Shown: piece by piece, positions 1-64,000 of the stretch
Layout of the letters: every line of letters begins with the position of its first letter
Position numbering within the stretch: the first letter of the stretch is position 1
Source: a virus
Lineage: Duplodnaviria; Caudoviricetes
Strand: one strand, 5' to 3'
Virus record (IMG/VR): IMGVR_UViG_3300001199_000006
Location: 12,561 to 76,560 of that record
DNA: 64,000 nucleotides
Program-made: the position numbers and the translations under genes
The notes under the pieces: model-generated
Seen by the model: the letters and a program-made list of their open reading frames with translations, nothing else
What the model was told of the DNA's origin: nothing
Databases searched by the model: none

Positions 1-13
1 GTGTGGGTCGCGG

Positions 14-1750
14 TCATGTTTCAGAGGGAGGGGCTAGGAAGTATTGACGGATGAACGCGTTGCGCGCGTCCTCGGTTTCCAGGCGAGTGAACTCGACCAT
101 CGCGCGGAGCCGCGCCACGTCTAGCGCACGCTTCGCTTCGATGGTTGCGCGCGACAAGAACAGCTCCAGGTCCGCGCGCCACTGCAAAATCGTGATCTGG
201 TTGCCCGTGTACGTCTGCTGGACCTCGACGATGCCTCGCCCCGTCAGCATCAGCAGGGCCTTGTCGAAGATGTGGACCGACACCCCGGCCTGCTCGCGCA
301 CGGCTTGCTTGTTGACGTGGATGTGGACCAAGCGCTCGGTCGGATGCTCCAGGGTGTAGGGCTTGACGTACCGGACCCACAACATCTCGGCCACCTTGCG
401 TAGCTGAGGCTGCGTCAGCTCACGCAGCGAGCGCTCGAACAGCACGGCGTCGATCACGATCGGCGTACCGGCATCGACCGGTCGCTTCTCGATCAGGGCC
501 TTCGAGTGCATGGCGCTGAGGATCCCGCCGACCTGTGCAGGCGTCACCTTCTCGCGCATGTCCGTCGTCACAGCCTCGGCGATCGTCACGAGCGTGCGCT
601 TGAGCACCTCGCCCGGTCCCATCATGCGGTGCAACCACTCCCACACGACGCCGTACAAGCGCCAGGGCGGGTTCTCTTCCTCGATCAGCGTGAACTGGAA
701 GTTGATCGACCAGGCATCCACGATCAGGACCGCCACACTCGGTAGTCCGTCGCGACCCGCACGTCCGCACTGTTGCACCATCGCTTCGATCGAACCCGGG
801 ATCCCGAGGTTGATGACGGTGCGGATGTTCGGCACGTCCACGCCCATGCCGAAGGCGATGGTGGCGCAGACAATCGGAGTCGCGCCGCTCTTGAACTCGT
901 TCTGCACGCGCTCGCGCTCGTCCTTGTTCATGCCAGCGTGATAGAACGCGGCCAGCCCGCCACCGCGCTCGCGCTTCACAGCCTCGACCGCCTTCTCCGC
1001 CGCGCTCCGCGTGCAGGTGTAGACGATGTGTCGGCCGCCGGGATCCAGGCCCCGCACCCACTCACCCAAGAGCCGGAAGCTCGCACCCTCGGCCGCGTCC
1101 TCGACCACGTACTTGATGTTCGGCCGGATCGGGTCCGCCACGACCATCGCGAAGTCGGGGCGCATCCCGAGGCTGCTGCGGATGTCCTCGACCACCTTGC
1201 TCGTCGCCGTCGCGGTCAAGGCGAGGATCGGCGGGCGTTCTCCGCCCTTGCGCGTCAGCGCCTTGACCAGGCGGTTGATCCGCATGTAGTCGGGGCGGAA
1301 GTCGTGGCCGTACTCGGAACAGCAGTGCGCCTCGTCGCAGACCACGTACGAGACCTGCGCCCGCGCGATGTCGGTCAGGAACGTCTTGGAGTTGAACCGC
1401 TCCGGGGCCACGTACAGGAGCTTGTACCGGCCCGCGATGAAGTCGGCGATCCGCTCCGCCCGCTCGTCGTCATCGACGTGCGAATTGATGTAGGTGGCGG
1501 GCACGCGACGTCGCGCGCAGTCATCGACCTGGTCCTTCATCAGGGCGATGAGCGGCGTGATTACGATCGCACCGCCATCCTTCAACAGCGCGGGTATCTG
1601 AAAGCACGCGCTCTTGCCTGCCGAGGTTGGCAGCACGGCGATGACGTCGTTGTCAGCCAGGGCCAACTCGATCACCGCTCGTTGCGACTTCCGGAAGTCG
1701 TCGTAGCCCCAATGCTCCTTGAGAGCTTGCCGCGCGCGTGTGATGTTCAC
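14..1750 (-). CDS. recQ: RecQ-family ATP-dependent DNA helicase
   Basis: Motifs LPTSAGKS, ITPLIALMKDQV, LLYVAPERF, DEAHC, ALTATAT, YHAGM, ATIAFGMGVD, QQCGRAGRDG. Start moved to GTG at 1750, which overlaps the upstream stop (GTGA). Confidence 0.92.
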   Translation of the reverse strand: MNITRARQALKEHWGYDDFRKSQRAVIELALADNDVIAVLPTSAGKSACFQIPALLKDGGAIVITPLIALMKDQVDDCARRRVPATYINSHVDDDERAERIADFIAGRYKLLYVAPERFNSKTFLTDIARAQVSYVVCDEAHCCSEYGHDFRPDYMRINRLVKALTRKGGERPPILALTATATSKVVEDIRSSLGMRPDFAMVVADPIRPNIKYVVEDAAEGASFRLLGEWVRGLDPGGRHIVYTCTRSAAEKAVEAVKRERGGGLAAFYHAGMNKDERERVQNEFKSGATPIVCATIAFGMGVDVPNIRTVINLGIPGSIEAMVQQCGRAGRDGLPSVAVLIVDAWSINFQFTLIEEENPPWRLYGVVWEWLHRMMGPGEVLKRTLVTIAEAVTTDMREKVTPAQVGGILSAMHSKALIEKRPVDAGTPIVIDAVLFERSLRELTQPQLRKVAEMLWVRYVKPYTLEHPTERLVHIHVNKQAVREQAGVSVHIFDKALLMLTGRGIVEVQQTYTGNQITILQWRADLELFLSRATIEAKRALDVARLRAMVEFTRLETEDARNAFIRQYFLAPPSET

Positions 1751-1899
1751 GGGTCCGAGCAGTCCCGGGTGTACCCGCAGTTCAGGCAGACGAGCTTGCA
1801 GTGCCGCGCGACGAGCGAGGTCGAGCCACACACCCAGCAGCCTTCGCGCGTGTCTGCGCTGGGATCGACCCACGAAGGGTCAGGATCGTGTAGGTCCAT
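1747..1899 (-). CDS. 50-aa zinc-ribbon microprotein (not in ORF track)
   Basis: Read by hand: MDLHDPDPSWVDPSADTREGCWVCGSTSLVARHCKLVCLNCGYTRDCSDP*; CxxC...CxxC; stop overlaps recQ start. Confidence 0.65.
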   Translation of the reverse strand: MDLHDPDPSWVDPSADTREGCWVCGSTSLVARHCKLVCLNCGYTRDCSDP

Positions 1900-1900
1900 T

Positions 1901-2093
1901 TCACTCACGCCGTTGCTCCTCGCGCTCGTCGAGCGCGTCCGTCACGTAGTCCATCGTGCGCCGACGCGCGCGCTCGGACAACGGCAACAGATACCCGGTC
2001 GTCAGCACGAGGGCCCCGCGTGGCGGGATCGTCCAAGGCAGCCTTGAGCGCCCTCGCTTCGGTTTCGTCGCGGACCTCGATCTCGACCTTCAT
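1901..2093 (-). pseudogene. Small gene with apparent single-base frameshift
   Basis: MKVEIEVRDETEARALKAALDDPATR continues with better codon bias in another frame (ALVLTTGYLLPLSERARRRTMDYVTDALDEREEQRRE*) after a GGGG run near 2012-2020. Confidence 0.4.
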
Positions 2094-2443
2094 TGACACG
2101 CCTCCAGCTTCGCCAGTGCTTCCAGGATCCGGGTTTGAACACGCTGCCGCACTCGTGCGTTGACCGGGAACGCGAGGTCCCTGAACTTGCGCTGAGGTTG
2201 CGCATTGAGCAGGGCTCCGCACGCGTTGCAGTAGTTGCTGCTGATGCGATTCACGCACGGGCAGGCGTGGCAACGCTCCGTGAACTCCTCGCACGGCATC
2301 GCCAGGAACCGTGACCCGTCAGGGCGTTCGATCACCCGGATGCTGCGGATCACCCACTCGTCGCCGAGCGTCACCTGTCCGTAGGCTCGGACATGCGCTT
2401 CTCGCGCCGCTTGTACCAACTCGACCGCCGTGATCTCGACCAT
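2090..2443 (-). CDS. spoVG: SpoVG-family nucleic-acid-binding protein with zinc-ribbon insertion
   Basis: MVEITAV...VRAYGQVTLGDEWVIRSIRVIE...FLAMP...[CHAC..YCNACG]...FRDLAFPVNARVRQRVQTRILEA follows the SpoVG pattern. Confidence 0.8.
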   Translation of the reverse strand: MVEITAVELVQAAREAHVRAYGQVTLGDEWVIRSIRVIERPDGSRFLAMPCEEFTERCHACPCVNRISSNYCNACGALLNAQPQRKFRDLAFPVNARVRQRVQTRILEALAKLEACQ

Positions 2444-2465
2444 GCTGCAACCCTCGGTGTGAGGG

Positions 2466-2681
2466 TCAAGCATGCTCGACGCGCGCACGGATGTCTAGTC
2501 TTCGCGCGGGGATTCCGAAACTCGCCGTCAGCTCAGAAAGAACTTCTGACAGGTTGACGATCAGCTCGGCGCTCACCTCGCGCGCAAGGCGTAGCTGGTA
2601 CGTGAGGCTTTCGGCACAGGCGTTGAGGTCGTCCTCTGCGTGACAGCCGCCGCAGCGTCCACAGTCATGCCCCGTGCTCAT
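2466..2681 (-). CDS. Hypothetical protein (CxxCxxC at N-terminus)
   Basis: 71-aa ORF filling the gap between neighbours. Confidence 0.45.
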   Translation of the reverse strand: MSTGHDCGRCGGCHAEDDLNACAESLTYQLRLAREVSAELIVNLSEVLSELTASFGIPARRLDIRARVEHA

Positions 2682-3336
2682 AGCGCCTCCTGACGTTCTC
2701 TGCTCCCATCGAGCGCAGACGTTCCTCTGATTTTTTTAGCCCTAAATGGTGGGCCTTCGACACCACGCTCTTGACGCTGCGACCGAGCATCTTGGCGATC
2801 GAGACGTTCGCGGTCCCCGCGTACTCACGCTTGAGCAGCGTCAGCTCGGACGGCGTCCAGCGCGGCATCACGGTCACCAAGCCGAGGGGTGCGAGCATGC
2901 CCTTGCTTTTGCGAAGCTGGAACCGCTGCGCGGCCTCCTCGATGTTGACCTGCGTGATGGCGAAGACGGCGATGAGGTCCGAGTCGAGTACGCTCGGGTA
3001 GCAGCGCTTGAAGTCCTCTTCGTGTTCGCGTCGGAGCGGTCCATCCAGTGCAGCGGATCGCAGTGCCTCCACGCGTCGGTCCAGCTCTTCCTGCGACACG
3101 ACGAGCCGTCGTGCGATCTCCAGGCGCGATGCGCGTCGCATCAACCCCGCGCGCACGATGGAGTCGTCCAACGCGCTCCACTCGACAGCCCGCGTGGTGA
3201 ACTGCTTCACCGCTTGCCGGTGAACGCACTCGACTGTGCGTCCGATGTGGCTTGCGATCCAGGTCGCCGGGCGACGACCGTAGTAGCGCTTGAGCAGGTT
3301 GATGGTGTGCTCAGACCAACGTCCTCGTCCCGTCAT
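2665..3336 (-). CDS. Myb/SANT-like HTH repeat DNA-binding protein
   Basis: Repeated W(S/T)xxE/DxxLLxxxY...IAxxLGRS/TVxxVxxxA units, e.g. WTPSELTLLKREY...IAKMLGRSVKSVVSKAHHLGL. Confidence 0.7.
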   Translation of the reverse strand: MTGRGRWSEHTINLLKRYYGRRPATWIASHIGRTVECVHRQAVKQFTTRAVEWSALDDSIVRAGLMRRASRLEIARRLVVSQEELDRRVEALRSAALDGPLRREHEEDFKRCYPSVLDSDLIAVFAITQVNIEEAAQRFQLRKSKGMLAPLGLVTVMPRWTPSELTLLKREYAGTANVSIAKMLGRSVKSVVSKAHHLGLKKSEERLRSMGAENVRRRYEHGA

Positions 3337-3402
3337 AGTGGGCCAAGGATAGGCACGAGGTCCCGCACGGACAACTCGTTTAGGAGAACGCTTACCGACG
3401 GG

Positions 3403-3447
3403 GAAAAGAACGCGCCCGTCTGCGGGGGTCAGCCGCAGACGGGCGCG
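3403..3447 (-). terminator. Rho-independent terminator
   Basis: Perfect 15-bp stem CGCGCCCGTCTGCGG/CCGCAGACGGGCGCG (3411-3447), 7-nt loop, followed on the minus strand by TTCTTTTC, just after the stop at 3466. Confidence 0.8.
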
Positions 3448-3465
3448 AGAGCGAACGTCGAAAGT

Positions 3466-4095
3466 TCAGGGGGTTTCCGGCACGTTCGGCGGGAACGCCT
3501 CACGCAGCGCCTCGACCACCTGCCCGAGACGGCGAGCGGCCTCGCGCGAAGATTCACCCTCGCGCTGCTCGACCTTGGCCGTCACGGTCACGGGCTGTAG
3601 CGGTCCGTCCGTCGTACCCTCCCTGTCCGGGTCGTGCTTCCACGACACTTCGAGCACGATCCCGGTGCCGGTCAAGTAGCTGGTGGACGACGTCGGTAGC
3701 GTGAATGGTGTGCGCGGTGCGCCGAGTGACACGCCGAGCGATTCACTGACGTTCGGCGGGTACAGCTCCATCATCGCATCCACGGCTTCCCTGAACGCCT
3801 TGGACCAATTCCTGATCGACTGGTTGGGGCGACGCTCCAGGCGCACCGTGATCTTGCGCACAGGAGAGCCGTCCTCGGCGTCCCAATCCCACGAGACTTC
3901 CATCGAGTCACCCGCAGGAGCGGCCGGAGACCAGGTCGAGCTGGACGAGCTGCCAGGCAGGCCGAAGTACGAGACGGACTGATTCCCGACCGACAGGGTC
4001 AGGCCCGCGTGCTGCTCGCTGTAGACGAGACGCTGTGCGGAAGCGTTCAGCACTCCGAGCAGGAGCGCGAGCGCCAGAAAGAGTAGACGACGCAT
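3466..4095 (-). CDS. Secreted protein with internally duplicated ~55-aa domain
   Basis: Signal peptide MRRLLFLALALLLGVLNASA; two EVSW...TV...R...V(D/E)A..E.(Y/F)PPNV units. Confidence 0.75.
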   Translation of the reverse strand: MRRLLFLALALLLGVLNASAQRLVYSEQHAGLTLSVGNQSVSYFGLPGSSSSSTWSPAAPAGDSMEVSWDWDAEDGSPVRKITVRLERRPNQSIRNWSKAFREAVDAMMELYPPNVSESLGVSLGAPRTPFTLPTSSTSYLTGTGIVLEVSWKHDPDREGTTDGPLQPVTVTAKVEQREGESSREAARRLGQVVEALREAFPPNVPETP

Positions 4096-4181
4096 GAGTG
4101 AGTCCTTTGCTTTTTCAGGGGTCAGCTTCCGGTCCCGAAGTGAGGCCGCCAAAGCTCAACGCGCCGAGGTCCCTCCGGCGC

Positions 4182-4196
4182 TTGACACGGTGTCAA
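4182..4196. repeat. Dispersed palindrome copy 1 (TTGACACGGTGTCAA)
   Basis: Intergenic, upstream of the secreted-protein gene. Confidence 0.9.
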
Positions 4197-4294
4197 ACGC
4201 AACACGATCTCCGGATCTCGCCTGAGCGCGCGCATTCATCAAACCCTATCCCGGCGTGTAGAAAGCCGCAATAGGGTTTCCCCGGAAGTGCGAG

Positions 4295-4870
4295 CTAACC
4301 CGCCAGGAGCGCGTGGGAAGCCGCGTAGACGCGGTTTCGACCTTGCCGCTTGGCCGCGTACAGCGCTTGGTCGGCACGGCGCAGCGTGTGCGCTGCCGCG
4401 CCTGGGGCCAGCTCCGCCACTCCGGCACTGATCGTCACGGCACGTCCGAGGTCAGGAATCACCGAGGCTTCCAGGCGCTCGCGCAAACGCTCCGCGACCT
4501 GCGCGGCCTCTGTCTCGGGCGCACCCGGGCACAGCACGATGAACTCCTCACCGCCCCACCGGCACACTTCGTCGCTCGCGCGCACGCCAAGGACGAAGAG
4601 CTGCGCGGCCGACCGTAGCACTACGTCACCGACGTCGTGCCCGTGAGTGTCGTTGACCAACTTGAAGTGGTCGATGTCGAGCAGGATCACGGACGTGCGT
4701 CGATCGGCGCGCGCTTCTTGCGCGAGCCGCTCCTCGACGAAGCGCCGGTTCCACAACCCGGTCAGCGGATCGGTGCGCAACGCCCTGGAGAGCGCGATCA
4801 CCTCCGACCGTAGACGATCGACTTCCAGCACGAGCTGCGTCCGCGACAGATCATCAGGCTGCATGTTCAT
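4295..4870 (-). CDS. Diguanylate cyclase (stand-alone GGDEF domain)
   Basis: TDPLTGLWNRR, ILLDIDHFKLVNDTHGHDVGD, RASD-x5-GGEEF, TISAGVA, ADQALYAAKRQGRNRV. Confidence 0.95.
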   Translation of the reverse strand: MNMQPDDLSRTQLVLEVDRLRSEVIALSRALRTDPLTGLWNRRFVEERLAQEARADRRTSVILLDIDHFKLVNDTHGHDVGDVVLRSAAQLFVLGVRASDEVCRWGGEEFIVLCPGAPETEAAQVAERLRERLEASVIPDLGRAVTISAGVAELAPGAAAHTLRRADQALYAAKRQGRNRVYAASHALLAG

Positions 4871-4877
4871 GGCTCCA

Positions 4878-5090
4878 TCAGGAAGTTCGACGCACTTCCC
4901 AGCGTTCGCAATCGTCCTGCGACAACTCGACCGGTGACTCGATCACTCCGAACGGGAACTCGCGCGTCTCGGGCAAGTCGAAGCGTGAGCACGTCGAATC
5001 CAAGTAGCCGCGCTTGACCCATGTCCAGGTGAAGCCGCGAGGCCAGCTCGTCGCCGTGGGCGGTCGGTACAGGAGGCCGTAGCGCGTCAC
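4878..5090 (-). CDS. Small protein resembling the DarA C-terminal domain
   Basis: YGLLYRPP...PRGF...FGVIESPVELSQDDCERWEV resembles the YG..RP...P.GF...G.ieY..eL...e...yel pattern; recalled similarity only. Confidence 0.45.
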   Translation of the reverse strand: MTRYGLLYRPPTATSWPRGFTWTWVKRGYLDSTCSRFDLPETREFPFGVIESPVELSQDDCERWEVRRTS

Positions 5091-5692
5091 CGCACGGCTC
5101 CCCCGCACGACGACTCGGTCACGACCACGGCGCTGCCCTTGGTGATGCGCGCGCGTTCGAGTCCCGGGATGTCCGAGGTCCACTGCCCGAGCGTGAAGTT
5201 CGGCAGCACCTCGCCGTCGATCTCAGGATGGTACCGGCGCTGTTCGGGCGCGAGCTGTGCCGCCAGATCCGCCGACATCCAGCCGATCACGAACCACTCG
5301 CCCTCGACGTCGTCGAACTGGTAGTGACGACCAAGCGAGCGCGTCGAGCCCGGGTTCCGGACGTACGACGGCGGGAGCGCACCGGACACGGCGAACCGCT
5401 CTTCGACCGACGCCCGCTCGCCGCGATCGTACGCCGGGCACCCCGGCGACACCGGGCGCGTCAACTTGTAGCGCACGGCCGGATAGACCGTGCGGCCGAT
5501 CGCGAGGTCGAAGACCCCGAGGATCTCGACCTCGGGGATGCGGCGCAGATAGGTGAGCAGCGCGTGGTGGTACGGGTTCATGGCGTGGTTCATCGACGAA
5601 GAAGGATGCGGCACTTGAGCTATAGCGGGGCAAGACAGTTCCGGCACTTGGCAGGCGCGCCGTCGTGCTCGGATGTCAGTGGGCGGCATCAT
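5087..5692 (-). CDS. Hypothetical protein
   Basis: Coupled ORF; start ATG at 5692 overlaps the upstream stop. Confidence 0.65.
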   Translation of the reverse strand: MMPPTDIRARRRACQVPELSCPAIAQVPHPSSSMNHAMNPYHHALLTYLRRIPEVEILGVFDLAIGRTVYPAVRYKLTRPVSPGCPAYDRGERASVEERFAVSGALPPSYVRNPGSTRSLGRHYQFDDVEGEWFVIGWMSADLAAQLAPEQRRYHPEIDGEVLPNFTLGQWTSDIPGLERARITKGSAVVVTESSCGGAVR

Positions 5693-5862
5693 CGAATCCG
5701 CTCGCGGAACTCGGTGACCGCGCGCCCCAGCGCGTAGCCCGCGCGCCCGACGACGTGCGGCGGGACCGTCGTCCAGGCCATCAGCACGTCCGTGCGACCT
5801 GTGCGGAACCACAGCGCGAAGGACTGCGACACGTTGACCGGGTTCAGGTACTTGCGGTTCAT
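5689..5862 (-). CDS. 57-aa hypothetical protein (not in ORF track)
   Basis: MNRKYLNPVNVSQSFALWFRTGRTDVLMAWTTVPPHVVGRAGYALGRAVTEFRERIR*; ATGA coupling at both ends. Confidence 0.6.
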   Translation of the reverse strand: MNRKYLNPVNVSQSFALWFRTGRTDVLMAWTTVPPHVVGRAGYALGRAVTEFRERIR

Positions 5863-6161
5863 GCCGCCGCCTCGATCGGGAACGCGCCGTTGTTGGTGCT
5901 GAACTCGCGGATCGGCCAGCCCTTCGCGTTGGTCACGCGCGGGACGACGATCTCACGTCCCTCCGCGTACGCGATCTCACCCGAGCCCGCGTACGTCAGG
6001 GCCTTGCCCAAGCGCACGCGCAGGCTTGACCCGTTGACGCGCACGACCTCGGCCTGCGCGACGTAGTGGCGGTGGCTGTGCGTCCACCGCGCCTCGACGA
6101 TCTGCCCGGGCTGGAGCGCGGACTCGAACGTGATCTGTTCCAGGAACCAGTTGTCGTTCAT
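5859..6161 (-). CDS. Hypothetical protein (beta-rich)
   Basis: MNDNWFLEQ...; coupled to the downstream gene. Confidence 0.65.
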   Translation of the reverse strand: MNDNWFLEQITFESALQPGQIVEARWTHSHRHYVAQAEVVRVNGSSLRVRLGKALTYAGSGEIAYAEGREIVVPRVTNAKGWPIREFSTNNGAFPIEAAA

Positions 6162-6168
6162 GGGCGAG

Positions 6169-6381
6169 CTATCGGCTGACCTTGGCGTCGGGCTTGAGCC
6201 TTTCCGCCCACCAAAGTCCCATCGAGCCCCGCACCTCGTACCACAGCCGCACGCGGTCGCCGACGGCCCCATCGCGGAGCCCGTCCCAGCCTGCACGAAG
6301 AAAATGCACGGTGCCGTCGTCGCACAGGACGCGCTGGAAGCCGTCGGCCCGTACCTCGGTGATCGCTCCGTCCTTCGTCAT
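6169..6381 (-). CDS. Small OB-fold/cold-shock-like protein
   Basis: GAITEVRADGFQRVLCDDGTVHFL...GAVGDRVRLWYEV, an OB-like strand pattern. Confidence 0.5.
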   Translation of the reverse strand: MTKDGAITEVRADGFQRVLCDDGTVHFLRAGWDGLRDGAVGDRVRLWYEVRGSMGLWWAERLKPDAKVSR

Positions 6382-6394
6382 CGCGTCTTCCTCT

Positions 6395-7900
6395 TCATGC
6401 ACTCTCTCCTGGTTTGCGCACCTTGACCATGATGGTCGAGACCCCGGTCCCCGCCTCCTCGAACGCGCCGTCCGGGAGTTTCTCGATCTCGGCCTTGTGC
6501 TCGGCCAGGAACTTCGTGAGCACGCCGTAGCGGCCGTCCCGGCGCGTCGCGGCGCTCGCCGACATCACCGAGACCAGCACGCCGCCCGGCTTCACGAAGC
6601 GCCAGGCGCGGAGAACGTGCTCGACCTCCTGCGCGCCAGCGAACGGCGGGTTCATCACGACGGCGTCGTAGGACCCGAACTCCACGGGCAAGGCGGTGAA
6701 GAAGTCCAAGGGCAGGACCGTCACGCCGGGCTCGCCCTCTTGCTCGACACGCCGCGCCAGGTGTCCGAGCATCTCGATCCCGTGCGGATCGTTCTCGACC
6801 GCCGTGATGTCGCGGACCCGAGCGCGCAAGAGCGCGCGCACGATCGCGCCCTCCCCGGCCGAGGGCTCCAGGACGCGCGAGTGTGTGTCGAGGTGGGCGG
6901 CTTCGACCAGCTTGTCCGCGACCTCGGCGGGTGTGTAGAAGGCTTGACGCGCCTGCTTCTCGGTCCGGGCCAATGCGAAGGTCGTCGGACGCCGTGCTTC
7001 CTGCGCCTGCTTCTCGGCCGCAGCCCCGCGCGGCGGCGGGAGCGCGCCCGGGTAGCGCCGCGCCATGATGAGGTTCATAGCATCGACGTGCTCGGGGTTG
7101 GTGATGCGGACGTGCGTCGTGCCGACTCGGAATATCTTGATCCGCATCAGTGGCTCGGCGTCGGGGCCGAGCGGGCTCGGGACGTCGATCCACTTCCCGA
7201 ACGGGATGGGCCCAAGCCATCGCAGCCCGACGCCGTGCCCGGACGGCGGGAGCCCCGCGAGCAGGCAGAGCACGCGTTCGAGGTCGTGCAGGCTCTCGTG
7301 ACTGGACAGCGAAGCCGTGTCACCTTGGAGCGAGCGCGGGTGCAGGTAGAACGCGTGGTTCACGATGAGCTTCTCGCCGATGCGCGTGGGCTCGTTCGTG
7401 CGGTGTTCCCAGGAGAGCGAGCGATAGACGGCCTCGACGCAGCGCTCGAAGTATTCACCACGCTGGGCGTGTACGGCCGCGATCGTGGCCTCGATGTTCT
7501 CTCGCGTCAGCGCGGGCAAGTCGGCGGGCGCGTGCTTGGTGAACCGCGCGAAGCCCCTGGACCGGTGCAGTTGCTCGAACAGTTCACCGCGCGTCTTGTG
7601 GTCCATGATCGTGTCGATCTGCGTCAACACGTACAGGCGGAGCCAGAAGTGACGGTCGATCTCCTGCTCGATCGCCGTGGCGTTGCGCGGGTCCTGGATG
7701 TCGGCGGGGTTCCCGTCGGGGAAGTGAACGCTGACACGCGGCAGCTCGACTCCGAACACGCCGACCTGCTCCTTGGCTTGGTCGAGTAGTCGCACCGACT
7801 CCTTGAAGGCCGCTTGCGCCGCGTCGCGCGCGGCGAGCAGGGCCTCGATGCTGACGGCCGAGATGATGGACGCGGCTCCGGGTGCTTGTGCAGTGGTCAT
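6395..7900 (-). CDS. DUF4942 domain fused to C-terminal N6-adenine-type DNA methyltransferase
   Basis: DUF4942-like SIEALL...RTNEPTRIGEKLIV...LHDLERVLCLLAG...MNLIMARRYPGALP; then FYTP, VLEPSAGEG (SAM motif I) and VVMNPPF (motif IV). Confidence 0.85.
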   Translation of the reverse strand: MTTAQAPGAASIISAVSIEALLAARDAAQAAFKESVRLLDQAKEQVGVFGVELPRVSVHFPDGNPADIQDPRNATAIEQEIDRHFWLRLYVLTQIDTIMDHKTRGELFEQLHRSRGFARFTKHAPADLPALTRENIEATIAAVHAQRGEYFERCVEAVYRSLSWEHRTNEPTRIGEKLIVNHAFYLHPRSLQGDTASLSSHESLHDLERVLCLLAGLPPSGHGVGLRWLGPIPFGKWIDVPSPLGPDAEPLMRIKIFRVGTTHVRITNPEHVDAMNLIMARRYPGALPPPRGAAAEKQAQEARRPTTFALARTEKQARQAFYTPAEVADKLVEAAHLDTHSRVLEPSAGEGAIVRALLRARVRDITAVENDPHGIEMLGHLARRVEQEGEPGVTVLPLDFFTALPVEFGSYDAVVMNPPFAGAQEVEHVLRAWRFVKPGGVLVSVMSASAATRRDGRYGVLTKFLAEHKAEIEKLPDGAFEEAGTGVSTIMVKVRKPGESA

Positions 7901-8097
7901 GCAGGCTCTTTCGGCTCCTCGGGCGCTTCGACTTGAGTCCGACGGTTCGGGCAGTCCAGGCTGGTGTGGACTCTGAACGAGTAGCCGAAGCAGTCGCAGT
8001 CGGCCTCGACCACGCGTCCGCCGTCGCTCCAGCGCGTGACCTTGACGCGCACGCCGTTGCGCCGCGTCACCTCCACCGAGACGGGTTTGCGCTTCAC
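7897..8097 (-). CDS. Small hypothetical protein (CxC...H...C)
   Basis: GTG start overlapping upstream TGA. Confidence 0.55.
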   Translation of the reverse strand: MKRKPVSVEVTRRNGVRVKVTRWSDGGRVVEADCDCFGYSFRVHTSLDCPNRRTQVEAPEEPKEPA

Positions 8098-8483
8098 CCG
8101 GATTCCTTCGGACGATGGCACACGCAAGCGCAACCTTGGCAGTGCGCGTGATCCGCGTCCAGACAACGTAGGCTCTTGCCGTACTTGTCGTCGCGTCGCT
8201 CCGCGTCCCGCGCCTCCTTCTCCGCTAACCGCCGTCGAGCGCGCTCCAGCTCGGCAGCCTGCTGCTCCAACGGCACGGGCGGGTCGCCCGCTCCGCCTGC
8301 CATCGCAAGTGCGTAGTACGCCGCGTGCGTCTTGTTGCAGAAGCGGCCCGCGTATCCGTACCCCATGAACACGGTGAGTTCAGGCGCGCGCCCACCGCTG
8401 TAACGCCGATAGAAGCTCGGTGTGAGCTTCTTCTTGCAGAAGCGACAGCGAGGGCGCGCCTGCATCAGAGCCTTGTGCTTCAC
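8094..8483 (-). CDS. Cys-rich hypothetical protein
   Basis: CRFC...FC and C-terminal CxxCxCxCH; GTGA coupling. Confidence 0.6.
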   Translation of the reverse strand: MKHKALMQARPRCRFCKKKLTPSFYRRYSGGRAPELTVFMGYGYAGRFCNKTHAAYYALAMAGGAGDPPVPLEQQAAELERARRRLAEKEARDAERRDDKYGKSLRCLDADHAHCQGCACVCHRPKESG

Positions 8484-9742
8484 TTCGCCACCTCCGCGAC
8501 CCGCGTCACCACGGTCGTCTTGAGGCCCTTGAACTCTTCGTGCTTCTTGACCGTCGCCTTGACCCGGCGCTCTTCGCCGATCTGCCACGCGCCCGGACCG
8601 TACGTGGGATCGTTCGACGCCCACCACACCAGCGTCGCGCCTTCGAGGTCGAACTCGCAGCGGTGCGTCGTACCGTAGTAGCCCTCGATCGCCCGGTGCG
8701 CGACCAGCTTGAGCGTCAGGATATCGCGCTTGCCAACCTCCCCGACGAACCGCGAGGACTTCGCCTTGCGCTCGCGCTCGCGCAGCCGCTCTTGCTCGCG
8801 GCGGTACGAGGCGATCAGGCTCACGGTGAGGCCGAGCTTGTCGTACCCGACCACTTCGCGGCTCGCGATCACCTTGAGGTTGAGCGGGTAGTCCTCGACG
8901 CCCTCGTACGCCCGCGCCCACTCGATCGCAGCGCGCGCTTCCGTCGCGAGCGCTTCGGTGAACCGCGTGCGGATCCGCGTACGCTCCTCGATCTCGCTGG
9001 GTTGGGGACGAGACGGCGGGAAGAGGAAGCGCACGACCTGATCGGCCGTGGCCCCGGTGCCCTCTGCGTTCGCACGCGCCCGACTCGTCCAGCCGTACTC
9101 GTCGATGAAGGCCCCGGCGATCGTCACGATCTCGACCACGTCGATCGTCACGCGACCGCGCTGGAACCCCTCGTAGCCGAAGTCCTCTTCGTCCATCGAG
9201 AGCCCGCCGAGCGGGTCCCCGAGGAAGGTGACGAGCGCGAGCAGCGCTTCGGGCGAGAAGGCGCTGACCCCGAGGAAGTCGGCCAGGCAGTTCCGACCGA
9301 CCTGCTGCACGCGGCCGTCCTCGGCCACCACGACGAACGTGTCCTTGCGCCCGCGCGCCGTGTGGCAGTGATCGCAGATCGTCCCGCGCTCGCGCTGCCC
9401 GGCGGGCAACTCGTGCCCCGGCACGTTCTTGACGATCGGCAGGCCCTCCGCGTGGTTCACCACGGCGACCAGGGTCCAGCCGCCCGGGAGCACCGGGATC
9501 GAGCCCTCGATCTCGACCTGCACGAACCGCGCCTTGGTCTCGATGACGCGCGGCGGAGTCGTGTCGAAGACCTGCCGACGATGCACGACCCGATCTTCCT
9601 CCGCCCCTCGGCGGTAGACGATCGGGTTCACGCCCAGCTTGCGGGCCTGCTTGTTCACGCGATCCAGTCGCTCGACCAGATCGGGCAGGCGGCTCTCCGG
9701 AGCCCAGCCCTGCACCTTGATGACTTGGTGGGTCACGCTCAT
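8480..9742 (-). CDS. Conserved phage protein with Zn site and C-terminal OB-like domain
   Basis: CDHCHTARGRKDTFVV...QVGRNCLADFLG; C-terminal FVGEVGKR...VWWAS...VKATVKKHEEFKG..TTVVTRV. Confidence 0.8.
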   Translation of the reverse strand: MSVTHQVIKVQGWAPESRLPDLVERLDRVNKQARKLGVNPIVYRRGAEEDRVVHRRQVFDTTPPRVIETKARFVQVEIEGSIPVLPGGWTLVAVVNHAEGLPIVKNVPGHELPAGQRERGTICDHCHTARGRKDTFVVVAEDGRVQQVGRNCLADFLGVSAFSPEALLALVTFLGDPLGGLSMDEEDFGYEGFQRGRVTIDVVEIVTIAGAFIDEYGWTSRARANAEGTGATADQVVRFLFPPSRPQPSEIEERTRIRTRFTEALATEARAAIEWARAYEGVEDYPLNLKVIASREVVGYDKLGLTVSLIASYRREQERLRERERKAKSSRFVGEVGKRDILTLKLVAHRAIEGYYGTTHRCEFDLEGATLVWWASNDPTYGPGAWQIGEERRVKATVKKHEEFKGLKTTVVTRVAEVAK

Positions 9743-9802
9743 GCCCGCCTCTTCGGCAAGCGTACCGCCCGAGCTTGAGCGAATCCGGGTGGAAAGCGTT
9801 TC
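9743..9802 (-). promoter_or_regulatory. Early-gene upstream motif A
   Basis: GAAACGCTTTCC-N11-CTCAAG-N17-CCGAAGAGGCGGGC-ATG; near-identical to motifs at 40.1-40.3 kb. Confidence 0.65.
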
Positions 9803-11064
9803 TAGGGCGGGAAGATCGAGTTGAGCCAGGCCCGATGCAACTCGATCTCGTACTGGATCGAGGGGTCAGTGGAGTCGATCAGGTCCACGAGTTCGAGCGG
9901 ATCTGACACGGTGTCAAAGAACCACTCCTGCACGGACGGGACACTCGTCGGCGTCCCGGTGCGCCGGAACTTGTACCGTGGCGAGACGGCCGCGATGTCG
10001 GCGGGGAGCGGATTGTCTCCGCGCGTCCCGCACACCACGTAGCTGTGGATCTGCTGGGCTTGGCCCAGGGCCAAGGGCATGAGCGACATCGAAGGGCTCG
10101 ACAGCGGAACGGTCCGCCCGTACCGCTCCGCGATCGTCGCGTAGATGTCCACGGCATGCACGAGCGCGGGGCTCGTCTGTCCCGACGGGATACCTGCACC
10201 GGCCACGATCAGCGGCACGTCGATGCCCCGCCAGAACGTCGTGGTCTTGGCGCGCTGCGTGCCCGCGACGTCGCGAGGCGTGCCGTTGTCGCCGATGATG
10301 ATGAGCAAGTCGTCCGGCGTCAGCAGCGGGAGCATCGCCCCGACTTGCGTGTCGAGCGCGACGATCATAGCCTCGTACTTGTCGCGATCGGTCGGCGTGT
10401 CAGGGTAGCCGTTGGGCAGCCACAGTGCGTCGGGCCGGTGGAACGGGTCATGCGCGAGCTGGGCCGAATAGACCGCGAGCTTCGGTCCCGGCGTGCTCGT
10501 CCACCAGTAGTACCAGCGCGTGAACATCACGGTCGGTTGGTACTTGTTCGACGTGCTCTGCACGCCGTCCTCGACTCGCACCCAATCCCAATACGAAGTC
10601 CCGCCGCAGGTCGTGACGTTCCCGCCCGGGATCACGCCGCGATAGACCGAGTACCCGTGCTCACCGGGCGCGCGCTGCCAGTCGTTCAAGCTGTTGGGGT
10701 TCGCGCCCTCGTGCCACTTGCCGAAGAAGCCCGGTGACACGCCGACCGGCGACACCAGATCGGCGAGCGAGATGAGCGACGACGGCGGTGTGCGGTTCGT
10801 CGGGATGTAACAGACCTTGTCGGTCGGAGCGACGCGCCATCCGCCGAAGTCGATCGCGTACCGCGTCGGCATGCACGTCGGCGACGCCTTTGCGTTGGTG
10901 AACTTGATCCCGTAGTCCGCGACCCTCTTGATGTTCGGGCAGCGCCCATCCGCCATCAGCTCTTCGAGGTCGATCTCACCGACGTCGTCGAGGATGAACA
11001 CGATCGTGTCTTGCGCGCGCAACGTCGGCGCGAGCAACAACAGCAAGGTCAGCAGCATCTTCAT
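9802..11064 (-). CDS. Secreted Cys-type (formylglycine-dependent) sulfatase
   Basis: Signal peptide; IVFILDDVG, CMPTR (CxPxR), GKWH, HDPFH, GDNG, K.T...GIDVPLIV. Confidence 0.88.
   Translation of the reverse strand: MKMLLTLLLLLAPTLRAQDTIVFILDDVGEIDLEELMADGRCPNIKRVADYGIKFTNAKASPTCMPTRYAIDFGGWRVAPTDKVCYIPTNRTPPSSLISLADLVSPVGVSPGFFGKWHEGANPNSLNDWQRAPGEHGYSVYRGVIPGGNVTTCGGTSYWDWVRVEDGVQSTSNKYQPTVMFTRWYYWWTSTPGPKLAVYSAQLAHDPFHRPDALWLPNGYPDTPTDRDKYEAMIVALDTQVGAMLPLLTPDDLLIIIGDNGTPRDVAGTQRAKTTTFWRGIDVPLIVAGAGIPSGQTSPALVHAVDIYATIAERYGRTVPLSSPSMSLMPLALGQAQQIHSYVVCGTRGDNPLPADIAAVSPRYKFRRTGTPTSVPSVQEWFFDTVSDPLELVDLIDSTDPSIQYEIELHRAWLNSIFPP
9904..9916. repeat. Dispersed palindrome copy 2
   Basis: TGACACGGTGTCA inside the sulfatase CDS (FDTVSD). 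Confidence 0.9.
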
Positions 11065-11067
11065 GGG

Positions 11068-11445
11068 TCAAGCCTTTCGTTTGGGTCTCCTCTTTGATTC
11101 CAGCTCGGCGTGGAGGTCAACCCACCCGTCGAGATCGTCCGGAACCGGTGCAGACAAATCCATCGCGTCGGGGTTCAGAGTCCCGAGTCGCATGCAGATC
11201 CGCGCGTGCTGATTGTAGTCCAGAATGTCGGACTTGAGCATCACGATGACCGCGCCAGCGCACCAGCGAGCCCGTTGACCGACGACGGGCTCACCGTCAC
11301 CGGCGTAGTCCACGGTCTCGTGGCAAGGGAACATCGCCCCGCGCTCCAGTGACTCCGCGATCTCCTGGACTCGCGCGTGCCGCAGGTAGGGTGTGATGTC
11401 GGTACGGAACGGGCAACGCGCGCACGGACGTTTCGGCTTGGTCAT
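11068..11445 (-). CDS. Cys-rich phage protein (PCxxCPF...FxCH...CAG; DUF6283-like)
   Basis: PCARCPFRTD, FPCHET, WCAGA. Confidence 0.65.
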   Translation of the reverse strand: MTKPKRPCARCPFRTDITPYLRHARVQEIAESLERGAMFPCHETVDYAGDGEPVVGQRARWCAGAVIVMLKSDILDYNQHARICMRLGTLNPDAMDLSAPVPDDLDGWVDLHAELESKRRPKRKA

Positions 11446-11451
11446 AGAAGC

Positions 11452-11700
11452 TCACGCCTTCCTTTTCGCTTTCACTTTCGCCTTGGCCTCGACCGCGCGT
11501 TCAGGGTTCACCGCCGTCACGCCCTTGCCTACGCGATCAACGCGCCAGTACCACCCGGGCAGCTCGAACACAACCGCGCGGATCTTGCGCATGTGCGCGT
11601 CGCCGCACGCGTCGGCCCACCACAAGTCACGCTTGCGCCTGATCTCGCGATGGATCAGCGACAGCTTCGCGGGTGCGCGGCAGATCAGGCACTCGGACAC
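11452..11700 (-). CDS. Hypothetical protein (CxxC)
   Basis: 82-aa ORF in the coupled array. Confidence 0.55.
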   Translation of the reverse strand: MSECLICRAPAKLSLIHREIRRKRDLWWADACGDAHMRKIRAVVFELPGWYWRVDRVGKGVTAVNPERAVEAKAKVKAKRKA

Positions 11701-11894
11701 GGCGGCATCTCCACGTTCCAGCGTTTCGCGAAGCGGCGCGCGCCGCGCTCGTCAGTGTCGTAGGTGTACCGCGTCGGCCACCGCAAGCGACTCCCCTTGA
11801 TGTACCGATCGACCGTCCAGGACAAGCGGTAGTGCTGGGACGAGAACCGCTGAATGCGATGGCTGGTCGAGCGTTGCGGACGGTAGCGACTCAC
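11685..11894 (-). CDS. Hypothetical basic protein
   Basis: 69-aa ORF, GTGA coupling. Confidence 0.6.
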   Translation of the reverse strand: MSRYRPQRSTSHRIQRFSSQHYRLSWTVDRYIKGSRLRWPTRYTYDTDERGARRFAKRWNVEMPPCPSA

Positions 11895-12259
11895 GGTTTC
11901 CCCTCGGCGGCGAGCTGCTGCCTGATCCGCTCCAAGTGCTCCGACGCTTGCTGCATCGACGCCTTTGCGCGGTCTAGCCGTGCCGTCCAGAACTCCGTGC
12001 TCGCGTGCAGCGCCTCGATCAGCGTGTCATATCCATTCGAGGGAGGCGTCGGATCCGAGCGGCGCGCGTGGAACCGTTCGCCGCATTCGCCGTACGGGCT
12101 GCCGCCCACGTACTCCCCGAAGACCTGCCACTCACGCACAAAGTCCGCACCCTCAGATTTCGGGTACAGCCTGCTCCAGGGGGTGAACTCGTGCCACACG
12201 TAGCGGGTCTTGACGACAAGGCCGTCGCGGACGAGAAACCGAACAACTTCGTTGGTCAT
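11891..12259 (-). CDS. Hypothetical protein
   Basis: 122-aa ORF with C-terminal coiled coil; ATGA coupling. Confidence 0.65.
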   Translation of the reverse strand: MTNEVVRFLVRDGLVVKTRYVWHEFTPWSRLYPKSEGADFVREWQVFGEYVGGSPYGECGERFHARRSDPTPPSNGYDTLIEALHASTEFWTARLDRAKASMQQASEHLERIRQQLAAEGKP

Positions 12260-12633
12260 GCTGTCGGGTCCTCCAGTTCAGGCGGGATCTGGATCCCGAG
12301 CAGCTTGGCGACCTTGACGTAGACCTCGTCGTCCATGTTCCAGAGATTCATCCGCGACGACAGCTCGCCCCGCGTCTCGTACCGGAACACGTCCAGATCG
12401 ACTTCACGCTGCGTGAACGCCCAGTCGCGATGCGGCCCCGTCTTCGGGACCTTGGCCGGGTGTCTGTCGTGCGCGTGCGCCGCGACGATCCAACTCCGTG
12501 AGGTCTCCCCCGTGATCGTGCGCGGTACCCACTGTGCTTTGCGAATCAGCACGCCACCGAACGGCTTGCCCGGCACCTTCGTGTAGACGCGGCGGTTCGC
12601 GTCGAACTGCCAGATCGTGTCCCCGACCTTCAC
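12256..12633 (-). CDS. Hypothetical phage protein
   Basis: MKVGDTIWQFDANRRVY...; GTGA coupling. Confidence 0.65.
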   Translation of the reverse strand: MKVGDTIWQFDANRRVYTKVPGKPFGGVLIRKAQWVPRTITGETSRSWIVAAHAHDRHPAKVPKTGPHRDWAFTQREVDLDVFRYETRGELSSRMNLWNMDDEVYVKVAKLLGIQIPPELEDPTA

Positions 12634-12800
12634 CCGGCCCTCCGCTTCCCGTACACGGCCTCGATCTCGGCCATGATGCGCTTCCGCCGCTCTTCGAGCG
12701 TCTCGGCGCGCGTGACGAGTCCCTGACGCCGCGCCGCGTCCTTGAAGCGACGCGCGAGGTCGTGCTCCAGTTCCTTGCGGGTCTTGTAGTAGTGAGTCAT
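12630..12800 (-). CDS. Small hypothetical protein
   Basis: MTHYYKTRKELEHDL...; ATGA coupling. Confidence 0.55.
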   Translation of the reverse strand: MTHYYKTRKELEHDLARRFKDAARRQGLVTRAETLEERRKRIMAEIEAVYGKRRAG

Positions 12801-13417
12801 CGAGCCCTGCTCCTTCGCCCCTTCTTCGTCTCGGGCACGGCCCAACCTTGAGGGAACTCGGGGCATTCCTCACCGGTCGGCCTTGCCGGTGCGGCGGCGA
12901 GAACCGCGTCGGCCAAGTGCTTGTGCATCGTAGCGGGATCGAGCCCTTCGGCGAGGCAGCGACGCGTGTATTCGGCGGCGACGCGCGCCTGCCACGCCAT
13001 CACGGCGTCGGCGCAGCGCTTGAGCCGCGCCGCTTCCTCGATCGTGGCAGGGTGCTCGAAGTGCCGCTTCCAGCAGGCCGGGCAGTTGACCGTGTAGGAC
13101 CCGCCTTGGGGGTCGCTGCGCGAGATCCAGGTGCGGCCGTGCTGGCAGCGCGGGTTCGAGCAGTCGTGGAACCACACGTACGTCTGGCGGTCCCTGCGCC
13201 AGCTCGGGGCGTGAGGCGGGTGTGACCAGACTTCGGCCCCGCTAGCTTCGCGCTTGCCCGTGTCGAACGCCGGGCCACCCTCGCAGCCGTAGCACAGACC
13301 GGTGAAGGTCCCGGCGTACCGCTCCGCCGGGTGCCCGCCGTCGGCGTCGAGCCCCTTGCCGCAGCCGCGACACTTGATCTCGCCGGGCGCGCCGAGCATG
13401 CCGTCGCGGTCCATCAC
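12797..13417 (-). CDS. Multi-zinc-finger hypothetical protein
   Basis: CRGC, CYGC, CSNPRC, CPAC. Confidence 0.65.
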   Translation of the reverse strand: MMDRDGMLGAPGEIKCRGCGKGLDADGGHPAERYAGTFTGLCYGCEGGPAFDTGKREASGAEVWSHPPHAPSWRRDRQTYVWFHDCSNPRCQHGRTWISRSDPQGGSYTVNCPACWKRHFEHPATIEEAARLKRCADAVMAWQARVAAEYTRRCLAEGLDPATMHKHLADAVLAAAPARPTGEECPEFPQGWAVPETKKGRRSRAR

Positions 13418-13623
13418 GCGCCCTCCTTGAGCTTGGCGATCGCGACGGCGACCGCGACCAGCTCACCCGGATATTCGCGCGGGTCGGCCCCGTTCACGAG
13501 TTCCTGCACCCCCGTGCAGACCTCGAAGGTCTCTTCGTCGATGAGTATCTTGCCGCTCTCAACGACGGCGAGTCGCCAGTAGCCCGAGAGCGGGATCTGC
13601 TCCGCACGTACGAACAGCATCAC
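13414..13623 (-). CDS. Small hypothetical protein
   Basis: MLFVRAEQIPLSGYWRLAVV...; coupled at both ends. Confidence 0.55.
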   Translation of the reverse strand: MMLFVRAEQIPLSGYWRLAVVESGKILIDEETFEVCTGVQELVNGADPREYPGELVAVAVAIAKLKEGA

Positions 13624-14207
13624 GCGGGCTCCGCAGGCTGGAAGTTGCCCGTGTCGATCACCTCGCCGAGGTGGCGGGGCTGGATCCGGTACGTCCGTCC
13701 ATCGGGCCCGCGCCCGAGGATCTTCGGCTTGACCGCGACGATCTGCACCTGCGCCGGGCTCACGGCGTTGCGCAGCTTGATCGTCACGCCAGGGCGCAGG
13801 TTGGCCAGCGCGCGCCGTTGCTCCGTCTGCTCCTGGTGCCACTTGCGGACCCCGGCCCTCCACTCCTCGCACGCCGCCGGAGACGCGTCCAGGAAGCGCA
13901 GCGGGCACGAGTACGTGTACGGGTGCATGGACTCGTCCATGTCCTTGTAGCCCTGCCCGCCGCCCTTGGACGAGAGCAGGAAGAGCGCGATGAACCGCTC
14001 CACCTTCACCGTGTCCCCGATCCCGCGCACGATGACCGTGCCGTTCTCGTCCCGATCCTCGAACAGCACCCACAGCGCGCTGCCGCTCCGTGCCTTGTCG
14101 ATCGCGACCCGGGTGATCCGGTGGCCGCCGTGATCGAACTCGCGCGTCGCCGTCAGCTCGGCGATCAGCTCCGCGCGCGTCTGACCCCTCGTGTACGTCC
14201 AACCCAT
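13620..14207 (-). CDS. DUF6927-like protein
   Basis: MGWT...GYKDMDESMHPYTYSCPLRFLD...EWRAGVR. Confidence 0.7.
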   Translation of the reverse strand: MGWTYTRGQTRAELIAELTATREFDHGGHRITRVAIDKARSGSALWVLFEDRDENGTVIVRGIGDTVKVERFIALFLLSSKGGGQGYKDMDESMHPYTYSCPLRFLDASPAACEEWRAGVRKWHQEQTEQRRALANLRPGVTIKLRNAVSPAQVQIVAVKPKILGRGPDGRTYRIQPRHLGEVIDTGNFQPAEPA

Positions 14208-14227
14208 GTCCGTTACCTCCGCGCCCT

Positions 14228-14680
14228 CTATCGGCCGCGCCCCTCGCCCAGCTTGAACGAAAACGGGGGTTCCGGGAACGACGGCAGGTACCCGCTCCCG
14301 GGCGGCGGAGGCCGAGGCGGAGGGGACGGGGCCGACGGATCGAGCACGCCGCGCGTCCAGCCCTTCTCCGGGTGTGGCTCGACCAGCGGTCGTCCGTCCA
14401 GGCGCAGCCACTCGTCCAGCTCGTGTAGCACGCGCTTCATCAGCACCTCGCGGATCCACCAAAGGAACTGGCGCTCGTCCCAATACATCCACTCGAAGCG
14501 CGTGCGAGCTTCGGTGAACGTCACGGGCAGCGGCGGTGCGCTGGACGCGGCCTCGCTGTCCGGCTCCCAGGTGCCGCAGCGGAAGACGATCGCGTCGGAC
14601 GGATCCACGTACAGCTCGAACCACCAGCCAGGGCGGTACGTGATCTTGGCCGCCAAGGCGCGCATCTCGTCGAGCGTCAC
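14228..14680 (-). CDS. Hypothetical protein with Pro-rich tail
   Basis: ITYRPGWWFEL...VLHELDEWLRLDGRPLVEPH; GTGA coupling. Confidence 0.65.
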   Translation of the reverse strand: MTLDEMRALAAKITYRPGWWFELYVDPSDAIVFRCGTWEPDSEAASSAPPLPVTFTEARTRFEWMYWDERQFLWWIREVLMKRVLHELDEWLRLDGRPLVEPHPEKGWTRGVLDPSAPSPPPRPPPPGSGYLPSFPEPPFSFKLGEGRGR

Positions 14681-14919
14681 GATTCCTCCGGAGCCGTGTA
14701 CCGGTCGCACAGGACACACCGACGTGAGTATTCCAGCAGGGCGGCCTCGAACAACGTAGCCATGTCGGGCGCCTGCACGGGCGAGTTCCAGTAGACGTGC
14801 GTCACGGCCTTGAGTGCTGCTTCCCGAGCGCTGACGTTCAACATGACATCGCGCTGTCCCATCGCGTGATGGAACTCGCGCATGGTCTGCCGCAGTTGCT
14901 CGTTGGAGAACGTCGTCAT
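14677..14919 (-). CDS. Hypothetical protein
   Basis: MTTFSNEQLRQ...; ATGA coupling. Confidence 0.55.
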   Translation of the reverse strand: MTTFSNEQLRQTMREFHHAMGQRDVMLNVSAREAALKAVTHVYWNSPVQAPDMATLFEAALLEYSRRCVLCDRYTAPEES

Positions 14920-15146
14920 TTCGGCTTCCTGCGCCGAGGCTTGCGCCGTGCTTCGTCCCGCTCCGTCTTCTCCACGCGCTTCGCTGCGCGCGCCACCACT
15001 CGATTGAACTCGACGCGCCCGTAGAAGACGCCGTATAGCCACAGCAACGTCTCGATCCAGCGCTTGCCGTCATGTCCGCGCTCTTGCGATGAGGTGACGC
15101 GCCCGCTGACGTCGTCGAACACCGCCTTGCCGTAGATCGTTTTCAT
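14916..15146 (-). CDS. Hypothetical protein
   Basis: 76-aa ORF, ATGA coupling. Confidence 0.55.
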   Translation of the reverse strand: MKTIYGKAVFDDVSGRVTSSQERGHDGKRWIETLLWLYGVFYGRVEFNRVVARAAKRVEKTERDEARRKPRRRKPK

Positions 15147-15328
15147 TGCCGACCTTCCTCTCGCGCTTGCGCACGCTCGATCGCGTCCTGCTCCATCGCA
15201 CGGATCAAGCGATCGACGTGCTCGCCAAAGCTACCCACCGCGCGCTCGATCCGTTCGGAGGCATCCTGCATCTCGCGCGAAGCGCGTCGCACGTCCTCGG
15301 CACCGATCAGATGGACGAACTCGGTCAC
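15143..15328 (-). CDS. Small coiled-coil phage protein
   Basis: MTEFVHLIGAEDVRRASREM...; GTGA coupling. Confidence 0.65.
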   Translation of the reverse strand: MTEFVHLIGAEDVRRASREMQDASERIERAVGSFGEHVDRLIRAMEQDAIERAQAREEGRQ

Positions 15329-15456
15329 AGCTCCCCCTTAGCAAGCGCGAGCAGCTCAGCAGCGGCAAAGCACAAGACCTCTTGCGCCTCTTCCATCGAG
15401 AGTTTCTCACGCGCGCGGTACTTCGAGTTGTCGGACTTCTTCTTCGGTGAGGGCAT
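15325..15456 (-). CDS. 43-aa hypothetical protein (not in ORF track)
   Basis: MPSPKKKSDNSKYRAREKLSMEEAQEVLCFAAAELLALAKGEL*; stop overlaps the next start. Confidence 0.45.
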   Translation of the reverse strand: MPSPKKKSDNSKYRAREKLSMEEAQEVLCFAAAELLALAKGEL

Positions 15457-15976
15457 AGCCGTCGGGGAGAGCTGGACCGTACAGGATGAATCGCGACGGC
15501 GACACCACCGTCACGACGTTCGTGTTGACGAGGAACGAGCGTAGCAGCTCGCGAGCGCGTGCGGACTTCGCACCCTCGTCGGAGGCGAAGCGCAGGGCGA
15601 AGACGTACGGGCCGCCACCCGCGAGCTGCGTCAACGCCGGGAAGTCCGTGGCGATCTTCATCTCGACCACGACGCCACTCCGATCCGGGCGGTCCGCGTC
15701 CGCGCCCCAGCCCTGCCGCCACAGGCATAGGAACGCGGCGCACGACGGCGGGCGCGACGCGTAGATCGCGCACCCGGCTTCGCACTGGTTCGAGCAGCGC
15801 TGACGCGCGGGCTTCGCCAGCTCGGGGATCGACATGACCTCGCAGCAGAGCTGACACGGACCGCACGTCCGCTCAGACGCGAGCCGCTTCGCGCGTTGTG
15901 CCGGAGACTCCGGCTGCGCCCGAGCAGTCCGCCGCTTCTCACGCTCACGGCGCTTGCGCTTGTCCGGGTTGCCCAC
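15407..15976 (-). CDS. CxxCxxCC (YkgJ-like) Zn/Fe-chelating protein
   Basis: CGPCQLCC...C...C..CAIYASRPPSCAAFLCLW. Confidence 0.7.
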   Translation of the reverse strand: MGNPDKRKRREREKRRTARAQPESPAQRAKRLASERTCGPCQLCCEVMSIPELAKPARQRCSNQCEAGCAIYASRPPSCAAFLCLWRQGWGADADRPDRSGVVVEMKIATDFPALTQLAGGGPYVFALRFASDEGAKSARARELLRSFLVNTNVVTVVSPSRFILYGPALPDGYALTEEEVRQLEVPRA

Positions 15977-16340
15977 GCTTCTTCCTTCCGGCTTCGTACC
16001 CTCGCGAGTAAGCGAGGGCCTTGGCTCGTTGTAGCTCCGCCTTGAACTCACGCCGCGCGTCCAACAGCTCGCGCATGCGCGCAGCGATCGCGAGTCGCTC
16101 GGCGCGACGCGCACAGATCAGATCCGCTTGCTCGCGCGCACCCGCTTTGAGCAACGCATCAAGCACCTCGACCATCGCCTCGCGCGTCTTCACGTCGTTC
16201 GCGCCGAACATGCGCAAGCGCCAGACGACGTGCTCGGCATGCACACCGATCGGCTCCCAACCGTGGGAGTCGTCGGGCGGCTTGGCCTCGAAGCCGTCCG
16301 CCCCCTTCACGATCGGCGTGGTAGTGGTCTGCCAGCTCAT
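15945..16340 (-). CDS. Hypothetical protein
   Basis: 131-aa ORF in the coupled array. Confidence 0.6.
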   Translation of the reverse strand: MSWQTTTTPIVKGADGFEAKPPDDSHGWEPIGVHAEHVVWRLRMFGANDVKTREAMVEVLDALLKAGAREQADLICARRAERLAIAARMRELLDARREFKAELQRAKALAYSRGYEAGRKKRGQPGQAQAP

Positions 16341-16684
16341 CAGTCGTCGGTCCTCACTCGATAGGACTGTGCCCGGTCCGGCCCGGTGGCGCGGAGGTCA
16401 CGGTCGATGTCGCCTTCGAGGTCGGTCTCGGCTTCCGCTGCGCTCGGAGCCGGGATGGCAACGCGCAGCCGCTTCCGACGATCGGCCCCGTAGTTCGTCC
16501 ACTCCCGAAGCATCTCACTTGCGCGGAAGTCGGGCCCGCAGCTCCACGACATCCCACACGAGCAGCCGACCGCCCAGCTCCGGTTGGGCTTGTCGTACAG
16601 GCGCGGACGGCCGTCGCACACCGGACACGCGTCCAGAATGAACTGGAGCTTCCACAGGAACAGGCGACGTAGTAGTCGTTTCAT
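16340..16684 (-). CDS. Lar (restriction alleviation)-like zinc-finger protein
   Basis: LDACPVCDGRPRL...WAVGCSCG...LREWTNY resembles the L.pCPfCG...V.C..CG...aWN pattern. Confidence 0.45.
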   Translation of the reverse strand: MKRLLRRLFLWKLQFILDACPVCDGRPRLYDKPNRSWAVGCSCGMSWSCGPDFRASEMLREWTNYGADRRKRLRVAIPAPSAAEAETDLEGDIDRDLRATGPDRAQSYRVRTDD

Positions 16685-17049
16685 TCGTCGGCGTCCTCGT
16701 TGTCACTGCACTCAAAGGCTGTGATGGCTTCGGTCAGCTCGGGGTGGATGTTGCGCGTGACCGCGTCCCAAAGCGCGCCGCGTCCCAGCGCCTCGCGCAT
16801 GATCCGACCCGCCACCGCGTAGTTGCGCCACGCGCGCTCCGCATTCCGCTGCGCGTCCATCCGATCCGGGTCGGCCAGCAGATGCACCGTCATGGCGAGG
16901 ACGTCGCTCAGGGCCACGACGAACTGCGCGCGCAGTGCATCTTTCATCGCGGTCAGGGTGCGCTCGGCCACGTTCGCGCGGCTCTCGACACGCGACAGGT
17001 CCGCTGCCAACTCGATGCGGTGTTGCCGCTCAGATTTTTTCTTCGTCAT
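16681..17049 (-). CDS. Hypothetical protein
   Basis: MTKKKSERQ...; ATGA coupling. Confidence 0.6.
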   Translation of the reverse strand: MTKKKSERQHRIELAADLSRVESRANVAERTLTAMKDALRAQFVVALSDVLAMTVHLLADPDRMDAQRNAERAWRNYAVAGRIMREALGRGALWDAVTRNIHPELTEAITAFECSDNEDADE

Positions 17050-17294
17050 AGAGGTTCCCCGTAGCAGTCGGTGTCCGTACGAATCGGCCACTCACGTCTC
17101 GACTTCTCACGCACCGCGCGCTCGCGCACTTCCATCAAGCGGAGCCGCCGCGCTTCTTCGCGCACGTCAGTCTCGAAGCGCTCGCTCGACCATGCCATCT
17201 TCGGGTTCCGATCGCGGATCGAGAGCATGTCCAGCACGAACTGCGCCAGCGCGCCGCGGGCTTGACGCGTGGAGAGAGTCTGTCGTCTCTTCAC
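17046..17294 (-). CDS. Hypothetical protein
   Basis: 82-aa ORF, coupled at both ends. Confidence 0.55.
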   Translation of the reverse strand: MKRRQTLSTRQARGALAQFVLDMLSIRDRNPKMAWSSERFETDVREEARRLRLMEVRERAVREKSRREWPIRTDTDCYGEPL

Positions 17295-17623
17295 TCGTCG
17301 TCCTCGTTGGTGCTACCCACGAAAGCCGGATCCGCCCTGTACGCCACGTACCCGAGCCAGATCAGCTCGTTGATAATGGCCCAGAACTGCGGAGTGATCG
17401 CGAGTCCACTGACCCCGCCTTCGATGTGTCCTTCATTCCGCCAGGTGGAGAGGATCTCGCGCTCCGCTGCATTGATCTTGCACGGCACGATGACCTGGTC
17501 GTTCACCATGACGAACTGGATGTACGGCATCAGCCGCAGCTCCAGTTGGGTGATCTCGCGGCCCAGCAACTTCTTGGCCCGGGTCTTGATCGTCGGCGTG
17601 AGCACACCTCGTCCAGCCTTCAT
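17291..17623 (-). CDS. Conserved hypothetical phage protein
   Basis: ELRLMPYIQFVMVN...INAAEREIL..WR.EGHIEGG.SGL.IT..FW. Confidence 0.7.
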   Translation of the reverse strand: MKAGRGVLTPTIKTRAKKLLGREITQLELRLMPYIQFVMVNDQVIVPCKINAAEREILSTWRNEGHIEGGVSGLAITPQFWAIINELIWLGYVAYRADPAFVGSTNEDDE

Positions 17624-17637
17624 GCTTTCTCCCTTCT

Positions 17638-19161
17638 TCACGCTTCCTCCTTGGCCGCGACGGTCTCGCGACGCAGCGCCGGGCGGAGCTTGGGTTCCTG
17701 CACGAGCAGGAGCGCGAGCTGCGCACCGAGCCGGGTCAACGCCTCGTGGTAGCCGTGCGCCAGGTGATCGTCGCACCACTCGTGCCCCAGCTCATGCAGG
17801 AGCAGCTCGACGTGCTCGATGCGAAGACCTTCCGCCCCGTCCTCAAACCAGCGGTGCCCGAGCACTTGCAAGTTGAGCGTGAGGAAACCGCCGCGCCCGT
17901 ACCACGCTGCGAAGCGGTTCGCGTTGTCGCGCACGATGCGGATCGAGAGTCCGGTGCGATCGCGCAGGAGGGCTTGGCCGATCAGCTTGAAGCTGACGCA
18001 CACCACCTTTTGCGCGTCGGTCCATCTCTCGAACGGCACCTCGGTGTCGATGCCGTCCGGCGAGAACCTCGGGTGCTTGGTCGGCGTGACCTGTCCCGCC
18101 GCCTTCATCGCGCCGGTCTCGCGCACGCGCTCCCACGTCTCGGCCGGGAGTGCGCCGCCCGGGACCACGGTGTAGCCCTCGGACGCCGCGCGCTTGCTCG
18201 CCTCGGGATCCGACGGGTCGTAGGTGACGCGCCGCTTCCCGAACCGCTCGTCCAGCACGTTTGACACCGTGTCAGGCGCGGCCTCGGCCAGGGCCTCCGT
18301 CACCCACTCCTCGCGTGCCTCCTCGGCCGTGAGCAGCTTGTGCGCCGCGTCCAGGACGGCGACGCGCAGCCGCTTGAGGAACGCGGGCCGCACGTTCTCG
18401 CGGTCGAGCGTGAGCGGGATCTTCTGCTTGACGTTGATCCCGAACGGGCCGTCGATCGCGACGACCGGGATGCCCATCTCGTACAGCTTCGAGCCCGAGC
18501 CGTGCCGCCACACCTCGATCGCGGTCTCGCGCTCGACCAGGCGCAGGTTCCCCTCCTCGTCGGCCAGCTCGGTCTGGAGCTTAGCACGCAGCACGAGGTC
18601 GGGCGCGCCGTGCAGGTCGTTCAACACGTAGGTGACGCCGCCATCCCCACAGCGCGTCAGCACGGTGGTGCGGATGTGCGTGGGCGGGATCAGGTTGCGC
18701 AAATCCTCCGCGACTTCGTCCAGCTCGGCCCGTGTCATCGGCATGATCGCGGTCAGCACGGTTCCGCGCTGGGTCGCGGCCTTCGACGTCGTGCGCGAGC
18801 CGTCGGCGTGGAACATCACGGTGCCCGTGGTGCTCACGATCTCGGCCTCGCGGCAGCGCGCGAGGAACAGCTTCTCACCCGCGTTGAATCGCCCACGCGT
18901 CTCGGCCAGGCCCTTCTTCCGGGACGCCGCGAAGAGCGTGTAGCTCTCGGCCAGGTTGGCGAAGCCGTTCGGTGCGTCGTCCATGACCGCGATCTCCACC
19001 CGGGGCTGCCCAGGGAGCGCAGTGATCGAAATCGCGACCTTGGTCACGCCCGGCTCGTCCCAGGCGTTCGAGATCAGCTCGGCGATCGCCCGGGCCTTCG
19101 TCTGACGACCGAGCACCTGGGCCAGGCCGTCCTTGTCCACCTCGAACCATGCCTTCGTCAT
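17638..19161 (-). CDS. GHKL (HSP90/MutL-like) ATPase with C-terminal HExxH motif
   Basis: ELISNAWD (N box), DDAPNGF (G1), RGRFNAGEK (G2), GT; C-terminal LLHELGH...HL...YH. Confidence 0.8.
   Translation of the reverse strand: MTKAWFEVDKDGLAQVLGRQTKARAIAELISNAWDEPGVTKVAISITALPGQPRVEIAVMDDAPNGFANLAESYTLFAASRKKGLAETRGRFNAGEKLFLARCREAEIVSTTGTVMFHADGSRTTSKAATQRGTVLTAIMPMTRAELDEVAEDLRNLIPPTHIRTTVLTRCGDGGVTYVLNDLHGAPDLVLRAKLQTELADEEGNLRLVERETAIEVWRHGSGSKLYEMGIPVVAIDGPFGINVKQKIPLTLDRENVRPAFLKRLRVAVLDAAHKLLTAEEAREEWVTEALAEAAPDTVSNVLDERFGKRRVTYDPSDPEASKRAASEGYTVVPGGALPAETWERVRETGAMKAAGQVTPTKHPRFSPDGIDTEVPFERWTDAQKVVCVSFKLIGQALLRDRTGLSIRIVRDNANRFAAWYGRGGFLTLNLQVLGHRWFEDGAEGLRIEHVELLLHELGHEWCDDHLAHGYHEALTRLGAQLALLLVQEPKLRPALRRETVAAKEEA
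18262..18274. repeat. Dispersed palindrome copy 3
   Basis: TGACACCGTGTCA inside the GHKL CDS (PDTVSN). Confidence 0.9.
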
Positions 19162-19415
19162 CGTTCCTCCTCCTGTAGTTGAACATGAAGCGCCCGGGCA
19201 AGCCGGACGTGCGCGCCGCGACCTCGTGCAGCCAACGCAGGCTCGGCCGCGAAGCCGCGCAATGCCTCGACCGTGGACGTGTCCGGCAACACCAACGCGA
19301 ACGACGTGCCGGTGCTGTCGAACAGCATGCGCACCGTGCGTTGATCGGGCAGCACGATGTCGATCTCGTGCGGCTCGTCTCGGCCGTGCGTCGGAAGCAC
19401 GATCGAACGTCTCAC
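19158..19415 (-). CDS. Hypothetical protein
   Basis: GTG start overlapping the upstream TGA. Confidence 0.5.
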   Translation of the reverse strand: MRRSIVLPTHGRDEPHEIDIVLPDQRTVRMLFDSTGTSFALVLPDTSTVEALRGFAAEPALAARGRGAHVRLARALHVQLQEEER

Positions 19416-19672
19416 CCCTGCACCTTGACGCACTTGAACGCGACGCTCGCCATCTTGTGCAGCGGCAGCGCGACGAACTTGGCGCGGTTCGTCTCGTTCA
19501 GCGCGTCGTACACCGTGACGATCGCCGAGGCCGTGAACAGGTCCACTGCGTAGCCGTCGATCTTGGCGAACTGGCACTGCCGCACGATCTCGCGACACGC
19601 CTCGACCTTGTCGGTGGGCGTCTCGGTGTGGTGCTGCTCGATGCCACTGTTGACGCGGGTGATGGTCTTCAT
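19412..19672 (-). CDS. Conserved small phage protein
   Basis: IDGYAVDLFTASAIVTVYDALNETNRAKF motif. Confidence 0.7.
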   Translation of the reverse strand: MKTITRVNSGIEQHHTETPTDKVEACREIVRQCQFAKIDGYAVDLFTASAIVTVYDALNETNRAKFVALPLHKMASVAFKCVKVQG

Positions 19673-19679
19673 GTCGGGT

Positions 19680-20177
19680 CTATCGAACGGGCCGAGGTCC
19701 GGACTTGAACCATTCCGGCGGAAGTGAGAGGCGCACCGGCGAGCCCGCAGGCCAATCAGCGGCAGAGCACGTCAGCGTGTCAATGTCCAGAGGATCGCCG
19801 AAGCGTGCAACGCGGACCGCACCCTCGCGCACCACGGTCCCGGCGTGCATCAGCGCGAAACGTGTCGCGCGCCCCGTGGCCTTCACGTCGCCTTCGACCC
19901 GATACCCATCACCGACGCGTCCGCTGAACAAGTCCCGACCCTTCTCGTCGAGCACGGTCACGGTGTAGCCGTGCCAGGGCTCGGGCGAGCGCTTCATCCA
20001 GGCGTCCACGTCGAGGATCTTCCGACGCTCGCGGCGCGCGCGATGTAGTCGCCACGTCTCCCACGTCCACAACCCAGCGAAGCACGCCGCGATCAGGAAC
20101 GCGACCCAGCACCCGAACGAAAACGCGCCGACAATCCAGCGCAGCCCTTCCATCAAGAAGTCGGTGACCATACGCAC
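19680..20177 (-). CDS. Membrane-anchored hypothetical protein
   Basis: N-terminal hydrophobic helix followed by a basic stretch. Confidence 0.6.
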   Translation of the reverse strand: MRMVTDFLMEGLRWIVGAFSFGCWVAFLIAACFAGLWTWETWRLHRARRERRKILDVDAWMKRSPEPWHGYTVTVLDEKGRDLFSGRVGDGYRVEGDVKATGRATRFALMHAGTVVREGAVRVARFGDPLDIDTLTCSAADWPAGSPVRLSLPPEWFKSGPRPVR

Positions 20178-20188
20178 TCCAAGGAGAC

Positions 20189-20221
20189 GGCCTCTCCCCG
20201 GCGGTTGACCAGGGAGAGGCC
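20189..20221. terminator. GC-rich hairpin after the DUF932-like gene
   Basis: GGCCTCTCCC...GGGAGAGGCC 10-bp stem; no clear U-tract. Confidence 0.45.
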
Positions 20222-20230
20222 GGACGGTGT

Positions 20231-21058
20231 CTAGTTGCGGCTCGGGTCCACGTCCGTGTCCACGCTCGGAGCGAGCTGGAAGCCGCGCGAGTCCGCGACG
20301 ATGCGCGGGAAGCCTTTGAGGCCGCGCTCGCCGATGCGCGGGCTGCGCCAGCCCTTCGCGACCTCGGTCACGGCGTTGTAGAGCGACCAGGCGTTACGCG
20401 ACGCGAAGGCCGAGTGGTGCGGGTGCTCGTCGTCCTGGTACGCACGGTAGGTCTCGTCGATCTTGCCGAGCTGGTTCCAGGCGACCACGCCGTTGCGTCC
20501 GGCGAGCATCAGGAGGTGATCGGCATCGCTGTTCGTCAGCTCCGTCTCCTCCATGAACTCGACGAGGCGGTGCATCTGCCCGATCTGGTCCTGCCACTTC
20601 TGGATCCCGGTCTCGACCTTGACCTCAAGCTCGTCCACGTTGCCCGACGTGTGCTTCACGCCGAACACGAAGTCACCGACGATCGCGCCGTTCTCGCAAA
20701 TGAACACGCGCGAGCCCGAGACGCCGAGGAGCTGGAAGCGCTGCACGTTCGAGCTGCGGAAGCCGAGGATCGGAGCCATGTCGATGCGGTCGCCGATCTT
20801 GATCCCCTGCACCTGGATCGAGCCGAAGATGTCGTGCCGGTCCTCGGACAGCGCGAAGGACTCCTTGGCGACGCCGTAGCCGTTCTTCGCGAGAGCCGCG
20901 TGGATGTCTTCGATCAGGTCCGCGTGGTGCATGGGCTTCCAGCGCGTCCCGATCTCGTCGTTCTTCCGGATGGCGCGCAGCTCATCGAGCGTGGGCACGC
21001 GGTACGTTTTGCGCAGTTCCGGCAGGGTGATGGTGGGCTTTCCGTGCGTGTAGAGCAT
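20231..21058 (-). CDS. DUF932-like protein
   Basis: PMHHADLIE, ILGFRSSN, GSRVFICENG, NAWSLYNAVTE. Confidence 0.75.
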   Translation of the reverse strand: MLYTHGKPTITLPELRKTYRVPTLDELRAIRKNDEIGTRWKPMHHADLIEDIHAALAKNGYGVAKESFALSEDRHDIFGSIQVQGIKIGDRIDMAPILGFRSSNVQRFQLLGVSGSRVFICENGAIVGDFVFGVKHTSGNVDELEVKVETGIQKWQDQIGQMHRLVEFMEETELTNSDADHLLMLAGRNGVVAWNQLGKIDETYRAYQDDEHPHHSAFASRNAWSLYNAVTEVAKGWRSPRIGERGLKGFPRIVADSRGFQLAPSVDTDVDPSRN

Positions 21059-21297
21059 GTGCTTCTCCGTTGGGTTGAACAGGCCGCCAAGCCTGCGTTG
21101 GGCGTGTCATCGACCAGCCCGACACCTGGAGTTTAGCTCGCGCCTGGAAATCGGACGGGAAATCCGGGATGTTTGAGCGAGGAAAGAACCACGACCGCGC
21201 GCGAATCTCCGGGGTACGGTTGGCCGAACCCATCAGGGGGGGCCGGGCCGGGAATCACAGGCGACGCAGGGGTCGCTTGCCCGGGTCTGTTCCCCGG

Positions 21298-21343
21298 GGC
21301 CGGGAGGTTTCTTCTCAGGGACCGCTTGCCTCCCGGCCCTTTT
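21298..21343 (+). promoter_or_regulatory. Terminator-like hairpin in the leader of the lipoprotein genes
   Basis: GGCCGGGAGG/CCTCCCGGCC stem plus CTTTT, about 15 nt before the GGAGG RBS of the gene at 21373. Confidence 0.45.
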
Positions 21344-21372
21344 CCCATCCCAGACCCAGGAGGGTCATCTAC

Positions 21373-22206
21373 ATGAAGAAGATTCTGTGCTTCGCGTTCA
21401 CCGCGTTCCTCGTGGTACTCGCCGCTTGCTCCGCCACCTTCAAAGGCAAGGCCGGAGACAACGTCCCGCTCATCGGCGGATCGGAGATCGAGTTCACGGT
21501 CAACATCGGCAACGGCACGCTCAACGTGCCGCCGCAACCCGGGCTCCAGGACGGTGACTGCATCAAGGTCACGTTCCTGGACAGCAAGGGGCGCGCGATC
21601 GGCTCGACCGAATCCACGGTCGGTGCCGACACGCCCGCTCCGGACGGTACCGACGATGTCGAGTTCTCGCCGTGCGATCCGAAACCGGACGACAAGGACA
21701 AGGACAAGAAGACCAAGTCCCTCATCGACTCGCAGATCGAAGCGCTGGTCGCGGGCGGTACCTACCTGTACCAACAGCGACCGTTCGACCTGCGCGACGG
21801 CCACGGCCGCTGGATCGACTACACCGTGATGGCGGAGTCGCGTGACGCGGCTGACGTCATCGCACGCCGCTTCGGCTCGAACCTCGGACAACGTCCGCGT
21901 CAGGTCGAGGTCTATACCTTCGCTGATGCGCGGATCCGCGCGGACGGCTCGGTGCGGTTCTCGATCCTGACCCAGGACAAACCGCTCTCGCTCGCGTTCG
22001 AGTGGAACAGCATCCCGCTCTATTCGCTGCACGACGCACGCGTCCGTCAGATCGGCTCCTGGTACGTCACCTCGGTGCTCGTGCCTGCGGATCTCGTGAA
22101 CCTGCCTATCGGTGGTGTGCTCGACGTCTCGAACACGGTCCACTACAGGCTCGAAACGGCGACGCGTCCGCAAGAGCTGACGTTCTCACTCGGAGCCTCG
22201 CTGTGA
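21373..22206 (+). CDS. Lipoprotein
   Basis: MKKILCFAFTAFLVVLAAC (lipobox LAAC); GGAGG RBS. Confidence 0.8.
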   Translation: MKKILCFAFTAFLVVLAACSATFKGKAGDNVPLIGGSEIEFTVNIGNGTLNVPPQPGLQDGDCIKVTFLDSKGRAIGSTESTVGADTPAPDGTDDVEFSPCDPKPDDKDKDKKTKSLIDSQIEALVAGGTYLYQQRPFDLRDGHGRWIDYTVMAESRDAADVIARRFGSNLGQRPRQVEVYTFADARIRADGSVRFSILTQDKPLSLAFEWNSIPLYSLHDARVRQIGSWYVTSVLVPADLVNLPIGGVLDVSNTVHYRLETATRPQELTFSLGASL

Positions 22207-22811
22207 TCTCGGCACCTCGCCTGCTCGGGCTCTTCACGCTCGCGCTCGCGGGGTGCAACAGCATCGGCCGGATCCAGGTGCCTATGCCTGGGTCCGGCGC
22301 TGTCGTTGCGCCACCGCACGTCTACGACCTCGTACGCGAGCTGGAGCCACGCGTCATCGCCATGCTGGGCTCGCGCCGCGCACCCGGCACGTACAGCTTC
22401 CACGTCTGGGAACGAGATCACCGACAACCGGCCGGGACCTTCCTGCGCTGGAACTGCGCACAGGTCATGTTCTCGCCGTCGTCGTTGTACCTGGACGATC
22501 TCGATCGTCTCGTCGCGCACGAACTGGTTCACGTCCATGCCGACGCGCGCGTCACCGAGCTACCGGCGGCAGCCGAAGAGGGCATCGCGAACTGGATCGC
22601 CGAGCTGGTCACGGGGCGCGCTCGCGCGTACGACGGGCCCGCGCCCGATCCCACGGCGTTGCGTCGCGCCCTCACCTTGACCAACGACCAGTACCTCGCG
22701 CTGCCCGACAGCGAGTTGGCCCAGGTGGACCAGGCCGGAGCCTGGCTGGCCTCGCGACTGTTACCCGTGTCTGACGCGATTCTCTCCGCCTGCCTCACGA
22801 CTCCGGAGTAG
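22203..22811 (+). CDS. Lipoprotein, gluzincin-like Zn metallopeptidase
   Basis: Lipobox LAGC; VAHELVH...AEEGIA (HExxH plus downstream E); GTGA coupling. Confidence 0.75.
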   Translation: MISAPRLLGLFTLALAGCNSIGRIQVPMPGSGAVVAPPHVYDLVRELEPRVIAMLGSRRAPGTYSFHVWERDHRQPAGTFLRWNCAQVMFSPSSLYLDDLDRLVAHELVHVHADARVTELPAAAEEGIANWIAELVTGRARAYDGPAPDPTALRRALTLTNDQYLALPDSELAQVDQAGAWLASRLLPVSDAILSACLTTPE

Positions 22812-22975
22812 TCTTGTTCAGCTCCGATGCGACGTGGCACGTCGGAGCGAGTTCCTCCCCCACTTGGCGGGCCGGACTATCCAAGGTGCGTGCGTCCCGG
22901 GTTCTTGAAGGGTGCTCGGGATCGCTCCTCCCCTCCTAGCGCACCGACGGTAGTTCGGCCCGTCTTTTCTCACTG

Positions 22976-23028
22976 GCATGGCGCGGTCGGTCCTCACAGT
23001 GGCTCGTGAGGCTCAGATCGCGCCATGC
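22976..23028. terminator. Two-stem hairpin between convergent transcription units
   Basis: GCATGGCGCG/CGCGCCATGC outer stem with inner CCTCAC/GTGAGG stem. Confidence 0.55.
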
Positions 23029-23033
23029 GCCTT

Positions 23034-23387
23034 TCAGAGCGCGTAGACGCCGGGGCGGTCCTGGACCTCGATCGTACCGGTGCGCACGACCGTCTCTCCG
23101 GCCAGGTACACGGCGATCGACGCGCTCCAGGTGCCGATGAACGCCGTCACGGCCGCATCGACGAGCACGACGACGATGCCCTTGGTCCAATCTGCGCCCG
23201 GCGTGAGCGGGCTGGCGGGAAGCGGCGGGACGTTGACGCCGTTCGGGTTACGCAGCTCCAGGAGGATCTGACTCGCGCCCGCCACGTTGATCGGGCTCTT
23301 GTCGAGGAACCGACGGAACTCCCAGGTGTGGTACTCGGCCGCGTTGTAGTGCGTGACGTACGCGAAGCTCTGGCTCACGAAGCTCAC
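23034..23387 (-). CDS. Small beta-sandwich virion protein (BppU-N-like)
   Basis: PINVAGASQILLELRNP...GIVVV...GTWSASIAV...GTIEV. Confidence 0.6.
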   Translation of the reverse strand: MSFVSQSFAYVTHYNAAEYHTWEFRRFLDKSPINVAGASQILLELRNPNGVNVPPLPASPLTPGADWTKGIVVVLVDAAVTAFIGTWSASIAVYLAGETVVRTGTIEVQDRPGVYAL

Positions 23388-25762
23388 AGGATGACTCCTG
23401 AAATGGAAGTGGTGGCGGGCGCGGCCTGCACGGCCACCACGGTAGCGATCTGCTTGGTCGGCCACTCGTCGAAGAAGAGCGTCGAGGGCGCGCGCCCCGC
23501 GAACGGCACGACGATCTCGAAAGCGCGGGCAACGGCGGTCTGCGCCTGCACCGCGACGATGGTCTGAATCACGCGCTGGCCGACGATGCCGGTCGTCGCG
23601 GTCGAGGCTTGGGCCGCGACGTTCCCGGTCTTGACCTCGGCCCCCGTGATCCCGTTCACCACGGCCTGCGCGGTCGTGGCCTGGGCCGTGACGCCGACCT
23701 GGAAGACCTTCTGACCCACGATCGCCGCCGTCGAGGTCGGGGCCTGCACGGCGGGCGCGGCGACGTGGACGACTTGCCCCTGGACCGACGCCGTAGCCGT
23801 CGTGGCCTGGGCCGCGACGCTGCCCGAGACCTGGCTGACGTCGCCGGTGATGACCGTGGTCGCGGCCCCGGCCGTGACGACGAGGGTGGTCTGCCGGACG
23901 AGGTCGGCGTCGAACAGGGCCAAGGCGGCCCCTGCGCTCGCCACCACGCTCGTTTGGCGCACCAGATCGACGTCGAGGACCCCGGTCGCGGCCCCAGCGC
24001 TCAGCGCGAGGCTGGCTTGGCGTACGGGCCGCCCCGTCACGGCGGCCGTGGCCGTCGTGGCCTGGACTGCCACCGTGGCATAGACCCGGATGACGGTGCC
24101 GGAGATCGAGGCCGTGGCCGTCGCGGCCTGGACCGCGACCGAGGTCTGGCGGATGACGTCGGTGTCGAACGCGGTCGTAGCTGCGGCGGCCGTGACCGCG
24201 ACCGAGACCTGGTGAACCTTCTGGGCCGAGAAGACCGTGGTCGCGGTCGAAGCCGTGACCGTGACCGACGTCTGGTGAACGAGGAGGCCCGAGATCGCGG
24301 TGGTCGCGGTGTTGGCCTGGGCCGTGACGGAGCCCGCGATCTCCCCGGCGATCTCACCCGAGATCGACGTCGTCGCGGTGTCGGCCTGGGCCGTGACCGA
24401 GGTCTGGCGGATGACGTCGGTGTCGAAGACCACGGTGGCCGCGCCAGCGCTGACCGTGACGGTCGTCTGCCGCACGACGTCGGCGTCGAACACGACGGTC
24501 GCGGTAGCAGCCGTGACCGTGACCGAGACCTGGTGGATCTTCTGGGCCGAGAAGACCGTGGTCGCGGTCGAGGCTTGGGCCGCGACCGAGGTCTGCGTGA
24601 TCTTGTCCGCGTCGAAGACCGTCGTGGCGGCACCGGCCGTGACCGTGACCGTGGTTTGCCGAATGACGTCGGTGTCGAAGACGACCGAAGCAGCACCGGC
24701 CGTGACGGCGACCGAAGTCTGGCGGACGATGTCGGTGTCGATCGCGACCGTGGCCGTCGCGGCTTGCACCGCGAGGTCCGTGTGCATGCGCTTCTGCGCA
24801 GCGATCGCCGTCGTCGCGGTGTCGGCTTGAGCCGTGACCGACGTCTGCGTGATCTTGTCCGCGTCGAACACGACGGTCGCGGTAGCAGCCGTGACCGTGA
24901 CCGTGGTCTCGACGACGTTGCCAACCGTGCCGGAGATCGCCGTGGTCGCGGTCTCGGCCGTGACCGTGGTGGTGGTCTGCCGGATGACGTCGGTGTCGAA
25001 CGCGGCCGTAGCTGCGCCCGCGCTGACCGCGACGGCCGCCTGACGCACGACGTCGGTGTCGATCGCGACCGTGGCCGCGCCTGCGCTGACCGTGACCGAG
25101 GTCTGGCGGACGACGTCGGCGTCGAGTGCGACGGTCGCGGTCGAGACCGTGACGGCGACGGAGGTTTGGCGAATGACGTCGGCGTCGAACGTCGTCGTCG
25201 CTGCGCCCGCGCTGACCGCGACGGAGGTCTGGCGGACGAGCTGTCCTGCAATCGCGGTGGTCGCTGCGCCCGCGCTGACCGCGACGGAGGTCTGATGGGC
25301 AAGTTGACCCGCGATCGCCGTCGTAGCCGTCGTTGCCGTAACCGCGACGCTGGCTTGATGGACAAGTTTACCCGCGATCGCCGTGGTCGCGGTCGGGGCC
25401 GTGACTGCGACCGAAGTCTGCCGAACGATGTCGGCGTCGATCGCGACGGTCGCGGCTCCAGCGCTGACCGTGACCGAGGTCTGGCGAACGAGATCCGCGT
25501 CCGTCGTGACCGTGGCCGTCGAGGCCGTGACGGCGACGGAGGTCTGCCGGATTACGTCGGTATCGAAGACGACCGAGGCCGCGCCTGCACTGACGGCGAC
25601 CGAGGTCTGCCGAATGACGTCGGTGTCGAACGCGACGGTCGCGGTGTTGGCCGTGACGGCGACCGTCCCCGTGACAATGCGCTGCGCCCCGCCCGGGGGC
25701 CCGATGCGGAACGGGTGAGCCTGGAGCGGGTACGAGTAACGGCGATAGACGCCGTAGCTCAC
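23384..25762 (-). CDS. Ala/Thr/Val-rich virion protein of ~21-aa tandem repeats
   Basis: Roughly 30 degenerate repeats of QTSVAV(S/T)AxxATxxFDxDVIR. Confidence 0.85.
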   Translation of the reverse strand: MSYGVYRRYSYPLQAHPFRIGPPGGAQRIVTGTVAVTANTATVAFDTDVIRQTSVAVSAGAASVVFDTDVIRQTSVAVTASTATVTTDADLVRQTSVTVSAGAATVAIDADIVRQTSVAVTAPTATTAIAGKLVHQASVAVTATTATTAIAGQLAHQTSVAVSAGAATTAIAGQLVRQTSVAVSAGAATTTFDADVIRQTSVAVTVSTATVALDADVVRQTSVTVSAGAATVAIDTDVVRQAAVAVSAGAATAAFDTDVIRQTTTTVTAETATTAISGTVGNVVETTVTVTAATATVVFDADKITQTSVTAQADTATTAIAAQKRMHTDLAVQAATATVAIDTDIVRQTSVAVTAGAASVVFDTDVIRQTTVTVTAGAATTVFDADKITQTSVAAQASTATTVFSAQKIHQVSVTVTAATATVVFDADVVRQTTVTVSAGAATVVFDTDVIRQTSVTAQADTATTSISGEIAGEIAGSVTAQANTATTAISGLLVHQTSVTVTASTATTVFSAQKVHQVSVAVTAAAATTAFDTDVIRQTSVAVQAATATASISGTVIRVYATVAVQATTATAAVTGRPVRQASLALSAGAATGVLDVDLVRQTSVVASAGAALALFDADLVRQTTLVVTAGAATTVITGDVSQVSGSVAAQATTATASVQGQVVHVAAPAVQAPTSTAAIVGQKVFQVGVTAQATTAQAVVNGITGAEVKTGNVAAQASTATTGIVGQRVIQTIVAVQAQTAVARAFEIVVPFAGRAPSTLFFDEWPTKQIATVVAVQAAPATTSISGVIL
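23560..25680 (-). repeat. Coding tandem repeat, ~63-bp unit
   Basis: Recurrent gaccgaggtctggcggatgacgtcggtgtcgaa-type units at mostly 63-bp period. Confidence 0.8.
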
Positions 25763-25765
25763 TCG

Positions 25766-26233
25766 TTACCCCCCGATCTCCGCGAAGGTGATCCACCCCG
25801 ACATCTGGAGTGAGTCGGGCGTCGGAGCCGTCGGGAGCGTGATGGCGAAGACGCCGCTCGGGCTGATGACCCAGCGCGTCTCAGGAACCGGGATGTGGAA
25901 GATCGGAGCCTGGATGTTCCAGTTGCGGCTCATCAGCAGCGTGGCCGTGCCGCCGAGCGAGGTGTTGTTCCGCACCACGGTCGAACCCGCCGTCGGGAAC
26001 CCGACCTCGTGGGGGCGCGACGTCAGCGTGGTGCCGCCCGAGCCTGCCGTCGCGTACCGGTTGATCGTGATGCGCAGACCCTCAGCCTGTGCGTCACCGT
26101 AGTCGCCTTGCTGTGACAGCTCACCTTCCAGGATCACGACGGCCGCGTCCGAAGGCGCGGTGATCGTGAGCAGGTCTTGCAGCGCGCTGACCGTGATGTT
26201 GTCGAAGGTGGCGGTGTATTTGAGTCCGAGCAT
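25766..26233 (-). CDS. Putative virion structural protein
   Basis: 155 aa, beta-rich, in the late operon. Confidence 0.7.
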   Translation of the reverse strand: MLGLKYTATFDNITVSALQDLLTITAPSDAAVVILEGELSQQGDYGDAQAEGLRITINRYATAGSGGTTLTSRPHEVGFPTAGSTVVRNNTSLGGTATLLMSRNWNIQAPIFHIPVPETRWVISPSGVFAITLPTAPTPDSLQMSGWITFAEIGG

Positions 26234-26239
26234 GGGAGG

Positions 26240-27562
26240 TCACATCCGTAGGCGTTGCGAGAACTGGTGCTGACGCGAGCGCTCGCCCAGAACGGCGTAC
26301 GGCGCGAACTGGTCCACGCCGAGGACGTGGAACAAGGCGATGAAGTCCGAAGCTCCGGCGTCGTCGATGTTGATCGTGAATCCCGAAGGATCGTCGAACG
26401 ACGTGAAGGATGCGCGCCAGATGTCGGTTCCGTCGTCTTCGACGATGTGAATCAGCGTGGAGTTGGCGACGGAGCGTGTGTCCGAGGTGGCGACACCGTC
26501 CTCGCTCTGGATGCCTGCGCACACGTCGTCCGACGATGATGAAGCAAACCCAACGCTGACGTGGTTTGCAGGACCAGCAGAGGTCGGAGAGTTCACCGCC
26601 GTCTGACTCCACCCTACCGCCGTGATGGCCTTGCCCTTGATGGGACACGCCGTTACCTGATGCGAGCCTGTCGTGTCGGAGTTCACCGTCGCGACGCCGA
26701 CCCACTGCGGATTGCTGCTCAGGCGTAGCAGCAAGATGGATCCGGCCAACTGGTCCGTACCGCCCTGCGTGGTCAAATCGACACCATCCGTGCGCCACGC
26801 CGTCACTGCCAAGCGCGCGCCCGAAGTCAACGCGCCGTTGGCGGCCGAGGTCACGAGCTGCGTCAGCGCGTCGTTGCGCATCACGCACGCAGCAGACGTG
26901 TTCAACGTGGGGTTGTTGCGGTCAAAGACGGTGAAGCCACCTTGCAAGATCGAGCCGTCCGGCGCTTTGCACGCCAGGCCGAAGTTCAGGCGCGCGTTCA
27001 CGCCGGAGAAGTCGGCTTGCTGAGCCGTGGTGTTCGCGCCCAACCACAGCCCGAAGTTCGGAGGGAACGGACACGTCGTCACGCTGACCGTGCCGCCGTC
27101 CGAGGCCGACCCCGTCACGTCGGCGATGAACGCCTCGACGTCGTCGCCGTAGTAGTACGTCACGGTCAGGACGTACGTGGCGTCGGGCAAGTCGTCCCAG
27201 AGGATCTCCATCCCTCCGTTCACCCACTGGTCCCACCGCGCTTCCGCGTTCAACGTCTGGGACGCAGCATCGCAGAACTGGATCAGCGTCGCGTTGTCCA
27301 CGCGGACCCCGCTGTTCGGCGACGCGTCGTTGTCCGCGATCGTGATGGCCCAGGCGCGCATGCGCGTCCCGTCGCAGAACCCCATCCCGATCCGCGCGCC
27401 GTCAGCGGGCGTACCACTCACCGACGTGGCCGCACAGATTTCCACGAACACGGCCTTCGGCTGCTCCGTACCGAGCGCGCCGATCGTGATCGACTGACGC
27501 ACCGGCAGCGTCCCGGAGGTCGGGGCGGTGACTTGCGTGGAACGGTAGTCGGCCTTGACCAT
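26240..27562 (-). CDS. Putative virion structural protein
   Basis: 440 aa, beta-rich, two similar halves. Confidence 0.7.
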   Translation of the reverse strand: MVKADYRSTQVTAPTSGTLPVRQSITIGALGTEQPKAVFVEICAATSVSGTPADGARIGMGFCDGTRMRAWAITIADNDASPNSGVRVDNATLIQFCDAASQTLNAEARWDQWVNGGMEILWDDLPDATYVLTVTYYYGDDVEAFIADVTGSASDGGTVSVTTCPFPPNFGLWLGANTTAQQADFSGVNARLNFGLACKAPDGSILQGGFTVFDRNNPTLNTSAACVMRNDALTQLVTSAANGALTSGARLAVTAWRTDGVDLTTQGGTDQLAGSILLLRLSSNPQWVGVATVNSDTTGSHQVTACPIKGKAITAVGWSQTAVNSPTSAGPANHVSVGFASSSSDDVCAGIQSEDGVATSDTRSVANSTLIHIVEDDGTDIWRASFTSFDDPSGFTINIDDAGASDFIALFHVLGVDQFAPYAVLGERSRQHQFSQRLRM

Positions 27563-27623
27563 GAAGCTGCCCTCGTCCCCTGCCCGGCGACGCCGCCTCG
27601 CCTACCGGGCACTGGTCCGGGGA

Positions 27624-28016
27624 TCAGGCCGACGCCGAGTAGGTGAAGGAGTTGATGCGGACGGCGTCGCCCGAGTTGATCGTGGTCGAGGACAGGTTCA
27701 TGTCCGCGCCCGAGGTGCTGACCGTGCCACGGAACACCTCGTTGTTGTCACGGTCGCGGCAACGGAACGACGCTGCCGTACCGCCACCGGCCGCGTTCGA
27801 GTCCTCGCGCGGCGCGCTGTTCATCGTGGCCGTGCCACCCGACGCCGTGCCGAAGGCAGGAGGCGTCGCGAACAGGATCGTCGCGAGGATCGTGGTGAAG
27901 GCGGTGGACGTGGCGATCTGGAGGTCGCCAGAGGCGTCGGTCGTACCGGCGTCGATCGCATCGACGACGAGGTCGGCAAGGGAGTTCCGGATCGCGGTGA
28001 CGTGCGTGAGGGCCAT
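27624..28016 (-). CDS. Small tail-fibre-associated structural protein
   Basis: RNSLADLVVDAIDAG...AFGTASGG...GTAASFR...GADMNLSSTTINSGDAVRINSFT. Confidence 0.75.
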   Translation of the reverse strand: MALTHVTAIRNSLADLVVDAIDAGTTDASGDLQIATSTAFTTILATILFATPPAFGTASGGTATMNSAPREDSNAAGGGTAASFRCRDRDNNEVFRGTVSTSGADMNLSSTTINSGDAVRINSFTYSASA

Positions 28017-28053
28017 TAGGTAGCTCCTAGTGAGGACGAATAACCAGGGCCGT

Positions 28054-28084
28054 ATGGTGACAGGCCGGGGCGGGGTTGTCTACA
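28054..28084 (-). promoter_or_regulatory. Late-type promoter motif
   Basis: TGTAGAC-N18-CACCAT upstream of the gene at 28016. Confidence 0.5.
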
Positions 28085-28113
28085 CCCTCGAAAGTGGCGC
28101 GCGCGAGCCGGTT

Positions 28114-28126
28114 TGACACCGTGTCA
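28114..28126. repeat. Dispersed palindrome copy 4
   Basis: TTTGACACCGTGTCA, intergenic. Confidence 0.9.
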
Positions 28127-28134
28127 CGCAGGCT

Positions 28135-30207
28135 TCACCAGGTCACGCCGAGGACCGGCCACCACTGGTCGAAGTCGCGAGACGCGCGACTCCGCAGGGC
28201 GCTGAGCGCGGCTTGCGTGGTCGAAACACCGGCGTACCGCGCCAGCAGATCGGAGGTGTCCGTGCCGCGCTGGCGTGTGATTCCAAGGTAGTAGCCGACG
28301 TGCCAGGCTTCGTTGTATGGTCCGAACCCTTGAGCGTCCGGGCTCGAAGCCATCGCTTGCCGAAGCGCTTCCGGCCACTCCTCGCGCGTCACGTACCGCA
28401 TCGGCGAGCCGACAGCGCTGCGCGCGGAATGCGACCACGGACCCGAGTAGGCCCAGCCAAGCCGACGCATGCCGTCAACGTGGCGCGCGATCATCCCGGC
28501 AATGCGGTCGTCACCCAGAGCGCGCGCAATGTCGTGCAACGCCGCCACGATGTAAATCTCCTCGTTCCCGGCCCCGATCTGGTAATCCGGGACGCCGTCC
28601 CCGCCGTCGAACGGCCAGCTCTTCGCTTCTTTGGCGTTGGGGTTCACCTGGAACAGGCCCGAGGCCATCTGTGCAGCGGCGAGGTGATCGACCTGGGCAC
28701 GCAGCCACGGCTCGTAGTGCTGACGCAGCCCTGGGCTCCAGATGTACGCGCGCGACACGAGCATGCACGCCCACGCGTCCGCGCGCCCGAACGCCGTGCC
28801 TCCGCCTGGAAGCACGACATTCGCGCGATTGGCTTGGCCTGGCCCCTGCCAGAACGTCATCACGGCCTTCGCTGCCTCCATGCGCAAGTAGTGCAGCGCG
28901 AGCGGGTCACCGGTCATCTCGACCAACAACGCGTTGTGATTCCACTCGCGCACGGCATGCTGGCAGTCGATCGGGTCGTACCGCTCCGGGTTGTACGCAC
29001 CGCTCAAGCGCGCAGGCCAGGGCCCGAACGGACCATCCAGGACCGTAGACCCTTGCGTCGCCCACACCGAGTTGAACATGCGCCACTCCGCCGCGCCGTT
29101 GTTCAAGTGCTGCCACCAACGCACGGGCGCACCGTCCGCTTCGTACAGGCAGCCTCGATGGCGCGAACGGTATCGAAGCTGCTCGATAACGTAGCGCTCG
29201 AACCCGACGGCACTCGCGCCGACCAGCCAGCGAACGCCCGGATACGGTGTCATGTCGATGCCGCCGGTCACACCTCCGTACTCGGAGTTGATTGCAGGCC
29301 AGAGCGGCGAAACCGGTGAACCTCCGGTGATCTCGGAACTCGGCACGTTGCGGCGTAGTTCGTCGCGCCACGCCTGCACGTCACTGATTGACACACTCAC
29401 ACCGCTCGGGACTTGGAACTCGTACAGCGAGTCCGTCACGCCGAAGTAGGGCGGCGTGTACGCCCGGCCAGGCGGCACGACCGAGAAACGGAACGAGCGC
29501 TCATGGCGTTGCGGGATGATGTGCTGCCCCGTTGCCATCGGCTTGACGAGGTAGCCGTCTCCGGTGGCAGGGTCGGGCAAGAACGGAATCCACTGAGCGT
29601 TACCCGCCACGACGATGCGCGCGTTGTTGAACAGCACGTCGCCCTGACGGTCAGCCCCCGCGTGCCAGTTCAGGATGAAGTCGAGCTGGAAAGCTCCGGC
29701 GCGGGCGCTGCGCCAGACCTGCGCGTCACCGTAGGGCCCGAGATCCAAATTGCGGAAGCCTTGCGCGTACAAGCGTCCCGCGCGAGCCTCCGTAACCGGA
29801 CCGGTCAACGAAAAGCGCTGTCCGTCGATCTCCAGATAGACGCCGTCCTCGCGCATCGACCAGTCGATCACGGCTTTCGGGATGGCGGCGGTGAACGCCG
29901 GACCGGCTGCTTTCCGCACGTCCAAGAGCCCCGGGGCACCGGGCTGCACCCACGACGCCACTTGGTAGTAGGTACGGGCGACCGAGCGCCCAAGGAGGAA
30001 CGACTCGGTCGGCAAGTCACCGAGGGTCACGGGGCCCTGGTAGTCGCCCGGCACGCTCACCACTGCTTGCAGCACGTACGACGTGGTCGGGCGCGGGTTG
30101 GGCAGGCGCACACCCGGAGTTGCGGCGGTCTGCTGCGCGGCGGGACGGGAGACCGCACCGAAGACGACCAAAGCCAGTGACAGAAGGAAGCGAGAAAACA
30201 GCGACAT
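28135..30207 (-). CDS. Large secreted protein, possible (alpha/alpha)-toroid glycan-active enzyme
   Basis: Signal peptide MSLFSRFLLSLALVVFGAVS..AAQ; beta-rich N-terminus, helical aromatic-rich C-terminus (DCQH..., GRADAWA...AY). Confidence 0.65.
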   Translation of the reverse strand: MSLFSRFLLSLALVVFGAVSRPAAQQTAATPGVRLPNPRPTTSYVLQAVVSVPGDYQGPVTLGDLPTESFLLGRSVARTYYQVASWVQPGAPGLLDVRKAAGPAFTAAIPKAVIDWSMREDGVYLEIDGQRFSLTGPVTEARAGRLYAQGFRNLDLGPYGDAQVWRSARAGAFQLDFILNWHAGADRQGDVLFNNARIVVAGNAQWIPFLPDPATGDGYLVKPMATGQHIIPQRHERSFRFSVVPPGRAYTPPYFGVTDSLYEFQVPSGVSVSISDVQAWRDELRRNVPSSEITGGSPVSPLWPAINSEYGGVTGGIDMTPYPGVRWLVGASAVGFERYVIEQLRYRSRHRGCLYEADGAPVRWWQHLNNGAAEWRMFNSVWATQGSTVLDGPFGPWPARLSGAYNPERYDPIDCQHAVREWNHNALLVEMTGDPLALHYLRMEAAKAVMTFWQGPGQANRANVVLPGGGTAFGRADAWACMLVSRAYIWSPGLRQHYEPWLRAQVDHLAAAQMASGLFQVNPNAKEAKSWPFDGGDGVPDYQIGAGNEEIYIVAALHDIARALGDDRIAGMIARHVDGMRRLGWAYSGPWSHSARSAVGSPMRYVTREEWPEALRQAMASSPDAQGFGPYNEAWHVGYYLGITRQRGTDTSDLLARYAGVSTTQAALSALRSRASRDFDQWWPVLGVTW

Positions 30208-30239
30208 GGGGCCTCCGGTGAAAGGGGGACGATCTGGAA

Positions 30240-30270
30240 AGACTGCCGCGCGCATCCCTCCGCGTCTACA
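30240..30270 (-). promoter_or_regulatory. Late-type promoter motif
   Basis: TGTAGAC-N18-CAGTCT upstream of the gene at 30207. Confidence 0.55.
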
Positions 30271-30275
30271 ACCTC

Positions 30276-31490
30276 TCAGTGGCGGATGATGAAGTTCAGG
30301 GTGATGGACGGCTGCACGTTGTTGTGCGCCTGATCGCTGCCCTGGCTTCCGGTCGTGTCCGCGTCTTCGGCGTTGACGTTGTTGTTGTCCGTGCCGTCCG
30401 CGCCGCCCACTAGCGCGCCGCCCGTTCCTGACGTGAACAGATGGTCATCGTAGCTGTGGGTGTGTCCGGGAATCTCCGGGACGGTCAGAACGTGGCGGTC
30501 GATGCCGAACGCGCCGCCGAGGGCCGCCGCATCAGGATGCGTCAGGCGTCCCGCCGTCGCGCCACCGCCCATCTTGTCCCGACCAACCGGCGTACGTCCG
30601 CGCAAGTCCGGGAGCTTGAACACCGACGCGGACGAAGGCGAGCCGTACGCGATTCCGACGATGTTGAACAGGTTTTGGTACACGAATCGACTGACTTCGC
30701 GACCGTCACAGAGCAGGAAGTTGGTCGGTACAGCGTTCTCAGCTCCGGCCCAAGGCAGCACGGTGCCGACCGGGACGTCTTGCCCGATGAACAGTGAGAC
30801 CTGGTCGTCGAGGTAGTTCTTGTTGACCAGATCCCCCGAAGTCGTCGGGTCACCTAGGTTCGACGGGACAAAGCCCGGATCCGTTACGACCGGGCCGTCA
30901 AAGCTCAAGTCGAAGTTCATCGCGAGCACACCGCTGCGAGGAAGGAAATCGGACTGGAGCGTGGCGATCGCGGTATCGACCGTGTCCTTGCGCATCATGT
31001 GCGCGGCCAGCGTGGCCGCGCCCACGTTCGTGACGCGGAAGTTGTCCATATCCAGCTCGTCACCGAGCGTGGCCGTCCCGTCGAGCTTCACCACACGCGT
31101 GTCGAGGATCTGTTCCAGATCATCCTCACCCTCAAACTGCACCGCCTGGTACTGCTCGAACGTGATGGCGTCGCGCGTGGCGGTAGCTGCGCCGATCTTC
31201 ACGATCTTGAACCCGCCCATGTCGAAGTCGTTGCGCATCCACACGCCCGGCTGCGCGGTCGATCCGACCGTACCGTCGCGATCCAGGAAGAAATCCCGGA
31301 TGCGGTTGGTCATGTCGATGATCTGGTTCAGCAGGAGCCGCATGGTCTCGGTGCGGTCCGAGAGCGCGGTCGGCTGCTGGTTCTCCGCCGTCGGACCGAC
31401 GCGCGTCAACGGGCCGACCTCGCTGCGCGCAGGCCAGCTCTCCCCGGACGCGGGGATCGGATCGAGCGGGATGGTCGGCCACTGCGCCAT
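30276..31490 (-). CDS. Tail fibre protein with tail-collar domain
   Basis: PVGTVLPWAG...FLLCDGREVSR..Y.NLF..VG..YG...F.LPDLRGR; KI.N...P...DA..K.Y.D repeats. Confidence 0.88.
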   Translation of the reverse strand: MAQWPTIPLDPIPASGESWPARSEVGPLTRVGPTAENQQPTALSDRTETMRLLLNQIIDMTNRIRDFFLDRDGTVGSTAQPGVWMRNDFDMGGFKIVKIGAATATRDAITFEQYQAVQFEGEDDLEQILDTRVVKLDGTATLGDELDMDNFRVTNVGAATLAAHMMRKDTVDTAIATLQSDFLPRSGVLAMNFDLSFDGPVVTDPGFVPSNLGDPTTSGDLVNKNYLDDQVSLFIGQDVPVGTVLPWAGAENAVPTNFLLCDGREVSRFVYQNLFNIVGIAYGSPSSASVFKLPDLRGRTPVGRDKMGGGATAGRLTHPDAAALGGAFGIDRHVLTVPEIPGHTHSYDDHLFTSGTGGALVGGADGTDNNNVNAEDADTTGSQGSDQAHNNVQPSITLNFIIRH

Positions 31491-32734
31491 CAGATTTTTA
31501 TCATCATGTTGAAGGTCATCGACGGCTGCACGTTGTTGTGCGGCAGCCCGCTGCCCGCGCTACCAGTTGTGCGCCCGGCTTCGTTCGTGAACTGGCTCGT
31601 GTTGTTCGTGTTCGCAGGGCCGAGATCCGCGCCGCCGGTCCCGTTCTGCACGTACTTGTCGTTGAACGTGTGGGTGTGCGCGGGTAGCTCCGTGACCGTG
31701 AGCAGGTGAGTCTCCGCGCCGTACGCGCCGCCCAGGGTGTCGGCGAGCGGGTCGGTGAGGCGGTTCGCACTCGTGCCGCCCATGTTGTCCTTGCCCACGA
31801 TCGCACGGCCGCGCAGGTCTGGCACGTTGAAGGTCGTGGTGCCGTTGCCCACGCCGTAGGTCGTGCCGATCGCCGCGAACAACGCGGAGAACGTCGTGCG
31901 CGAAACCGCCTGCCCGTTGCACAACAGCCACCCCGCCGGGAGGCTGATCTCGTCTCCAGCGAACGCCGCGACGGAGCCGGACGGCGTGACCGCGATCGCT
32001 GCCAGCACGGTGAGCAAGTACCCGCGCGAGATACCGTCGCCGTCTTGGGTCGGCGCGGCCAGGTTCAGATTCGTGATCTTGAACCCGCCCATGTTGAGGT
32101 TGGCGAGCATCGCCAAGCTGCCGTCCCGCTTCACGTAGTTGGCCGTGACGTTCGTGAAGGCGGCGTCGTGGTACTGCTTGGTCACACCGTCCGAGACGTT
32201 GATCGGATCGGCCATGAACTCGACGCGGTTGCCGCCCATGTTGAGCGGCGCGAGCATCTGGTTCGTCCCGTCCGTGAACAGGCAGCCGAGCAGGTCGGCT
32301 TCGAGTCCATTTAGGAACGTCTGGAGCGTGTCGAGCTGCTGCTTGTTGACCGCGTCGGCCGGGTTCGTCCCGTTGGCCAGGTTGACGATCTTGTGGAACA
32401 CGGGCGCGGCCGGGTTGTCACCCATGTCCAGGTTGCCGCGCATGTAGCTGGGGCTTGGGAGCCCGTCCACCTGTGCAGCCGCGCCGTCTCGGTGCAAGAA
32501 GTTGTCGTTCAGCGCGTTCAGCACCGTGATGAGCTTGTTCATCGCGGTGCGCAGCGTCTCGGTGCGGACGTCGAGCGCACGCGGTTGCCGGTTCGCGGCC
32601 TCGGGCCCGACGGAGTCAGCCGACGGCGGACCCTGGACCGTCTCCAGAGCCGGGTAGATGTTCTCGGTGTCCGTGAGATCCGTACTCTCCGGATCCGGGA
32701 TGCCGTCAATCGGGATTTCCGGTACCTCTGCCAT
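31490..32734 (-). CDS. Tail fibre protein with tail-collar domain (paralog)
   Basis: PSGSVAAFAG...GWLLCNGQAVSRTTFSALFAAIGTTYG.GNGTTTFNVPDLRGR. Confidence 0.9.
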   Translation of the reverse strand: MAEVPEIPIDGIPDPESTDLTDTENIYPALETVQGPPSADSVGPEAANRQPRALDVRTETLRTAMNKLITVLNALNDNFLHRDGAAAQVDGLPSPSYMRGNLDMGDNPAAPVFHKIVNLANGTNPADAVNKQQLDTLQTFLNGLEADLLGCLFTDGTNQMLAPLNMGGNRVEFMADPINVSDGVTKQYHDAAFTNVTANYVKRDGSLAMLANLNMGGFKITNLNLAAPTQDGDGISRGYLLTVLAAIAVTPSGSVAAFAGDEISLPAGWLLCNGQAVSRTTFSALFAAIGTTYGVGNGTTTFNVPDLRGRAIVGKDNMGGTSANRLTDPLADTLGGAYGAETHLLTVTELPAHTHTFNDKYVQNGTGGADLGPANTNNTSQFTNEAGRTTGSAGSGLPHNNVQPSMTFNMMIKI

Positions 32735-32737
32735 GTC

Positions 32738-33301
32738 CTAGCCTCGGGTGATTGTGAACGTGTGTTCGAGCTGGATCGCGTGCGTCGAGAGCTTCACCTC
32801 GGGAGGGAATGTGACGTGCGCGATCATCACCCCGTTCGCCAGGAACAAGCCCTCCTCGGTCAGCGCCAACCCGTTGAGCGCGGACGCGGCCTGCGGCACG
32901 ACGCCCGCGAACGTGACGGACGTCAGGCCGGGGTAGTAGACGGCGATGAAGCTCACGGTGTAGCTGGGCGGGTTCTCGCTGATGTTGGTGTTACCCGTGA
33001 CCGGAGCTGTCGGATTCAACGTCGTGCCCAGCTTCATCGTCGTGACGCGGAGGTCCGACACATTCGACACGCCACCCGCCCCGACGGAGGGGAAGTTGAG
33101 CCCGTGCCCGAGCATGCGCGACACCGCCGACAACCCGTTGTCCACGATCAAGTTCGAGTAGCGATGCTCGCTCGCGCGCCCCGACGCCACGAGCGCGCGC
33201 GTGAGGTCGGGCATGAGCGGCCGGTCGTCGGGCAGGTACTCGACCGGGATCGAGAGGATCCGCAGTTCGCCACGCAACATCAGGGCTTCATGTGCTTGCA
33301 T
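32738..33301 (-). CDS. Baseplate/tail-fibre attachment protein
   Basis: NLIVDNG...LTEEGLF...MIAHVTF....K.S; position. Confidence 0.7.
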   Translation of the reverse strand: MQAHEALMLRGELRILSIPVEYLPDDRPLMPDLTRALVASGRASEHRYSNLIVDNGLSAVSRMLGHGLNFPSVGAGGVSNVSDLRVTTMKLGTTLNPTAPVTGNTNISENPPSYTVSFIAVYYPGLTSVTFAGVVPQAASALNGLALTEEGLFLANGVMIAHVTFPPEVKLSTHAIQLEHTFTITRG

Positions 33302-33318
33302 TTTGACACCGTGTCAAA
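33302..33318. repeat. Dispersed palindrome copy 5 (TTTGACACCGTGTCAAA, 17-bp perfect)
   Basis: Spans the stop of 33314-34906 and abuts the start at 33301. Confidence 0.9.
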
Positions 33319-34906
33319 TCACCTGGCCGGAGATCGAGACCGTGGCCGTCGCGGCTTGCGCCACGATCGTAGCGCGTAGAGGCAGGACGCGCCCGGAGAT
33401 CGCAGTGGTCGCGGGACCCGCCACGGCCACGACGAGGCCCACTCGCTTGTTCCGGTACACGGTCGGCACACCTCCGTCGTCCACCTCGAACACCTCGGAC
33501 CCGGCCGGGATGTCCGTGGTGAAGGTGCGGATTTGAACGTGAGCGGGTAGCACGTTCTCCTTGAGGAAGCGAGCGACGCGCTGCTTCACGCCGTCGTCGA
33601 TCACGACCAGCGGCGTGCCGTCGAGGTTGTTCAGGTGGATCGCCACCTGCGACGCGGGATAGAACTCGTCGTCCGCACCGCTCGGCAGCGTCTCGTCGAA
33701 GTTGAACGGCCGCTCTTGGAACTCGTCCGCCGCGCCGCCGGGCTTGACCCAAACGCTCGTCGCGTAGCCCTGGAACCCCAGGCTCTTGAGCGCCGTCACG
33801 ACGCTGTCGTCCGTACCCTTGATCTTCATCAAGGGGATCCAGTTGCGCATCAGCTCGCGCTGCTCAGCTTCGGGCTGATCCGCGTCCACCGGAGCGCCGA
33901 AGTTGCGCGCCAGGATCGCGACGTACGCGGGCGGACACTGCGTCGGGTCGATGAACGTCAGCAGCTTCGAGGTATCGCGCGCGAGTTGCGCGTACTTGAG
34001 CCCGAGGATCTTGGCGTAGAAGTCGTAGATCCCGGCGGGGTCCAGGATCTCGAACGCCCGTACGCCGTCCAAGGCGCGTTGCGGCAACGTACGATGCACG
34101 ACCCACGCGGTTCCATCCCACTTGAGGACGCGCGTCCCCGGAATGACGCCGATCACTTCGTTCTCTAACGGGCGGCGGAACAGCAGCACCTCCTCTTCGA
34201 TCCCGTCCCCCTGCACGTCCGTGACGACGCGCATACCGATCGAGTTCGGCAGCGCGCCCTGATCCGTCATGGCTTCGCCAGGCGTCGGGACAAACGCCGC
34301 CGACACAAGGAATGCCTGGTACAGCGCGACAACGTACGCCCCGTTCACCCGGAGGTTGTCGAGGTGCGTGACGTCTTCAAGGTAGATGAGCACAGGGAAG
34401 CACGGGCGACGACCCAGCACTCCGACCAGAACCTCGGGGTCCAACTCCGGGAAGATGATCGAACGCAGGTCGCCCGTGACGACCGAGACCGCGTTGATCT
34501 CCGAAGTCAGGAACAGCGTCAGTGCGGTCAACCCGATGACCTGAGCATCGGCCTCGACCGTGCCGCGCACCAGCGCGCTCACCCGCAACGTGCCAGTCAA
34601 CGTCGAGGTACCGACAACGCGGTGGCTGGCCGGGGTAGGGTCGTCCAGACCCAGGTACGCATCCTGCTTGAGCAAGCCCGACAAGACCCCCCGCGCCCGC
34701 ACACGCGGGTTGTGCGGGGGGCCGCTGCCGAAGCTGCCACCACCCGTCGGAGTCTCCGCAAACCACTCCAGGTAGCTCGTGGCCTGGATCAGTTGCGAAC
34801 CGGGAACGTGTCCCGCGCCGATGTACCAGATCGGCGTGGACTCAGCCGTTACGACAGCCGTCGCGGTCGATGCTGTGACCGCGAGCGTCCCGGTGATGAG
34901 GACCAT
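33314..34906 (-). CDS. Baseplate wedge protein (P2 gpI-like domain)
   Basis: IDPTQCPPAYVAILARNFG...QRELMRNWIPLMKIKGTDDSV..AL..LG. Confidence 0.75.
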   Translation of the reverse strand: MVLITGTLAVTASTATAVVTAESTPIWYIGAGHVPGSQLIQATSYLEWFAETPTGGGSFGSGPPHNPRVRARGVLSGLLKQDAYLGLDDPTPASHRVVGTSTLTGTLRVSALVRGTVEADAQVIGLTALTLFLTSEINAVSVVTGDLRSIIFPELDPEVLVGVLGRRPCFPVLIYLEDVTHLDNLRVNGAYVVALYQAFLVSAAFVPTPGEAMTDQGALPNSIGMRVVTDVQGDGIEEEVLLFRRPLENEVIGVIPGTRVLKWDGTAWVVHRTLPQRALDGVRAFEILDPAGIYDFYAKILGLKYAQLARDTSKLLTFIDPTQCPPAYVAILARNFGAPVDADQPEAEQRELMRNWIPLMKIKGTDDSVVTALKSLGFQGYATSVWVKPGGAADEFQERPFNFDETLPSGADDEFYPASQVAIHLNNLDGTPLVVIDDGVKQRVARFLKENVLPAHVQIRTFTTDIPAGSEVFEVDDGGVPTVYRNKRVGLVVAVAGPATTAISGRVLPLRATIVAQAATATVSISGQVI

Positions 34907-34929
34907 CTAGTCGCTACTTCGACGCAGGA

Positions 34930-35376
34930 CTAGACGATGCGGATCGTGAGCGTGTCGGCCGTGATGGAATCACCCGTCGCCAACGTGACGGAACTGCTCC
35001 GCTCCCACCACGCGACTTCGTTGTCGGCAGGGTCCGTGATGAAGGCACCGGCCACGTTGTTGATCGCGCCGCCCGTCGCGGTGAACGTCTGGTTCGCCAG
35101 CACCATCTCGGTGTCACCACCGCCACCGAGCGCGGGCGTCCAGTTCGCCTTCGCGATCGTCTTGTCGGCGTAGCCGCCCCCACCCGGCGTGTTGAACGTG
35201 GCAGTGCCGAGGTTCTTGCCCGGCGTGGACGTGGAGTCGTAGAGCTTGATCTTGGTGACGATGTGCGCGATGCCACCTTGGTTGACGGCGGCGGGCGAGC
35301 TGCTGAGGCCCGCGAGAACCGCGCGACGGTCGTCGATCAGGCCGAGTTGTTGTCCGTAGTTGGTCAGACTGGGCAT
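34930..35376 (-). CDS. Small tail structural protein
   Basis: GGGYADKTI..ANW...NQTFTATGG.I...G.FIT...SVTLA.GDSIT; similar type to 27624-28016. Confidence 0.7.
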   Translation of the reverse strand: MPSLTNYGQQLGLIDDRRAVLAGLSSSPAAVNQGGIAHIVTKIKLYDSTSTPGKNLGTATFNTPGGGGYADKTIAKANWTPALGGGGDTEMVLANQTFTATGGAINNVAGAFITDPADNEVAWWERSSSVTLATGDSITADTLTIRIV

Positions 35377-35404
35377 TGAAGTTCCTTCGGTACAGGTGGT
35401 GACG

Positions 35405-37075
35405 TCATCCTGCGATCAAGGTGAAGACCAAGGACCGCAGGTTGATGGCTTGGATCGCCGTGAGGTCGATCTCGGAGTTGAACAGGATCTCGTTGTTGTA
35501 GAGGTACGCGTCGTCGTAGAAAGCACGCGTCGCGACGCCGGGGATCTCGACGTCCTTGAGCGGGTCGAACGGGCCGCCGTCGCTGCCGTCGAGGTCGGTG
35601 TCGGTGCGGTACTCCTCGATGACCGTGCCCAAGGTCGGGTTCGTGAAGTCGATGTGCTCGAACACCACGCGCTTGAGCGTGAACCCGCGCACGCCCGGCA
35701 CCTTGAGCACGCGAGAGTAGATGTCGGAGACGCGGATCAGGAACCCGCTCGACTCCTCAAACAGCGCGACCAGGGCCTCGACCACACCACGATGCACGTC
35801 CTTGGTCTGGTTCGTCGTGTCGTACTTGATCTGCCCCAGGTCCAAGTCCACCTGCGCGAGCGTCGGGCGGATCACGACGTTGTGGACCGTCACCATCGTG
35901 CGCGGGCGCAGGTATTGCTGCACCTCGTAGCTGCGGTTCGACGGAGCCTGCACGTATCGGCGGTACGCCACAGCCGTCGTCGTGCCCTGCCCCGGCGACG
36001 TGCTGACGAACGTGAACTGCTCAATGTCCCAGACGTGGACGCGCACGATGTTGCCGCGATAGCTGGACTGCGGCACGTCCGCAAAGACCAGGCCCACGTT
36101 CGTGAACGACTCCACGGCCTCCTCGTAGTCGCGGATCGTGATGACCTTGTCGAGCGAGCGGATGTACGCGGGGATCGAGAGGCGAAGCTCGTCCACGGTC
36201 TCACGATCCTGCCCGCCCGTGGCCGCGCCCTCCGTGTTCTGGAGCGTGATGGATGCGGTCGTGCCCGTTCCGATCACGTCCACGAGCAAGCTGCCACGCA
36301 CCGTGTTGACGCCGGTGTTGCCCGCCGCGCCGTTGGTCGTGCGGTACTGGATCGTGACCTCGGCGTCCGGAACCTTCCCCGCTACCCCGTCGCCGAACGC
36401 CACGGTCAACCGCCCCTGGCCGTCGAAGAAGACCTCGTAGGTGCGGGTGTCCGAGGTCTCCAGCGCGACGTTGCCGACCAGTACCCACTCGTTCTGCGGG
36501 TCCGTGGGATCCCCGACGAACACGGACCACGAGTCCTGCTCCACGACGCCACGCGCCGTGCGGAACTGCTGCCGTGGTTGCTTCGTCACGGCGAAGCTCT
36601 CGGAGTAGCTCTGCCCCTCGCGCAGGGCCAGGGTGACGACCGACGAACCCGGCACGATCGTGACGTCCTCGACCACCTCGTACCGCAGGCCGTTCGCCCC
36701 CGTGAGGAACTGCCCCGCTTCGACGATCGCGCCGAACGTGACGACGTTCGTCGGCAGCGTGCCGCTGACCACCTGCACACCGGCCGAGATCGCGCCGCGT
36801 ACCGGAGCCCCGACGCTTCGCGCGAAGCGCAGTGCGCTCTCGTACCGCCGCGCCGTGGCGAGGAAGACCTCCTGCGCCGTGATGTCCTGCCCGTAGCTGA
36901 GCAGGTCCACGACGTACGCGACGAGATCAACGAGCAGGGTGCCGAGGTTCGTCGCCTGGAAGTCAGTGAAGTCCTGTGGGCGCGTCGCCTGGATGAAGGC
37001 CAGGACGTCCTCGCGCACCGTCAGAAAGTCACGGCCCGTATACGCGATCGTCGGCGGTCTGGGTTGTTCAGCCAT
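35405..37075 (-). CDS. Baseplate wedge subunit (T4 gp6/P2 gpJ-like)
   Basis: YTGRDFLTVRE...DFTDF...G..LVDL.AYV.DLLSY..D...E.FL.TA; Y.TTNG.AGN; GG.DRET.DELR...VT..DY. Confidence 0.88.
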   Translation of the reverse strand: MAEQPRPPTIAYTGRDFLTVREDVLAFIQATRPQDFTDFQATNLGTLLVDLVAYVVDLLSYGQDITAQEVFLATARRYESALRFARSVGAPVRGAISAGVQVVSGTLPTNVVTFGAIVEAGQFLTGANGLRYEVVEDVTIVPGSSVVTLALREGQSYSESFAVTKQPRQQFRTARGVVEQDSWSVFVGDPTDPQNEWVLVGNVALETSDTRTYEVFFDGQGRLTVAFGDGVAGKVPDAEVTIQYRTTNGAAGNTGVNTVRGSLLVDVIGTGTTASITLQNTEGAATGGQDRETVDELRLSIPAYIRSLDKVITIRDYEEAVESFTNVGLVFADVPQSSYRGNIVRVHVWDIEQFTFVSTSPGQGTTTAVAYRRYVQAPSNRSYEVQQYLRPRTMVTVHNVVIRPTLAQVDLDLGQIKYDTTNQTKDVHRGVVEALVALFEESSGFLIRVSDIYSRVLKVPGVRGFTLKRVVFEHIDFTNPTLGTVIEEYRTDTDLDGSDGGPFDPLKDVEIPGVATRAFYDDAYLYNNEILFNSEIDLTAIQAINLRSLVFTLIAG

Positions 37076-37486
37076 CTAGCGCGCCCCGATGAAGGTCTTG
37101 GGGATCTGCACCGTCCGCTGCACGTCCAGGTCCAGGTCGCTCCGGAGACGGAACACGACGCGGATCTCTAGCCCGCGCGCGATCTCCTTGACCTCGACAC
37201 GCACGATCTGCGCGTTGGTGAGTTGACGGTCCACGGCCTCGCGCACCGCGTAGTCCACGAGCGGGAAGTCGTTCTCGATGACCGGCTCGAAGAGCTGCTC
37301 GTGCAGCGCGCTGCCCAGGCTTCGGCGCATGAAGCGGCCACCGATCGGCGTGAAGAGCGCAAGCAGAAGATCACCCCAAGCCGTGTCGCCAGGGTTCTTC
37401 GACTCGAAGTAGCCGCCGGGACCCTTCGTCGCAGGAAGAGCCAGGCCGCGTAACTCCGTCGCTGACAGGAGGTCGGGTGTCGCCAC
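37076..37486 (-). CDS. Baseplate wedge / sheath initiator (gp25/GPW-like)
   Basis: LFTPIGGRFMRRSLGSALHEQLFEP. Confidence 0.8.
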   Translation of the reverse strand: MATPDLLSATELRGLALPATKGPGGYFESKNPGDTAWGDLLLALFTPIGGRFMRRSLGSALHEQLFEPVIENDFPLVDYAVREAVDRQLTNAQIVRVEVKEIARGLEIRVVFRLRSDLDLDVQRTVQIPKTFIGAR

Positions 37487-37495
37487 AGGAACGGA

Positions 37496-37529
37496 AGTCT
37501 ACCGGTCCCGCGCGCCCGCATCTACAGGG
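37496..37529 (-). promoter_or_regulatory. Late-type promoter motif
   Basis: CCCTGTAGAT-N18-TAGACT upstream of the gp25-like gene. Confidence 0.65.
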
Positions 37530-37530
37530 C

Positions 37531-37833
37531 TCAGGTCACGAAGACATTGGGGATCGTGGCCTGGAGCACGCCCTGGAGCCAACCGGTGCCGAGCATCGTC
37601 ACGGCCCCGCCCACGTACACGGGCTTGCCCTCGATCAGCACCTTCGTGCTGGTGAGCGTGCCGGAGATGATCGGGCCGCCGCCCGTGTTGGCCTGGCCAA
37701 CCAGCATGACGCTGCGCCCGCCGATGAAGGTCTTGACCGAGCCCGAGGTCATGGGGAACGAGGCGTAGGCGGGAGGCGTGCTCGGGTACACGTACGGGCC
37801 GCCGACATCACCCTGCACGACGGGGATCGGCAT
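37531..37833 (-). CDS. PAAR-like spike tip protein
   Basis: Two GS..(T/V)(F/L)I.G..V...G repeats, 100 aa, near the spike gene. Confidence 0.6.
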   Translation of the reverse strand: MPIPVVQGDVGGPYVYPSTPPAYASFPMTSGSVKTFIGGRSVMLVGQANTGGGPIISGTLTSTKVLIEGKPVYVGGAVTMLGTGWLQGVLQATIPNVFVT

Positions 37834-38492
37834 CAGAACAGCTCCCCTCGCAGCGCCTTGAACTTGCCCTCGCCCTGCGCGAGCTTCTGGATCAGGGCCG
37901 CGAGGTTCGTGTCGAGGATACCCGGGACACCGCCGACGAAGGAGAAACCGTCAGCGAGCTGTGCGAATCGCTGGTACGGGCCTTCGAGGAACTCCTCGTT
38001 CCCGCACACCGATTGCACGGTGGCCGCGATCACGAGGGCCTCGGCGAAGGACTCAGGTGTGAACGCGATCCGCCGTGACTCACGCTCGTACCTGCGCGCT
38101 TCCTTGACCAGCTTCGCGTTCGGACTGTTGTCGAGTGCTAACTCGTAGTTGCGTCGCGCGTCATCCACGTCACCGGCCGTCAAGCTCTTGATCTTCTGGA
38201 GCTGGGTATTGGGGTCAAGCGCCGTGAGTGAACCGAGATCGTCAAGGCCGAGCGCCAACGGCGTCAACGGGCAAGCGACGTACGTGAGCAGCGCGACAAA
38301 GTCGAGAGGCACGGGGCTCGGGATCGAATCGACGGCTGCGTCAACGTCTTCGACGGCGATCCCGGCTGTCGCGCCGAAGGCGTCGTTGAAAAAGCCAGTC
38401 ATCGAGATGATCGCGGTGAGCTTGTCCAGCTCGATCTGCACGCGGCGACGCAGCACCGACGTGACTGCACTAGGACACGCGCCACACGCCAT
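37833..38492 (-). CDS. Hypothetical protein of the baseplate region
   Basis: 219-aa ORF coupled to the PAAR-like gene. Confidence 0.65.
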   Translation of the reverse strand: MACGACPSAVTSVLRRRVQIELDKLTAIISMTGFFNDAFGATAGIAVEDVDAAVDSIPSPVPLDFVALLTYVACPLTPLALGLDDLGSLTALDPNTQLQKIKSLTAGDVDDARRNYELALDNSPNAKLVKEARRYERESRRIAFTPESFAEALVIAATVQSVCGNEEFLEGPYQRFAQLADGFSFVGGVPGILDTNLAALIQKLAQGEGKFKALRGELF

Positions 38493-38495
38493 CGC

Positions 38496-38702
38496 TCACA
38501 CCCGCTCGACGACGAAGCCGTCCAAGACGAAACGCGCGAAGCGCACGGAGCCACCGTTCAACTGCGCCGTATACGGCTCGACCGGAAGCTCGATGGGTAG
38601 CGACGCTGGAAGCGGGGAGGGCCTGAAACGCGCCGACGCGAACGCCGTGACCAACAGCCCGAACAGAGAGCGGCGCGTGAGCCCTCGATGAGGGTTTGAC
38701 AT
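38496..38702 (-). CDS. Small protein with twin-arginine-like signal
   Basis: MSNPHRGLTRRSLFGLLVTAFASA. Confidence 0.5.
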   Translation of the reverse strand: MSNPHRGLTRRSLFGLLVTAFASARFRPSPLPASLPIELPVEPYTAQLNGGSVRFARFVLDGFVVERV

Positions 38703-38710
38703 GGTGTCAA
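38696..38710. repeat. Dispersed palindrome copy 6 (one mismatch, TTGACATGGTGTCAA)
   Basis: Overlaps the ATG at 38700-38702. Confidence 0.8.
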
Positions 38711-38725
38711 GCATACGCCGGAGCG

Positions 38726-39172
38726 TCAGCTACGCAAGAGGCGGCGGCGCTCGCGCTGATAACGCCGATGCCGTGCGCGGTACTTCGCGGTTCGACGCGC
38801 CCGGCGCTCGCGCACTGCCTTGCACCAGCGGCACTGCCTCTCACGGCGACGCCCGGGGCGTTGGCGGTAGAGCGGGCGAATCCACGGATGCCCGGCCGCG
38901 CACGCCGGGAGCGGCTTCGAGCGCGTCGCCTCGACTCGCCAATGCGCGGGGTTGACGCAAGCGTGCCGTCCACAGACGTTCTCGATCCGCCGCGCCCCGA
39001 GCGGTTCGATCAGCGCCTCCCAGAAGACACGGTGCGCCACCTGTCGCCGACCCTGTACCTGTACCCGGACGTAGCCGGACTCGTTGCAAGGCCGCATCGG
39101 CAAGGTCCAACAGCCGTCAGCGTGCTCTCGCACACGGGCGCGCACCGCCTCGAAGGTCTGCGCCGCAGGCAT
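38726..39172 (-). CDS. HNH-like endonuclease, possibly degenerate
   Basis: CW...GY....AHRV.W...ENVC....CVNPAHW; then C..GH...R.C..C. Confidence 0.7.
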   Translation of the reverse strand: MPAAQTFEAVRARVREHADGCWTLPMRPCNESGYVRVQVQGRRQVAHRVFWEALIEPLGARRIENVCGRHACVNPAHWRVEATRSKPLPACAAGHPWIRPLYRQRPGRRRERQCRWCKAVRERRARRTAKYRARHRRYQRERRRLLRS

Positions 39173-39498
39173 CAGCGCTTGACGCCGCGTCGCATGAAAT
39201 CGCGCGCGCTGTCCTCAGTCGCGTTGTATTGGCGCACACCCTTGCGCGCCAGGCGGACGAGACGAGGGATCTCCTCGGCGTCGTACAGCTCAGCGTCGCC
39301 CATGACGATCCAACCGGCCTTGAGGTTGAGGGCACGCGCGTGCCGGTATCGCGCCCGCCCAACACCGCGCATGGCGTGAAACCGCCACGCCACCTGGCCG
39401 TCGCTCCACAGCGCTACGGTCTTGCCGTCCGCCGTCTGACGACGGGCGACTTCGTGATCCGCGTGAGCGCCGCACGAGCAAGTGGGAGGATGGAGCAT
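39172..39498 (-). CDS. Hypothetical protein
   Basis: MLHPPTCSCG...; stop overlaps the HNH start. Confidence 0.55.
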   Translation of the reverse strand: MLHPPTCSCGAHADHEVARRQTADGKTVALWSDGQVAWRFHAMRGVGRARYRHARALNLKAGWIVMGDAELYDAEEIPRLVRLARKGVRQYNATEDSARDFMRRGVKR

Positions 39499-39506
39499 GT
39501 TCAGGT

Positions 39507-40142
39507 TCAGGTGGTCTTCGGGGCAGGCGAGGTGTGCTTGCGGAAGAGGCCGTTCTTCGTGACCGACACGACGAGCTGGCAGCCCGGGCACTCCGCATAG
39601 CGCCGGCACTGACCCGAGAACTTCCCGCTGTTCGGGCAGAGCGTTGCGGCCTCGGCGGCTTCGCGAGCTTCACGCAGCGCCTTGGCGCGGAGGAAATCGG
39701 GGTGCGTCTGAACCTCTGGGAAGCACACGGCGCAGGCCGCGTCTCCGTGAGCCTGCACCATCGCGCTCTCGTCACAGTCGGCCAGGTTCACGAGCCATCC
39801 GAACTGCGTGTTCCAGTGACAGGTCGAACAGCTCCGTTCGCGATGTACGTGGCCGCCGGGCACCAGGTAGTAACGCCTCCACCCGCCGCGTCGCGCGAAC
39901 TCGTTCTCGAACGGGGTCATCTCGTCCTGGATCGCCTTGCGCTCGGCACGGACCTTGGCCCACGCGGCCTCGATCTCTTCCAAGCTCTGCCCATACAGCT
40001 TCCGCCCGTCGCGCGCGTCCATCACACGCTGCTCGTACTGGCTCTCACGCATGCGCGTCCGGAAGAAGCGCTCGTAGATCGCGGCGAGCTGGGTGTCGAT
40101 CTCACACGGGGTCTGCTCGGTCAAGGGCTTGGTCTCGCTCAT
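39507..40142 (-). CDS. Conserved phage Zn-binding protein
   Basis: GWRRYYLV.GGHVH...CSTC...TQFGWL...AC.VCFP. Confidence 0.75.
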   Translation of the reverse strand: MSETKPLTEQTPCEIDTQLAAIYERFFRTRMRESQYEQRVMDARDGRKLYGQSLEEIEAAWAKVRAERKAIQDEMTPFENEFARRGGWRRYYLVPGGHVHRERSCSTCHWNTQFGWLVNLADCDESAMVQAHGDAACAVCFPEVQTHPDFLRAKALREAREAAEAATLCPNSGKFSGQCRRYAECPGCQLVVSVTKNGLFRKHTSPAPKTT

Positions 40143-40264
40143 GCCCGCCTCTTCGACCACGGTACCACCGGGTCTTGAGGGAAAGCGTTTCCGACCGAAG
40201 AAAGTGCTCGCGCGGTCCGGTTTTCGCCTCAAGGTCGCGGTACGCCCTGGCCGAAGAAGTGGGC
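40143..40264. promoter_or_regulatory. Divergent early-gene upstream motifs B and C
   Basis: Minus: GAAACGCTTTCC-CTCAAG-N17-TCGAAGAGGCGGGC-ATG; plus: CTCAAG(40228)-N17-CCGAAGAAGTGGGC-ATG. Confidence 0.65.
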
Positions 40265-40591
40265 ATGAGCAACGCCAAGTTCACCGAGACGTCCACTCCG
40301 GCGGTCATGCGCTTCGCCTACGACAGCGGCGCGCAGTGGAAGGTTAGCCCGCACGGTCCCGACGACCCGGACCGAGACGCTGTCTGGTGTGACTCACGCA
40401 CCGAAGCGGATCGTGTCGCCGCGTGCGAACGATACCGGAACGCGGTCGCAGAGCTGACCAAGGCTCAAGAACGCCTCCGCACCGCCGTGCAGCACATCGA
40501 CACGTACGAATCGAGGTACGCGGTCGAGCGTTTGAAGCGCGAGGTCGAGGCCGCGCGCGAAGCACTGCCGGAAGACCTCAAGACGCGTTAG
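40265..40591 (+). CDS. Hypothetical protein
   Basis: MSNAKFTETS...; C-terminal coiled coil. Confidence 0.6.
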   Translation: MSNAKFTETSTPAVMRFAYDSGAQWKVSPHGPDDPDRDAVWCDSRTEADRVAACERYRNAVAELTKAQERLRTAVQHIDTYESRYAVERLKREVEAAREALPEDLKTR

Positions 40592-40621
40592 GCCCAGAGC
40601 CGACACACAAGCACGGAGGAC

Positions 40622-40927
40622 ATGACCATGCACGACCGAGCCCTGATCCTGAAAACACACGCGCCCAGGCCGGGCGACTCCTACCTGGTGCCGCGCTTCC
40701 TGGTGGTGGACACCGACGCGGACGAGGTGGTCGCGGGCTTCTTCACGATCGAGGAAGCCGTGGACCGGTATCCGAACGCCCAGCCGACCGAGCAGTTCCT
40801 CGCCGACGAAGATCGCCACGTCGCGTACCTGGTCGCGCGTGAGAACGGCCTGCGCCGCAGCCGCGAGTTCCTGACCAAGACCCTGCCCGAGCGCGTGCGC
40901 GCGCTCACGACCTCGGAGCCCTTCTGA
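40622..40927 (+). CDS. Hypothetical protein
   Basis: GGAGG RBS, 101 aa. Confidence 0.7.
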   Translation: MTMHDRALILKTHAPRPGDSYLVPRFLVVDTDADEVVAGFFTIEEAVDRYPNAQPTEQFLADEDRHVAYLVARENGLRRSREFLTKTLPERVRALTTSEPF

Positions 40928-41280
40928 TGAACGCCCAGCACGAAGAGATCCTGATCCAAGGCTTCAAGGACGCGGCGCGCGCGGCCGAAGAAGCGGCGCG
41001 TAGCTCGCTGGAAGACGGCGGGGCCTGCAACTTCGACACGCCCGCCTTCCGCGTCGATCGCGTGTCGAACGGCAAGTTCCGCGCGCTCGTCGCACCCTCG
41101 GGCCTGACCGTCTCGGAGTTCACCTGGCGCGGGGGCAAGAAGTGGCTGTGGTTGAACCTGCCCAGCTACGGTCAGGGAAACCGACGCACGCGCGCCAGCC
41201 AGGCTGCCGTCAACGTGCTCGAACGCCTCGTCACGCAAGTGCCGGGGCTCCGCGTCTTCCACTACATGCAAATGGACTGA
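40927..41280 (+). CDS. Hypothetical phage protein
   Basis: EDGGACNFD...YGQGNRRTR; TGATG coupling. Confidence 0.7.
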   Translation: MNAQHEEILIQGFKDAARAAEEAARSSLEDGGACNFDTPAFRVDRVSNGKFRALVAPSGLTVSEFTWRGGKKWLWLNLPSYGQGNRRTRASQAAVNVLERLVTQVPGLRVFHYMQMD

Positions 41281-41283
41281 CCC

Positions 41284-41712
41284 ATGCTCAACCTGATCGC
41301 ACTCATCCTGTTCGCGTTCTTCGGCAGCGCCCTGACCACACTCGGCGGCCTCACGCTCGTCGAGTACGGGCCGAACCCGTCAAGTCGTTACGCGCTCGCG
41401 TACGGGCTGACCGCGCTGGCTTTCGTGGCGGTGTTGGCGTCGGGACGTACCCGCATCGACAGCCTGTTCCCGCGCTGGAGCCTGCGCGAAGGGCTGGGGT
41501 ACGGCGCGTTGACCACGGGCGTGCTGTGCCTGTTTTTCGACAACTACGCCGCAGCGTCGTGCGCGTTCGTGTTGTGCCTGATCGTGCGACATCAGCCGAT
41601 CAGGATCACGCCGCCGTCGATGCGCGTGGTCGATCCGCCGAGCAATTCGACCAGCGAACCGGCGTCGATCCGGATGGTCGGCGCGGACAGCTCGATTCGC
41701 GAAGTCGCTTGA
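41284..41712 (+). CDS. Integral membrane protein
   Basis: Three to four hydrophobic segments; 3' end overlaps the spike gene. Confidence 0.6.
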   Translation: MLNLIALILFAFFGSALTTLGGLTLVEYGPNPSSRYALAYGLTALAFVAVLASGRTRIDSLFPRWSLREGLGYGALTTGVLCLFFDNYAAASCAFVLCLIVRHQPIRITPPSMRVVDPPSNSTSEPASIRMVGADSSIREVA

Positions 41713-42821
41713 AGCGTGAGGATCGCGCCGCACGTCACGTCCATGTTGGCTCCGGCGTCGATCGTCATGTTCACGCTGCCCTCGATGTCGAAGTCGCCGT
41801 CGGCGGTCAGCGTGAACGTGCTGGCGGCGTTCACCTCGATCGCCGCGTTGCAATTCACCTCGATCTTGAGCGCCGCGTCCACGGTGAGCGTGCCTTCGAG
41901 GTCGAGCACGACGTTGCCCTGCACCTGTAGCTGGCAGTCGCCTTCGAGGTCGATCAGGGTGTCGCCCTGCGCCAGGATGGTCAGGGCAGCGTCGGACTCG
42001 ATCTTGAGGTCGGAGGCCGACTTGATCGTGATCTTGGACTGGCCGTCCACCTGGATCTCACCGGCCACGTCCACGTCGAGCAGCCCGGCACTCTCCACGA
42101 CGATCGTGTCCGCCGCCTTGATGTTGATGACCTGACTGCGCTCGGGCAACGGCGGCGGCGACCCGGGCGGCTGGTACTCGCCGATGTTGATCTCGTCGGC
42201 GGCACGGATGTTCGTCACGCCGCCGCAGCGCAACGTGGTCTCCTCCGTCACGTCCGCGATCAAGATGCGGGTGTTCGCCGTCACCTGGTCAGCATCGACG
42301 ATCTGCACGGCCGGAGCCGTGAGTTGGATCCGGCCTTCCCCGCGTAGCTCGATCGTGCCGTCACGCGCGCCAACGCGGATGCGCGAGCCGTCCGGCGTCT
42401 CGACCGTGATCCACAGCTCGTCGTCGAGCGGGCTCATCTCGATCTTGTTCCCAACGCGGTCGATGCGCGTCCAACGCTTCGACGTGCGGTCGTACTCGGC
42501 GGTCTGCTCGGCCGGGAGCGGCGGCAACCCGCCCTCGAAGTTGAGGATCCCGCCCACGATGACGGGGAACCGGCGATCGCCACCCTCGAACATGACCCAG
42601 ACCGGGTCACCGACCTCGAAGGCCGGGATGTCGCCGAAGCTGCCACCGCCGAACGCGACGGCGTGCTCGGCCCACGGTAGGTGATCGGACTCGACCTCGG
42701 GCGGATGCACGTTCGACACGCGCACGCGGTATCGCTTGCGCTGCTCGGGGTCCGACGTGACCTCGATCGCGGCGCGGTACACGCCCGGGTACGTCTCGGT
42801 CAGCTCGCGCGGATCTCTCAC
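41592..42821 (-). CDS. Baseplate central spike (gp5/VgrG/gpV-like)
   Basis: OB-fold GVYRA.I....DPE...R.RVRV...LPWA...P..GD.VWVMFEGGD...PV.VG, then beta-helix repeats. Confidence 0.88.
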   Translation of the reverse strand: MRDPRELTETYPGVYRAAIEVTSDPEQRKRYRVRVSNVHPPEVESDHLPWAEHAVAFGGGSFGDIPAFEVGDPVWVMFEGGDRRFPVIVGGILNFEGGLPPLPAEQTAEYDRTSKRWTRIDRVGNKIEMSPLDDELWITVETPDGSRIRVGARDGTIELRGEGRIQLTAPAVQIVDADQVTANTRILIADVTEETTLRCGGVTNIRAADEINIGEYQPPGSPPPLPERSQVINIKAADTIVVESAGLLDVDVAGEIQVDGQSKITIKSASDLKIESDAALTILAQGDTLIDLEGDCQLQVQGNVVLDLEGTLTVDAALKIEVNCNAAIEVNAASTFTLTADGDFDIEGSVNMTIDAGANMDVTCGAILTLQATSRIELSAPTIRIDAGSLVELLGGSTTRIDGGVILIG

Positions 42822-44074
42822 GACTCAACCTCCAAGCCGACGAGGCCACTCGCGTCTCCAGCCAGGGGCGGATCGACCGTGCGCGACGCGACGGTGGGCT
42901 CGGTGCCGTCCTGCGCCGAAATCCCCTCGCGCGTCATCTCGAACGACGTCTCCCAACCCGACGACGAGACTTCGTGTTTTACCTTGAAGACCTGGAAGTT
43001 GCCGGAGAGATAATGCAGCTCGCCGTTCGTCTTGAGCACCTCGGCGCGGATGTAATCGAGGACGCGGATGCGGTGCGTGCCGTGGACCGACAGCTCAGCC
43101 GAGTATGCAAAGCGACGATAGTGCTCGTAGCGAGAGCGCGCGATGCGCTCGGCCTCAGCAGGGTGCCGCGTGACCAAGTTCACGAAGCTGTGGATCCCGT
43201 CCCCGAGGTTCGGCCTGGCGGCGGCGTCCACGGCCGTGACCGCGCCCTCGGAGTTGACCCCGCCGGTCGAGGTCGAGCGGATGTCAGCGGTCCCGCCCTG
43301 CGCCGACACGGGCGAGGTATAGCGGGTGTTGCCGCCGCCCGAGAGCACGCCGAACAGGCTCATGTCGGCCGGAGTGAACGAGAGCACGTCCCCAGCCATG
43401 TCGCGCGCGTACCGGTACAGGTGCGTGCTCGCCGAGATGTAGTTGGACGTGTGGAAGTGGAGCGCACCTTCTTCGTCGAAGAAGAGGCGGAAGTCGCTGC
43501 CGCCGTTCGGGCTGCGCGCCTGTTTCAAGAGCTGATCGCGGATGAAGTTGAACGCGCTCTCGCCCTTGGTGTTGAACGGCGTCTCCAGCGGCGGCTCCGT
43601 CGCCTCGATCGTGTCGTTGCCGAACAGGTCCGACGTCGGCCATCCCTGCTCTTCCGCGATCGCGCGCACGATCTCGGACGCGCGCATGCCCTCCTTGTAC
43701 GAGCGCACGGTCCGATCCACGATCGTCGGCCCCAGCGACCGCGCCATGACCTCCAGGGTCAGGGTCGTGCCGTTGGGCTCGAAGTTCGGACGGTACCGCG
43801 TGATCCAGCCTTTGAACGAGCGCTGGAAGCTGTCCACGGGGTCGTCCCAGCCGAACTGTAGGTCGATGTTCCGGTCGCGCTCGGCCGCGAGGATGGCCAA
43901 CTCCAGCTCGTCGAAGGTCGGGTCGAACAGCGTGATTGTCCCGGTCCACGCGCCGGTCGTGACCAGCTCGATCGACAGCTCCGTCAGGTAGTCGGCGAAC
44001 GGGAGCTGGACCGACGTCCCGGCCCCGCTCAGTGCCAACGTGCCGACGACCGAGACGTTCGAGTTCGTCGTCAC
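42818..44074 (-). CDS. Baseplate hub protein (gp27/gpD-like)
   Basis: Q.GES.F.FI..L...L.FDEEG.LHF; C-terminal Y.SGN..V.KV.H.....G..T. Confidence 0.75.
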   Translation of the reverse strand: MTTNSNVSVVGTLALSGAGTSVQLPFADYLTELSIELVTTGAWTGTITLFDPTFDELELAILAAERDRNIDLQFGWDDPVDSFQRSFKGWITRYRPNFEPNGTTLTLEVMARSLGPTIVDRTVRSYKEGMRASEIVRAIAEEQGWPTSDLFGNDTIEATEPPLETPFNTKGESAFNFIRDQLLKQARSPNGGSDFRLFFDEEGALHFHTSNYISASTHLYRYARDMAGDVLSFTPADMSLFGVLSGGGNTRYTSPVSAQGGTADIRSTSTGGVNSEGAVTAVDAAARPNLGDGIHSFVNLVTRHPAEAERIARSRYEHYRRFAYSAELSVHGTHRIRVLDYIRAEVLKTNGELHYLSGNFQVFKVKHEVSSSGWETSFEMTREGISAQDGTEPTVASRTVDPPLAGDASGLVGLEVES

Positions 44075-44655
44075 TGCCAGTCTCCGGAGATCGGGCCGCC
44101 GACCGTCCCGGAGGGGAAGTACCCGAGGTTGCGCTTGAAGGCGCGCACGACCTCGAACGTCGCGTTGAAGTCAGCGCCGTGCGGGAGCAGGCTGTCCGGG
44201 TCCATCGGATCGAAGACCCACTGGATATCCCCGCCCGTCAGCACGCAGCGCGCGGTCAGGAGGTTGCCCACCTTGAGGAGCACGGGCGGCGGCGCGTAGC
44301 TGACGTCCTGCTGCTGGTTGTAGACCGGGTACTTGAGCGCGTCGAGGAAGCGGGCCGGGAGGATGACCTCCTCGTTCAAGACCTGCTCCGTCACCGTGCT
44401 GTTCAAGCCCTGCGCGCGGAACTTGAAGTTGATGTTGATCGACCGGTTCGGGTTCGAGACCCACACCTTGTACGCCTCGGCGCGACCGATCGGGCTGCTG
44501 TCCGTGTACCCCGGGCTCACGCCTTCCGTGATCCCGGAGTCCCAATCCACGTACGTGATGCGCAGCACGGTCCCGAACGGGTGCTGCCACAACGACCGGT
44601 GCGGCCAGCCCGTGTCGATCGCGATCGTCAGCCGATCACCGAGGTTGGAGTCCAT
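44071..44655 (-). CDS. Tail tube initiator-like protein
   Basis: PIGRAE.Y..W.SN..R.I...F.F...YAPPPVLL.VG; follows the tape measure gene. Confidence 0.7.
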   Translation of the reverse strand: MDSNLGDRLTIAIDTGWPHRSLWQHPFGTVLRITYVDWDSGITEGVSPGYTDSSPIGRAEAYKVWVSNPNRSININFKFRAQGLNSTVTEQVLNEEVILPARFLDALKYPVYNQQQDVSYAPPPVLLKVGNLLTARCVLTGGDIQWVFDPMDPDSLLPHGADFNATFEVVRAFKRNLGYFPSGTVGGPISGDWQ

Positions 44656-44658
44656 ACG

Positions 44659-47600
44659 CTAGTAGTTACCCTCTGCGACGTCGCGCGTGAACGGGCTGCC
44701 CTTGCGCGATCCTCGCACGATGGTTGGCCCCGGCTCCGGGCGCGCCGCACCGGTCCGGTCCTTCTGCATCAGCGCCAACATCTCGGCCAGGAGCCCGGCC
44801 ATGAGGTCGAGCTTGTCCGTGATCTCTTCGCGCGGCTCGCGGCCGATCTCAGCCTGGATCGCCTGCTCGATCGCCTGCGGAGGCACGGGCTCAGCGCGCG
44901 GGACCTGTGCAAACCCCTGCACCTGCGAGACGCGGAGCATGACCTGCTCCAGCGCGTCCATGAACGGGCCGACGTTCTGCGCCAACTTCTCCGCCGGGTC
45001 ATCGCCGAACAGACCGCCGAACAGCCCCTCGCCCGGTAGGTCGCGGATCGTCGCGATCATGCGGGCGTACGCGAGCACGAAGCCCGACAGCCCGTTGACC
45101 GTCGCGGTCAGCGACTTCACCTGGTCTGGCCCGGTCTGTAGTCCGGCGATCGAGCCGAGGAGGCTCTGGAGGAAGCTCCCGGTCCCGCCCGGTCCCGCCG
45201 CGCCGCCGGTGAAGAACGCCAGGATGGCGCTCCCAATCTGCACGGCCCCGAGCACAGCCATCGACCCAGCGATCGCCGTGATGCCCCCGGCCACGCTCAC
45301 CAGGCCCGCGCCCAGCGCGATCAGGTTCGAGGGTGGGACCTCGGAGAGGGATTGGAACATCGTGACGACGCCCTGGATCCCGGCGATCAAGACGTCGCCG
45401 GTCATCTCGATCAGGGCCTTGCCCACGTCCACGACGCCTCCGATGCCCGCCACGAGGATCGGGACCGCTTCCTTGATCGCCGGGGCGGCCAGGCGCAGGG
45501 CCCCGCCCAGCGCAAGCAGGAAGGCCACGAACGAGACGGTCAAGGCGATGCCGGGAGGGGAGAGAAGTGCCGTGCCGAGCGTCACGACCCCGCCCGCGAG
45601 CGTGGCCATGCCGGTAGAGAGGCCGGTGAACACGCTGCTGACCATACCACCCGCGCCGACGCCTCCCTGGAGCTTGCCCACGGCCCCGCCGATGCCCTTA
45701 GGGCCCATCAGGCCCGTGACGCGCATCAGACCGCCTGCGAGGCCCGCGACGAGCTTGCCGCCCGCCACGGCGCTCTGGACCGCGAGCTTGCCTAGGTAGC
45801 CGACCGACAACAGGGTGGCGACGTTGAACTCCTTGGTGAGGTCGAGCACCTCGCCCATCTTCACACCGAAGACGTCGAAGTTACTGACCTGGTTCGTCAC
45901 GCCCGTCGCCCACTGCTGGAACGCGGTCTTGTTGTTGGTCGCGCGCTCCGCCAGCACGTCCATCGCCTCACCGTTCGAGACGAGCAACGTGTTCGAACGC
46001 GTCAGGTTCGCATTGATCGCGTCTTGGCCGTCGGCGAACTTCTGGAGGTCGCCGGACGAGACGCCGACCTGCTCGGAGAACGCGCGTAGTTGGTCCGGCG
46101 ACATACCGCGCGAGTTCTCGGCGATCGAGTTGAAGATCCCGGCGAGGTCTCCGTCCGTGAGCTTCTGGCGCAGCTCGTCCTGAGCTAGACCCGTGAGCAG
46201 GAACGCTTTCTGCGTCGCCTCGATGTTCTCCGGACCGCCCTCGAACGCACGGGCGAGAACCTGTCGAACCTCTCCGGCTCCGTCGATGAACTGCGTCTGG
46301 AGTACGGCTCCGATCTGGTTGAACGAGTTGACCGTGCGCTGCGCGTCTTCGGCCGAGAGCTGACGCAGCGAAGCTCCCATCTGTTCCACGTCAGCCGTGG
46401 TCTGCGTGAGCAGCTCTTGCGCCGAGATGTTGAACCCGCTGTTCGCGTCCGACAACCGCCCGAGGTTGGCGATCATCGACGTGAACTGCTGATTCTGTAG
46501 TCCGATCGACTGCGTCATCTCGAACCCGAGCTTGTTCGTCTCGCTTGCCGCGACGCCCAAGCCCTCGGCCGCCAACGCCGACGTCTTGCCGAGTTCGACC
46601 AGCGTCATAGTGTCGCGCACACCCTGCTCGGCGAGGTCCGCCATCGACGCGGTGAGCTGATCGACAGACGCGGCATTACCCAGCTCCTCACCCGCCTCGA
46701 ACGCCGCGATCTTCACCGCGAGCAGTTGCTCACGCGAGCCGCCGAGGAACGTGTTCATGCGGTTCAGGTTGTCCACCGCGCTGTCGATCGGACGGCCCGC
46801 GATCTCGTCGAACACGCCTTTCGCGTCCGCCTTCATCTGCGGCCACAGGTTCGAGACGTCTGTGATCGCCTTGTGTAGTGCGAGGAACCGCGCGGGTCCG
46901 AGGATCCGGCGCAACAGCGTGTCCGACTCCTTGCCCGTGTCCTCCACCTCCTCACGGAACTCGGAAAGCCCTGCTTTCGCCTGTGCGATCGACGGAGCCA
47001 GGCGCACGCGCGTCGTGTACCCGAGGTTGCCCATGAGGCGGTCGAGCGATTCGACCTTGCCGTTGAGCGTCCCGATCATCTCGTCGTACTGCTTGATCTC
47101 CCGCTCGTTCACGAGCCCGGCTTTGGAGAGATCCTGAACCTTCTTGAGCGCGGTGACGAGGTTCGCGACGTCAGCGAGCGTCTCGGCGATAGGGCCGCTG
47201 CCAACGAACTTGCCCGAGGCGTCGCGTAGCTGCCCCGCGACATCCATGAGGCCCTGCGTCACGTCGGCCGGGACGACCAGCTCGCCGGGCTTGAGCAGCG
47301 CGAGCACGCTGTCCATCGCCTTGTTCGGCCCCTTGACGATGCCGCCCTCTTCGAGGCGCGGGATGTCGAAGCGCCCGACCAGATCGGGGAGCGCCTTCAT
47401 CCGACGCCCCTCGTTCAACTTGACGCGGGCATCGGTCAGCGCCTTGGTCACGGCGTCGCCGATCGCCTTCGAGAGCTGCTTGCGCGAGCTGACCGAGAAC
47501 TCCAGGTTCGCCTTCACGGTGAAGGGCTTGATGGCTTTGGCGATCGTCGCGCTGGACCGTTTCAGCCCGCTCAGCGTGCGCTCCGGTAGCTCGGCCACGG

Positions 47601-47781
47601 CCTTGACCAGGCTCTCGACCTTGCCCAACGCACTGCTCGCACCCTCGAACGCCTGCGTGTTCAGCTCGTCCAGGGCCTTGACGTACGCGCGGTATGTGCG
47701 CTGCGCCTTCTCCAGCGTGGGCCCGAAGGTCGAGTCGTCGATCTCCAGGTAGAAGCCGATCGCGTCGTCAGAAAAGGCCAC
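44659..47781 (-). CDS. Tape measure protein
   Basis: 1040 aa helical, Ala/Gly/Leu-rich with hydrophobic C-terminal stretch; position. Confidence 0.8.
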   Translation of the reverse strand: MAFSDDAIGFYLEIDDSTFGPTLEKAQRTYRAYVKALDELNTQAFEGASSALGKVESLVKAVAELPERTLSGLKRSSATIAKAIKPFTVKANLEFSVSSRKQLSKAIGDAVTKALTDARVKLNEGRRMKALPDLVGRFDIPRLEEGGIVKGPNKAMDSVLALLKPGELVVPADVTQGLMDVAGQLRDASGKFVGSGPIAETLADVANLVTALKKVQDLSKAGLVNEREIKQYDEMIGTLNGKVESLDRLMGNLGYTTRVRLAPSIAQAKAGLSEFREEVEDTGKESDTLLRRILGPARFLALHKAITDVSNLWPQMKADAKGVFDEIAGRPIDSAVDNLNRMNTFLGGSREQLLAVKIAAFEAGEELGNAASVDQLTASMADLAEQGVRDTMTLVELGKTSALAAEGLGVAASETNKLGFEMTQSIGLQNQQFTSMIANLGRLSDANSGFNISAQELLTQTTADVEQMGASLRQLSAEDAQRTVNSFNQIGAVLQTQFIDGAGEVRQVLARAFEGGPENIEATQKAFLLTGLAQDELRQKLTDGDLAGIFNSIAENSRGMSPDQLRAFSEQVGVSSGDLQKFADGQDAINANLTRSNTLLVSNGEAMDVLAERATNNKTAFQQWATGVTNQVSNFDVFGVKMGEVLDLTKEFNVATLLSVGYLGKLAVQSAVAGGKLVAGLAGGLMRVTGLMGPKGIGGAVGKLQGGVGAGGMVSSVFTGLSTGMATLAGGVVTLGTALLSPPGIALTVSFVAFLLALGGALRLAAPAIKEAVPILVAGIGGVVDVGKALIEMTGDVLIAGIQGVVTMFQSLSEVPPSNLIALGAGLVSVAGGITAIAGSMAVLGAVQIGSAILAFFTGGAAGPGGTGSFLQSLLGSIAGLQTGPDQVKSLTATVNGLSGFVLAYARMIATIRDLPGEGLFGGLFGDDPAEKLAQNVGPFMDALEQVMLRVSQVQGFAQVPRAEPVPPQAIEQAIQAEIGREPREEITDKLDLMAGLLAEMLALMQKDRTGAARPEPGPTIVRGSRKGSPFTRDVAEGNY

Positions 47782-47784
47782 GCG

Positions 47785-50700
47785 TCACCGTCCCACGGGC
47801 TCGGGTTTGCGCGAGAGAAACGCCGTCAGCGCGTTCCGACTCGGGATGACCAGCTCTTGCCCGTCGAACATGTCCAGCTCGGGGTCGATGATCCGGTTAG
47901 CGTACGCCACGACCCACCACATGTCCTCGAAGCCCGCGCCGTAGTAGCGGACGGCGATCTGCTCGGGGAATCCGACCTCGTGCGAGCGGACGCGATGGAG
48001 CTGGAACTCGGTGCCCAGGGCCTCGAAGTCGGTCAGCGTGGACATGAGCCCGAACTCGCGACCGTCCGGGTTGCGATCGGCCAAGCGCGGAGCGTCCTCG
48101 TCGTTGAAGAAGACGCGCGTGAGCTTGTACCTCGACCGGTTCGAGAGCTGTAGTCGCCCGAGCTGGGTCTGCGCGGCCTCTTCGAGCGCGAACTGCTGCT
48201 GCTCCAGCGAGATCACCAGGTCGATGACCGGCGGCACCTCGGGCGCGCCCGTGCCCGGGATGATGATGACCTCGGTGTCGGAGTTGTCGAAGTTGTCGCC
48301 TTCCATCCGCACGAACAGCGACGCCCAGACCTGATCCGGGTCGAAGAGCGAGCGGATGACGAAGCGGATGCGCTTGTTCTTGAAGTTGAACCCGTCCGGG
48401 ATCGTGAAGGTATCGACCTCGTCGCGGTTCAGCGAGAACGACCCCGTCTCTTGGTCGATGCGGATCAGCGTCTCGACGTTGCCGGTCTCGACCTCCACCT
48501 CCCACCACCACTCGACCGGGCCTGCGTCCGTAGGTCCGGCATTGACCGTGGCCGTGACGTTGTGCGCGACGTCCGCGATGACCGAGATGATGATCGGGTT
48601 CGGGTTCTGGAACGGCAAGAGGCCGCCGCCCGGGTCAGACAAGTCCTCCGGCTCCAGCACGTCGTACGGCTGGTCGGTGTACCGGAAGTCGAGGTCGATC
48701 TCGTGGATCGCCTGATCCGTGACGGTCGTGGGCAACTCCTCGTCGAAGAGGAAGGCGCGGTGCATACCCGTCGCGGACAACCGCGTCGAGGCATTGACCG
48801 GGATCGAGATCGCCACGTTCTGCGTCTGGCTGAACGGGTTGCTCGGCACCTGGTCGTGATTGAGCCGGGTGTAGCAGGCGTCGGTCACGGCGTCCCCGGT
48901 CAAGTCCAGGTTGACGCGCGTCCCGGCCGTGATGTTGAGCGGCGACGCATTGATCGCGGCGATCAGGTTGTCGATCGTGGCGAAGACGTTCGCACCGATC
49001 GTGACCGCGATATTCGACCCCGACACGCCACCACCGCTGTCGAACTCGAAGGTTCTGGGCGTGCTGCCGTCACTGATCGTGAAGCGGTCACCGTCGTTGG
49101 GCTGCCCCGACAACCCCAACGTGCCGGTCGCACCGCGAGCGATGAACAGGACGTCGTCCGGCGTCTCGTCCACGGCGTAGTTCGTGACGTACGAACCAAA
49201 CTGTTCGCCGGGGATCGGGTACGCCTGCGCGGCGCTCCGCCAACTCTCGGCTTCGATCTCGAAGCTCCGGAGATCCACGCCCGACAGTTCGTTGAGGATC
49301 TGCGCCACCTGCTCGTCCGTGGCACAGGCCGCGATGACGCGCGCGTCTTTGTAGTCGGCGTCGTCGCAGAGCTGGAGGCCAGTGCCCGAAGCCGGGGAGC
49401 CCGTGGCCGTAATGGCCGAGGGCTCGACTTTGCGGTTGCCGATGATGAGTGAGACCGTCTGAGTGACGGCGTTCCAGCGCACACACAGGACCGCAGGGAA
49501 CCCCGCGCGGAGCTGCTGATTGGTCCCGTAGTTGTACCGATCCGGTGTACCGGTCGCGCCCACGAACAGGAACAGGTCCCGCGAGACGTGGTCATAGAAG
49601 AGCCGTAACCCGAGCAGGTCGAAGAACACGACGTCCGTGACCGAGGCCGCGTTCTTGCGTCCGCGTACGAACAACGTGATGTCCGAGCGGAAATTGCGGA
49701 AGCCGGTCGTGATCTGCGGGTGCGTGGTGAGGGTCGGAGGCCCGTACAGACGATAGGTGCCGTTCTCGCTCGCGTCCGTGCTCGACGTGTTGAGCGCGTA
49801 GTTCGACGTGAGGTTGGTGTCGTTGCCGTACGCGCCGTTGTTGACGAAGTCGAGCCCCCACCGGTCGGAGAACGCCATCACCGCACCGGGCGCGGCCTCG
49901 ACCGGATAGACGATCGGGCGCGGCGTCGCCACGGCGATCAACGCGCGCCCACCCTCACGGTCGATCCAGTCGTGGAACAGGGTGTTGAGCCCGTTCGACC
50001 CGATCACGTACGGATCCCACGCGGCCTGTAGGTTGGCGGCCTGCGGCGGGGTCGGGATCACGCCCTGCGCCGTCAAGCCCTGCGCTTCGCTCAGCGAGAG
50101 CGTCACGTTCCACACCCACACCCCGCACACCGCGCCGCGCAGGTGGTTCGAGGCCGTGAGGGCCGAGTTCACACGCGCTCCGATCGCGAACTTGGCCGTC
50201 GTCGTGACCATCGAACCGGGCGTGCCGGTCGTGGTCTGCGTGCCCTCATCGGTGGCACCGTTCACCACAATGCGGATGTTGGTGCCGTCGTAGGTGAATA
50301 CCACGACCGAGCGCGTCCGGATCGCGGTCGCGTTGACGCGCGAGACCTTGTTCGTACCGGCTAGGTTCGAGCTGATCGAGACTGTGATGAGACCCGTGGT
50401 CTTGTCCCACGTCACCTCCCACCCGTTCTGCGTACCTGTCGGGTCCGTCTTCCCAAGCACCGTACCGGTCTGCGAGAAGTTGGTGATCTCAGGGTCAAAG
50501 ATCAGCGCGCAGGAGAAGTTCGACCCGCCGTTGAGGTCGGTGTCCGAGGCATTGGCATGCCAGACGTAGGTCGTGCCGTCGAAGAACAGGTACGGCGGGC
50601 TGCGCAACACGCCGATCACGCGAGGGCCCGCAGCGGGCAAGAGCGTGGACGCGGCACCGATGACGTTGTCCGTGCCGTTGACCTGGACAAGCTCGCCGAA

Positions 50701-51180
50701 GTCGTGGATGACCCGGCCCGAGACCGGGGCCGTGGCCGAGATCAGACGCGCAGCGAACGCCGAGCCCCCCACGATCGGCTGGAACTTGAGGCTCCCGGCG
50801 AACTCCGCCCGCGCATGCACGGGTAGCGGGGAGATGTCGTAGCTGTCCGTGGTCGAGGTGTTGACGTCGAGCTGCCCACCGAGATCGGCCCGGCCCTGGA
50901 CCAGGTGTGGGCTCGCAGCCGCGAGTAGCGCGAGCGCGGCCCGCACGATCCCCGCCGCCGGGAACTGTGCCGTCGCGTCCAGCTCATGCTCCGTGCCGCC
51001 CGGCGGATTGCTCGCGCCGATCGTCCGAATAGGTGCGCCGACGAGGACCGTCGAAGCGCTAAGCAGCGCAGCGGCGTTCGCCTTGAGCGACGCCGTGAGC
51101 ACGCCCTCGACCTCGGGGTGAATCCCCAGAGGGTTCTTGCCGTCGGGGAACGGCAAGCCAGAGAGCGTGAAGCTGGCCAT
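47785..51180 (-). CDS. Large virion protein with LamG/ConA-like domain(s) and C-terminal gp53/LysM-like domain
   Basis: VVFTYDGTNIRIVVNG...FAIGAR...LRGAVCGVWVWNVTLS; C-terminal PEQIAVRYYG...MWWVVAYANRIIDP...GQELVIPS. Confidence 0.7.
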   Translation of the reverse strand: MASFTLSGLPFPDGKNPLGIHPEVEGVLTASLKANAAALLSASTVLVGAPIRTIGASNPPGGTEHELDATAQFPAAGIVRAALALLAAASPHLVQGRADLGGQLDVNTSTTDSYDISPLPVHARAEFAGSLKFQPIVGGSAFAARLISATAPVSGRVIHDFGELVQVNGTDNVIGAASTLLPAAGPRVIGVLRSPPYLFFDGTTYVWHANASDTDLNGGSNFSCALIFDPEITNFSQTGTVLGKTDPTGTQNGWEVTWDKTTGLITVSISSNLAGTNKVSRVNATAIRTRSVVVFTYDGTNIRIVVNGATDEGTQTTTGTPGSMVTTTAKFAIGARVNSALTASNHLRGAVCGVWVWNVTLSLSEAQGLTAQGVIPTPPQAANLQAAWDPYVIGSNGLNTLFHDWIDREGGRALIAVATPRPIVYPVEAAPGAVMAFSDRWGLDFVNNGAYGNDTNLTSNYALNTSSTDASENGTYRLYGPPTLTTHPQITTGFRNFRSDITLFVRGRKNAASVTDVVFFDLLGLRLFYDHVSRDLFLFVGATGTPDRYNYGTNQQLRAGFPAVLCVRWNAVTQTVSLIIGNRKVEPSAITATGSPASGTGLQLCDDADYKDARVIAACATDEQVAQILNELSGVDLRSFEIEAESWRSAAQAYPIPGEQFGSYVTNYAVDETPDDVLFIARGATGTLGLSGQPNDGDRFTISDGSTPRTFEFDSGGGVSGSNIAVTIGANVFATIDNLIAAINASPLNITAGTRVNLDLTGDAVTDACYTRLNHDQVPSNPFSQTQNVAISIPVNASTRLSATGMHRAFLFDEELPTTVTDQAIHEIDLDFRYTDQPYDVLEPEDLSDPGGGLLPFQNPNPIIISVIADVAHNVTATVNAGPTDAGPVEWWWEVEVETGNVETLIRIDQETGSFSLNRDEVDTFTIPDGFNFKNKRIRFVIRSLFDPDQVWASLFVRMEGDNFDNSDTEVIIIPGTGAPEVPPVIDLVISLEQQQFALEEAAQTQLGRLQLSNRSRYKLTRVFFNDEDAPRLADRNPDGREFGLMSTLTDFEALGTEFQLHRVRSHEVGFPEQIAVRYYGAGFEDMWWVVAYANRIIDPELDMFDGQELVIPSRNALTAFLSRKPEPVGR

Positions 51181-51186
51181 GCGCGA

Positions 51187-53043
51187 TCACAGGTAGCGGA
51201 ACTTGAGGATGTGCAGATTCGAGACCCGACCGTTCGAGCCGCGCGTGGGCGCGCCCGGGTCGTCGCGTTGCGCCGAGAAGCGCAACAAGATGCGCGGCGT
51301 CCCCGAAGTCGAGTCCTTCACCACACCGGCCGTGTAAGTGACCGGCGTGTAGCTGAGCCCACCCGACGGGTTCGTGTGCGCCGGGTTGGTCCCGGCACAG
51401 GTGATCGTCAGCACCGTGACGAACACGCTGTTGAAGCTGTATTGCACCAGGATGGGGTTGAACCCCTCAGCGGTGGCGGTACCGGTCTGCGGGTCGTCTT
51501 CGTTGAAGATCGTGACCTGCACGCGATAGAGCGTGTCAGCGGGGTCACTGACCGACACCTGAATCGCCCAATCAACCGTGTGGGTCGCGGCCGTCGAACT
51601 GGCCGGGATCGTGACGACCTGTGCGTCCAGCCCGGCACCAGGCGCGGTGAAGAAGTTCCCCGACGACGGCGTCAGCGTGATGGTGACGGGCGTCGGGAAG
51701 CTGCTGGCGTATCCGGAACCCGCCAGGTTGTAGTAGTCGTCACCGGTCTGGAGCAGGGTGCCGAAGTCGAGCTGATCGACGATCTGGCCCGGGCTATTCG
51801 GTTCGATCTTGAGCCCGACGAGCTGGCCGGTGTTGTACGTCGGCGTCAGGTACCAGTCCGTGAGGGTGTTCGGGTCCACGCGCACACCGAGCGGCGCGCT
51901 GACGTCGCAGAAGCGGAAGCCCTCACCAGTGAAAACGTCCTCCCACTGCGGACGCACCTCGGAGGCGTTCAGCGTCGGCTGCGTCGGGCCGAAGAGCTGC
52001 GTGGCGTCGCTCTCCAATCCATCCGGGACCAAGATCGGGCGGCCCAGGATGTGACCGCCACCGCCCGTGCTGATGACGCGCGGGGACGGCACGGTGTCGG
52101 GGCGGTACGCCGGGAAGATCGGGTATTCGAGGTTCTCCAGGTTCAGCAGGTACGCATCGACGATCGCCGGGCTGTTCGTAGTACCGGCCGAGCCTGCATC
52201 CGTGTTCGCGACGCGCAGGTCGTGCTGCATGCGGTGGATCTTCGTCCGCAGCACGTTGAAGAACTCGCTCGACGATAACGTGTCCCAGATTTCGCTGCCC
52301 GAGCCCGACTCGAACATCGGGAACGGCACGATCGGATTGATCCGGTTCAGGTTGCCGTCTTCGAGCACGGGGCGCGCACGCCCCGGGATGCGCGCACCGA
52401 GCGCGAGCCAGCCACACGCCATCAAGTCGCCGAACTGCGATCGCGCATTGCCTGAGCCCACGTACACGAACAGTCCGGCCGGGCCCAGGTAAACGAACCA
52501 GTGACCAACGGCGAGCGGGTTGACGTCCGTAACGGACGCGTGCCCCGTGTACGGCAGCCAGTCACCCTTCGCAACGTACTGTCCGTTCGCGTGCGGGTAG
52601 ATCAAGGTGACCGCCGTGGTTCCGATGCCGTAGTGGTTTGCCTGACCACGCGCGCGCGCCTTCGTGATGATGTTCGGGAACGACACGCCGCCGTCCAGGC
52701 GCACCACGTCGTCGATCACCACATGGTTGTTCAGGTCCGTCGTCAGGGTCGCGGACGCGGTCGCGCCCACGTACAGCACGACATTGATGCACGGCCGATA
52801 CAGCGTCGCGCTGACGCGGAACGTGCCGGAGTCCGGGTAGTCGAACGGAAACACGTAGGTCCCGTCGGCCGCCGCGAACTGAGGGTTACCGAGAATGTCG
52901 AAGGGCCAAATCGACGTCAGCGGAACCATCCCGACCGTCGTCAAGGCGCGACACAGGTGCGAGGCGAACCCCACCTTCGTGAACGACGTCAGAAGGTTGT
53001 TCTCGTAGATTTTGGGCTGCTGGCTCTGGAGGAAGGCAGTCAT
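51187..53043 (-). CDS. Putative virion structural protein
   Basis: 618 aa, beta-rich, in the late operon. Confidence 0.7.
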   Translation of the reverse strand: MTAFLQSQQPKIYENNLLTSFTKVGFASHLCRALTTVGMVPLTSIWPFDILGNPQFAAADGTYVFPFDYPDSGTFRVSATLYRPCINVVLYVGATASATLTTDLNNHVVIDDVVRLDGGVSFPNIITKARARGQANHYGIGTTAVTLIYPHANGQYVAKGDWLPYTGHASVTDVNPLAVGHWFVYLGPAGLFVYVGSGNARSQFGDLMACGWLALGARIPGRARPVLEDGNLNRINPIVPFPMFESGSGSEIWDTLSSSEFFNVLRTKIHRMQHDLRVANTDAGSAGTTNSPAIVDAYLLNLENLEYPIFPAYRPDTVPSPRVISTGGGGHILGRPILVPDGLESDATQLFGPTQPTLNASEVRPQWEDVFTGEGFRFCDVSAPLGVRVDPNTLTDWYLTPTYNTGQLVGLKIEPNSPGQIVDQLDFGTLLQTGDDYYNLAGSGYASSFPTPVTITLTPSSGNFFTAPGAGLDAQVVTIPASSTAATHTVDWAIQVSVSDPADTLYRVQVTIFNEDDPQTGTATAEGFNPILVQYSFNSVFVTVLTITCAGTNPAHTNPSGGLSYTPVTYTAGVVKDSTSGTPRILLRFSAQRDDPGAPTRGSNGRVSNLHILKFRYL

Positions 53044-54254
53044 CAGAGCACGAGGGGCGGGGTAAGCGGGACTTCGACGCCGAGCTGGGAGAAGCGTCCA
53101 TTGTCGTCGATGCGCAGCACGCGGTACGTCGCGCCGGACACCACGTCCACGATGTTCACGTACGGGAGCAGCGTGTAGTCCACGGCGCCAAAGCGGAAGA
53201 CGCGACGGAGGTGGCGTGCGTCAAGCAAGTTCAGCGCGCTGGAGGACGGCGCGACGTTGTTACTCGCCGACGAGCTACTCACACCGACCTGAACGTGAGC
53301 GAGGTGCTGACGCATCACGAGTGGTGAGATACGGAATCGGCCGTCCAGCGGTGTGTTGATAAGCCCGAAACTAGCGGCGTGCAGCATCGACTGCGTCGCG
53401 CTCGACGCCACATCCACGGCCGTCGTCGCAGCGCTCCCGCCCACACCCATCGACAAGAAGTTGTCCTGTGCGCCGACGTAGTACGCGCGCTGGTTCTCGA
53501 TCGTACCGGCCGTCGAGAAGATGCTCGCGGTGCCGCGAGGGGTCTGCGGCTGCAACGACGCGGTGAAGTTCTTGTTCGTGCCGTCGTTGGTCACGAAGCG
53601 ATCGTTTCGATCGACCGTGAACTTGCAGTTGCGCGTGAAGTCGAGAACGAGACCCTGCGCCGTCCACTGCACCGCGATGTCTCGGGTGCCGTGGAACTCC
53701 GGGATCGCACCGAAGGTCATAATCGCGCCGTGCCCGAGGTTCGTGGGCAGCCCGTTTGCCCCGGACTCCAGATACAACCCGTCCTCGCCCCCGTACACGA
53801 GGTAGGAGTTGATCGTGGTGTTGTCGATGGAAAGTCGGATCGAACCGAACCGGAAGTTCGAGCCCGAGCCGCTGATGACATCCTGTGTGCTGATCTGCAC
53901 GCCACTCGCGGCGGTGTTCTGGAGGAACGTCTGGATGACGATCTGCGGGCCGGTCTCGACACCCGCGCCCGTGGAGTTCGCCTGGTAGCTGATGACGATG
54001 CCGCCGTGCTGGGTCACGGCGTCACCCGTGTACCGCCACCGGTCCTGCGTGTTGCGGTCCGTGCGGATGAAGTACCGCGACTCGTTGGCGTTGCCCGGCG
54101 TCAAGGACTGGACCAGCAGCCCGGTGTCCCAACTCGGGCGCTCCCATCCCGTCTGGAGCAGGAAGCTCTCCAGCTTGTCGAGGATGAAGTCGAAGGTGTG
54201 GCCCTGTCCAACAGGGTCGTACTGGAACGTGGCTCGTGACCATTCACCCGGCAT
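53043..54254 (-). CDS. Putative virion structural protein
   Basis: 403 aa, TGATG-coupled to the downstream gene. Confidence 0.7.
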   Translation of the reverse strand: MPGEWSRATFQYDPVGQGHTFDFILDKLESFLLQTGWERPSWDTGLLVQSLTPGNANESRYFIRTDRNTQDRWRYTGDAVTQHGGIVISYQANSTGAGVETGPQIVIQTFLQNTAASGVQISTQDVISGSGSNFRFGSIRLSIDNTTINSYLVYGGEDGLYLESGANGLPTNLGHGAIMTFGAIPEFHGTRDIAVQWTAQGLVLDFTRNCKFTVDRNDRFVTNDGTNKNFTASLQPQTPRGTASIFSTAGTIENQRAYYVGAQDNFLSMGVGGSAATTAVDVASSATQSMLHAASFGLINTPLDGRFRISPLVMRQHLAHVQVGVSSSSASNNVAPSSSALNLLDARHLRRVFRFGAVDYTLLPYVNIVDVVSGATYRVLRIDDNGRFSQLGVEVPLTPPLVL

Positions 54255-54277
54255 CGGCTACCTCGTGGGTTGGGGGC

Positions 54278-54312
54278 ATTGTAGGGGTGGGCCGGGTCCG
54301 GGATCTACAGGG
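54278..54312 (-). promoter_or_regulatory. Late-type promoter motif
   Basis: CCCTGTAGAT-N19-TACAAT upstream of the gene at 54254. Confidence 0.7.
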
Positions 54313-54314
54313 CA

Positions 54315-54512
54315 CTAACGGCGGCGGGCGGAGCGCTTGGCCTTCTTCATGGCGGCGTCGTACGCCTCCTTCTCGTCGGTCTTCTGCTTGAGCAGGCGGC
54401 GGGAGCGCGCGAACAGCTCATCCAGCGTCATCTGATCCACGTCGCTTTGGGTGTAGCCGTTGCCGTGATACACCAGGAAGAACTGGTTCGTCTCGATCGT
54501 CTCGCGGTCCAC
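54315..54512 (-). CDS. Baseplate hub assembly chaperone (T4 gp51-like)
   Basis: NQFFLVYHGNGYTQSDVDQMTLDEL...LLKQK..EKE; GTG start with GGAG 8 nt upstream. Confidence 0.65.
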   Translation of the reverse strand: MDRETIETNQFFLVYHGNGYTQSDVDQMTLDELFARSRRLLKQKTDEKEAYDAAMKKAKRSARRR

Positions 54513-55260
54513 GACCAGTGCTCCGTGGGCGAAAGAACTCCGCCGTGAACGGCATGCCGATCTGGTTCGTTTCACCGCAAGTGTTGCAGTCGAGGTAGAG
54601 GCGCGTGTCGATCCCGGTCTCGGCCTCGGACACCGCGTCTTCGAGCAGCACGAGATCCCCGGCCGTCAACCCCTCGATGAAGCGATTGCGCTCCAGCGGG
54701 TTCTTGAACTCCTCGCCGTCCTTGGAGACGAGCTGGATCGCCAGGCGTTGCAGGTAGCTGGGGTCGGTGTTGTCGTTGCTGGCCATCGCGATGCGCTTCG
54801 CGTTCCGCGCCACGACTTCTTCGTCGGTGCCGCGCAGGAAGCGCATGTGGACGACGCACTTGGCGTCCGGCAGTTCGACCTCGACGGGCTCGCGCGTCTC
54901 CGCTGAGCCTGCCTTCTCGTCCAGCTCCTTCACGATGTCGATCGTGGCGTTCTGCCACAGACCGCAACGGCACCGCCATCGGAACGTGTAGGTAGAGCCG
55001 AAGGTCTTGGTGCGAAGCGCGAGCAAGACGGAGAAGCGGTCCGTGAGCAGCAGCTCCTTGTGCTTGATGCCGTCGGGCAGGCGGCAACAAGTGTCGATGA
55101 GCGCGTCGATCTTGCCGAGGTTGCCCCCGCCTTGCGTGACCAACAGCGCTTGCTGCTTCGCGGTCATCGGTCGGATCTGCACCTTGCCGCCAGGCAAGCG
55201 ATCCTCGTAAAGCACCCCGCGCGAGGGGAGCACGTAGTCGGTCCAACCGAGTTCGGCCAT
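54418..55260 (-). CDS. Baseplate hub assembly protein (T4 gp26-like)
   Basis: LPSRG..Y....V.IRPMTAK....L...LL..DR...LLALR...G..Y...C.C...C..CG...P....FFRP. Confidence 0.75.
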   Translation of the reverse strand: MAELGWTDYVLPSRGVLYEDRLPGGKVQIRPMTAKQQALLVTQGGGNLGKIDALIDTCCRLPDGIKHKELLLTDRFSVLLALRTKTFGSTYTFRWRCRCGLWQNATIDIVKELDEKAGSAETREPVEVELPDAKCVVHMRFLRGTDEEVVARNAKRIAMASNDNTDPSYLQRLAIQLVSKDGEEFKNPLERNRFIEGLTAGDLVLLEDAVSEAETGIDTRLYLDCNTCGETNQIGMPFTAEFFRPRSTGRGPRDDRDEPVLPGVSRQRLHPKRRGSDDAG

Positions 55261-55300
55261 GAGAAGGTCTCCAGCGTTGCCAGAGGGAGGAGGATGGAAC

Positions 55301-55333
55301 CTCCCCGACTTGACACCGTGTCAAATCGGGGAG
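55301..55333. repeat. Dispersed palindrome copy 7 inside a 33-bp inverted repeat
   Basis: CTCCCCGAcTTGACAC-C-GTGTCAAaTCGGGGAG, one mismatch, intergenic after the tail tube gene. Confidence 0.9.
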
Positions 55334-55342
55334 GGTGCGGGC

Positions 55343-55876
55343 CTACGCCGCGAGGTCGGCGGGCTTGAAGATCGCCTTGTCGATCACGATGTTGCAGGTG
55401 ATGCGCACGCGATCGTCCGTCTCCATGTCGATGTCGCCGGGGTCGAACGTGGAGATCCACATGCCCTGCATCTCCCACTCGCGGTCGCCCGTGCCGTCCG
55501 GCGCGTACAGCACCATGCGCCCGTTCTTCTTGTATTGGGACGCGAAGGCGGTCTTGCCCGTCACCGGGTTGTGCGCGAGGTAGAACCAGTTCGCCAGCAC
55601 GGTCTTCGTGGTCTGGTCCACGTAGTCGTTGAACACGATGCTGAGATCGTCGTACGTGGGCTTGCCCGCGAACTTGCGGGTCTGGTTCAGGTACATGATC
55701 TCGATCGGGTTGATGTTCGACTTGGGCAGCGGGAACGACGTCAGCGACAGCGTCACGACGTCGTTCTCGTTCCCGGCGAGACCCGCGATGTAGAGCAGGC
55801 CGTTGTTGGCGCGCTGCGGCTCGAAGCCGCCGCCGACCTGTCCGATGTGGTCAGCGGTCAGAGTGTCGATGGGCAT
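55343..55876 (-). CDS. Tail tube protein (T4 gp19-like)
   Basis: FEPQR.NN...LP...I...YLN..RKFAGKP.YDD..I.F.DY...YKK...L..P.G...W...G.W. Confidence 0.85.
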   Translation of the reverse strand: MPIDTLTADHIGQVGGGFEPQRANNGLLYIAGLAGNENDVVTLSLTSFPLPKSNINPIEIMYLNQTRKFAGKPTYDDLSIVFNDYVDQTTKTVLANWFYLAHNPVTGKTAFASQYKKNGRMVLYAPDGTGDREWEMQGMWISTFDPGDIDMETDDRVRITCNIVIDKAIFKPADLAA

Positions 55877-55896
55877 GGGTGTAGTGAGCTAGGGGC

Positions 55897-58506
55897 CTAG
55901 GTGAGCGACCCGACGCCGCTGGCGATCAGCGTGAAGTCGAGCACGAGGGTCTCGGCCGCGTCGATGTGCGAGATGAAGATTTTCGCGTTGACCGTCTTCT
56001 GCGCTTGCAGTTCGGGAGGGTTGGTCTCGGCGTCGCACTTCGCACGGGGTCGCGTCCCGTCGTTGTTGGTCGCCTTGACGCCGCGAGCGGCGACAAGGAA
56101 GTCGATGATCGGCTGGAGCGCCAGCTCGACGTTGCGCCACGTCGTCGGATCGTTCGGCTCGAACTGGATGCTCCGCGTGGCCGCGATCGAGGCCGTCTTG
56201 AGGTAGATGAGCATGCGCCGGACGTGGACGGCGTCCGTCGGCTTCGGCGTCCGGGCCAGCGTCTCGTTGCCGTAGATGACGAAGCCGGTGCCGCCCTGGA
56301 ACGAGACGATCGGGTTGACCGCGTTCGCGCCGCCGAGGAGCAGGTCGCGCTCGGCCTGGAACGGGCTGTATTCGAGCGCCTCGGCGTTGATGATCCCGCG
56401 CTGGTGACCGGCGGGCGCGCGCCACGGGCCCACCTGCTTGTCCGTGCGCGCGTAGGCCGCGAGCACGAATCCGGAGGGCGGCATGAAGAGCGACTTCTTG
56501 AGGTACTCGCTCTTGTTCTTGACCCAGCCCCAATACAGGGCCGCGTAGTCGCTGTCGAACGGCGAGGTCGGCGCGTTGGGCACGAGCGAGGACACGCCGT
56601 TGTGCCAGTCGATAACCTGCCCGACCGTGAGGCCGAACGGCGGATCGACGACGGCGAGCGCGTCGGCGCGGAACGCGCAGATCGCCAGCATCTCGGCGAT
56701 CACGTCCTTGTGCGTGACGCCCGGCACCGCGAGCAGGTTGAAGCTCACGGTCTCGGCGTTCCGCAGCACTTGCATGCCGGTGGCCGACGTGCCGCTCGCG
56801 ACGCCGATGTAGTCGGCGGCCGTGAGCGCGCTGATGCCGTCCGCACCCGCGAGCGCGGTCCCAAGCTGGTACGCGCCGGAGACCGGCTTCTGGTTCACCA
56901 GCACGTCCACACGGACGTAGCGCGAGGGGTTGACCTCGTTCACGATCCCCTCGTTCACAACGGTCTCGGCGAAGCGCGCGTTCGTCGAATCAGTCGAGAG
57001 GTTCTGGAATGTCTCGACGACCTGCACGGTGCTGCCGCTGCCGACCGGGGCCTCGATCGAGAGGTCGAAGTTTCCCGCCGGAGCCCCGGCAACCGTGGTC
57101 GGCGAGACAGTGACGCGGATCGCGTTGCCCCACGTACCCGGGCTCGCGGCCTGGAACGCCATGCCCAGCACCGCGCCGTTGGCCGTGCCGCCCGCCATGC
57201 CCGTGATCGTGATGTTGCCGCCCGAGTCCACCTCGGTGACCGAGACGTTCCCGGCCGTGCCCACGATGTCGTTCGTGAGCACGACGGTAGCTCCGGTGCC
57301 CGTGGCCGTGACGTTGAAGGTCTGGGCGTTGATGGCCGTGCGGAGGTTCTGCGCCGTGGCCGAAGCCGACGCACCGATCGCGACCGCCACGTTGCCCGAG
57401 ATCACGCCCGCGTTCGTGCCTCCGGACATACCCGTGACCGTCGCGTTCGTGATGTTGTCCGTGATCGCGACGTTGCCGAGCGTGCCGTTGGCGTCGTTCG
57501 TCAGGTTGATGGTCGTACCCGACCCCTGCACGGCCGTGATCGCCAGGTTGACGCCCTGCGCGTTGATCGCGGCGATCGTGTTGGCCACGGTCTCGGCCGT
57601 CGAGGCACCGATCGCGATCGGGACGTTCGCGCCCGCCGCCGACAGGTCGTCTCCGCCCGCCATGCCGGTGTCGGATAGGAAGGTGCTGACGTTGACCGGC
57701 TCGGTGATCGCGACGTTCCCCGCGACCCCGTAGTTGTCGTGGCGCAGGTTGACGGTGTTGCCACCCGTGATCGAGATCGCCGACACCGCGAAGGTCGGCG
57801 CGGCGTTGATCGCGTTGAACAGGTTCGTGAGCGTGTCGCTGAGCGTCGCGCCGATCAGCACGCGGCGGAGCAGCGGGGTCTCGACCACGGACGCGTTCGA
57901 GTCGAACTCGAACGTCACGTTCACGCTGCCGTCGCCGATGAGGAACTGGTCACCGTCGGCGGGCTGGCCGCCCAGCACCAGCGTGCCCGTGGCCTTGGCC
58001 GCCGTGTCGTACTCGAACGTGATGGCCGGGTTTACGCCGTCGTTGAGCACGAAAGTGTCGGCGTCGGCGGGCTGGCCAGTGAACGCGATCGTGCCGGTAG
58101 CAGCCGTCGCCTTGTCGAACTCGAAGGTCTTCGGCGTGGTCCCGTCCGAGATCGTGACGCGGTCGCCGTCGGCGGGGTTCCCCGTCAACGCCACCGAGCC
58201 CGTCGCGCGGTTGCCCTCGGGCCCCAGCACGTTCGCCAGCGCACTCGCGATGGCGGAGTCGGCGACCCGCAGATAGAAGCACTGCCCGCCGTTCTTGAAG
58301 AACTCGATCGCCGCGAGGAGACCGTAGTCGTTCTGTGTCGGCAGGCCGAACTTGCGGATCAGGTCCGATTCGCTCGTGCAGAGCGTCGCGACACCGACCG
58401 CGCCCTTCGTCGCACCGCCCACGATCACGGGCAAGGTGCTCGCAGCGAGCGGTTGGGTCGGGACTTGGACGAGTTCGTTGGTGATGATTCCGGGAGACTG
58501 TGCCAT
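55897..58506 (-). CDS. Tail sheath protein with repeated insertion domains
   Basis: G...KG......SE.DL...FG.P; SPGTWGN.I.V; YAALYW.W...PPSG...W.APAG..RG...HVRR.L.Y...FEPND..TW. Confidence 0.92.
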   Translation of the reverse strand: MAQSPGIITNELVQVPTQPLAASTLPVIVGGATKGAVGVATLCTSESDLIRKFGLPTQNDYGLLAAIEFFKNGGQCFYLRVADSAIASALANVLGPEGNRATGSVALTGNPADGDRVTISDGTTPKTFEFDKATAATGTIAFTGQPADADTFVLNDGVNPAITFEYDTAAKATGTLVLGGQPADGDQFLIGDGSVNVTFEFDSNASVVETPLLRRVLIGATLSDTLTNLFNAINAAPTFAVSAISITGGNTVNLRHDNYGVAGNVAITEPVNVSTFLSDTGMAGGDDLSAAGANVPIAIGASTAETVANTIAAINAQGVNLAITAVQGSGTTINLTNDANGTLGNVAITDNITNATVTGMSGGTNAGVISGNVAVAIGASASATAQNLRTAINAQTFNVTATGTGATVVLTNDIVGTAGNVSVTEVDSGGNITITGMAGGTANGAVLGMAFQAASPGTWGNAIRVTVSPTTVAGAPAGNFDLSIEAPVGSGSTVQVVETFQNLSTDSTNARFAETVVNEGIVNEVNPSRYVRVDVLVNQKPVSGAYQLGTALAGADGISALTAADYIGVASGTSATGMQVLRNAETVSFNLLAVPGVTHKDVIAEMLAICAFRADALAVVDPPFGLTVGQVIDWHNGVSSLVPNAPTSPFDSDYAALYWGWVKNKSEYLKKSLFMPPSGFVLAAYARTDKQVGPWRAPAGHQRGIINAEALEYSPFQAERDLLLGGANAVNPIVSFQGGTGFVIYGNETLARTPKPTDAVHVRRMLIYLKTASIAATRSIQFEPNDPTTWRNVELALQPIIDFLVAARGVKATNNDGTRPRAKCDAETNPPELQAQKTVNAKIFISHIDAAETLVLDFTLIASGVGSLT

Positions 58507-58519
58507 GTGCGTTTGGTCC

Positions 58520-58837
58520 TCAGCGCGCGGGTTCGATCTTCAAGATTCCGCGATCGGCCAGACCGCGAGTGTACGTGTCGATCTGCGTCTCGTAGTAGGG
58601 GGTGGAAACGCCCCGCGCCATCAGGCGGACCGGGACGCTCGTACCATCCTCGCTGAGGACGGAACACTCGATCAGTTGGTCGCGCAGGTTCCGGATCTGA
58701 ACCCTCGGCTGGGAAGGCGGTATCGGAGCCGCAACGGGCTCCACCACGCGAGGCTTCGGAGTCGGCTCGGGCACGAGCGGTGACTCGACGGTGCTGCCAT
58801 CGTCGTCTCCAAAGCGTCTACGGGGTTGCTTCGCCAT
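58520..58837 (-). CDS. Hypothetical protein upstream of the sheath gene
   Basis: MAKQPRRR...; Pro-rich N-terminus. Confidence 0.6.
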   Translation of the reverse strand: MAKQPRRRFGDDDGSTVESPLVPEPTPKPRVVEPVAAPIPPSQPRVQIRNLRDQLIECSVLSEDGTSVPVRLMARGVSTPYYETQIDTYTRGLADRGILKIEPAR

Positions 58838-58869
58838 GCCGGGTTCCTGGGTGGGGCCTGCCGGAGCGC

Positions 58870-59163
58870 TCAGTCTAGGCCCTGGCCCGAGGTCGTGTCT
58901 ACAGCCTGGCGCGCGGCCTGGAAGCGCGGCGAGCAAGGGCACTCCGGGAGGTGGTGGTCGAGGGTCCGATAGCGAGCGTCGAAAGCGGATTTTCGGCCCT
59001 CCGCCAGCGCCTTGACCAGGTACGCGGTGAGCTGCATCTGCTTGAACTCGACCTGCTTCCCCTCTCGTAGCTGGGTGGCCAGACCGCGCCGCGTCCGGGC
59101 TGCGAACGCCGCGACCAGCTCGTTCAGCGGGCGACCCTGGCACAGGCAAGCGCGGGCGCTCAT
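58870..59163 (-). CDS. Hypothetical protein (CxC...CxC)
   Basis: ATGA coupling to the upstream gene. Confidence 0.55.
   Translation of the reverse strand: MSARACLCQGRPLNELVAAFAARTRRGLATQLREGKQVEFKQMQLTAYLVKALAEGRKSAFDARYRTLDHHLPECPCSPRFQAARQAVDTTSGQGLD
58872..58903 (-). promoter_or_regulatory. Late-type promoter motif
   Basis: TGTAGAC-N19-TAGACT upstream of the 58837/sheath unit. Confidence 0.65.
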
Positions 59164-60710
59164 ACCTCGGTCCCTCGCCACGAGCCGAGGAACGGCTGCG
59201 CGTACACGGCGTCGATCGGGATGGTGTTCGGGACCGTCACGGTCACGGCCCCGCTCGTGGGCGTGAACAGTGCCACGAGCCCAACCTCTTGCGCTGGGTC
59301 AACCGCGTACCCCTGCGCTCCGACCAGGATGGTCCCGGCCACGGCCCCGGATCCGAACGCGAGCACAACGAGATGCGCGCCGCTGCCGAGCCCTGCCCAG
59401 GTGTGAACGGTGTTGGGACCGGACGGCGTCGAGGACGTGGGCAGGGTGCGCGTCGTGCGGACGTGGACCAGACTCACGTCGGCCAGGTAGGTGATGGCCG
59501 AGGATCCCGCGCCTTGCAGCGTGCAGGAATAGACCGGCTGCTCGATCAGCGTGAAGAACTGGAGGTTCGTCCACGCGGCGCGCGCGGGAAGTGCGAAGCG
59601 TCGATTCGGAAGCCAAGTCACGGGCTCGACGAGCGGGTCACGCGAAGAGACCTGGATCCGAACCGGTGCGGTGGAACGGTACGAGGCGGCCAGCGACAAC
59701 ACCGCGCGGTTCTGGTTGTCCAAGGGCACGGCGCGGTTCGAGATCAGCACCTCATCCGTCGTGGCCGTGACGGTCATGCGCAACGAACCGCCCGCCCCCT
59801 CGCGAGGCTGCTGCGTCGAGCGCTGCACCTGAGCGTTCCCGGCACGAGGCCAGTGCGTCGGGATCCTCGACGACGGCAAGTAGATGGAGAACAGGTTCAG
59901 GCTCACGGGCGCGGGCGGCGGTGACGCGCCGACGAGATCGTCGCTGACCTCTCCGGCTGCGATGTCGCGCTCCCCGACGGCGAGGTCGTGAACGTAGCTC
60001 GTCGTCGCGTGCGGGTTGCGGAACAGCCAGGTCCGAAGCCGGAAGGTGTATTCGGAGCGGATGTACCGCGAGCCGTCGCCCTCCAAGTCCGACAGGTCGT
60101 TCGACCCCTCGAACACGAGCCGCTGCGCGATCGTCCCCCACGGCTCCGCGTGCTTGACCTGGACCAGCGCCTCGGACTCGGCCACGCCGATCGCGCCGAG
60201 CCGACTGTGGATCCACTCGCGGAAGAAGACCTCGGTGTACCGCTTGAGACACCAGAACGTGACCTGGTAGGTGGTCTCGTACGCGCCGGGCCACCGATGC
60301 TGTTCCCAAGTCTGCGTGCCTTGGTTGAACCGTTGACGGCGGAACACCTTCGGCACGCCCGAGTCCTGCGGATTCGGCGTCGGGTCGTTCCGCACGATCG
60401 ACATCAACGGCAAGGGCAAGATCGCGAAGTCGTTCAAGGCACGCTCGCGCAGCTTGGCAGCGTTCTCGGCCTGGACGAGTGGGTCGTTCCCGGCGATCCA
60501 TCCGCTGTGAACGAGCAGATCGACCACGGCCGCCACGACGCGGTCCGGCGTCGAGAACACGCGCAAGACCGGCATGTTGTTGCGGTCGATGGGCGTCAGC
60601 TCGTGCAGGTCACGGCTGTTGCCGTAGTCCACGCGCAGCTCACCGAGCCAGTCGTGGAGCGCGGCGTCGTGTCGCCGCATCGTGTCTTCGAGGTTGTGCG
60701 GGTTCGCCAT
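59160..60710 (-). CDS. Tail terminator/neck-associated protein with C-terminal extension
   Basis: P..V.F.TPDR...LPLMSI.R...P.AY...YQV.FW...; position between neck and sheath. Confidence 0.6.
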   Translation of the reverse strand: MANPHNLEDTMRRHDAALHDWLGELRVDYGNSRDLHELTPIDRNNMPVLRVFSTPDRVVAAVVDLLVHSGWIAGNDPLVQAENAAKLRERALNDFAILPLPLMSIVRNDPTPNPQDSGVPKVFRRQRFNQGTQTWEQHRWPGAYETTYQVTFWCLKRYTEVFFREWIHSRLGAIGVAESEALVQVKHAEPWGTIAQRLVFEGSNDLSDLEGDGSRYIRSEYTFRLRTWLFRNPHATTSYVHDLAVGERDIAAGEVSDDLVGASPPPAPVSLNLFSIYLPSSRIPTHWPRAGNAQVQRSTQQPREGAGGSLRMTVTATTDEVLISNRAVPLDNQNRAVLSLAASYRSTAPVRIQVSSRDPLVEPVTWLPNRRFALPARAAWTNLQFFTLIEQPVYSCTLQGAGSSAITYLADVSLVHVRTTRTLPTSSTPSGPNTVHTWAGLGSGAHLVVLAFGSGAVAGTILVGAQGYAVDPAQEVGLVALFTPTSGAVTVTVPNTIPIDAVYAQPFLGSWRGTEV

Positions 60711-61138
60711 CAGCGCGTCCCGTTGAGCGCCTGCCGCACGTCTGACACGTTGAACGAACGCGCGCTGAGCCAGTGCAGGTACGGAGACAGCTCCAGCAAG
60801 GGCATCTCGTACCCGGGCAACCCACGCGTGTGCCCGACCAGCTTCCCGTGCGTCCGCTCGGCCAGGTAGATCCGGGCCGGGATCGCGCCCATGTACGGCC
60901 AGTTCTCGGCCTCGGCCGGGTCGGGCTGAATGAGCAAGCGCTTGCCGCCGATCAGCACGATGATGCAGTGCATGGCGCGCTCGAACGCCTCGTCTTCGAG
61001 CGGAGGCAGCGGGTCGAGCAGCGAGAACATCTTGGCGATCGACACGCCGAGACGTAGATCGGTCAACGCCTCGATCTTGGACGGGGAATGCACCCGTACC
61101 GTACGGCCATCGAACAGCTCGGTGCTCACACCGGTCAC
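60710..61138 (-). CDS. Hypothetical protein
   Basis: Coupled at both ends. Confidence 0.6.
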   Translation of the reverse strand: MTGVSTELFDGRTVRVHSPSKIEALTDLRLGVSIAKMFSLLDPLPPLEDEAFERAMHCIIVLIGGKRLLIQPDPAEAENWPYMGAIPARIYLAERTHGKLVGHTRGLPGYEMPLLELSPYLHWLSARSFNVSDVRQALNGTR

Positions 61139-61731
61139 GCGCCCCTCTTCTTGTGCTCGCACATCAAGGCGCGCCAGAGGCGCAGGTTGGTGTTCTTCCA
61201 GTACCCGGTCCCGCGATCCTGTAGCACGGAGAACTCGTCGCCGTCCCAGACGAGCTTGTCTCCGGGGTACACCGTCACGCCGAGCCGATCGAGTGTGAAG
61301 GACGGGACATGGACGAGGATGTCGCGCATCTCGTCGAAGCCGTACCGCTTGAGGTCGTAGTCCTTGGCTTCGCGCTGGACGCGCGCCCGCATCGTCACGG
61401 GCGGTGCATAGCGCTCGACCTCTTCGGTCCCGGCCTTCACGGTCGGGTTCAAGTGCGGCTGTTGCCACGGCTGCCCGGCCAGCACGGGATCGACGGCCTC
61501 GCCCCAGAGGGGGTCGAACGTGCTCTGTCCCGCAGCTCCGACCGGCGCGGGTCCACCGGCCACAGGGTCGGGGACCGCGATCCCGACCGTGCGCAACACG
61601 CCGTAGTAGGTGATGCGCGGGAAGAAACGGTTCGCTTCCTCCTCGATGAGCCGGAGCTGCACCCGCAGATCCTTGTCGAAGGCTTCGGGGAACAGCGTGT
61701 CGTGCAGGTAGCCCTCGGGCAGGTACGTCAT
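61135..61731 (-). CDS. Head closure/neck protein (gp14-like)
   Basis: FDPLWGE...L.RYG.DE.RD......L......PGD...WDG..F.V. Confidence 0.65.
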   Translation of the reverse strand: MTYLPEGYLHDTLFPEAFDKDLRVQLRLIEEEANRFFPRITYYGVLRTVGIAVPDPVAGGPAPVGAAGQSTFDPLWGEAVDPVLAGQPWQQPHLNPTVKAGTEEVERYAPPVTMRARVQREAKDYDLKRYGFDEMRDILVHVPSFTLDRLGVTVYPGDKLVWDGDEFSVLQDRGTGYWKNTNLRLWRALMCEHKKRGA

Positions 61732-62318
61732 CAGCGCACCACGATCCTTCCACGAAGGTGACGCGACGCCTGGAGTGCGGCCTTGATCTCGCCGACCAGC
61801 CGCGCGCGCGTGCTCCGATACTTGGACTTCATCGAGCGCAGGTGAGGTCTCCAGTGCGGGCGCGGAGGCAGGCGGCCGTCGAGGGAGCCGTGCTCGTTGA
61901 AGATCGCGACCTTGTTCAGCGACGTGTCCGTGATACGCCCTTCCAGGTCGCGAGCCATGACGCGCGGGTGGAAGCCGACGCGCACCAGCGTGCGCTCGCG
62001 ACGCTGCCGCGCCTTGCGCGTCCAGACCTTGATGTGGTCGCGGTACCAGCCCGTCGCGATCATCGTGCGTAGGTCAGCCCCGGCCCGCTCCTTGCGCCGC
62101 AGCCACGCGGGCGAGAGGTTGGTCCCGGACTCCGGGTACAGCACCTCTTGGAAGCTGGGGAACGCCTGTAGTTCGATCTTCTCGACGAAGGCGTCGCGCT
62201 CCTCCTCGGCGTACCGCTTGACGCCCTCGAACAGCGTCGTGCGCGCGACATCCCGGACCTCGCGCGACATCGCGCGGAAGTCAGGGACGTGCGAGCGAGT
62301 CGGTTTGCGACGCGGCAT
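61731..62318 (-). CDS. Virion morphogenesis/tail completion protein
   Basis: LSPAWL.RK...RTMIATG...A.FNEHGS...LPPRPHWRP. Confidence 0.7.
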   Translation of the reverse strand: MPRRKPTRSHVPDFRAMSREVRDVARTTLFEGVKRYAEEERDAFVEKIELQAFPSFQEVLYPESGTNLSPAWLRRKERAGADLRTMIATGWYRDHIKVWTRKARQRRERTLVRVGFHPRVMARDLEGRITDTSLNKVAIFNEHGSLDGRLPPRPHWRPHLRSMKSKYRSTRARLVGEIKAALQASRHLRGRIVVR

Positions 62319-62331
62319 TGGAATGGCTTTC

Positions 62332-63102
62332 CTATTCCGTGATGGGGCCGAGCGGAGCACGCCGACGCTCCAACTGCTCTTCGAGCCGCTCCTTCTCCTG
62401 CTGGGCTTCTTGAAGCAGCTCGGTGTGGTCCACGGGGTCCTGCGCGCCGTCGGGGTTGGTGATGCCTTGGAACTTGCCGCGCACACGCCCCAGGATCTCC
62501 TTGGCACAGGCCGTCGTGTACCGCAGGATCCAGTCCACGTCGCCGTTCGGGATGAGCTGCATCCCGTTGCCCGTGTTGAAGTCCGACGCGTAGTACCCGG
62601 ACCACTCGTACCCGACCTCCACGTCCGGGCGCACGATGTCCACGTACAGCACGAACTGCGCGCCCTCCCACTGCCCGTCCCATTCCGGCTCCGAGTCCAC
62701 GATGCGCGCGGCGTCCTCGGAGTACGTGATGCGCTGGAGCAAGTCGCCGAACGTCTCGCCCGATCCCTGCCCGAGCGTCACGCCCGCGAGCGCGGTGTCG
62801 AACGGATCGAAGGGATCGACGGCCGAGGGCTGCGTGCGCCGCGTGATGAACTCGACGTGAATAATCCCGGCGAATCCCGGATGCAGGTTCAACGGGAGCA
62901 CGTACCGCTTCTGCGCCGTCGAGACGTTGGCCAGCTTGTTCCGCCGCTTGAACGGACGGCGCTGGTTGTAGAAGTCCAGCGCTTGCTTCACGCACTCCAC
63001 GTAGTCGTCCTGCTCCAGCTCGATCTGAATGGTCTTCCCTCCAAGGCGCGATTCGACGCGCTTGGCGATCTTCTCCATCGAGACGAGTTCGCTGTTCGGC
63101 AC
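62332..63102 (-). CDS. Neck protein (T4 gp13-like)
   Basis: IQIELEQDD....V..AL.FY...WI.RYT.A.AKEILG.VRGKF...D...LL.EA..EKE.L...L. Confidence 0.85.
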   Translation of the reverse strand: MPNSELVSMEKIAKRVESRLGGKTIQIELEQDDYVECVKQALDFYNQRRPFKRRNKLANVSTAQKRYVLPLNLHPGFAGIIHVEFITRRTQPSAVDPFDPFDTALAGVTLGQGSGETFGDLLQRITYSEDAARIVDSEPEWDGQWEGAQFVLYVDIVRPDVEVGYEWSGYYASDFNTGNGMQLIPNGDVDWILRYTTACAKEILGRVRGKFQGITNPDGAQDPVDHTELLQEAQQEKERLEEQLERRRAPLGPITE

Positions 63103-63105
63103 GGC

Positions 63106-63945
63106 TTACTTCTGGCGCTTCAAGTTGACCGGCGGATCCTTCACGACGCGCTCGCCCAGCGTCTTCGGCTTGCGCGACTTGGCCTTCTTGGGCGGCTCGA
63201 TCTTGGTCGGATTTGACACCGTGTCACCCATGACCACGGACGTCTCGCCGTCGGTGGCACCGGTCGAGAGCTTGGCCTCGGGCGTGGTCGCCGCCTCGGC
63301 GAGCGCTTGTTGACGCTCCAGGAACGACAGCACGTTCCGGCGCAGGTGCGGAACCGCGTGCGGGTGCATGCCCGGGATCTTGAGCAGCTCCTCATCGGTC
63401 AGCGCCTTGAACTTCTCCGCCGAGTCGATGCCGCGCGACTCCATGAACTCGACGATGCTGACGCGTAGCTGCTCGGGCATCGGCCCGGGCGCGTTCGTCG
63501 GCGGCAGCACGTTCCGGTTGGCCGGGATGTCGTCCACTTCCTCGTCCTCGCCGGTGAGCGGGTTCTTGCGCCGGATCTTGCCCTCCGGGGTAATCACGTC
63601 CCCAGCAGCGCGAAAGCGTCCCGGAGCTGCCGCAGCCGCGACTTGAGCACGCGGCGCACCGCTCGTGAGCACTGCACCGTCATCCGAACGCCCGTCGAGG
63701 TGATGGACCGGGAGATCCGGAAAGGAATCGCGTCCGAAGCTCTTCGGGATCGGAAACCGATGCAGCGGGCCAGCCTGACTCATGTACCGGGCCCAGAACT
63801 CACCCTCGACGACGTAGACGGCGTCGGTGCGCCGCGTGCGCTCGTCGAGCGTCTCGCGGAAGGGGTGGATGATCGAGGTCTGTCCGTGCGGGTTCTGCAC
63901 GTAGACCGGAACCTTGCCGAGGTTGACGTAACGCTGGAGAGCCAT
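63106..63945 (-). CDS. Hypothetical protein with helix-hairpin-helix-like segment
   Basis: GIDSAEKF.AL.DEELLKIPGM; Lys/Pro-rich C-terminus. Confidence 0.65.
   Translation of the reverse strand: MALQRYVNLGKVPVYVQNPHGQTSIIHPFRETLDERTRRTDAVYVVEGEFWARYMSQAGPLHRFPIPKSFGRDSFPDLPVHHLDGRSDDGAVLTSGAPRAQVAAAAAPGRFRAAGDVITPEGKIRRKNPLTGEDEEVDDIPANRNVLPPTNAPGPMPEQLRVSIVEFMESRGIDSAEKFKALTDEELLKIPGMHPHAVPHLRRNVLSFLERQQALAEAATTPEAKLSTGATDGETSVVMGDTVSNPTKIEPPKKAKSRKPKTLGERVVKDPPVNLKRQK
63214..63226. repeat. Dispersed palindrome copy 8
   Basis: TTTGACACCGTGTCA inside the CDS (GDTVSN). Confidence 0.9.
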
Positions 63946-64000
63946 TGGATTCCTTTGTGACTGGCGCGATAGCGCACAGGAGGTTGCGCGTCAGTGTACG

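What the first reader, a model, noticed from the sequence alone, without database searches (positions are those of the whole stretch)
4182..63226. A 13-15 bp palindrome (T)TTGACACCGTGTCA dispersed across the whole window: candidate phage genome-marking system
Seen: exact TGACAC-N-GTGTCA at 4183, 9904, 18262, 28114, 33304, 55311 and 63214, plus a one-mismatch copy at 38697. Spacing is mostly 5-10 kb, with one 16.6-kb gap. Most copies carry an extra TT on one side. Three copies lie inside unrelated CDSs, all read as D-T-V-S and all use the AT-rich TCA Ser codon, which suggests selection on the DNA rather than the protein. Others sit on a stop codon, on a start codon or between genes. By my rough calculation at about 2/3 GC, fewer than 0.01 copies are expected in 64 kb. 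Inference: a site for a dimeric DNA-binding protein that ignores gene boundaries and spans both early and late modules. That fits a parS/matS-like segregation or organisation site, a stoperator-like roadblock, or a self-mark, better than an ordinary operator. I do not recognise the sequence as a described site. Each arm also contains TTGACA, the sigma70 -35 consensus.
Basis: partly seen in the sequence, partly recalled or inferred. Interest (0 to 1): 0.88.

Follow-up and report, generated by a model that had tools for sequence, protein, structure and literature searches.

The report
Evenly spaced palindromes marking a phage genome
A 15-bp palindrome recurs about every 7 kb along this uncultured 150-kb-class phage, its relatives carry their own versions at the same density, and the likeliest reader is a ParB-type DNA clamp that every complete relative encodes, which would put loading sites along the whole genome.

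Summary
The window holds 7 exact copies and one 1-mismatch copy of TGACAC-S-GTGTCA, against 0.18 expected. The whole 76.5-kb contig has 10 copies, and the full form is TTGACAC-S-GTGTCAA.

- **Family trait.** Seven related IMG/VR phage contigs (35-60% aa identity, collinear) each carry 12-50 copies of their own variant of a GACAC-N-GTGTC core.
- **Placement.** Sites are strongly intergenic, so they do not ignore gene boundaries. Their orientation is unrelated to transcription. Some keep their position between genomes.
- **Spacing.** Sites are far more evenly spaced than chance (CV 0.4-0.54 against about 0.95; P<0.0002 in four genomes).
- **What they are not.** In this phage they are not promoters, terminators or general hairpins.
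- **Candidate binder.** The only DNA-binding protein found in every complete relative is a ParB/Noc-like protein with intact CTP-binding motifs and an HTH, but no ParA. A site lies within 100 nt of its gene in 6 of 6 genomes. The window's contig ends two genes short of where parB should be.

Best reading (about 0.5): parS/KorB-OB-like loading sites for an orphan phage ParB clamp. Binding is inferred, not shown. The closest described analogue is the unexplained 17-bp palindrome of Cluster O mycobacteriophages. The scan noted the same palindrome in an overlapping window of this genome.

The parts
4183..4195 (.). Palindrome copy; the 15-bp form TTGACACGGTGTCAA spans 4182-4196. Intergenic, between the diguanylate-cyclase-like gene (4295-4870, -) and ORF 3466-4152 (-). 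The flanks extend the dyad to about 23 bp with one mismatch.
9904..9916 (.). Palindrome copy inside CDS 9802-11064 (-), 102 nt before its stop. Reads D-T-V-S.
18262..18274 (.). Palindrome copy in the middle of CDS 17638-19161 (-). Reads D-T-V-S next to an indel. The orthologue in G003 has neither the motif nor the peptide.
28114..28126 (.). Palindrome copy, intergenic: 8 nt after the stop of 28135-30255 (-) and 97 nt upstream of the virion protein gene 27624-28016 (-). G003 has a site at the syntenic position (89455).
33304..33316 (.). Palindrome copy whose TCA is the stop codon of the tail gene 33314-34906 (-). It ends 2 nt before the start of 32738-33301 (-).
38697..38709 (.). One-mismatch copy (TGACATGGTGTCA; still TGACA-N3-TGTCA), upstream of 37833-38492 (-). 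G003 has a site at the syntenic position (80224). It borders a block of genes that G003 lacks at this position.
55311..55323 (.). Palindrome copy between the tail tube gene (55343-55876, -) and the baseplate hub gene (54418-55260, -). G003 has a site at the syntenic position (66392).
55300..55334 (-). Extended 16-bp-stem hairpin with the 55311 copy at its tip. It is the only copy whose RNA fold is exceptional (-29.3 kcal/mol, z -5.8). It may double as an attenuator or terminator after the tube gene.
63214..63226 (.). Palindrome copy inside CDS 63106-63945 (-), 108 nt before its stop. Reads D-T-V-S in a variable C-terminal tail.

Best explanation
The palindromes are double-stranded DNA sites for a dimeric phage protein, most likely the orphan ParB-family protein that this phage lineage encodes next to recA/uvsX and gp32. 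That protein has ParB/Noc-type CTP-binding motifs plus an HTH, and no ParA partner. By analogy with ParB-parS, Noc-NBS and KorB-OB, dimers would load at each palindrome, close into clamps and slide or spread a few kb. Sites every 3-9 kb would then put the whole genome within reach of the protein. The purpose could be organisation or compaction of the DNA, telling it apart from host DNA, or long-range silencing.

Shown here: the sites exist, they are selected, they co-vary between genomes, they sit between genes, they are evenly spaced, and they co-occur with parB. Inferred: that ParB is the binder, that it spreads, and what the coating is for. In lower-GC relatives some sites overlap the -35 of sigma70-like promoters, including the parB promoter itself, so repression of those promoters is a likely secondary role.
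For: 1. **Real and selected.** 8 copies against 0.18 expected, and 10 in the contig. In-CDS copies are placed in non-conserved protein segments.
2. **Trait of the lineage, with changing specificity.**
   - G003 (156 kb, complete): 17 copies of CCAG-TGACA-CGC-TGTCA-CTGG.
   - G006 (150 kb): 50 copies of GAY-TGACA-YCG-TGTCA-RTC.
   - G010 and G012: 29-44 copies of TRACAY-N-RTGTYA.
   - G001 and G011: 12 copies of CTGGAC-N5-GTCCAG.
   - G008: 4 copies identical to this window's motif.
3. **Symmetric recognition.** Centre orientation is unrelated to gene direction or genome position. Flanking half-site positions vary independently, with no information outside 19 bp.
4. **Placement.** Intergenic in 15 of 17 G003 sites, against about 18% of the sequence. 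Four G000 sites lie in the same intergenic gaps as G003 sites.
5. **Even spacing.** CV 0.40-0.54 against a null of about 0.95, P<0.0002 in G003, G006, G010 and G012, also when null positions are drawn from intergenic gaps. Largest gaps are significantly small.
6. **ParB.** The protein has the GERR/GHRR and ENxxxxR..L.P.E motifs plus an HTH, and matches Noc and Spo0J structures at E 1e-12 over both domains. It is present in all three complete genomes and in G008, G011, G012, G013 and G014. No ParA was found. HTH_3 and sigma region 4 proteins are not consistently present.
7. **Proximity to parB.** A site lies within 100 nt of parB in 6 of 6 genomes whose motif is known. My rough joint chance is about 0.006.
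8. **No competing ParB sites.** No canonical parS, NBS, OB or matS is present.
9. **Independent parallel.** Corndog, with 34 dispersed 17-bp palindromes (PMC4351075), encodes gp90, which aligns to this ParB over ParB_N plus HTH.
Against: - No binding data of any kind.
- The window's own contig has no parB. Its presence is inferred from synteny, because the contig ends in gp32, and from sister contig G008.
- Only 8 ParB-motif pairs are available, so co-variation of the recognition helix with the site could not be tested statistically.
- Annotation of small proteins is thin, and many have no family, so another conserved binder could have been missed.
- The invariant asymmetric centre in G003 (CGC) and the excess of mixed half-sites in G006 (TCG) are not what a simple homodimer predicts.
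- Canonical parS is an even 16-mer. Only KorB's OB offers an odd 13-bp precedent.
- Regular spacing could partly reflect operon structure.
- The same genomes also encode ParB_N-methyltransferase fusions, which are alternative readers.
Confidence: 0.5

Rival explanations
1. The sites are operators for some other dimeric regulator, either an unannotated phage protein or a host factor. It would switch transcription units on or off, as with phiC31 conserved inverted repeats or P2 Ogr sites. ParB's co-occurrence would be coincidental.
For: - Sites are intergenic and some keep their position.
- In G006, G010 and G012, 10-18% of sites overlap the -35 of TTGACA-N15-17-TAnnnT promoters, 8-18 times the background rate.
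- Each half-site resembles a -35 hexamer.
- Many small proteins have no family assignment.
- The window encodes a PHROG 'transcriptional regulator' (2665-3336, -) and a SpoVG (2090-2488, -).
Against: - There is no fixed geometry relative to starts, stops or promoters. Sites overlap stop codons, start codons or -35 boxes, or lie inside genes.
- None of the 10 G000 sites has a -10 at promoter distance.
- Even spacing over whole genomes is not expected of operators.
- HTH_3 proteins are absent from complete genome G003, which has 17 sites.
- The 2665-3336 protein matched nothing in G006 at E<1e-5.
Confidence: 0.24
2. The element works as a nucleic-acid hairpin or cruciform. It could be an RNA terminator, a processing or stabiliser stem, or a DNA hairpin used for nicking, priming or hairpin-type promoters.
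For: - All variants are palindromes.
- G003 copies form 8-10-bp stems.
- The 55311 copy tops a 16-bp stem with z -5.8.
- Many sites lie 0-40 nt after a stop codon.
Against: - Seven of the 8 window copies fold no better than shuffles, and two do not even use the motif stem.
- The stem is AT-rich in a 66% GC genome and has no U-tract.
- Flank positions in G006 show no compensatory covariation.
- The sequence, not just the pairing, is invariant within each genome.
- Both orientations occur relative to transcription.
Confidence: 0.07
3. The sites are targets of a phage DNA-modifying enzyme, or recombination and mosaic-junction sequences. A modification target would be a self-mark written by the DUF4942 methyltransferase or by the ParB_N-N6/N4 methyltransferase fusions. 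A recombination sequence would be spread and homogenised by gene conversion, in the manner of REP elements.
For: - The lineage encodes several DNA methyltransferases.
- Copies within a genome are near-identical, including the asymmetric centres.
- Several G000 sites border genes that G003 lacks.
- Recombination between repeats was reported for Cluster O (PMC4351075).
Against: - Methyltransferase targets are usually 4-6 bp, and a phage has no obvious reason to enrich and evenly space them.
- No transposase or RAYT-like gene was seen.
- Positional conservation alongside sequence change points to in-place co-evolution with a reader rather than repeated invasion.
Confidence: 0.12

Closest known systems
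KorB-OB of plasmid RK2 (ParB-family CTP clamp; PMC11790492)
   Same: - OB is an odd 13-bp palindrome with an S centre (core TTTAGC-G-GCTAAA).
- It occurs as multiple near-identical copies dispersed over the replicon.
- From memory: some copies overlap promoters and others lie far from any.
   Different: - From memory: RK2 has about a dozen sites on 60 kb, not evenly spaced, and KorB has a ParA partner (IncC) and a co-repressor (KorA).
- Here no ParA was found, there are 10-50 sites per genome, they are evenly spaced, the replicon is a 140-157 kb myovirus, and binding is untested.
Noc-NBS and chromosomal ParB-parS
   Same: - The candidate protein's best structural relatives by sequence are Noc and Spo0J, matched over both the CTPase and HTH domains.
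- Noc also lacks a ParA partner.
- From memory: Noc binds many dispersed palindromes, and the inner CAC/GTG bases of the half-site resemble parS.
   Different: - No canonical parS or NBS is present.
- The site here is an odd palindrome with an extra central base pair.
- From memory: parS sites cluster near the origin.
- The N-terminus here is a Lys/Ala-rich tail, not a membrane-targeting helix or a ParA-binding motif.
Cluster O mycobacteriophage 17-bp repeat TGTTCGG-NNN-CCGAACA (PMC4351075)
   Same: - Invariant inverted arms around a 3-bp, often asymmetric spacer.
- More than 30 copies throughout the genome, with no orientation rule.
- A mix of intergenic and in-gene copies, absent from the host, and of unknown function.
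- The phage encodes a ParB-like protein (gp90) that aligns with the one here.
   Different: - Unrelated sequence and an unrelated siphovirus.
- Corndog sites are clustered rather than evenly spaced (CV 1.06).
- That paper did not link the repeat specifically to the ParB-like protein.
Stoperators of Cluster A mycobacteriophages (PMC9283540, PMC6550527)
   Same: Many copies (dozens, from memory) of a 13-14-bp site spread across the whole phage genome and bound by one phage protein.
   Different: Stoperators are asymmetric, are bound by a monomeric repressor and, from memory, are oriented with transcription. The sites here are dyad-symmetric and orientation-free.

Membership tests
ParB-family loading site (parS / NBS / OB type) | Short, near-invariant palindromic site present in several copies on the replicon | tested here: met
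ParB-family loading site (parS / NBS / OB type) | The same replicon encodes a ParB-fold protein with CTP-binding motifs and an HTH DNA-binding domain | tested here: inconclusive
   Absent from the 76.5-kb contig, which ends two genes short of the syntenic position. Present in sister contig G008, which has the identical motif, and in all complete relatives.
ParB-family loading site (parS / NBS / OB type) | Specific binding of the ParB to the site, with CTP-dependent clamping or spreading | not testable with these tools
   Needs protein-DNA biochemistry or ChIP.
ParABS partition system | A ParA (Walker-type ATPase) partner is encoded with ParB | tested here: not met
   PF13614 was not found in G003, G006, G010, G012 or G000. 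By eye, the translations lack an LG(K/R)GL-type ParA-binding motif.
Stoperator (Cluster A mycobacteriophage) | Asymmetric site whose orientation follows the direction of transcription | tested here: not met
   The site is palindromic and its orientation is mixed.
sigma70-type promoter (-35 TTGACA) | A -10 element (TAnnnT) 15-18 nt downstream, in the direction of the genes | tested here: not met
   0 of 10 in G000, 0 of 4 in G008 and 0 of 17 in G003. Met for 10-18% of sites in G006, G010 and G012.
Intrinsic terminator / structured RNA | A stable stem beyond chance, GC-rich, followed by a U-tract; pairing kept by compensatory changes | tested here: not met
   Only 1 of 8 copies is exceptional. 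No covariation in the flanks.
matS / MatP | GTGACRNYGTCAC consensus | tested here: not met
   No copy in G000, G003 or G008. G003's GTGACA-CGC-TGTCAC has 2 extra base pairs. MatP itself was not searched for.
Cluster O-type dispersed phage palindrome | Invariant inverted arms around a 3-bp spacer, tens of copies genome-wide, orientation-free | tested here: met
   compared with PMC4351075. The spacing pattern differs.

The most novel reading that the evidence does not exclude
A whole lineage of 140-157 kb virulent-type myoviruses keeps an evenly spaced array of 10-50 private loading sites for an orphan ParB-CTP clamp. The entire viral chromosome is then coated or compacted, or marked as self, during infection. 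Site and protein specificities co-evolve from phage to phage. This would be a viral chromosome-organisation or identity system built from the ParB fold, distinct from both partition and classical repression.
Probability: 0.3. Interest if true: 0.85.

Novelty: new variant of a known kind. Interest (0 to 1): 0.68.

Why it matters
ParB-fold CTP switches are now known to do more than partition: Noc, KorB, VirB and BisD are examples. No phage has been shown to use one genome-wide.

Here the comparative data give a concrete, cheap test set: several natural ParB and site pairs with differing specificity, at least six of them with a known motif.

If the link holds, it would explain a class of unexplained dispersed palindromes in phage genomes, those of Cluster O included. 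It would also show how a virus spaces loading sites to cover its chromosome, and it would supply orthogonal clamp and site pairs for synthetic biology.

If it fails, the even spacing and the concerted evolution of the sites still need an explanation.

Tried and rejected
- **Nearest cultured relatives.** Megablast of the first 20 kb of the window against cultured phages found nothing. The tail sheath reaches only 25% identity to cyanomyoviruses, and Pol A about 30% to SPO1-like phages. No cultured relative or literature handle exists.
- **Promoter reading.** Rejected for this phage.
- **Hairpin or terminator reading.** Rejected as a general property.
- **Polarity along the genome** (KOPS- or Chi-like). 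Rejected.
- **Canonical parS, NBS, OB and matS.** Absent.
- **Phage T-dioxygenase-associated ParBs** (PMC13229309). Considered, but those lack a DNA-binding domain, whereas this one has an HTH.
- **G007**, a 9-kb contig with two GTTGACACCGTGTCAAC copies. It shares no proteins with the lineage and was set aside.
- **De novo palindrome search** in 21-kb loci around more distant parB homologues. Too noisy to call motifs.
- **Corndog spacing test.** Its sites are not evenly spaced.
The many 110-157 kb Logan/ENA contigs carrying ParB homologues could therefore not be fetched for a larger co-variation test.
- **Host.** Not identified.


Full report
**1.

One search finds exact TGACACNGTGTCA at 4183, 9904, 18262, 28114, 33304, 55311 and 63214. 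It also finds a one-mismatch copy at 38697. Dinucleotide-preserving shuffles give 0.18 matches on average and never more than 2.

The window is bases 12561-76560 of a 76,560-bp IMG/VR virus contig, here called G000. CheckV rates it 58% complete, and its GC content is about 66%. The part upstream of the window adds two exact copies, so the contig has ten.

Six of the ten are the full 15-bp palindrome TTGACAC-S-GTGTCAA. Nearly all genes lie on the minus strand.

The three copies inside genes all read D-T-V-S. They sit in protein segments that are not conserved in orthologues, one of them next to an indel. That fits selection on the DNA rather than on the protein. The shared frame itself is weak evidence, because TGA closes one of the three frames.

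**2. What kind of phage this is**

- The structural module resembles T4. It has a tail sheath, tube, baseplate wedge and hub. Relatives also have a Gp23-type capsid protein, a prohead protease and a T4-type portal.
- The replication module has a family-A polymerase fused to a UDG-like domain, a DnaB-like helicase, a primase, a gp32-like SSB and a DEAD-box helicase.
- The polymerase is closest to those of SPO1-like phages, at about 30% identity.
- No cultured phage is close.

**3. The palindrome is a trait of a whole lineage, and each genome has its own version**

Collinear relatives from IMG/VR were fetched whole.

| Genome | Size and status | Copies | Motif |
|---|---|---|---|
| G003 | 156 kb, complete; about 50% aa identity to G000 | 17 | CCAG-TGACA-CGC-TGTCA-CTGG |
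| G006 | 150 kb, complete; 35-47% aa identity | 50 | GAY-TGACA-YCG-TGTCA-RTC |
| G010 | 143 kb | 29-33 | TRACAC-W-GTGTYA |
| G012 | 95 kb | 39-44 | TRACAY-W-RTGTYA |
| G001 + G011 | 72 + 74 kb, same sample | 12 | CTGGAC-N5-GTCCAG |
| G002 | 37 kb | 3 | CTGGACAC-T-GTGTCCAG (2 copies); CTGGACGC-T-GTGTCCAG (1) |
| G008 | 24 kb | 4, spaced 5-7.5 kb | identical to this window's motif |

The shared core is GACAC-N-GTGTC. No information lies outside about 19 bp.

**4. Properties that bear on mechanism**

*Placement.* Sites are strongly intergenic. In G003, 15 of 17 are intergenic or on a gene edge, against about 18% of the sequence. In G000 the figure is 6-7 of 10, against about 16%. By my binomial arithmetic these correspond to P of about 1e-9 and 2e-3.

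Many sites sit 0-40 nt after a stop codon, or use their own TGA as that stop. In G012 several supply the ATG of the next gene. The geometry relative to gene features is therefore not fixed.

*Positional conservation.* Four G000 sites lie in the same intergenic gaps as G003 sites. These gaps are upstream of the orthologues of G003 genes 122, 89, 79 and 71. About 1.2 would be expected by chance, so some sites have stayed in place while their sequence changed.

*Orientation.* The orientation of the asymmetric centre or half-sites is unrelated to transcription direction or to genome position.

*No covariation.* In G006 the two flanks vary independently of each other, which argues against a stem.

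*Not promoters here.* No G000, G008 or G003 site has TAnnnT 15-18 nt downstream. In G006, G010 and G012, 10-18% of sites do, which is 8-18 times the background rate. In those genomes the left arm serves as the -35 of sigma70-like promoters.

*Not hairpins in general.* Only the 55311 copy, at the tip of a 16-bp stem after the tail tube gene, folds exceptionally (z -5.8). The other seven window copies fold like shuffles.

*Even spacing.* The coefficient of variation of inter-site distances is 0.40 in G003, 0.54 in G006, 0.51 in G010 and 0.49 in G012. Random positions give about 0.95. This holds whether the null positions are uniform or drawn from intergenic gaps (P<0.0002 each). The largest gaps are also significantly small. 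G000 itself gives a CV of 0.53 (P about 0.05, from ten sites on a fragment).

**5. A candidate reader**

All three complete genomes (G003, G006, G010) encode a 380-435-aa protein with a ParB N-terminal domain followed by an HTH. So do G008, G011, G012, G013 and G014. The gene lies directly after recA/uvsX and gp32.

- The N-terminal domain carries the FNPR, GERR/GHRR and ENxxxxR..L.P.E motifs of ParB CTPases.
- Against solved structures, the best matches are Noc, Spo0J and ParB, matched over both domains at E about 1e-12.
- No ParA-type ATPase is found in any of these genomes.
- The N-termini are Lys/Ala-rich tails with no ParA-binding motif.
- HTH_3 and sigma region 4 proteins are present only patchily.
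- Pfam and PHROG scans of the window's early region found only a SpoVG and one PHROG 'transcriptional regulator'. The latter matched nothing in G006 at E<1e-5.

In all six genomes whose motif is known, a site lies within 100 nt of parB. In G006, G008, G010 and G012 it is upstream and overlaps the parB promoter's -35. In G003 and G011 it is just downstream. My rough joint chance for this is about 0.006.

None of these genomes contains canonical parS, NBS or OB. The only matches to the loose GTGAC-N3-GTCAC pattern are single copies in G006 and G010.

G000 has no parB. Its contig ends inside gp32, and in relatives parB lies two genes further on. Sister contig G008 carries parB together with the identical motif.

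**6. Interpretation**

The data fit best a set of loading sites for an orphan ParB-family clamp, on the model of KorB-OB, Noc-NBS and ParB-parS. KorB is a CTP-dependent sliding clamp that reaches promoters up to 1.5 kb from its odd 13-bp palindrome (PMC11790492).

Sites every 3-9 kb, placed wherever coding constraints allow, would keep the whole genome within sliding range. That accounts for three things together: the even spacing, the indifference to orientation, and the variable geometry relative to genes.

What the coating would do is open. Compaction, discrimination from host DNA, and timed silencing are all possible. Silencing would include autoregulation of parB in the relatives where the site overlaps its promoter.

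Every step from 'ParB binds' onward is inference.

Some facts remain awkward for a simple homodimer. The asymmetric centre is invariant in G003 (CGC). G006 has an excess of mixed half-sites (TCG). The ParB_N-methyltransferase fusions could be alternative readers.

**7. Comparison with what is known**

The closest described case is the 17-bp repeat of Cluster O mycobacteriophages, TGTTCGG-NNN-CCGAACA. Corndog has 34 copies. The arms are invariant, the spacer is asymmetric, and there is no orientation rule. The authors thought a transcriptional role unlikely and left the function open (PMC4351075).

Corndog encodes a ParB-like protein, gp90. It aligns with the present ParB over ParB_N plus HTH (E 5e-4). 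Corndog's sites are clustered rather than evenly spaced.

Stoperators differ in being asymmetric and bound by a monomer (PMC9283540).

A recent survey found orphan ParB-fold proteins to be common on mobile elements, with HTH fusions less frequent in phages than in bacteria (PMC12704722). It did not describe a phage-wide site array.

I therefore class this as a new variant of a known kind.

**8. Limits**

- As a result, neither a larger co-variation test nor any read-level evidence could be obtained.
- The host is unknown.
- Gene calls are my own, based on GC3. They take the longest ORF, which wrongly places a few sites just inside 5' ends.
- The scan's own notes had already recorded the same palindrome in an overlapping window of this genome.

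Noticed in passing
L141-L148 (G006), e.g. G006 108031-107980 on the minus strand: G006 has about 13 composite sigma70-like promoters of the form [TTTCCGC-N5-GCGGAAA]-N6-7-TTGACA-N15-TAnnnT. The upstream inverted repeat is a second conserved palindrome with no U-tract, so it may be an activator site. In 10 of the 13 the -35 is the left arm of the TGACA palindrome.
   Followed up: partly
My loose pattern found 3-4 clear copies, all in the sense orientation.
   Followed up: partly
L150:1653-4793 (-), upstream of the window: The family-A DNA polymerase carries an N-terminal uracil-DNA-glycosylase-superfamily domain. Its nearest relatives are SPO1-like phages, which (from memory) replace thymine with hydroxymethyluracil, so modified or unusual pyrimidines in this DNA are possible.
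   Followed up: no
L014:3576-4859 and L014:7325-8569 (G003); also G010 near 54.3 and 55.7 kb: Relatives carry two paralogous ParB_N-N6/N4 DNA methyltransferase fusions in addition to the HTH-type ParB. The window also has a DUF4942-methyltransferase (6395-7900, -). Their targets are unknown.
   Followed up: partly
window 38710-41590: Site 38697 borders a roughly 2.9-kb block that G003 lacks at this position. The block includes three plus-strand ORFs at 40622-41712. Sites 28114 and 33304 also abut genes with no G003 orthologue, so the sites may coincide with mosaic junctions.
   Followed up: partly
L258-L262 (G012), several sites: [quoted passage not shown] Several proteins there begin M-S-.
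   Followed up: no
window 2090-2488 (-) and 2665-3336 (-): The window encodes a SpoVG-family protein (Pfam E 4e-14). It also encodes a 223-aa protein matching PHROG 323 'transcriptional regulator, D5-like'. The latter has a G003 orthologue, but the blastp at E<1e-5 found no G006 match.
   Followed up: partly
G003 80256, G001 25642, G002 14987, window 38690 region: A conserved CCCCCTACATCGAGGGA leader (CCCTCATCGAGGG in G000) follows the palindrome upstream of different genes in different genomes. It may be a shared ribosome-binding or leader element.
   Followed up: no
L018:12092-12400 (G003 ParB N-terminus); also G011 and G014: The ParB proteins of the high-GC members carry long Lys/Ala/Thr-rich N-terminal tails (AKKKT-type repeats) that resemble histone-H1-like tails. 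These could add non-specific DNA binding.
   Followed up: no

Follow-up and report, generated by a model that had tools for sequence, protein, structure and literature searches.

The locus considered here raises the question of whether a bacteriophage carries, as a gene of its own, an enzyme for making c-di-GMP, the signal by which the majority of bacteria set their motility, adhesion, matrix production, development and progress through the cell cycle, and of what would control such an enzyme. The window analysed is a stretch of 64,000 nucleotides belonging to a linear, 76,560-bp IMG/VR virus record (CheckV 58%). Overall, the evidence was best explained by a phage-owned cyclase that would dimerise constitutively and raise c-di-GMP in the host cell during lytic infection. 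This interpretation is held with moderate confidence, and several others were weighed against it.

The most likely product of the cyclase gene is 189 amino acids long, because a GGAG element is found 8 nt 5' of the ATG at 4864, the gene caller returned a product of this length (P0001) and the starts of homologous proteins align with the same codon. The gene begins 13 nt past the stop codon of the preceding gene B (7 nt if ATG 4870 is used). The protein matched the Pfam GGDEF family (PF00990; E = 2e-42, 145.1 bits against a cut-off of 23.8) across profile positions 3-161 of 161, and TIGR00254 with 155.6 bits against a cut-off of 37.4; chance could not produce such matches. The complete GGDEF domain described in the sequence-only reading was therefore borne out, as was the motif quoted there, which is present as DIDHFKLVNDTHGHDVGD. 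The same reading had placed an RxxD inhibitory site (I-site) five residues ahead of GGEEF, and this could be confirmed directly, since R-A-S-D is followed by EVCRW and then by GGEEF. D63, K68, N71, D80, GGEEF, K172 and R176, which comprise the active-site loop, the Asp that binds metal and the Lys, Asn, Asp, Lys and Arg that bind substrate, were invariant in 10 homologues; these catalytic residues aligned with their counterparts in Dcsbis, PadC and WspR and map onto PleD residue numbers. Within the I-site, R95 was invariant and D98 was retained by 9 of the 10 family members (D98A in the other). By all sequence and fold tests, the protein is a GGDEF diguanylate cyclase with an I-site.

Profile searches of Pfam and NCBIfam/TIGR detected no second domain besides GGDEF; a sensor domain is absent, and the rest of the protein is an N-terminal helix of approximately 22 residues. 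This stand-alone status is real, because the upstream ORF lies in another frame and a length of 180-193 aa is conserved throughout the family. Assignment to narrower families failed in two cases: the SiaD equivalog model (NF038266) scored 169.4 bits against a cut-off of 290, and the PleD family model (NF007135) scored 146 bits against 474, with its C-terminal GGDEF part alone aligning to a protein that has no receiver domain. In hybrid promiscuous (Hypr) GGDEF enzymes, which synthesise cGAMP, the base-reading residue (equivalent to D344 of PleD) is Ser or Thr. In 10 of 10 family members it is Asp (D80), as in cyclases specific for GTP; this favours GTP as the substrate and disfavours a cGAMP-type product. 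The coordinates of these and other features are given in Table 1.

Table 1. Positions of the cyclase gene, its parts and associated features (window coordinates unless a locus or record is named)
Feature	Position	Strand	Basis or remark
Diguanylate cyclase gene	4295..4864 (ATG 4870 alternative)	minus	189 aa (191 aa from ATG 4870)
GGDEF catalytic domain, residues 31-178	4331..4774	minus	Pfam PF00990 and Foldseek
GGEEF active-site loop, residues 104-108	4541..4555	minus	sequence read; invariant in family
RxxD inhibitory site, R95-A-S-D98	4571..4582	minus	five residues ahead of GGEEF
N-terminal helix, residues 8-29	4778..4843	minus	AlphaFold2; ends at DxLT turn D32-P-L-T
Gene B, 70-aa ORF, GTG start	4878..5090	minus	start overlaps gene A stop (GTGA)
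Gene A, ORFan, 164 aa (168 aa from alternative ATG 5593)	5090..5581	minus	first operon gene
Promoter-like motif TCAAG-N16-GTCGAT(GA), i.e. TCAAG-N16-GTCGATGA	5590..5618	minus	directly 5' of operon
Copies of TCAAG-N16-G(C/T)CGA(T/A)	5592-5618, 6171-6197, 7910-7936, 9752-9778, 14230-14256, 19682-19708, 40152-40178	minus	
Copies of TCAAG-N16-G(C/T)CGA(T/A)	40229-40255, 40578-40604	plus	
Stem-loop AAACCCUAU...AUAGGGUUU	4241..4279	minus	without U tract; just past cyclase stop
Palindrome TTGACACCGTGTCAA	4179..4199 (also given as 4183-4197)	minus	perfect 9-bp RNA hairpin; just downstream of cyclase
Secreted-protein gene, 209 aa	3466..4095	minus	ATG 4095, AAAGGA 7 nt upstream
Intrinsic terminator	3411..3447	minus	15-bp G+C-rich stem then TTCTTTT; sole canonical one in 3300-6500
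Acb2/Tad1-like gene, 178 aa	L182:541-1077 (record 12041-12577, reaching window 1-17)	minus	weak match
Syntenic GGDEF gene of relative G004	L099:1420-1914 (G004:113375-113869)		fast-evolving

An AlphaFold2 model based on the alignment of ten homologues (pLDDT 91.5, pTM 0.84) comprised a single helix, a DxLT turn and a standard GGDEF fold. Foldseek matched it to many solved cyclases (E 1e-18, TM 0.74-0.83); the closest was 6ttr_A, with a TM of 0.83 over 184 columns, followed by GCN4-WspR, WspR, PadC, SiaD and PleD. The short N-terminal coiled coil proposed from the sequence was also recovered, as the modelled helix carries heptads and no other domain accompanies it. The a/d series L11, V15, L18, V/I22, L25 and L/V/A29 is kept in the ten-member family, and beside these residues stand the charged g-e pairs E14-R19 and E21-R26, a pattern expected of a parallel dimeric coiled coil, albeit a short one of about three heptads. 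In a gap-free HMMER alignment the phage a/d residues coincided with those of the GCN4 zipper in the GCN4-WspR hybrid (3i5c), at an equal distance from the DxLT turn. That hybrid serves as the comparator for a productive, constitutively dimerising linker, and better heptads activate a silent GGDEF domain (PMC13725321).

In the proposed mode of action, two subunits would pair through the short parallel coiled coil, the paired GGDEF half-sites would condense two GTP into c-di-GMP with no input signal needed, and binding of product at the RxxD site would cap the output. It is reasonable to infer that activity is constitutive and feedback-limited; dimerisation, activity and product are all predictions for what would be a sensor-less, product-limited c-di-GMP synthase. 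The model is built on an intact domain, the register of its heptads, the conserved residues and a gene that is syntenic and the phage's own. It is tempered by divergence of the copy in a complete relative (G004), a 143-kb relative that lacks the gene, a coiled coil of only about three heptads and the absence of PilZ and EAL genes from the phage.

Phage ownership was examined through the gene context. The viral context assumed in the sequence-only reading held, with phage hallmark genes on both sides of the locus and synteny in a complete relative. Nearly all genes in the record lie on the minus strand, at a G+C content of approximately 66%, and they describe a contractile-tailed phage in which the cyclase gene sits between the tail and replication modules. 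One flank contains the tail sheath, baseplate hub and wedge, and tail fibres; the other contains SpoVG, two helicases, DnaB, primase and a family A polymerase (PolA). The GC3 of the cyclase gene (0.80) is similar to that of its neighbours and somewhat below that of the structural genes. No cultured phage was closely related: the polymerase was 33% identical to that of SPO1-like Bacillus phages and the sheath 25% identical to that of cyanophages; GenBank phages included no close relative of the cyclase, sheath or polymerase.

A complete IMG/VR relative of 156,008 bp (G004), with a sheath 59% identical, is collinear with the cyclase region. Its gene order is methyltransferase (60% identical), GGDEF (37.5%), D5-like regulator (35%), helicase (46%), helicase (50%), DnaB (65%), primase (53%) and polymerase (56%), with the GGDEF gene in the equivalent slot; a chimera at this locus is therefore very unlikely. 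Further, indirect evidence came from contig statistics: P0006, which is 57% identical to the cyclase, and P0125, which is 81% identical to the sheath, had identical statistics from the same sources (four contigs, the longest being 142,426 bp). A more distant, 143-kb relative contained no GGDEF gene, which shows that the cyclase gene is dispensable; its absence from two fragments as well is uninformative. A search for an integrase in the record and in two near-complete relatives was negative, and the enzyme therefore probably acts in lytic infection rather than in lysogenic conversion. The phage is apparently a virulent myovirus of about 130-156 kb.

Several other phage genes were noted, the first two as possible clues to the host. 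A SpoVG homologue (2090-2488, minus strand; PF04026, E = 4e-14) shared no more than 42% identity with its counterparts in a Planctomycetota sample, and a Myxococcota sample yielded none. A sulfatase-family protein in the non-structural region (9802-11064, minus strand; PF00884, E = 1.7e-13) was only 29% identical to its nearest match in a Planctomycetales genome. There were no tRNAs in the record. DUF4942 and a methyltransferase domain are joined in a 501-aa protein (6395-7900, minus strand; PHROG: DNA methyltransferase), which has a 60% identical counterpart in G004 and whose gene is immediately preceded by a copy of the promoter motif described below. A 507-aa protein (17638-19161, minus strand) belongs to no Pfam or PHROG family and is conserved in G004 (48%).

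Phylogenetic analysis placed the cyclase among its own kind. Ten short homologues, 55-90% identical, were compared with the sixty next-best homologues after trimming to the matching region, and formed one clade with an SH-aLRT of 98. Across 185,579 prokaryotes (one genome per species), cellular proteins were at most 53% identical among the matches listed, aligned over the catalytic domain only and were scattered over many phyla; no donor could be named from among the matches listed in that scan. Other relatives in metagenome and genome scans, where the general GGDEF superfamily dominated, reached approximately 53-54% identity at most among the matches listed. A profile search of 1.84 billion representatives retrieved mostly multi-GGDEF proteins, and P0004 and P0010 were the only short, single-domain proteins. 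Judged from these comparisons, the cyclase and its relatives seem to be a small, phage-specific clade inside a well-known enzyme family.

The syntenic protein of G004 is 164 aa long and sits on a very long branch in the tree; at approximately 37% identity it is much more diverged than its neighbours (46-65%). GGDEF, the Asp that binds metal, the Lys and the base-reading Asp are retained, as is an N-terminal D-L-T-R-T-Q-L motif, but Gln replaces the Asn that binds guanine and the RxxD is shifted by one residue. Given this divergence and these substitutions, selection on catalysis has not been uniform in the lineage, and catalysis may be relaxed, or function altered, in the G004 branch.

The cyclase is the third gene of an operon, after genes A and B, which are translationally coupled to it. 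Transcription from the promoter-like motif directly ahead of gene A would produce a leaderless mRNA whose first codon is ATG 5581. Allowing up to one mismatch, TCAAG-N16-GNCGAT had 13 occurrences in the window where 4.95 were expected, and none of 100 shuffles reached 13. Several copies ended exactly 10-11 nt ahead of the start codons at 5581, 6161, 7900, 9742 and 19672. The motif was present in G004 too, where a GGTCGATGA element lies 8 nt ahead of the GGDEF start. This distribution suggests a class of phage promoter for leaderless mRNAs of non-structural genes, and the repeated motif is sigma-28-like in appearance; no sigma-70-like promoter was found in 3300-6500. The sequence-only reading had assigned the cyclase to an early gene array, and this was not established: the gene belongs to a non-structural region with a repeated non-sigma-70 promoter motif. 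A 57-aa ORF ahead of the operon promoter (5689-5862, minus strand), whose ATG overlaps the upstream stop (ATGA), is probably real.

Downstream of the cyclase, a 131-nt region containing the stem-loop folds at -55.1 kcal/mol (z -2.2), and the palindrome that follows has a similar counterpart, GTGACAGCGTGTCAC, upstream of the G004 GGDEF gene (L099:1261-1275). The 209-aa protein encoded next has a signal peptide and two internal repeats ending in PPNV, with no Pfam or PHROG match; its gene is possibly the last of the transcription unit. The sole canonical terminator lies past this gene, and its position indicates that the unit is probably A-B-cyclase-(secreted protein). The GGDEF gene of G004 also precedes a gene for a secreted protein of approximately 200 aa with a signal peptide (L099:2007-2705, plus strand), and the two secreted proteins have no detectable homology. 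According to the favoured model, the phage's own repeated promoter motif would drive the cyclase together with the two small ORFans and, probably, the secreted protein; the enzyme would be made in lytic infection, and the infected cell pushed to a high-c-di-GMP state. The host outputs that might be relevant to the phage (motility, pili, exopolysaccharide, cell cycle, development) are speculative, as are the receptor masking, superinfection exclusion, biofilm formation and interference with defence that the sequence-only reading proposed.

The best surviving alternative is an active cyclase that is not constitutive, its activity being switched on or off by a partner that binds the stalk, in the manner of SiaC and SiaD; the partner would be encoded by gene A, by gene B or by the host. 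SiaD was the top NCBIfam model for the cyclase, with the stalk included in the match, and the SiaD-SiaC structure (7e6g) was among its best structural matches, although the model score fell far below the cut-off. In addition, R8-T9-x-L11 is invariant in 10 of 10 family members and recognisable in G004, despite its position N-terminal to the core heptads. The translational coupling of genes A and B to the cyclase is also consistent with a partnership, as is the co-occurrence of gene A with the closest cyclase homologue, judged by a second set of shared contig statistics (P0003, a cyclase homologue at 87%, and P0242, a gene A homologue at 71%; longest contig 105,042 bp). However, gene A could be detected neither for the P0006-type phage nor in G004, and the conserved unit is therefore the cyclase alone. 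Nor do the candidate partners have a recognisable fold or family: gene A had only two homologues (P0242 and P0243, the latter 42% identical), nothing was found for it in Pfam, PHROGs, Atlas or Foldseek, its AlphaFold2 prediction was confident in one of five models, and gene B has no Pfam family. Regulation by a partner was regarded as rather unlikely.

A related proposal is a self-contained module, in which gene A would encode a new c-di-GMP receptor, with a faintly PilZ-like barrel, that acts together with the cyclase and the secreted protein under the sigma-28-like leaderless promoter. If this were true, the phage would both write and read c-di-GMP, and the outcome could be envelope remodelling, the exclusion of rival phages or the timing of its own gene expression. 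VIA-align comparison of gene A placed the PilZ proteins YcgR, MotI, MrkH, PA0012 and Alg44 near the top, with Z of 3.6-4.6. These values lie below noise, and therefore no receptor claim is made for gene A, the resemblance being at most a lead. PilZ receptors are barrels marked by RxxxR and (D/N)xSxxG motifs; the single RxxxR of gene A is not conserved in its homologues, and PilZ (PF07238), EAL and sigma-70-family genes were not found in the phage record. The module is an improbable reading.

It is similarly doubtful that the enzyme serves in counter-defence instead of the control of lifestyle. In that case the cyclic dinucleotide made by the phage would jam the cyclic-nucleotide immunity of the host, pre-empt it or compensate within it, for example by refilling a guarded nucleotide pool depleted by the phage's own sponge. 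A 178-aa protein encoded beside a helicase, in the replication module, had a weak match to the Acb2/Tad1 hairpin (E = 5e-5) and could be a cyclic-nucleotide sponge, although its 23.8 bits fall under the Pfam cut-off of 27. It has been proposed that the GGDEF domains of invasive elements might interfere with nucleotide-based responses of the host (Iyer et al. 2017, PMC5512222), and guard systems are known that sense the activity of sponges (Panoptes, PMC12657218). Against this, the cyclase has the base-reading Asp of a canonical c-di-GMP enzyme, and no defence system neutralised by c-di-GMP was found in the literature searched. Furthermore, c-di-GMP would harm the phage in bacteria with c-di-GMP-sensing STING effectors, such as those reportedly described by Morehouse and colleagues in 2020 (cited in PMC13725321).

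A mainly non-catalytic role, as a binder or sponge of c-di-GMP through the I-site or as a scaffold, like degenerate GGDEF receptors, would account for the conserved RxxD site and the relaxed active-site conservation in the G004 copy; yet the catalytic residues are all invariant in ten close family members, which is unexpected for a pure binder and makes this role highly improbable. Lastly, an assembly chimera or a recently captured, functionless passenger gene from a host might be suspected in an incomplete metagenomic contig where the cyclase GC3 is somewhat low, especially as many public 'phage' GGDEF matches are host flanks or contaminated records, but this explanation was largely refuted and is barely credible, given that several kb of phage genes flank the gene on either side, that a complete relative has a syntenic GGDEF gene, that the clade is phage-associated, cellular proteins reaching no more than 53% identity among the matches listed, and that the reading frame and active site are intact.

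The preferred reading is that of a constitutive, dimeric cyclase belonging to the phage. The locus contains an intact, phage-owned, minimal diguanylate cyclase gene whose product is predicted to synthesise c-di-GMP, and the phage probably raises this signal in the infected cell by means of the enzyme. A virulent phage with a sensor-less synthase would override the c-di-GMP decision of the host from inside the cell. The protein also has practical value as a natural, readily expressible, 189-aa minimal enzyme with clear catalytic and I-site controls, and its clade, including the divergent copy in a complete relative, allows comparison. Although not a new kind of system, it would allow a clean test of a class of phage gene that is often annotated.

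Among known proteins, DgcB of Caulobacter crescentus (6ttr) is structurally the nearest, having likewise a single stalk helix and a GGDEF domain with an I-site; it aligned over 184 of 189 residues with 35% identity (TM 0.83). However, DgcB is cellular and its structure was solved for a construct taken from a longer protein, whereas the phage protein is naturally short and occupies a separate clade. The GCN4-WspR hybrid shares the a/d register noted above, but is engineered and has a longer zipper than the phage helix; WspR itself requires its receiver domain, which the phage cyclase does without. De and colleagues are said to have found in 2009 that the hybrid is active without phosphorylation. 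SiaD of Pseudomonas aeruginosa (7e6g, NF038266; E = 9e-50) also consists of a stalk and a GGDEF domain, but needs SiaC for activation, and the phage yielded no gene resembling that for SiaC.

Phage-borne GGDEF genes are already known at the level of annotation. SXT-type conjugative elements encode the cyclases DgcK and DgcL. Within PHROGs there are seven GGDEF families, all with their function annotated as 'unknown'. GGDEF domains occur in phage polyvalent proteins, for which interference with host nucleotide signalling was suggested (Iyer et al. 2017, PMC5512222); diguanylate cyclase genes are reported from a Mu-like virus (PMC7785012) and from Methylobacterium viruses (PMC8290583), and phage G has a gene annotated 'DgcQ' (PMC12484599). 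No annotated phage GGDEF protein was within 45% identity of the present one in IMG/VR, or within 60% among GenBank phages, where 'phage' GGDEF matches were mostly unannotated or contaminated records. Of the IMG/VR loci inspected (L002-L007), four had the GGDEF gene at a contig end, probably in the host flank of predicted prophages, and none was close. The literature searched, mainly outside subscription journals, contained no functional study of a phage-encoded diguanylate cyclase. The GGDEF proteins of these other phages and mobile elements are mostly longer, sensor-bearing or fused, or are found in temperate elements; in contrast, this cyclase is minimal and stand-alone, and holds one constant genome position in an apparently virulent myovirus. 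Phage interference with c-di-GMP has otherwise been directed at host enzymes, for instance through the YfiN-binding peptides of Pseudomonas phages (PMC8085984). Whereas such known tactics act on the cyclases of the host, this phage brings a synthase gene of its own.
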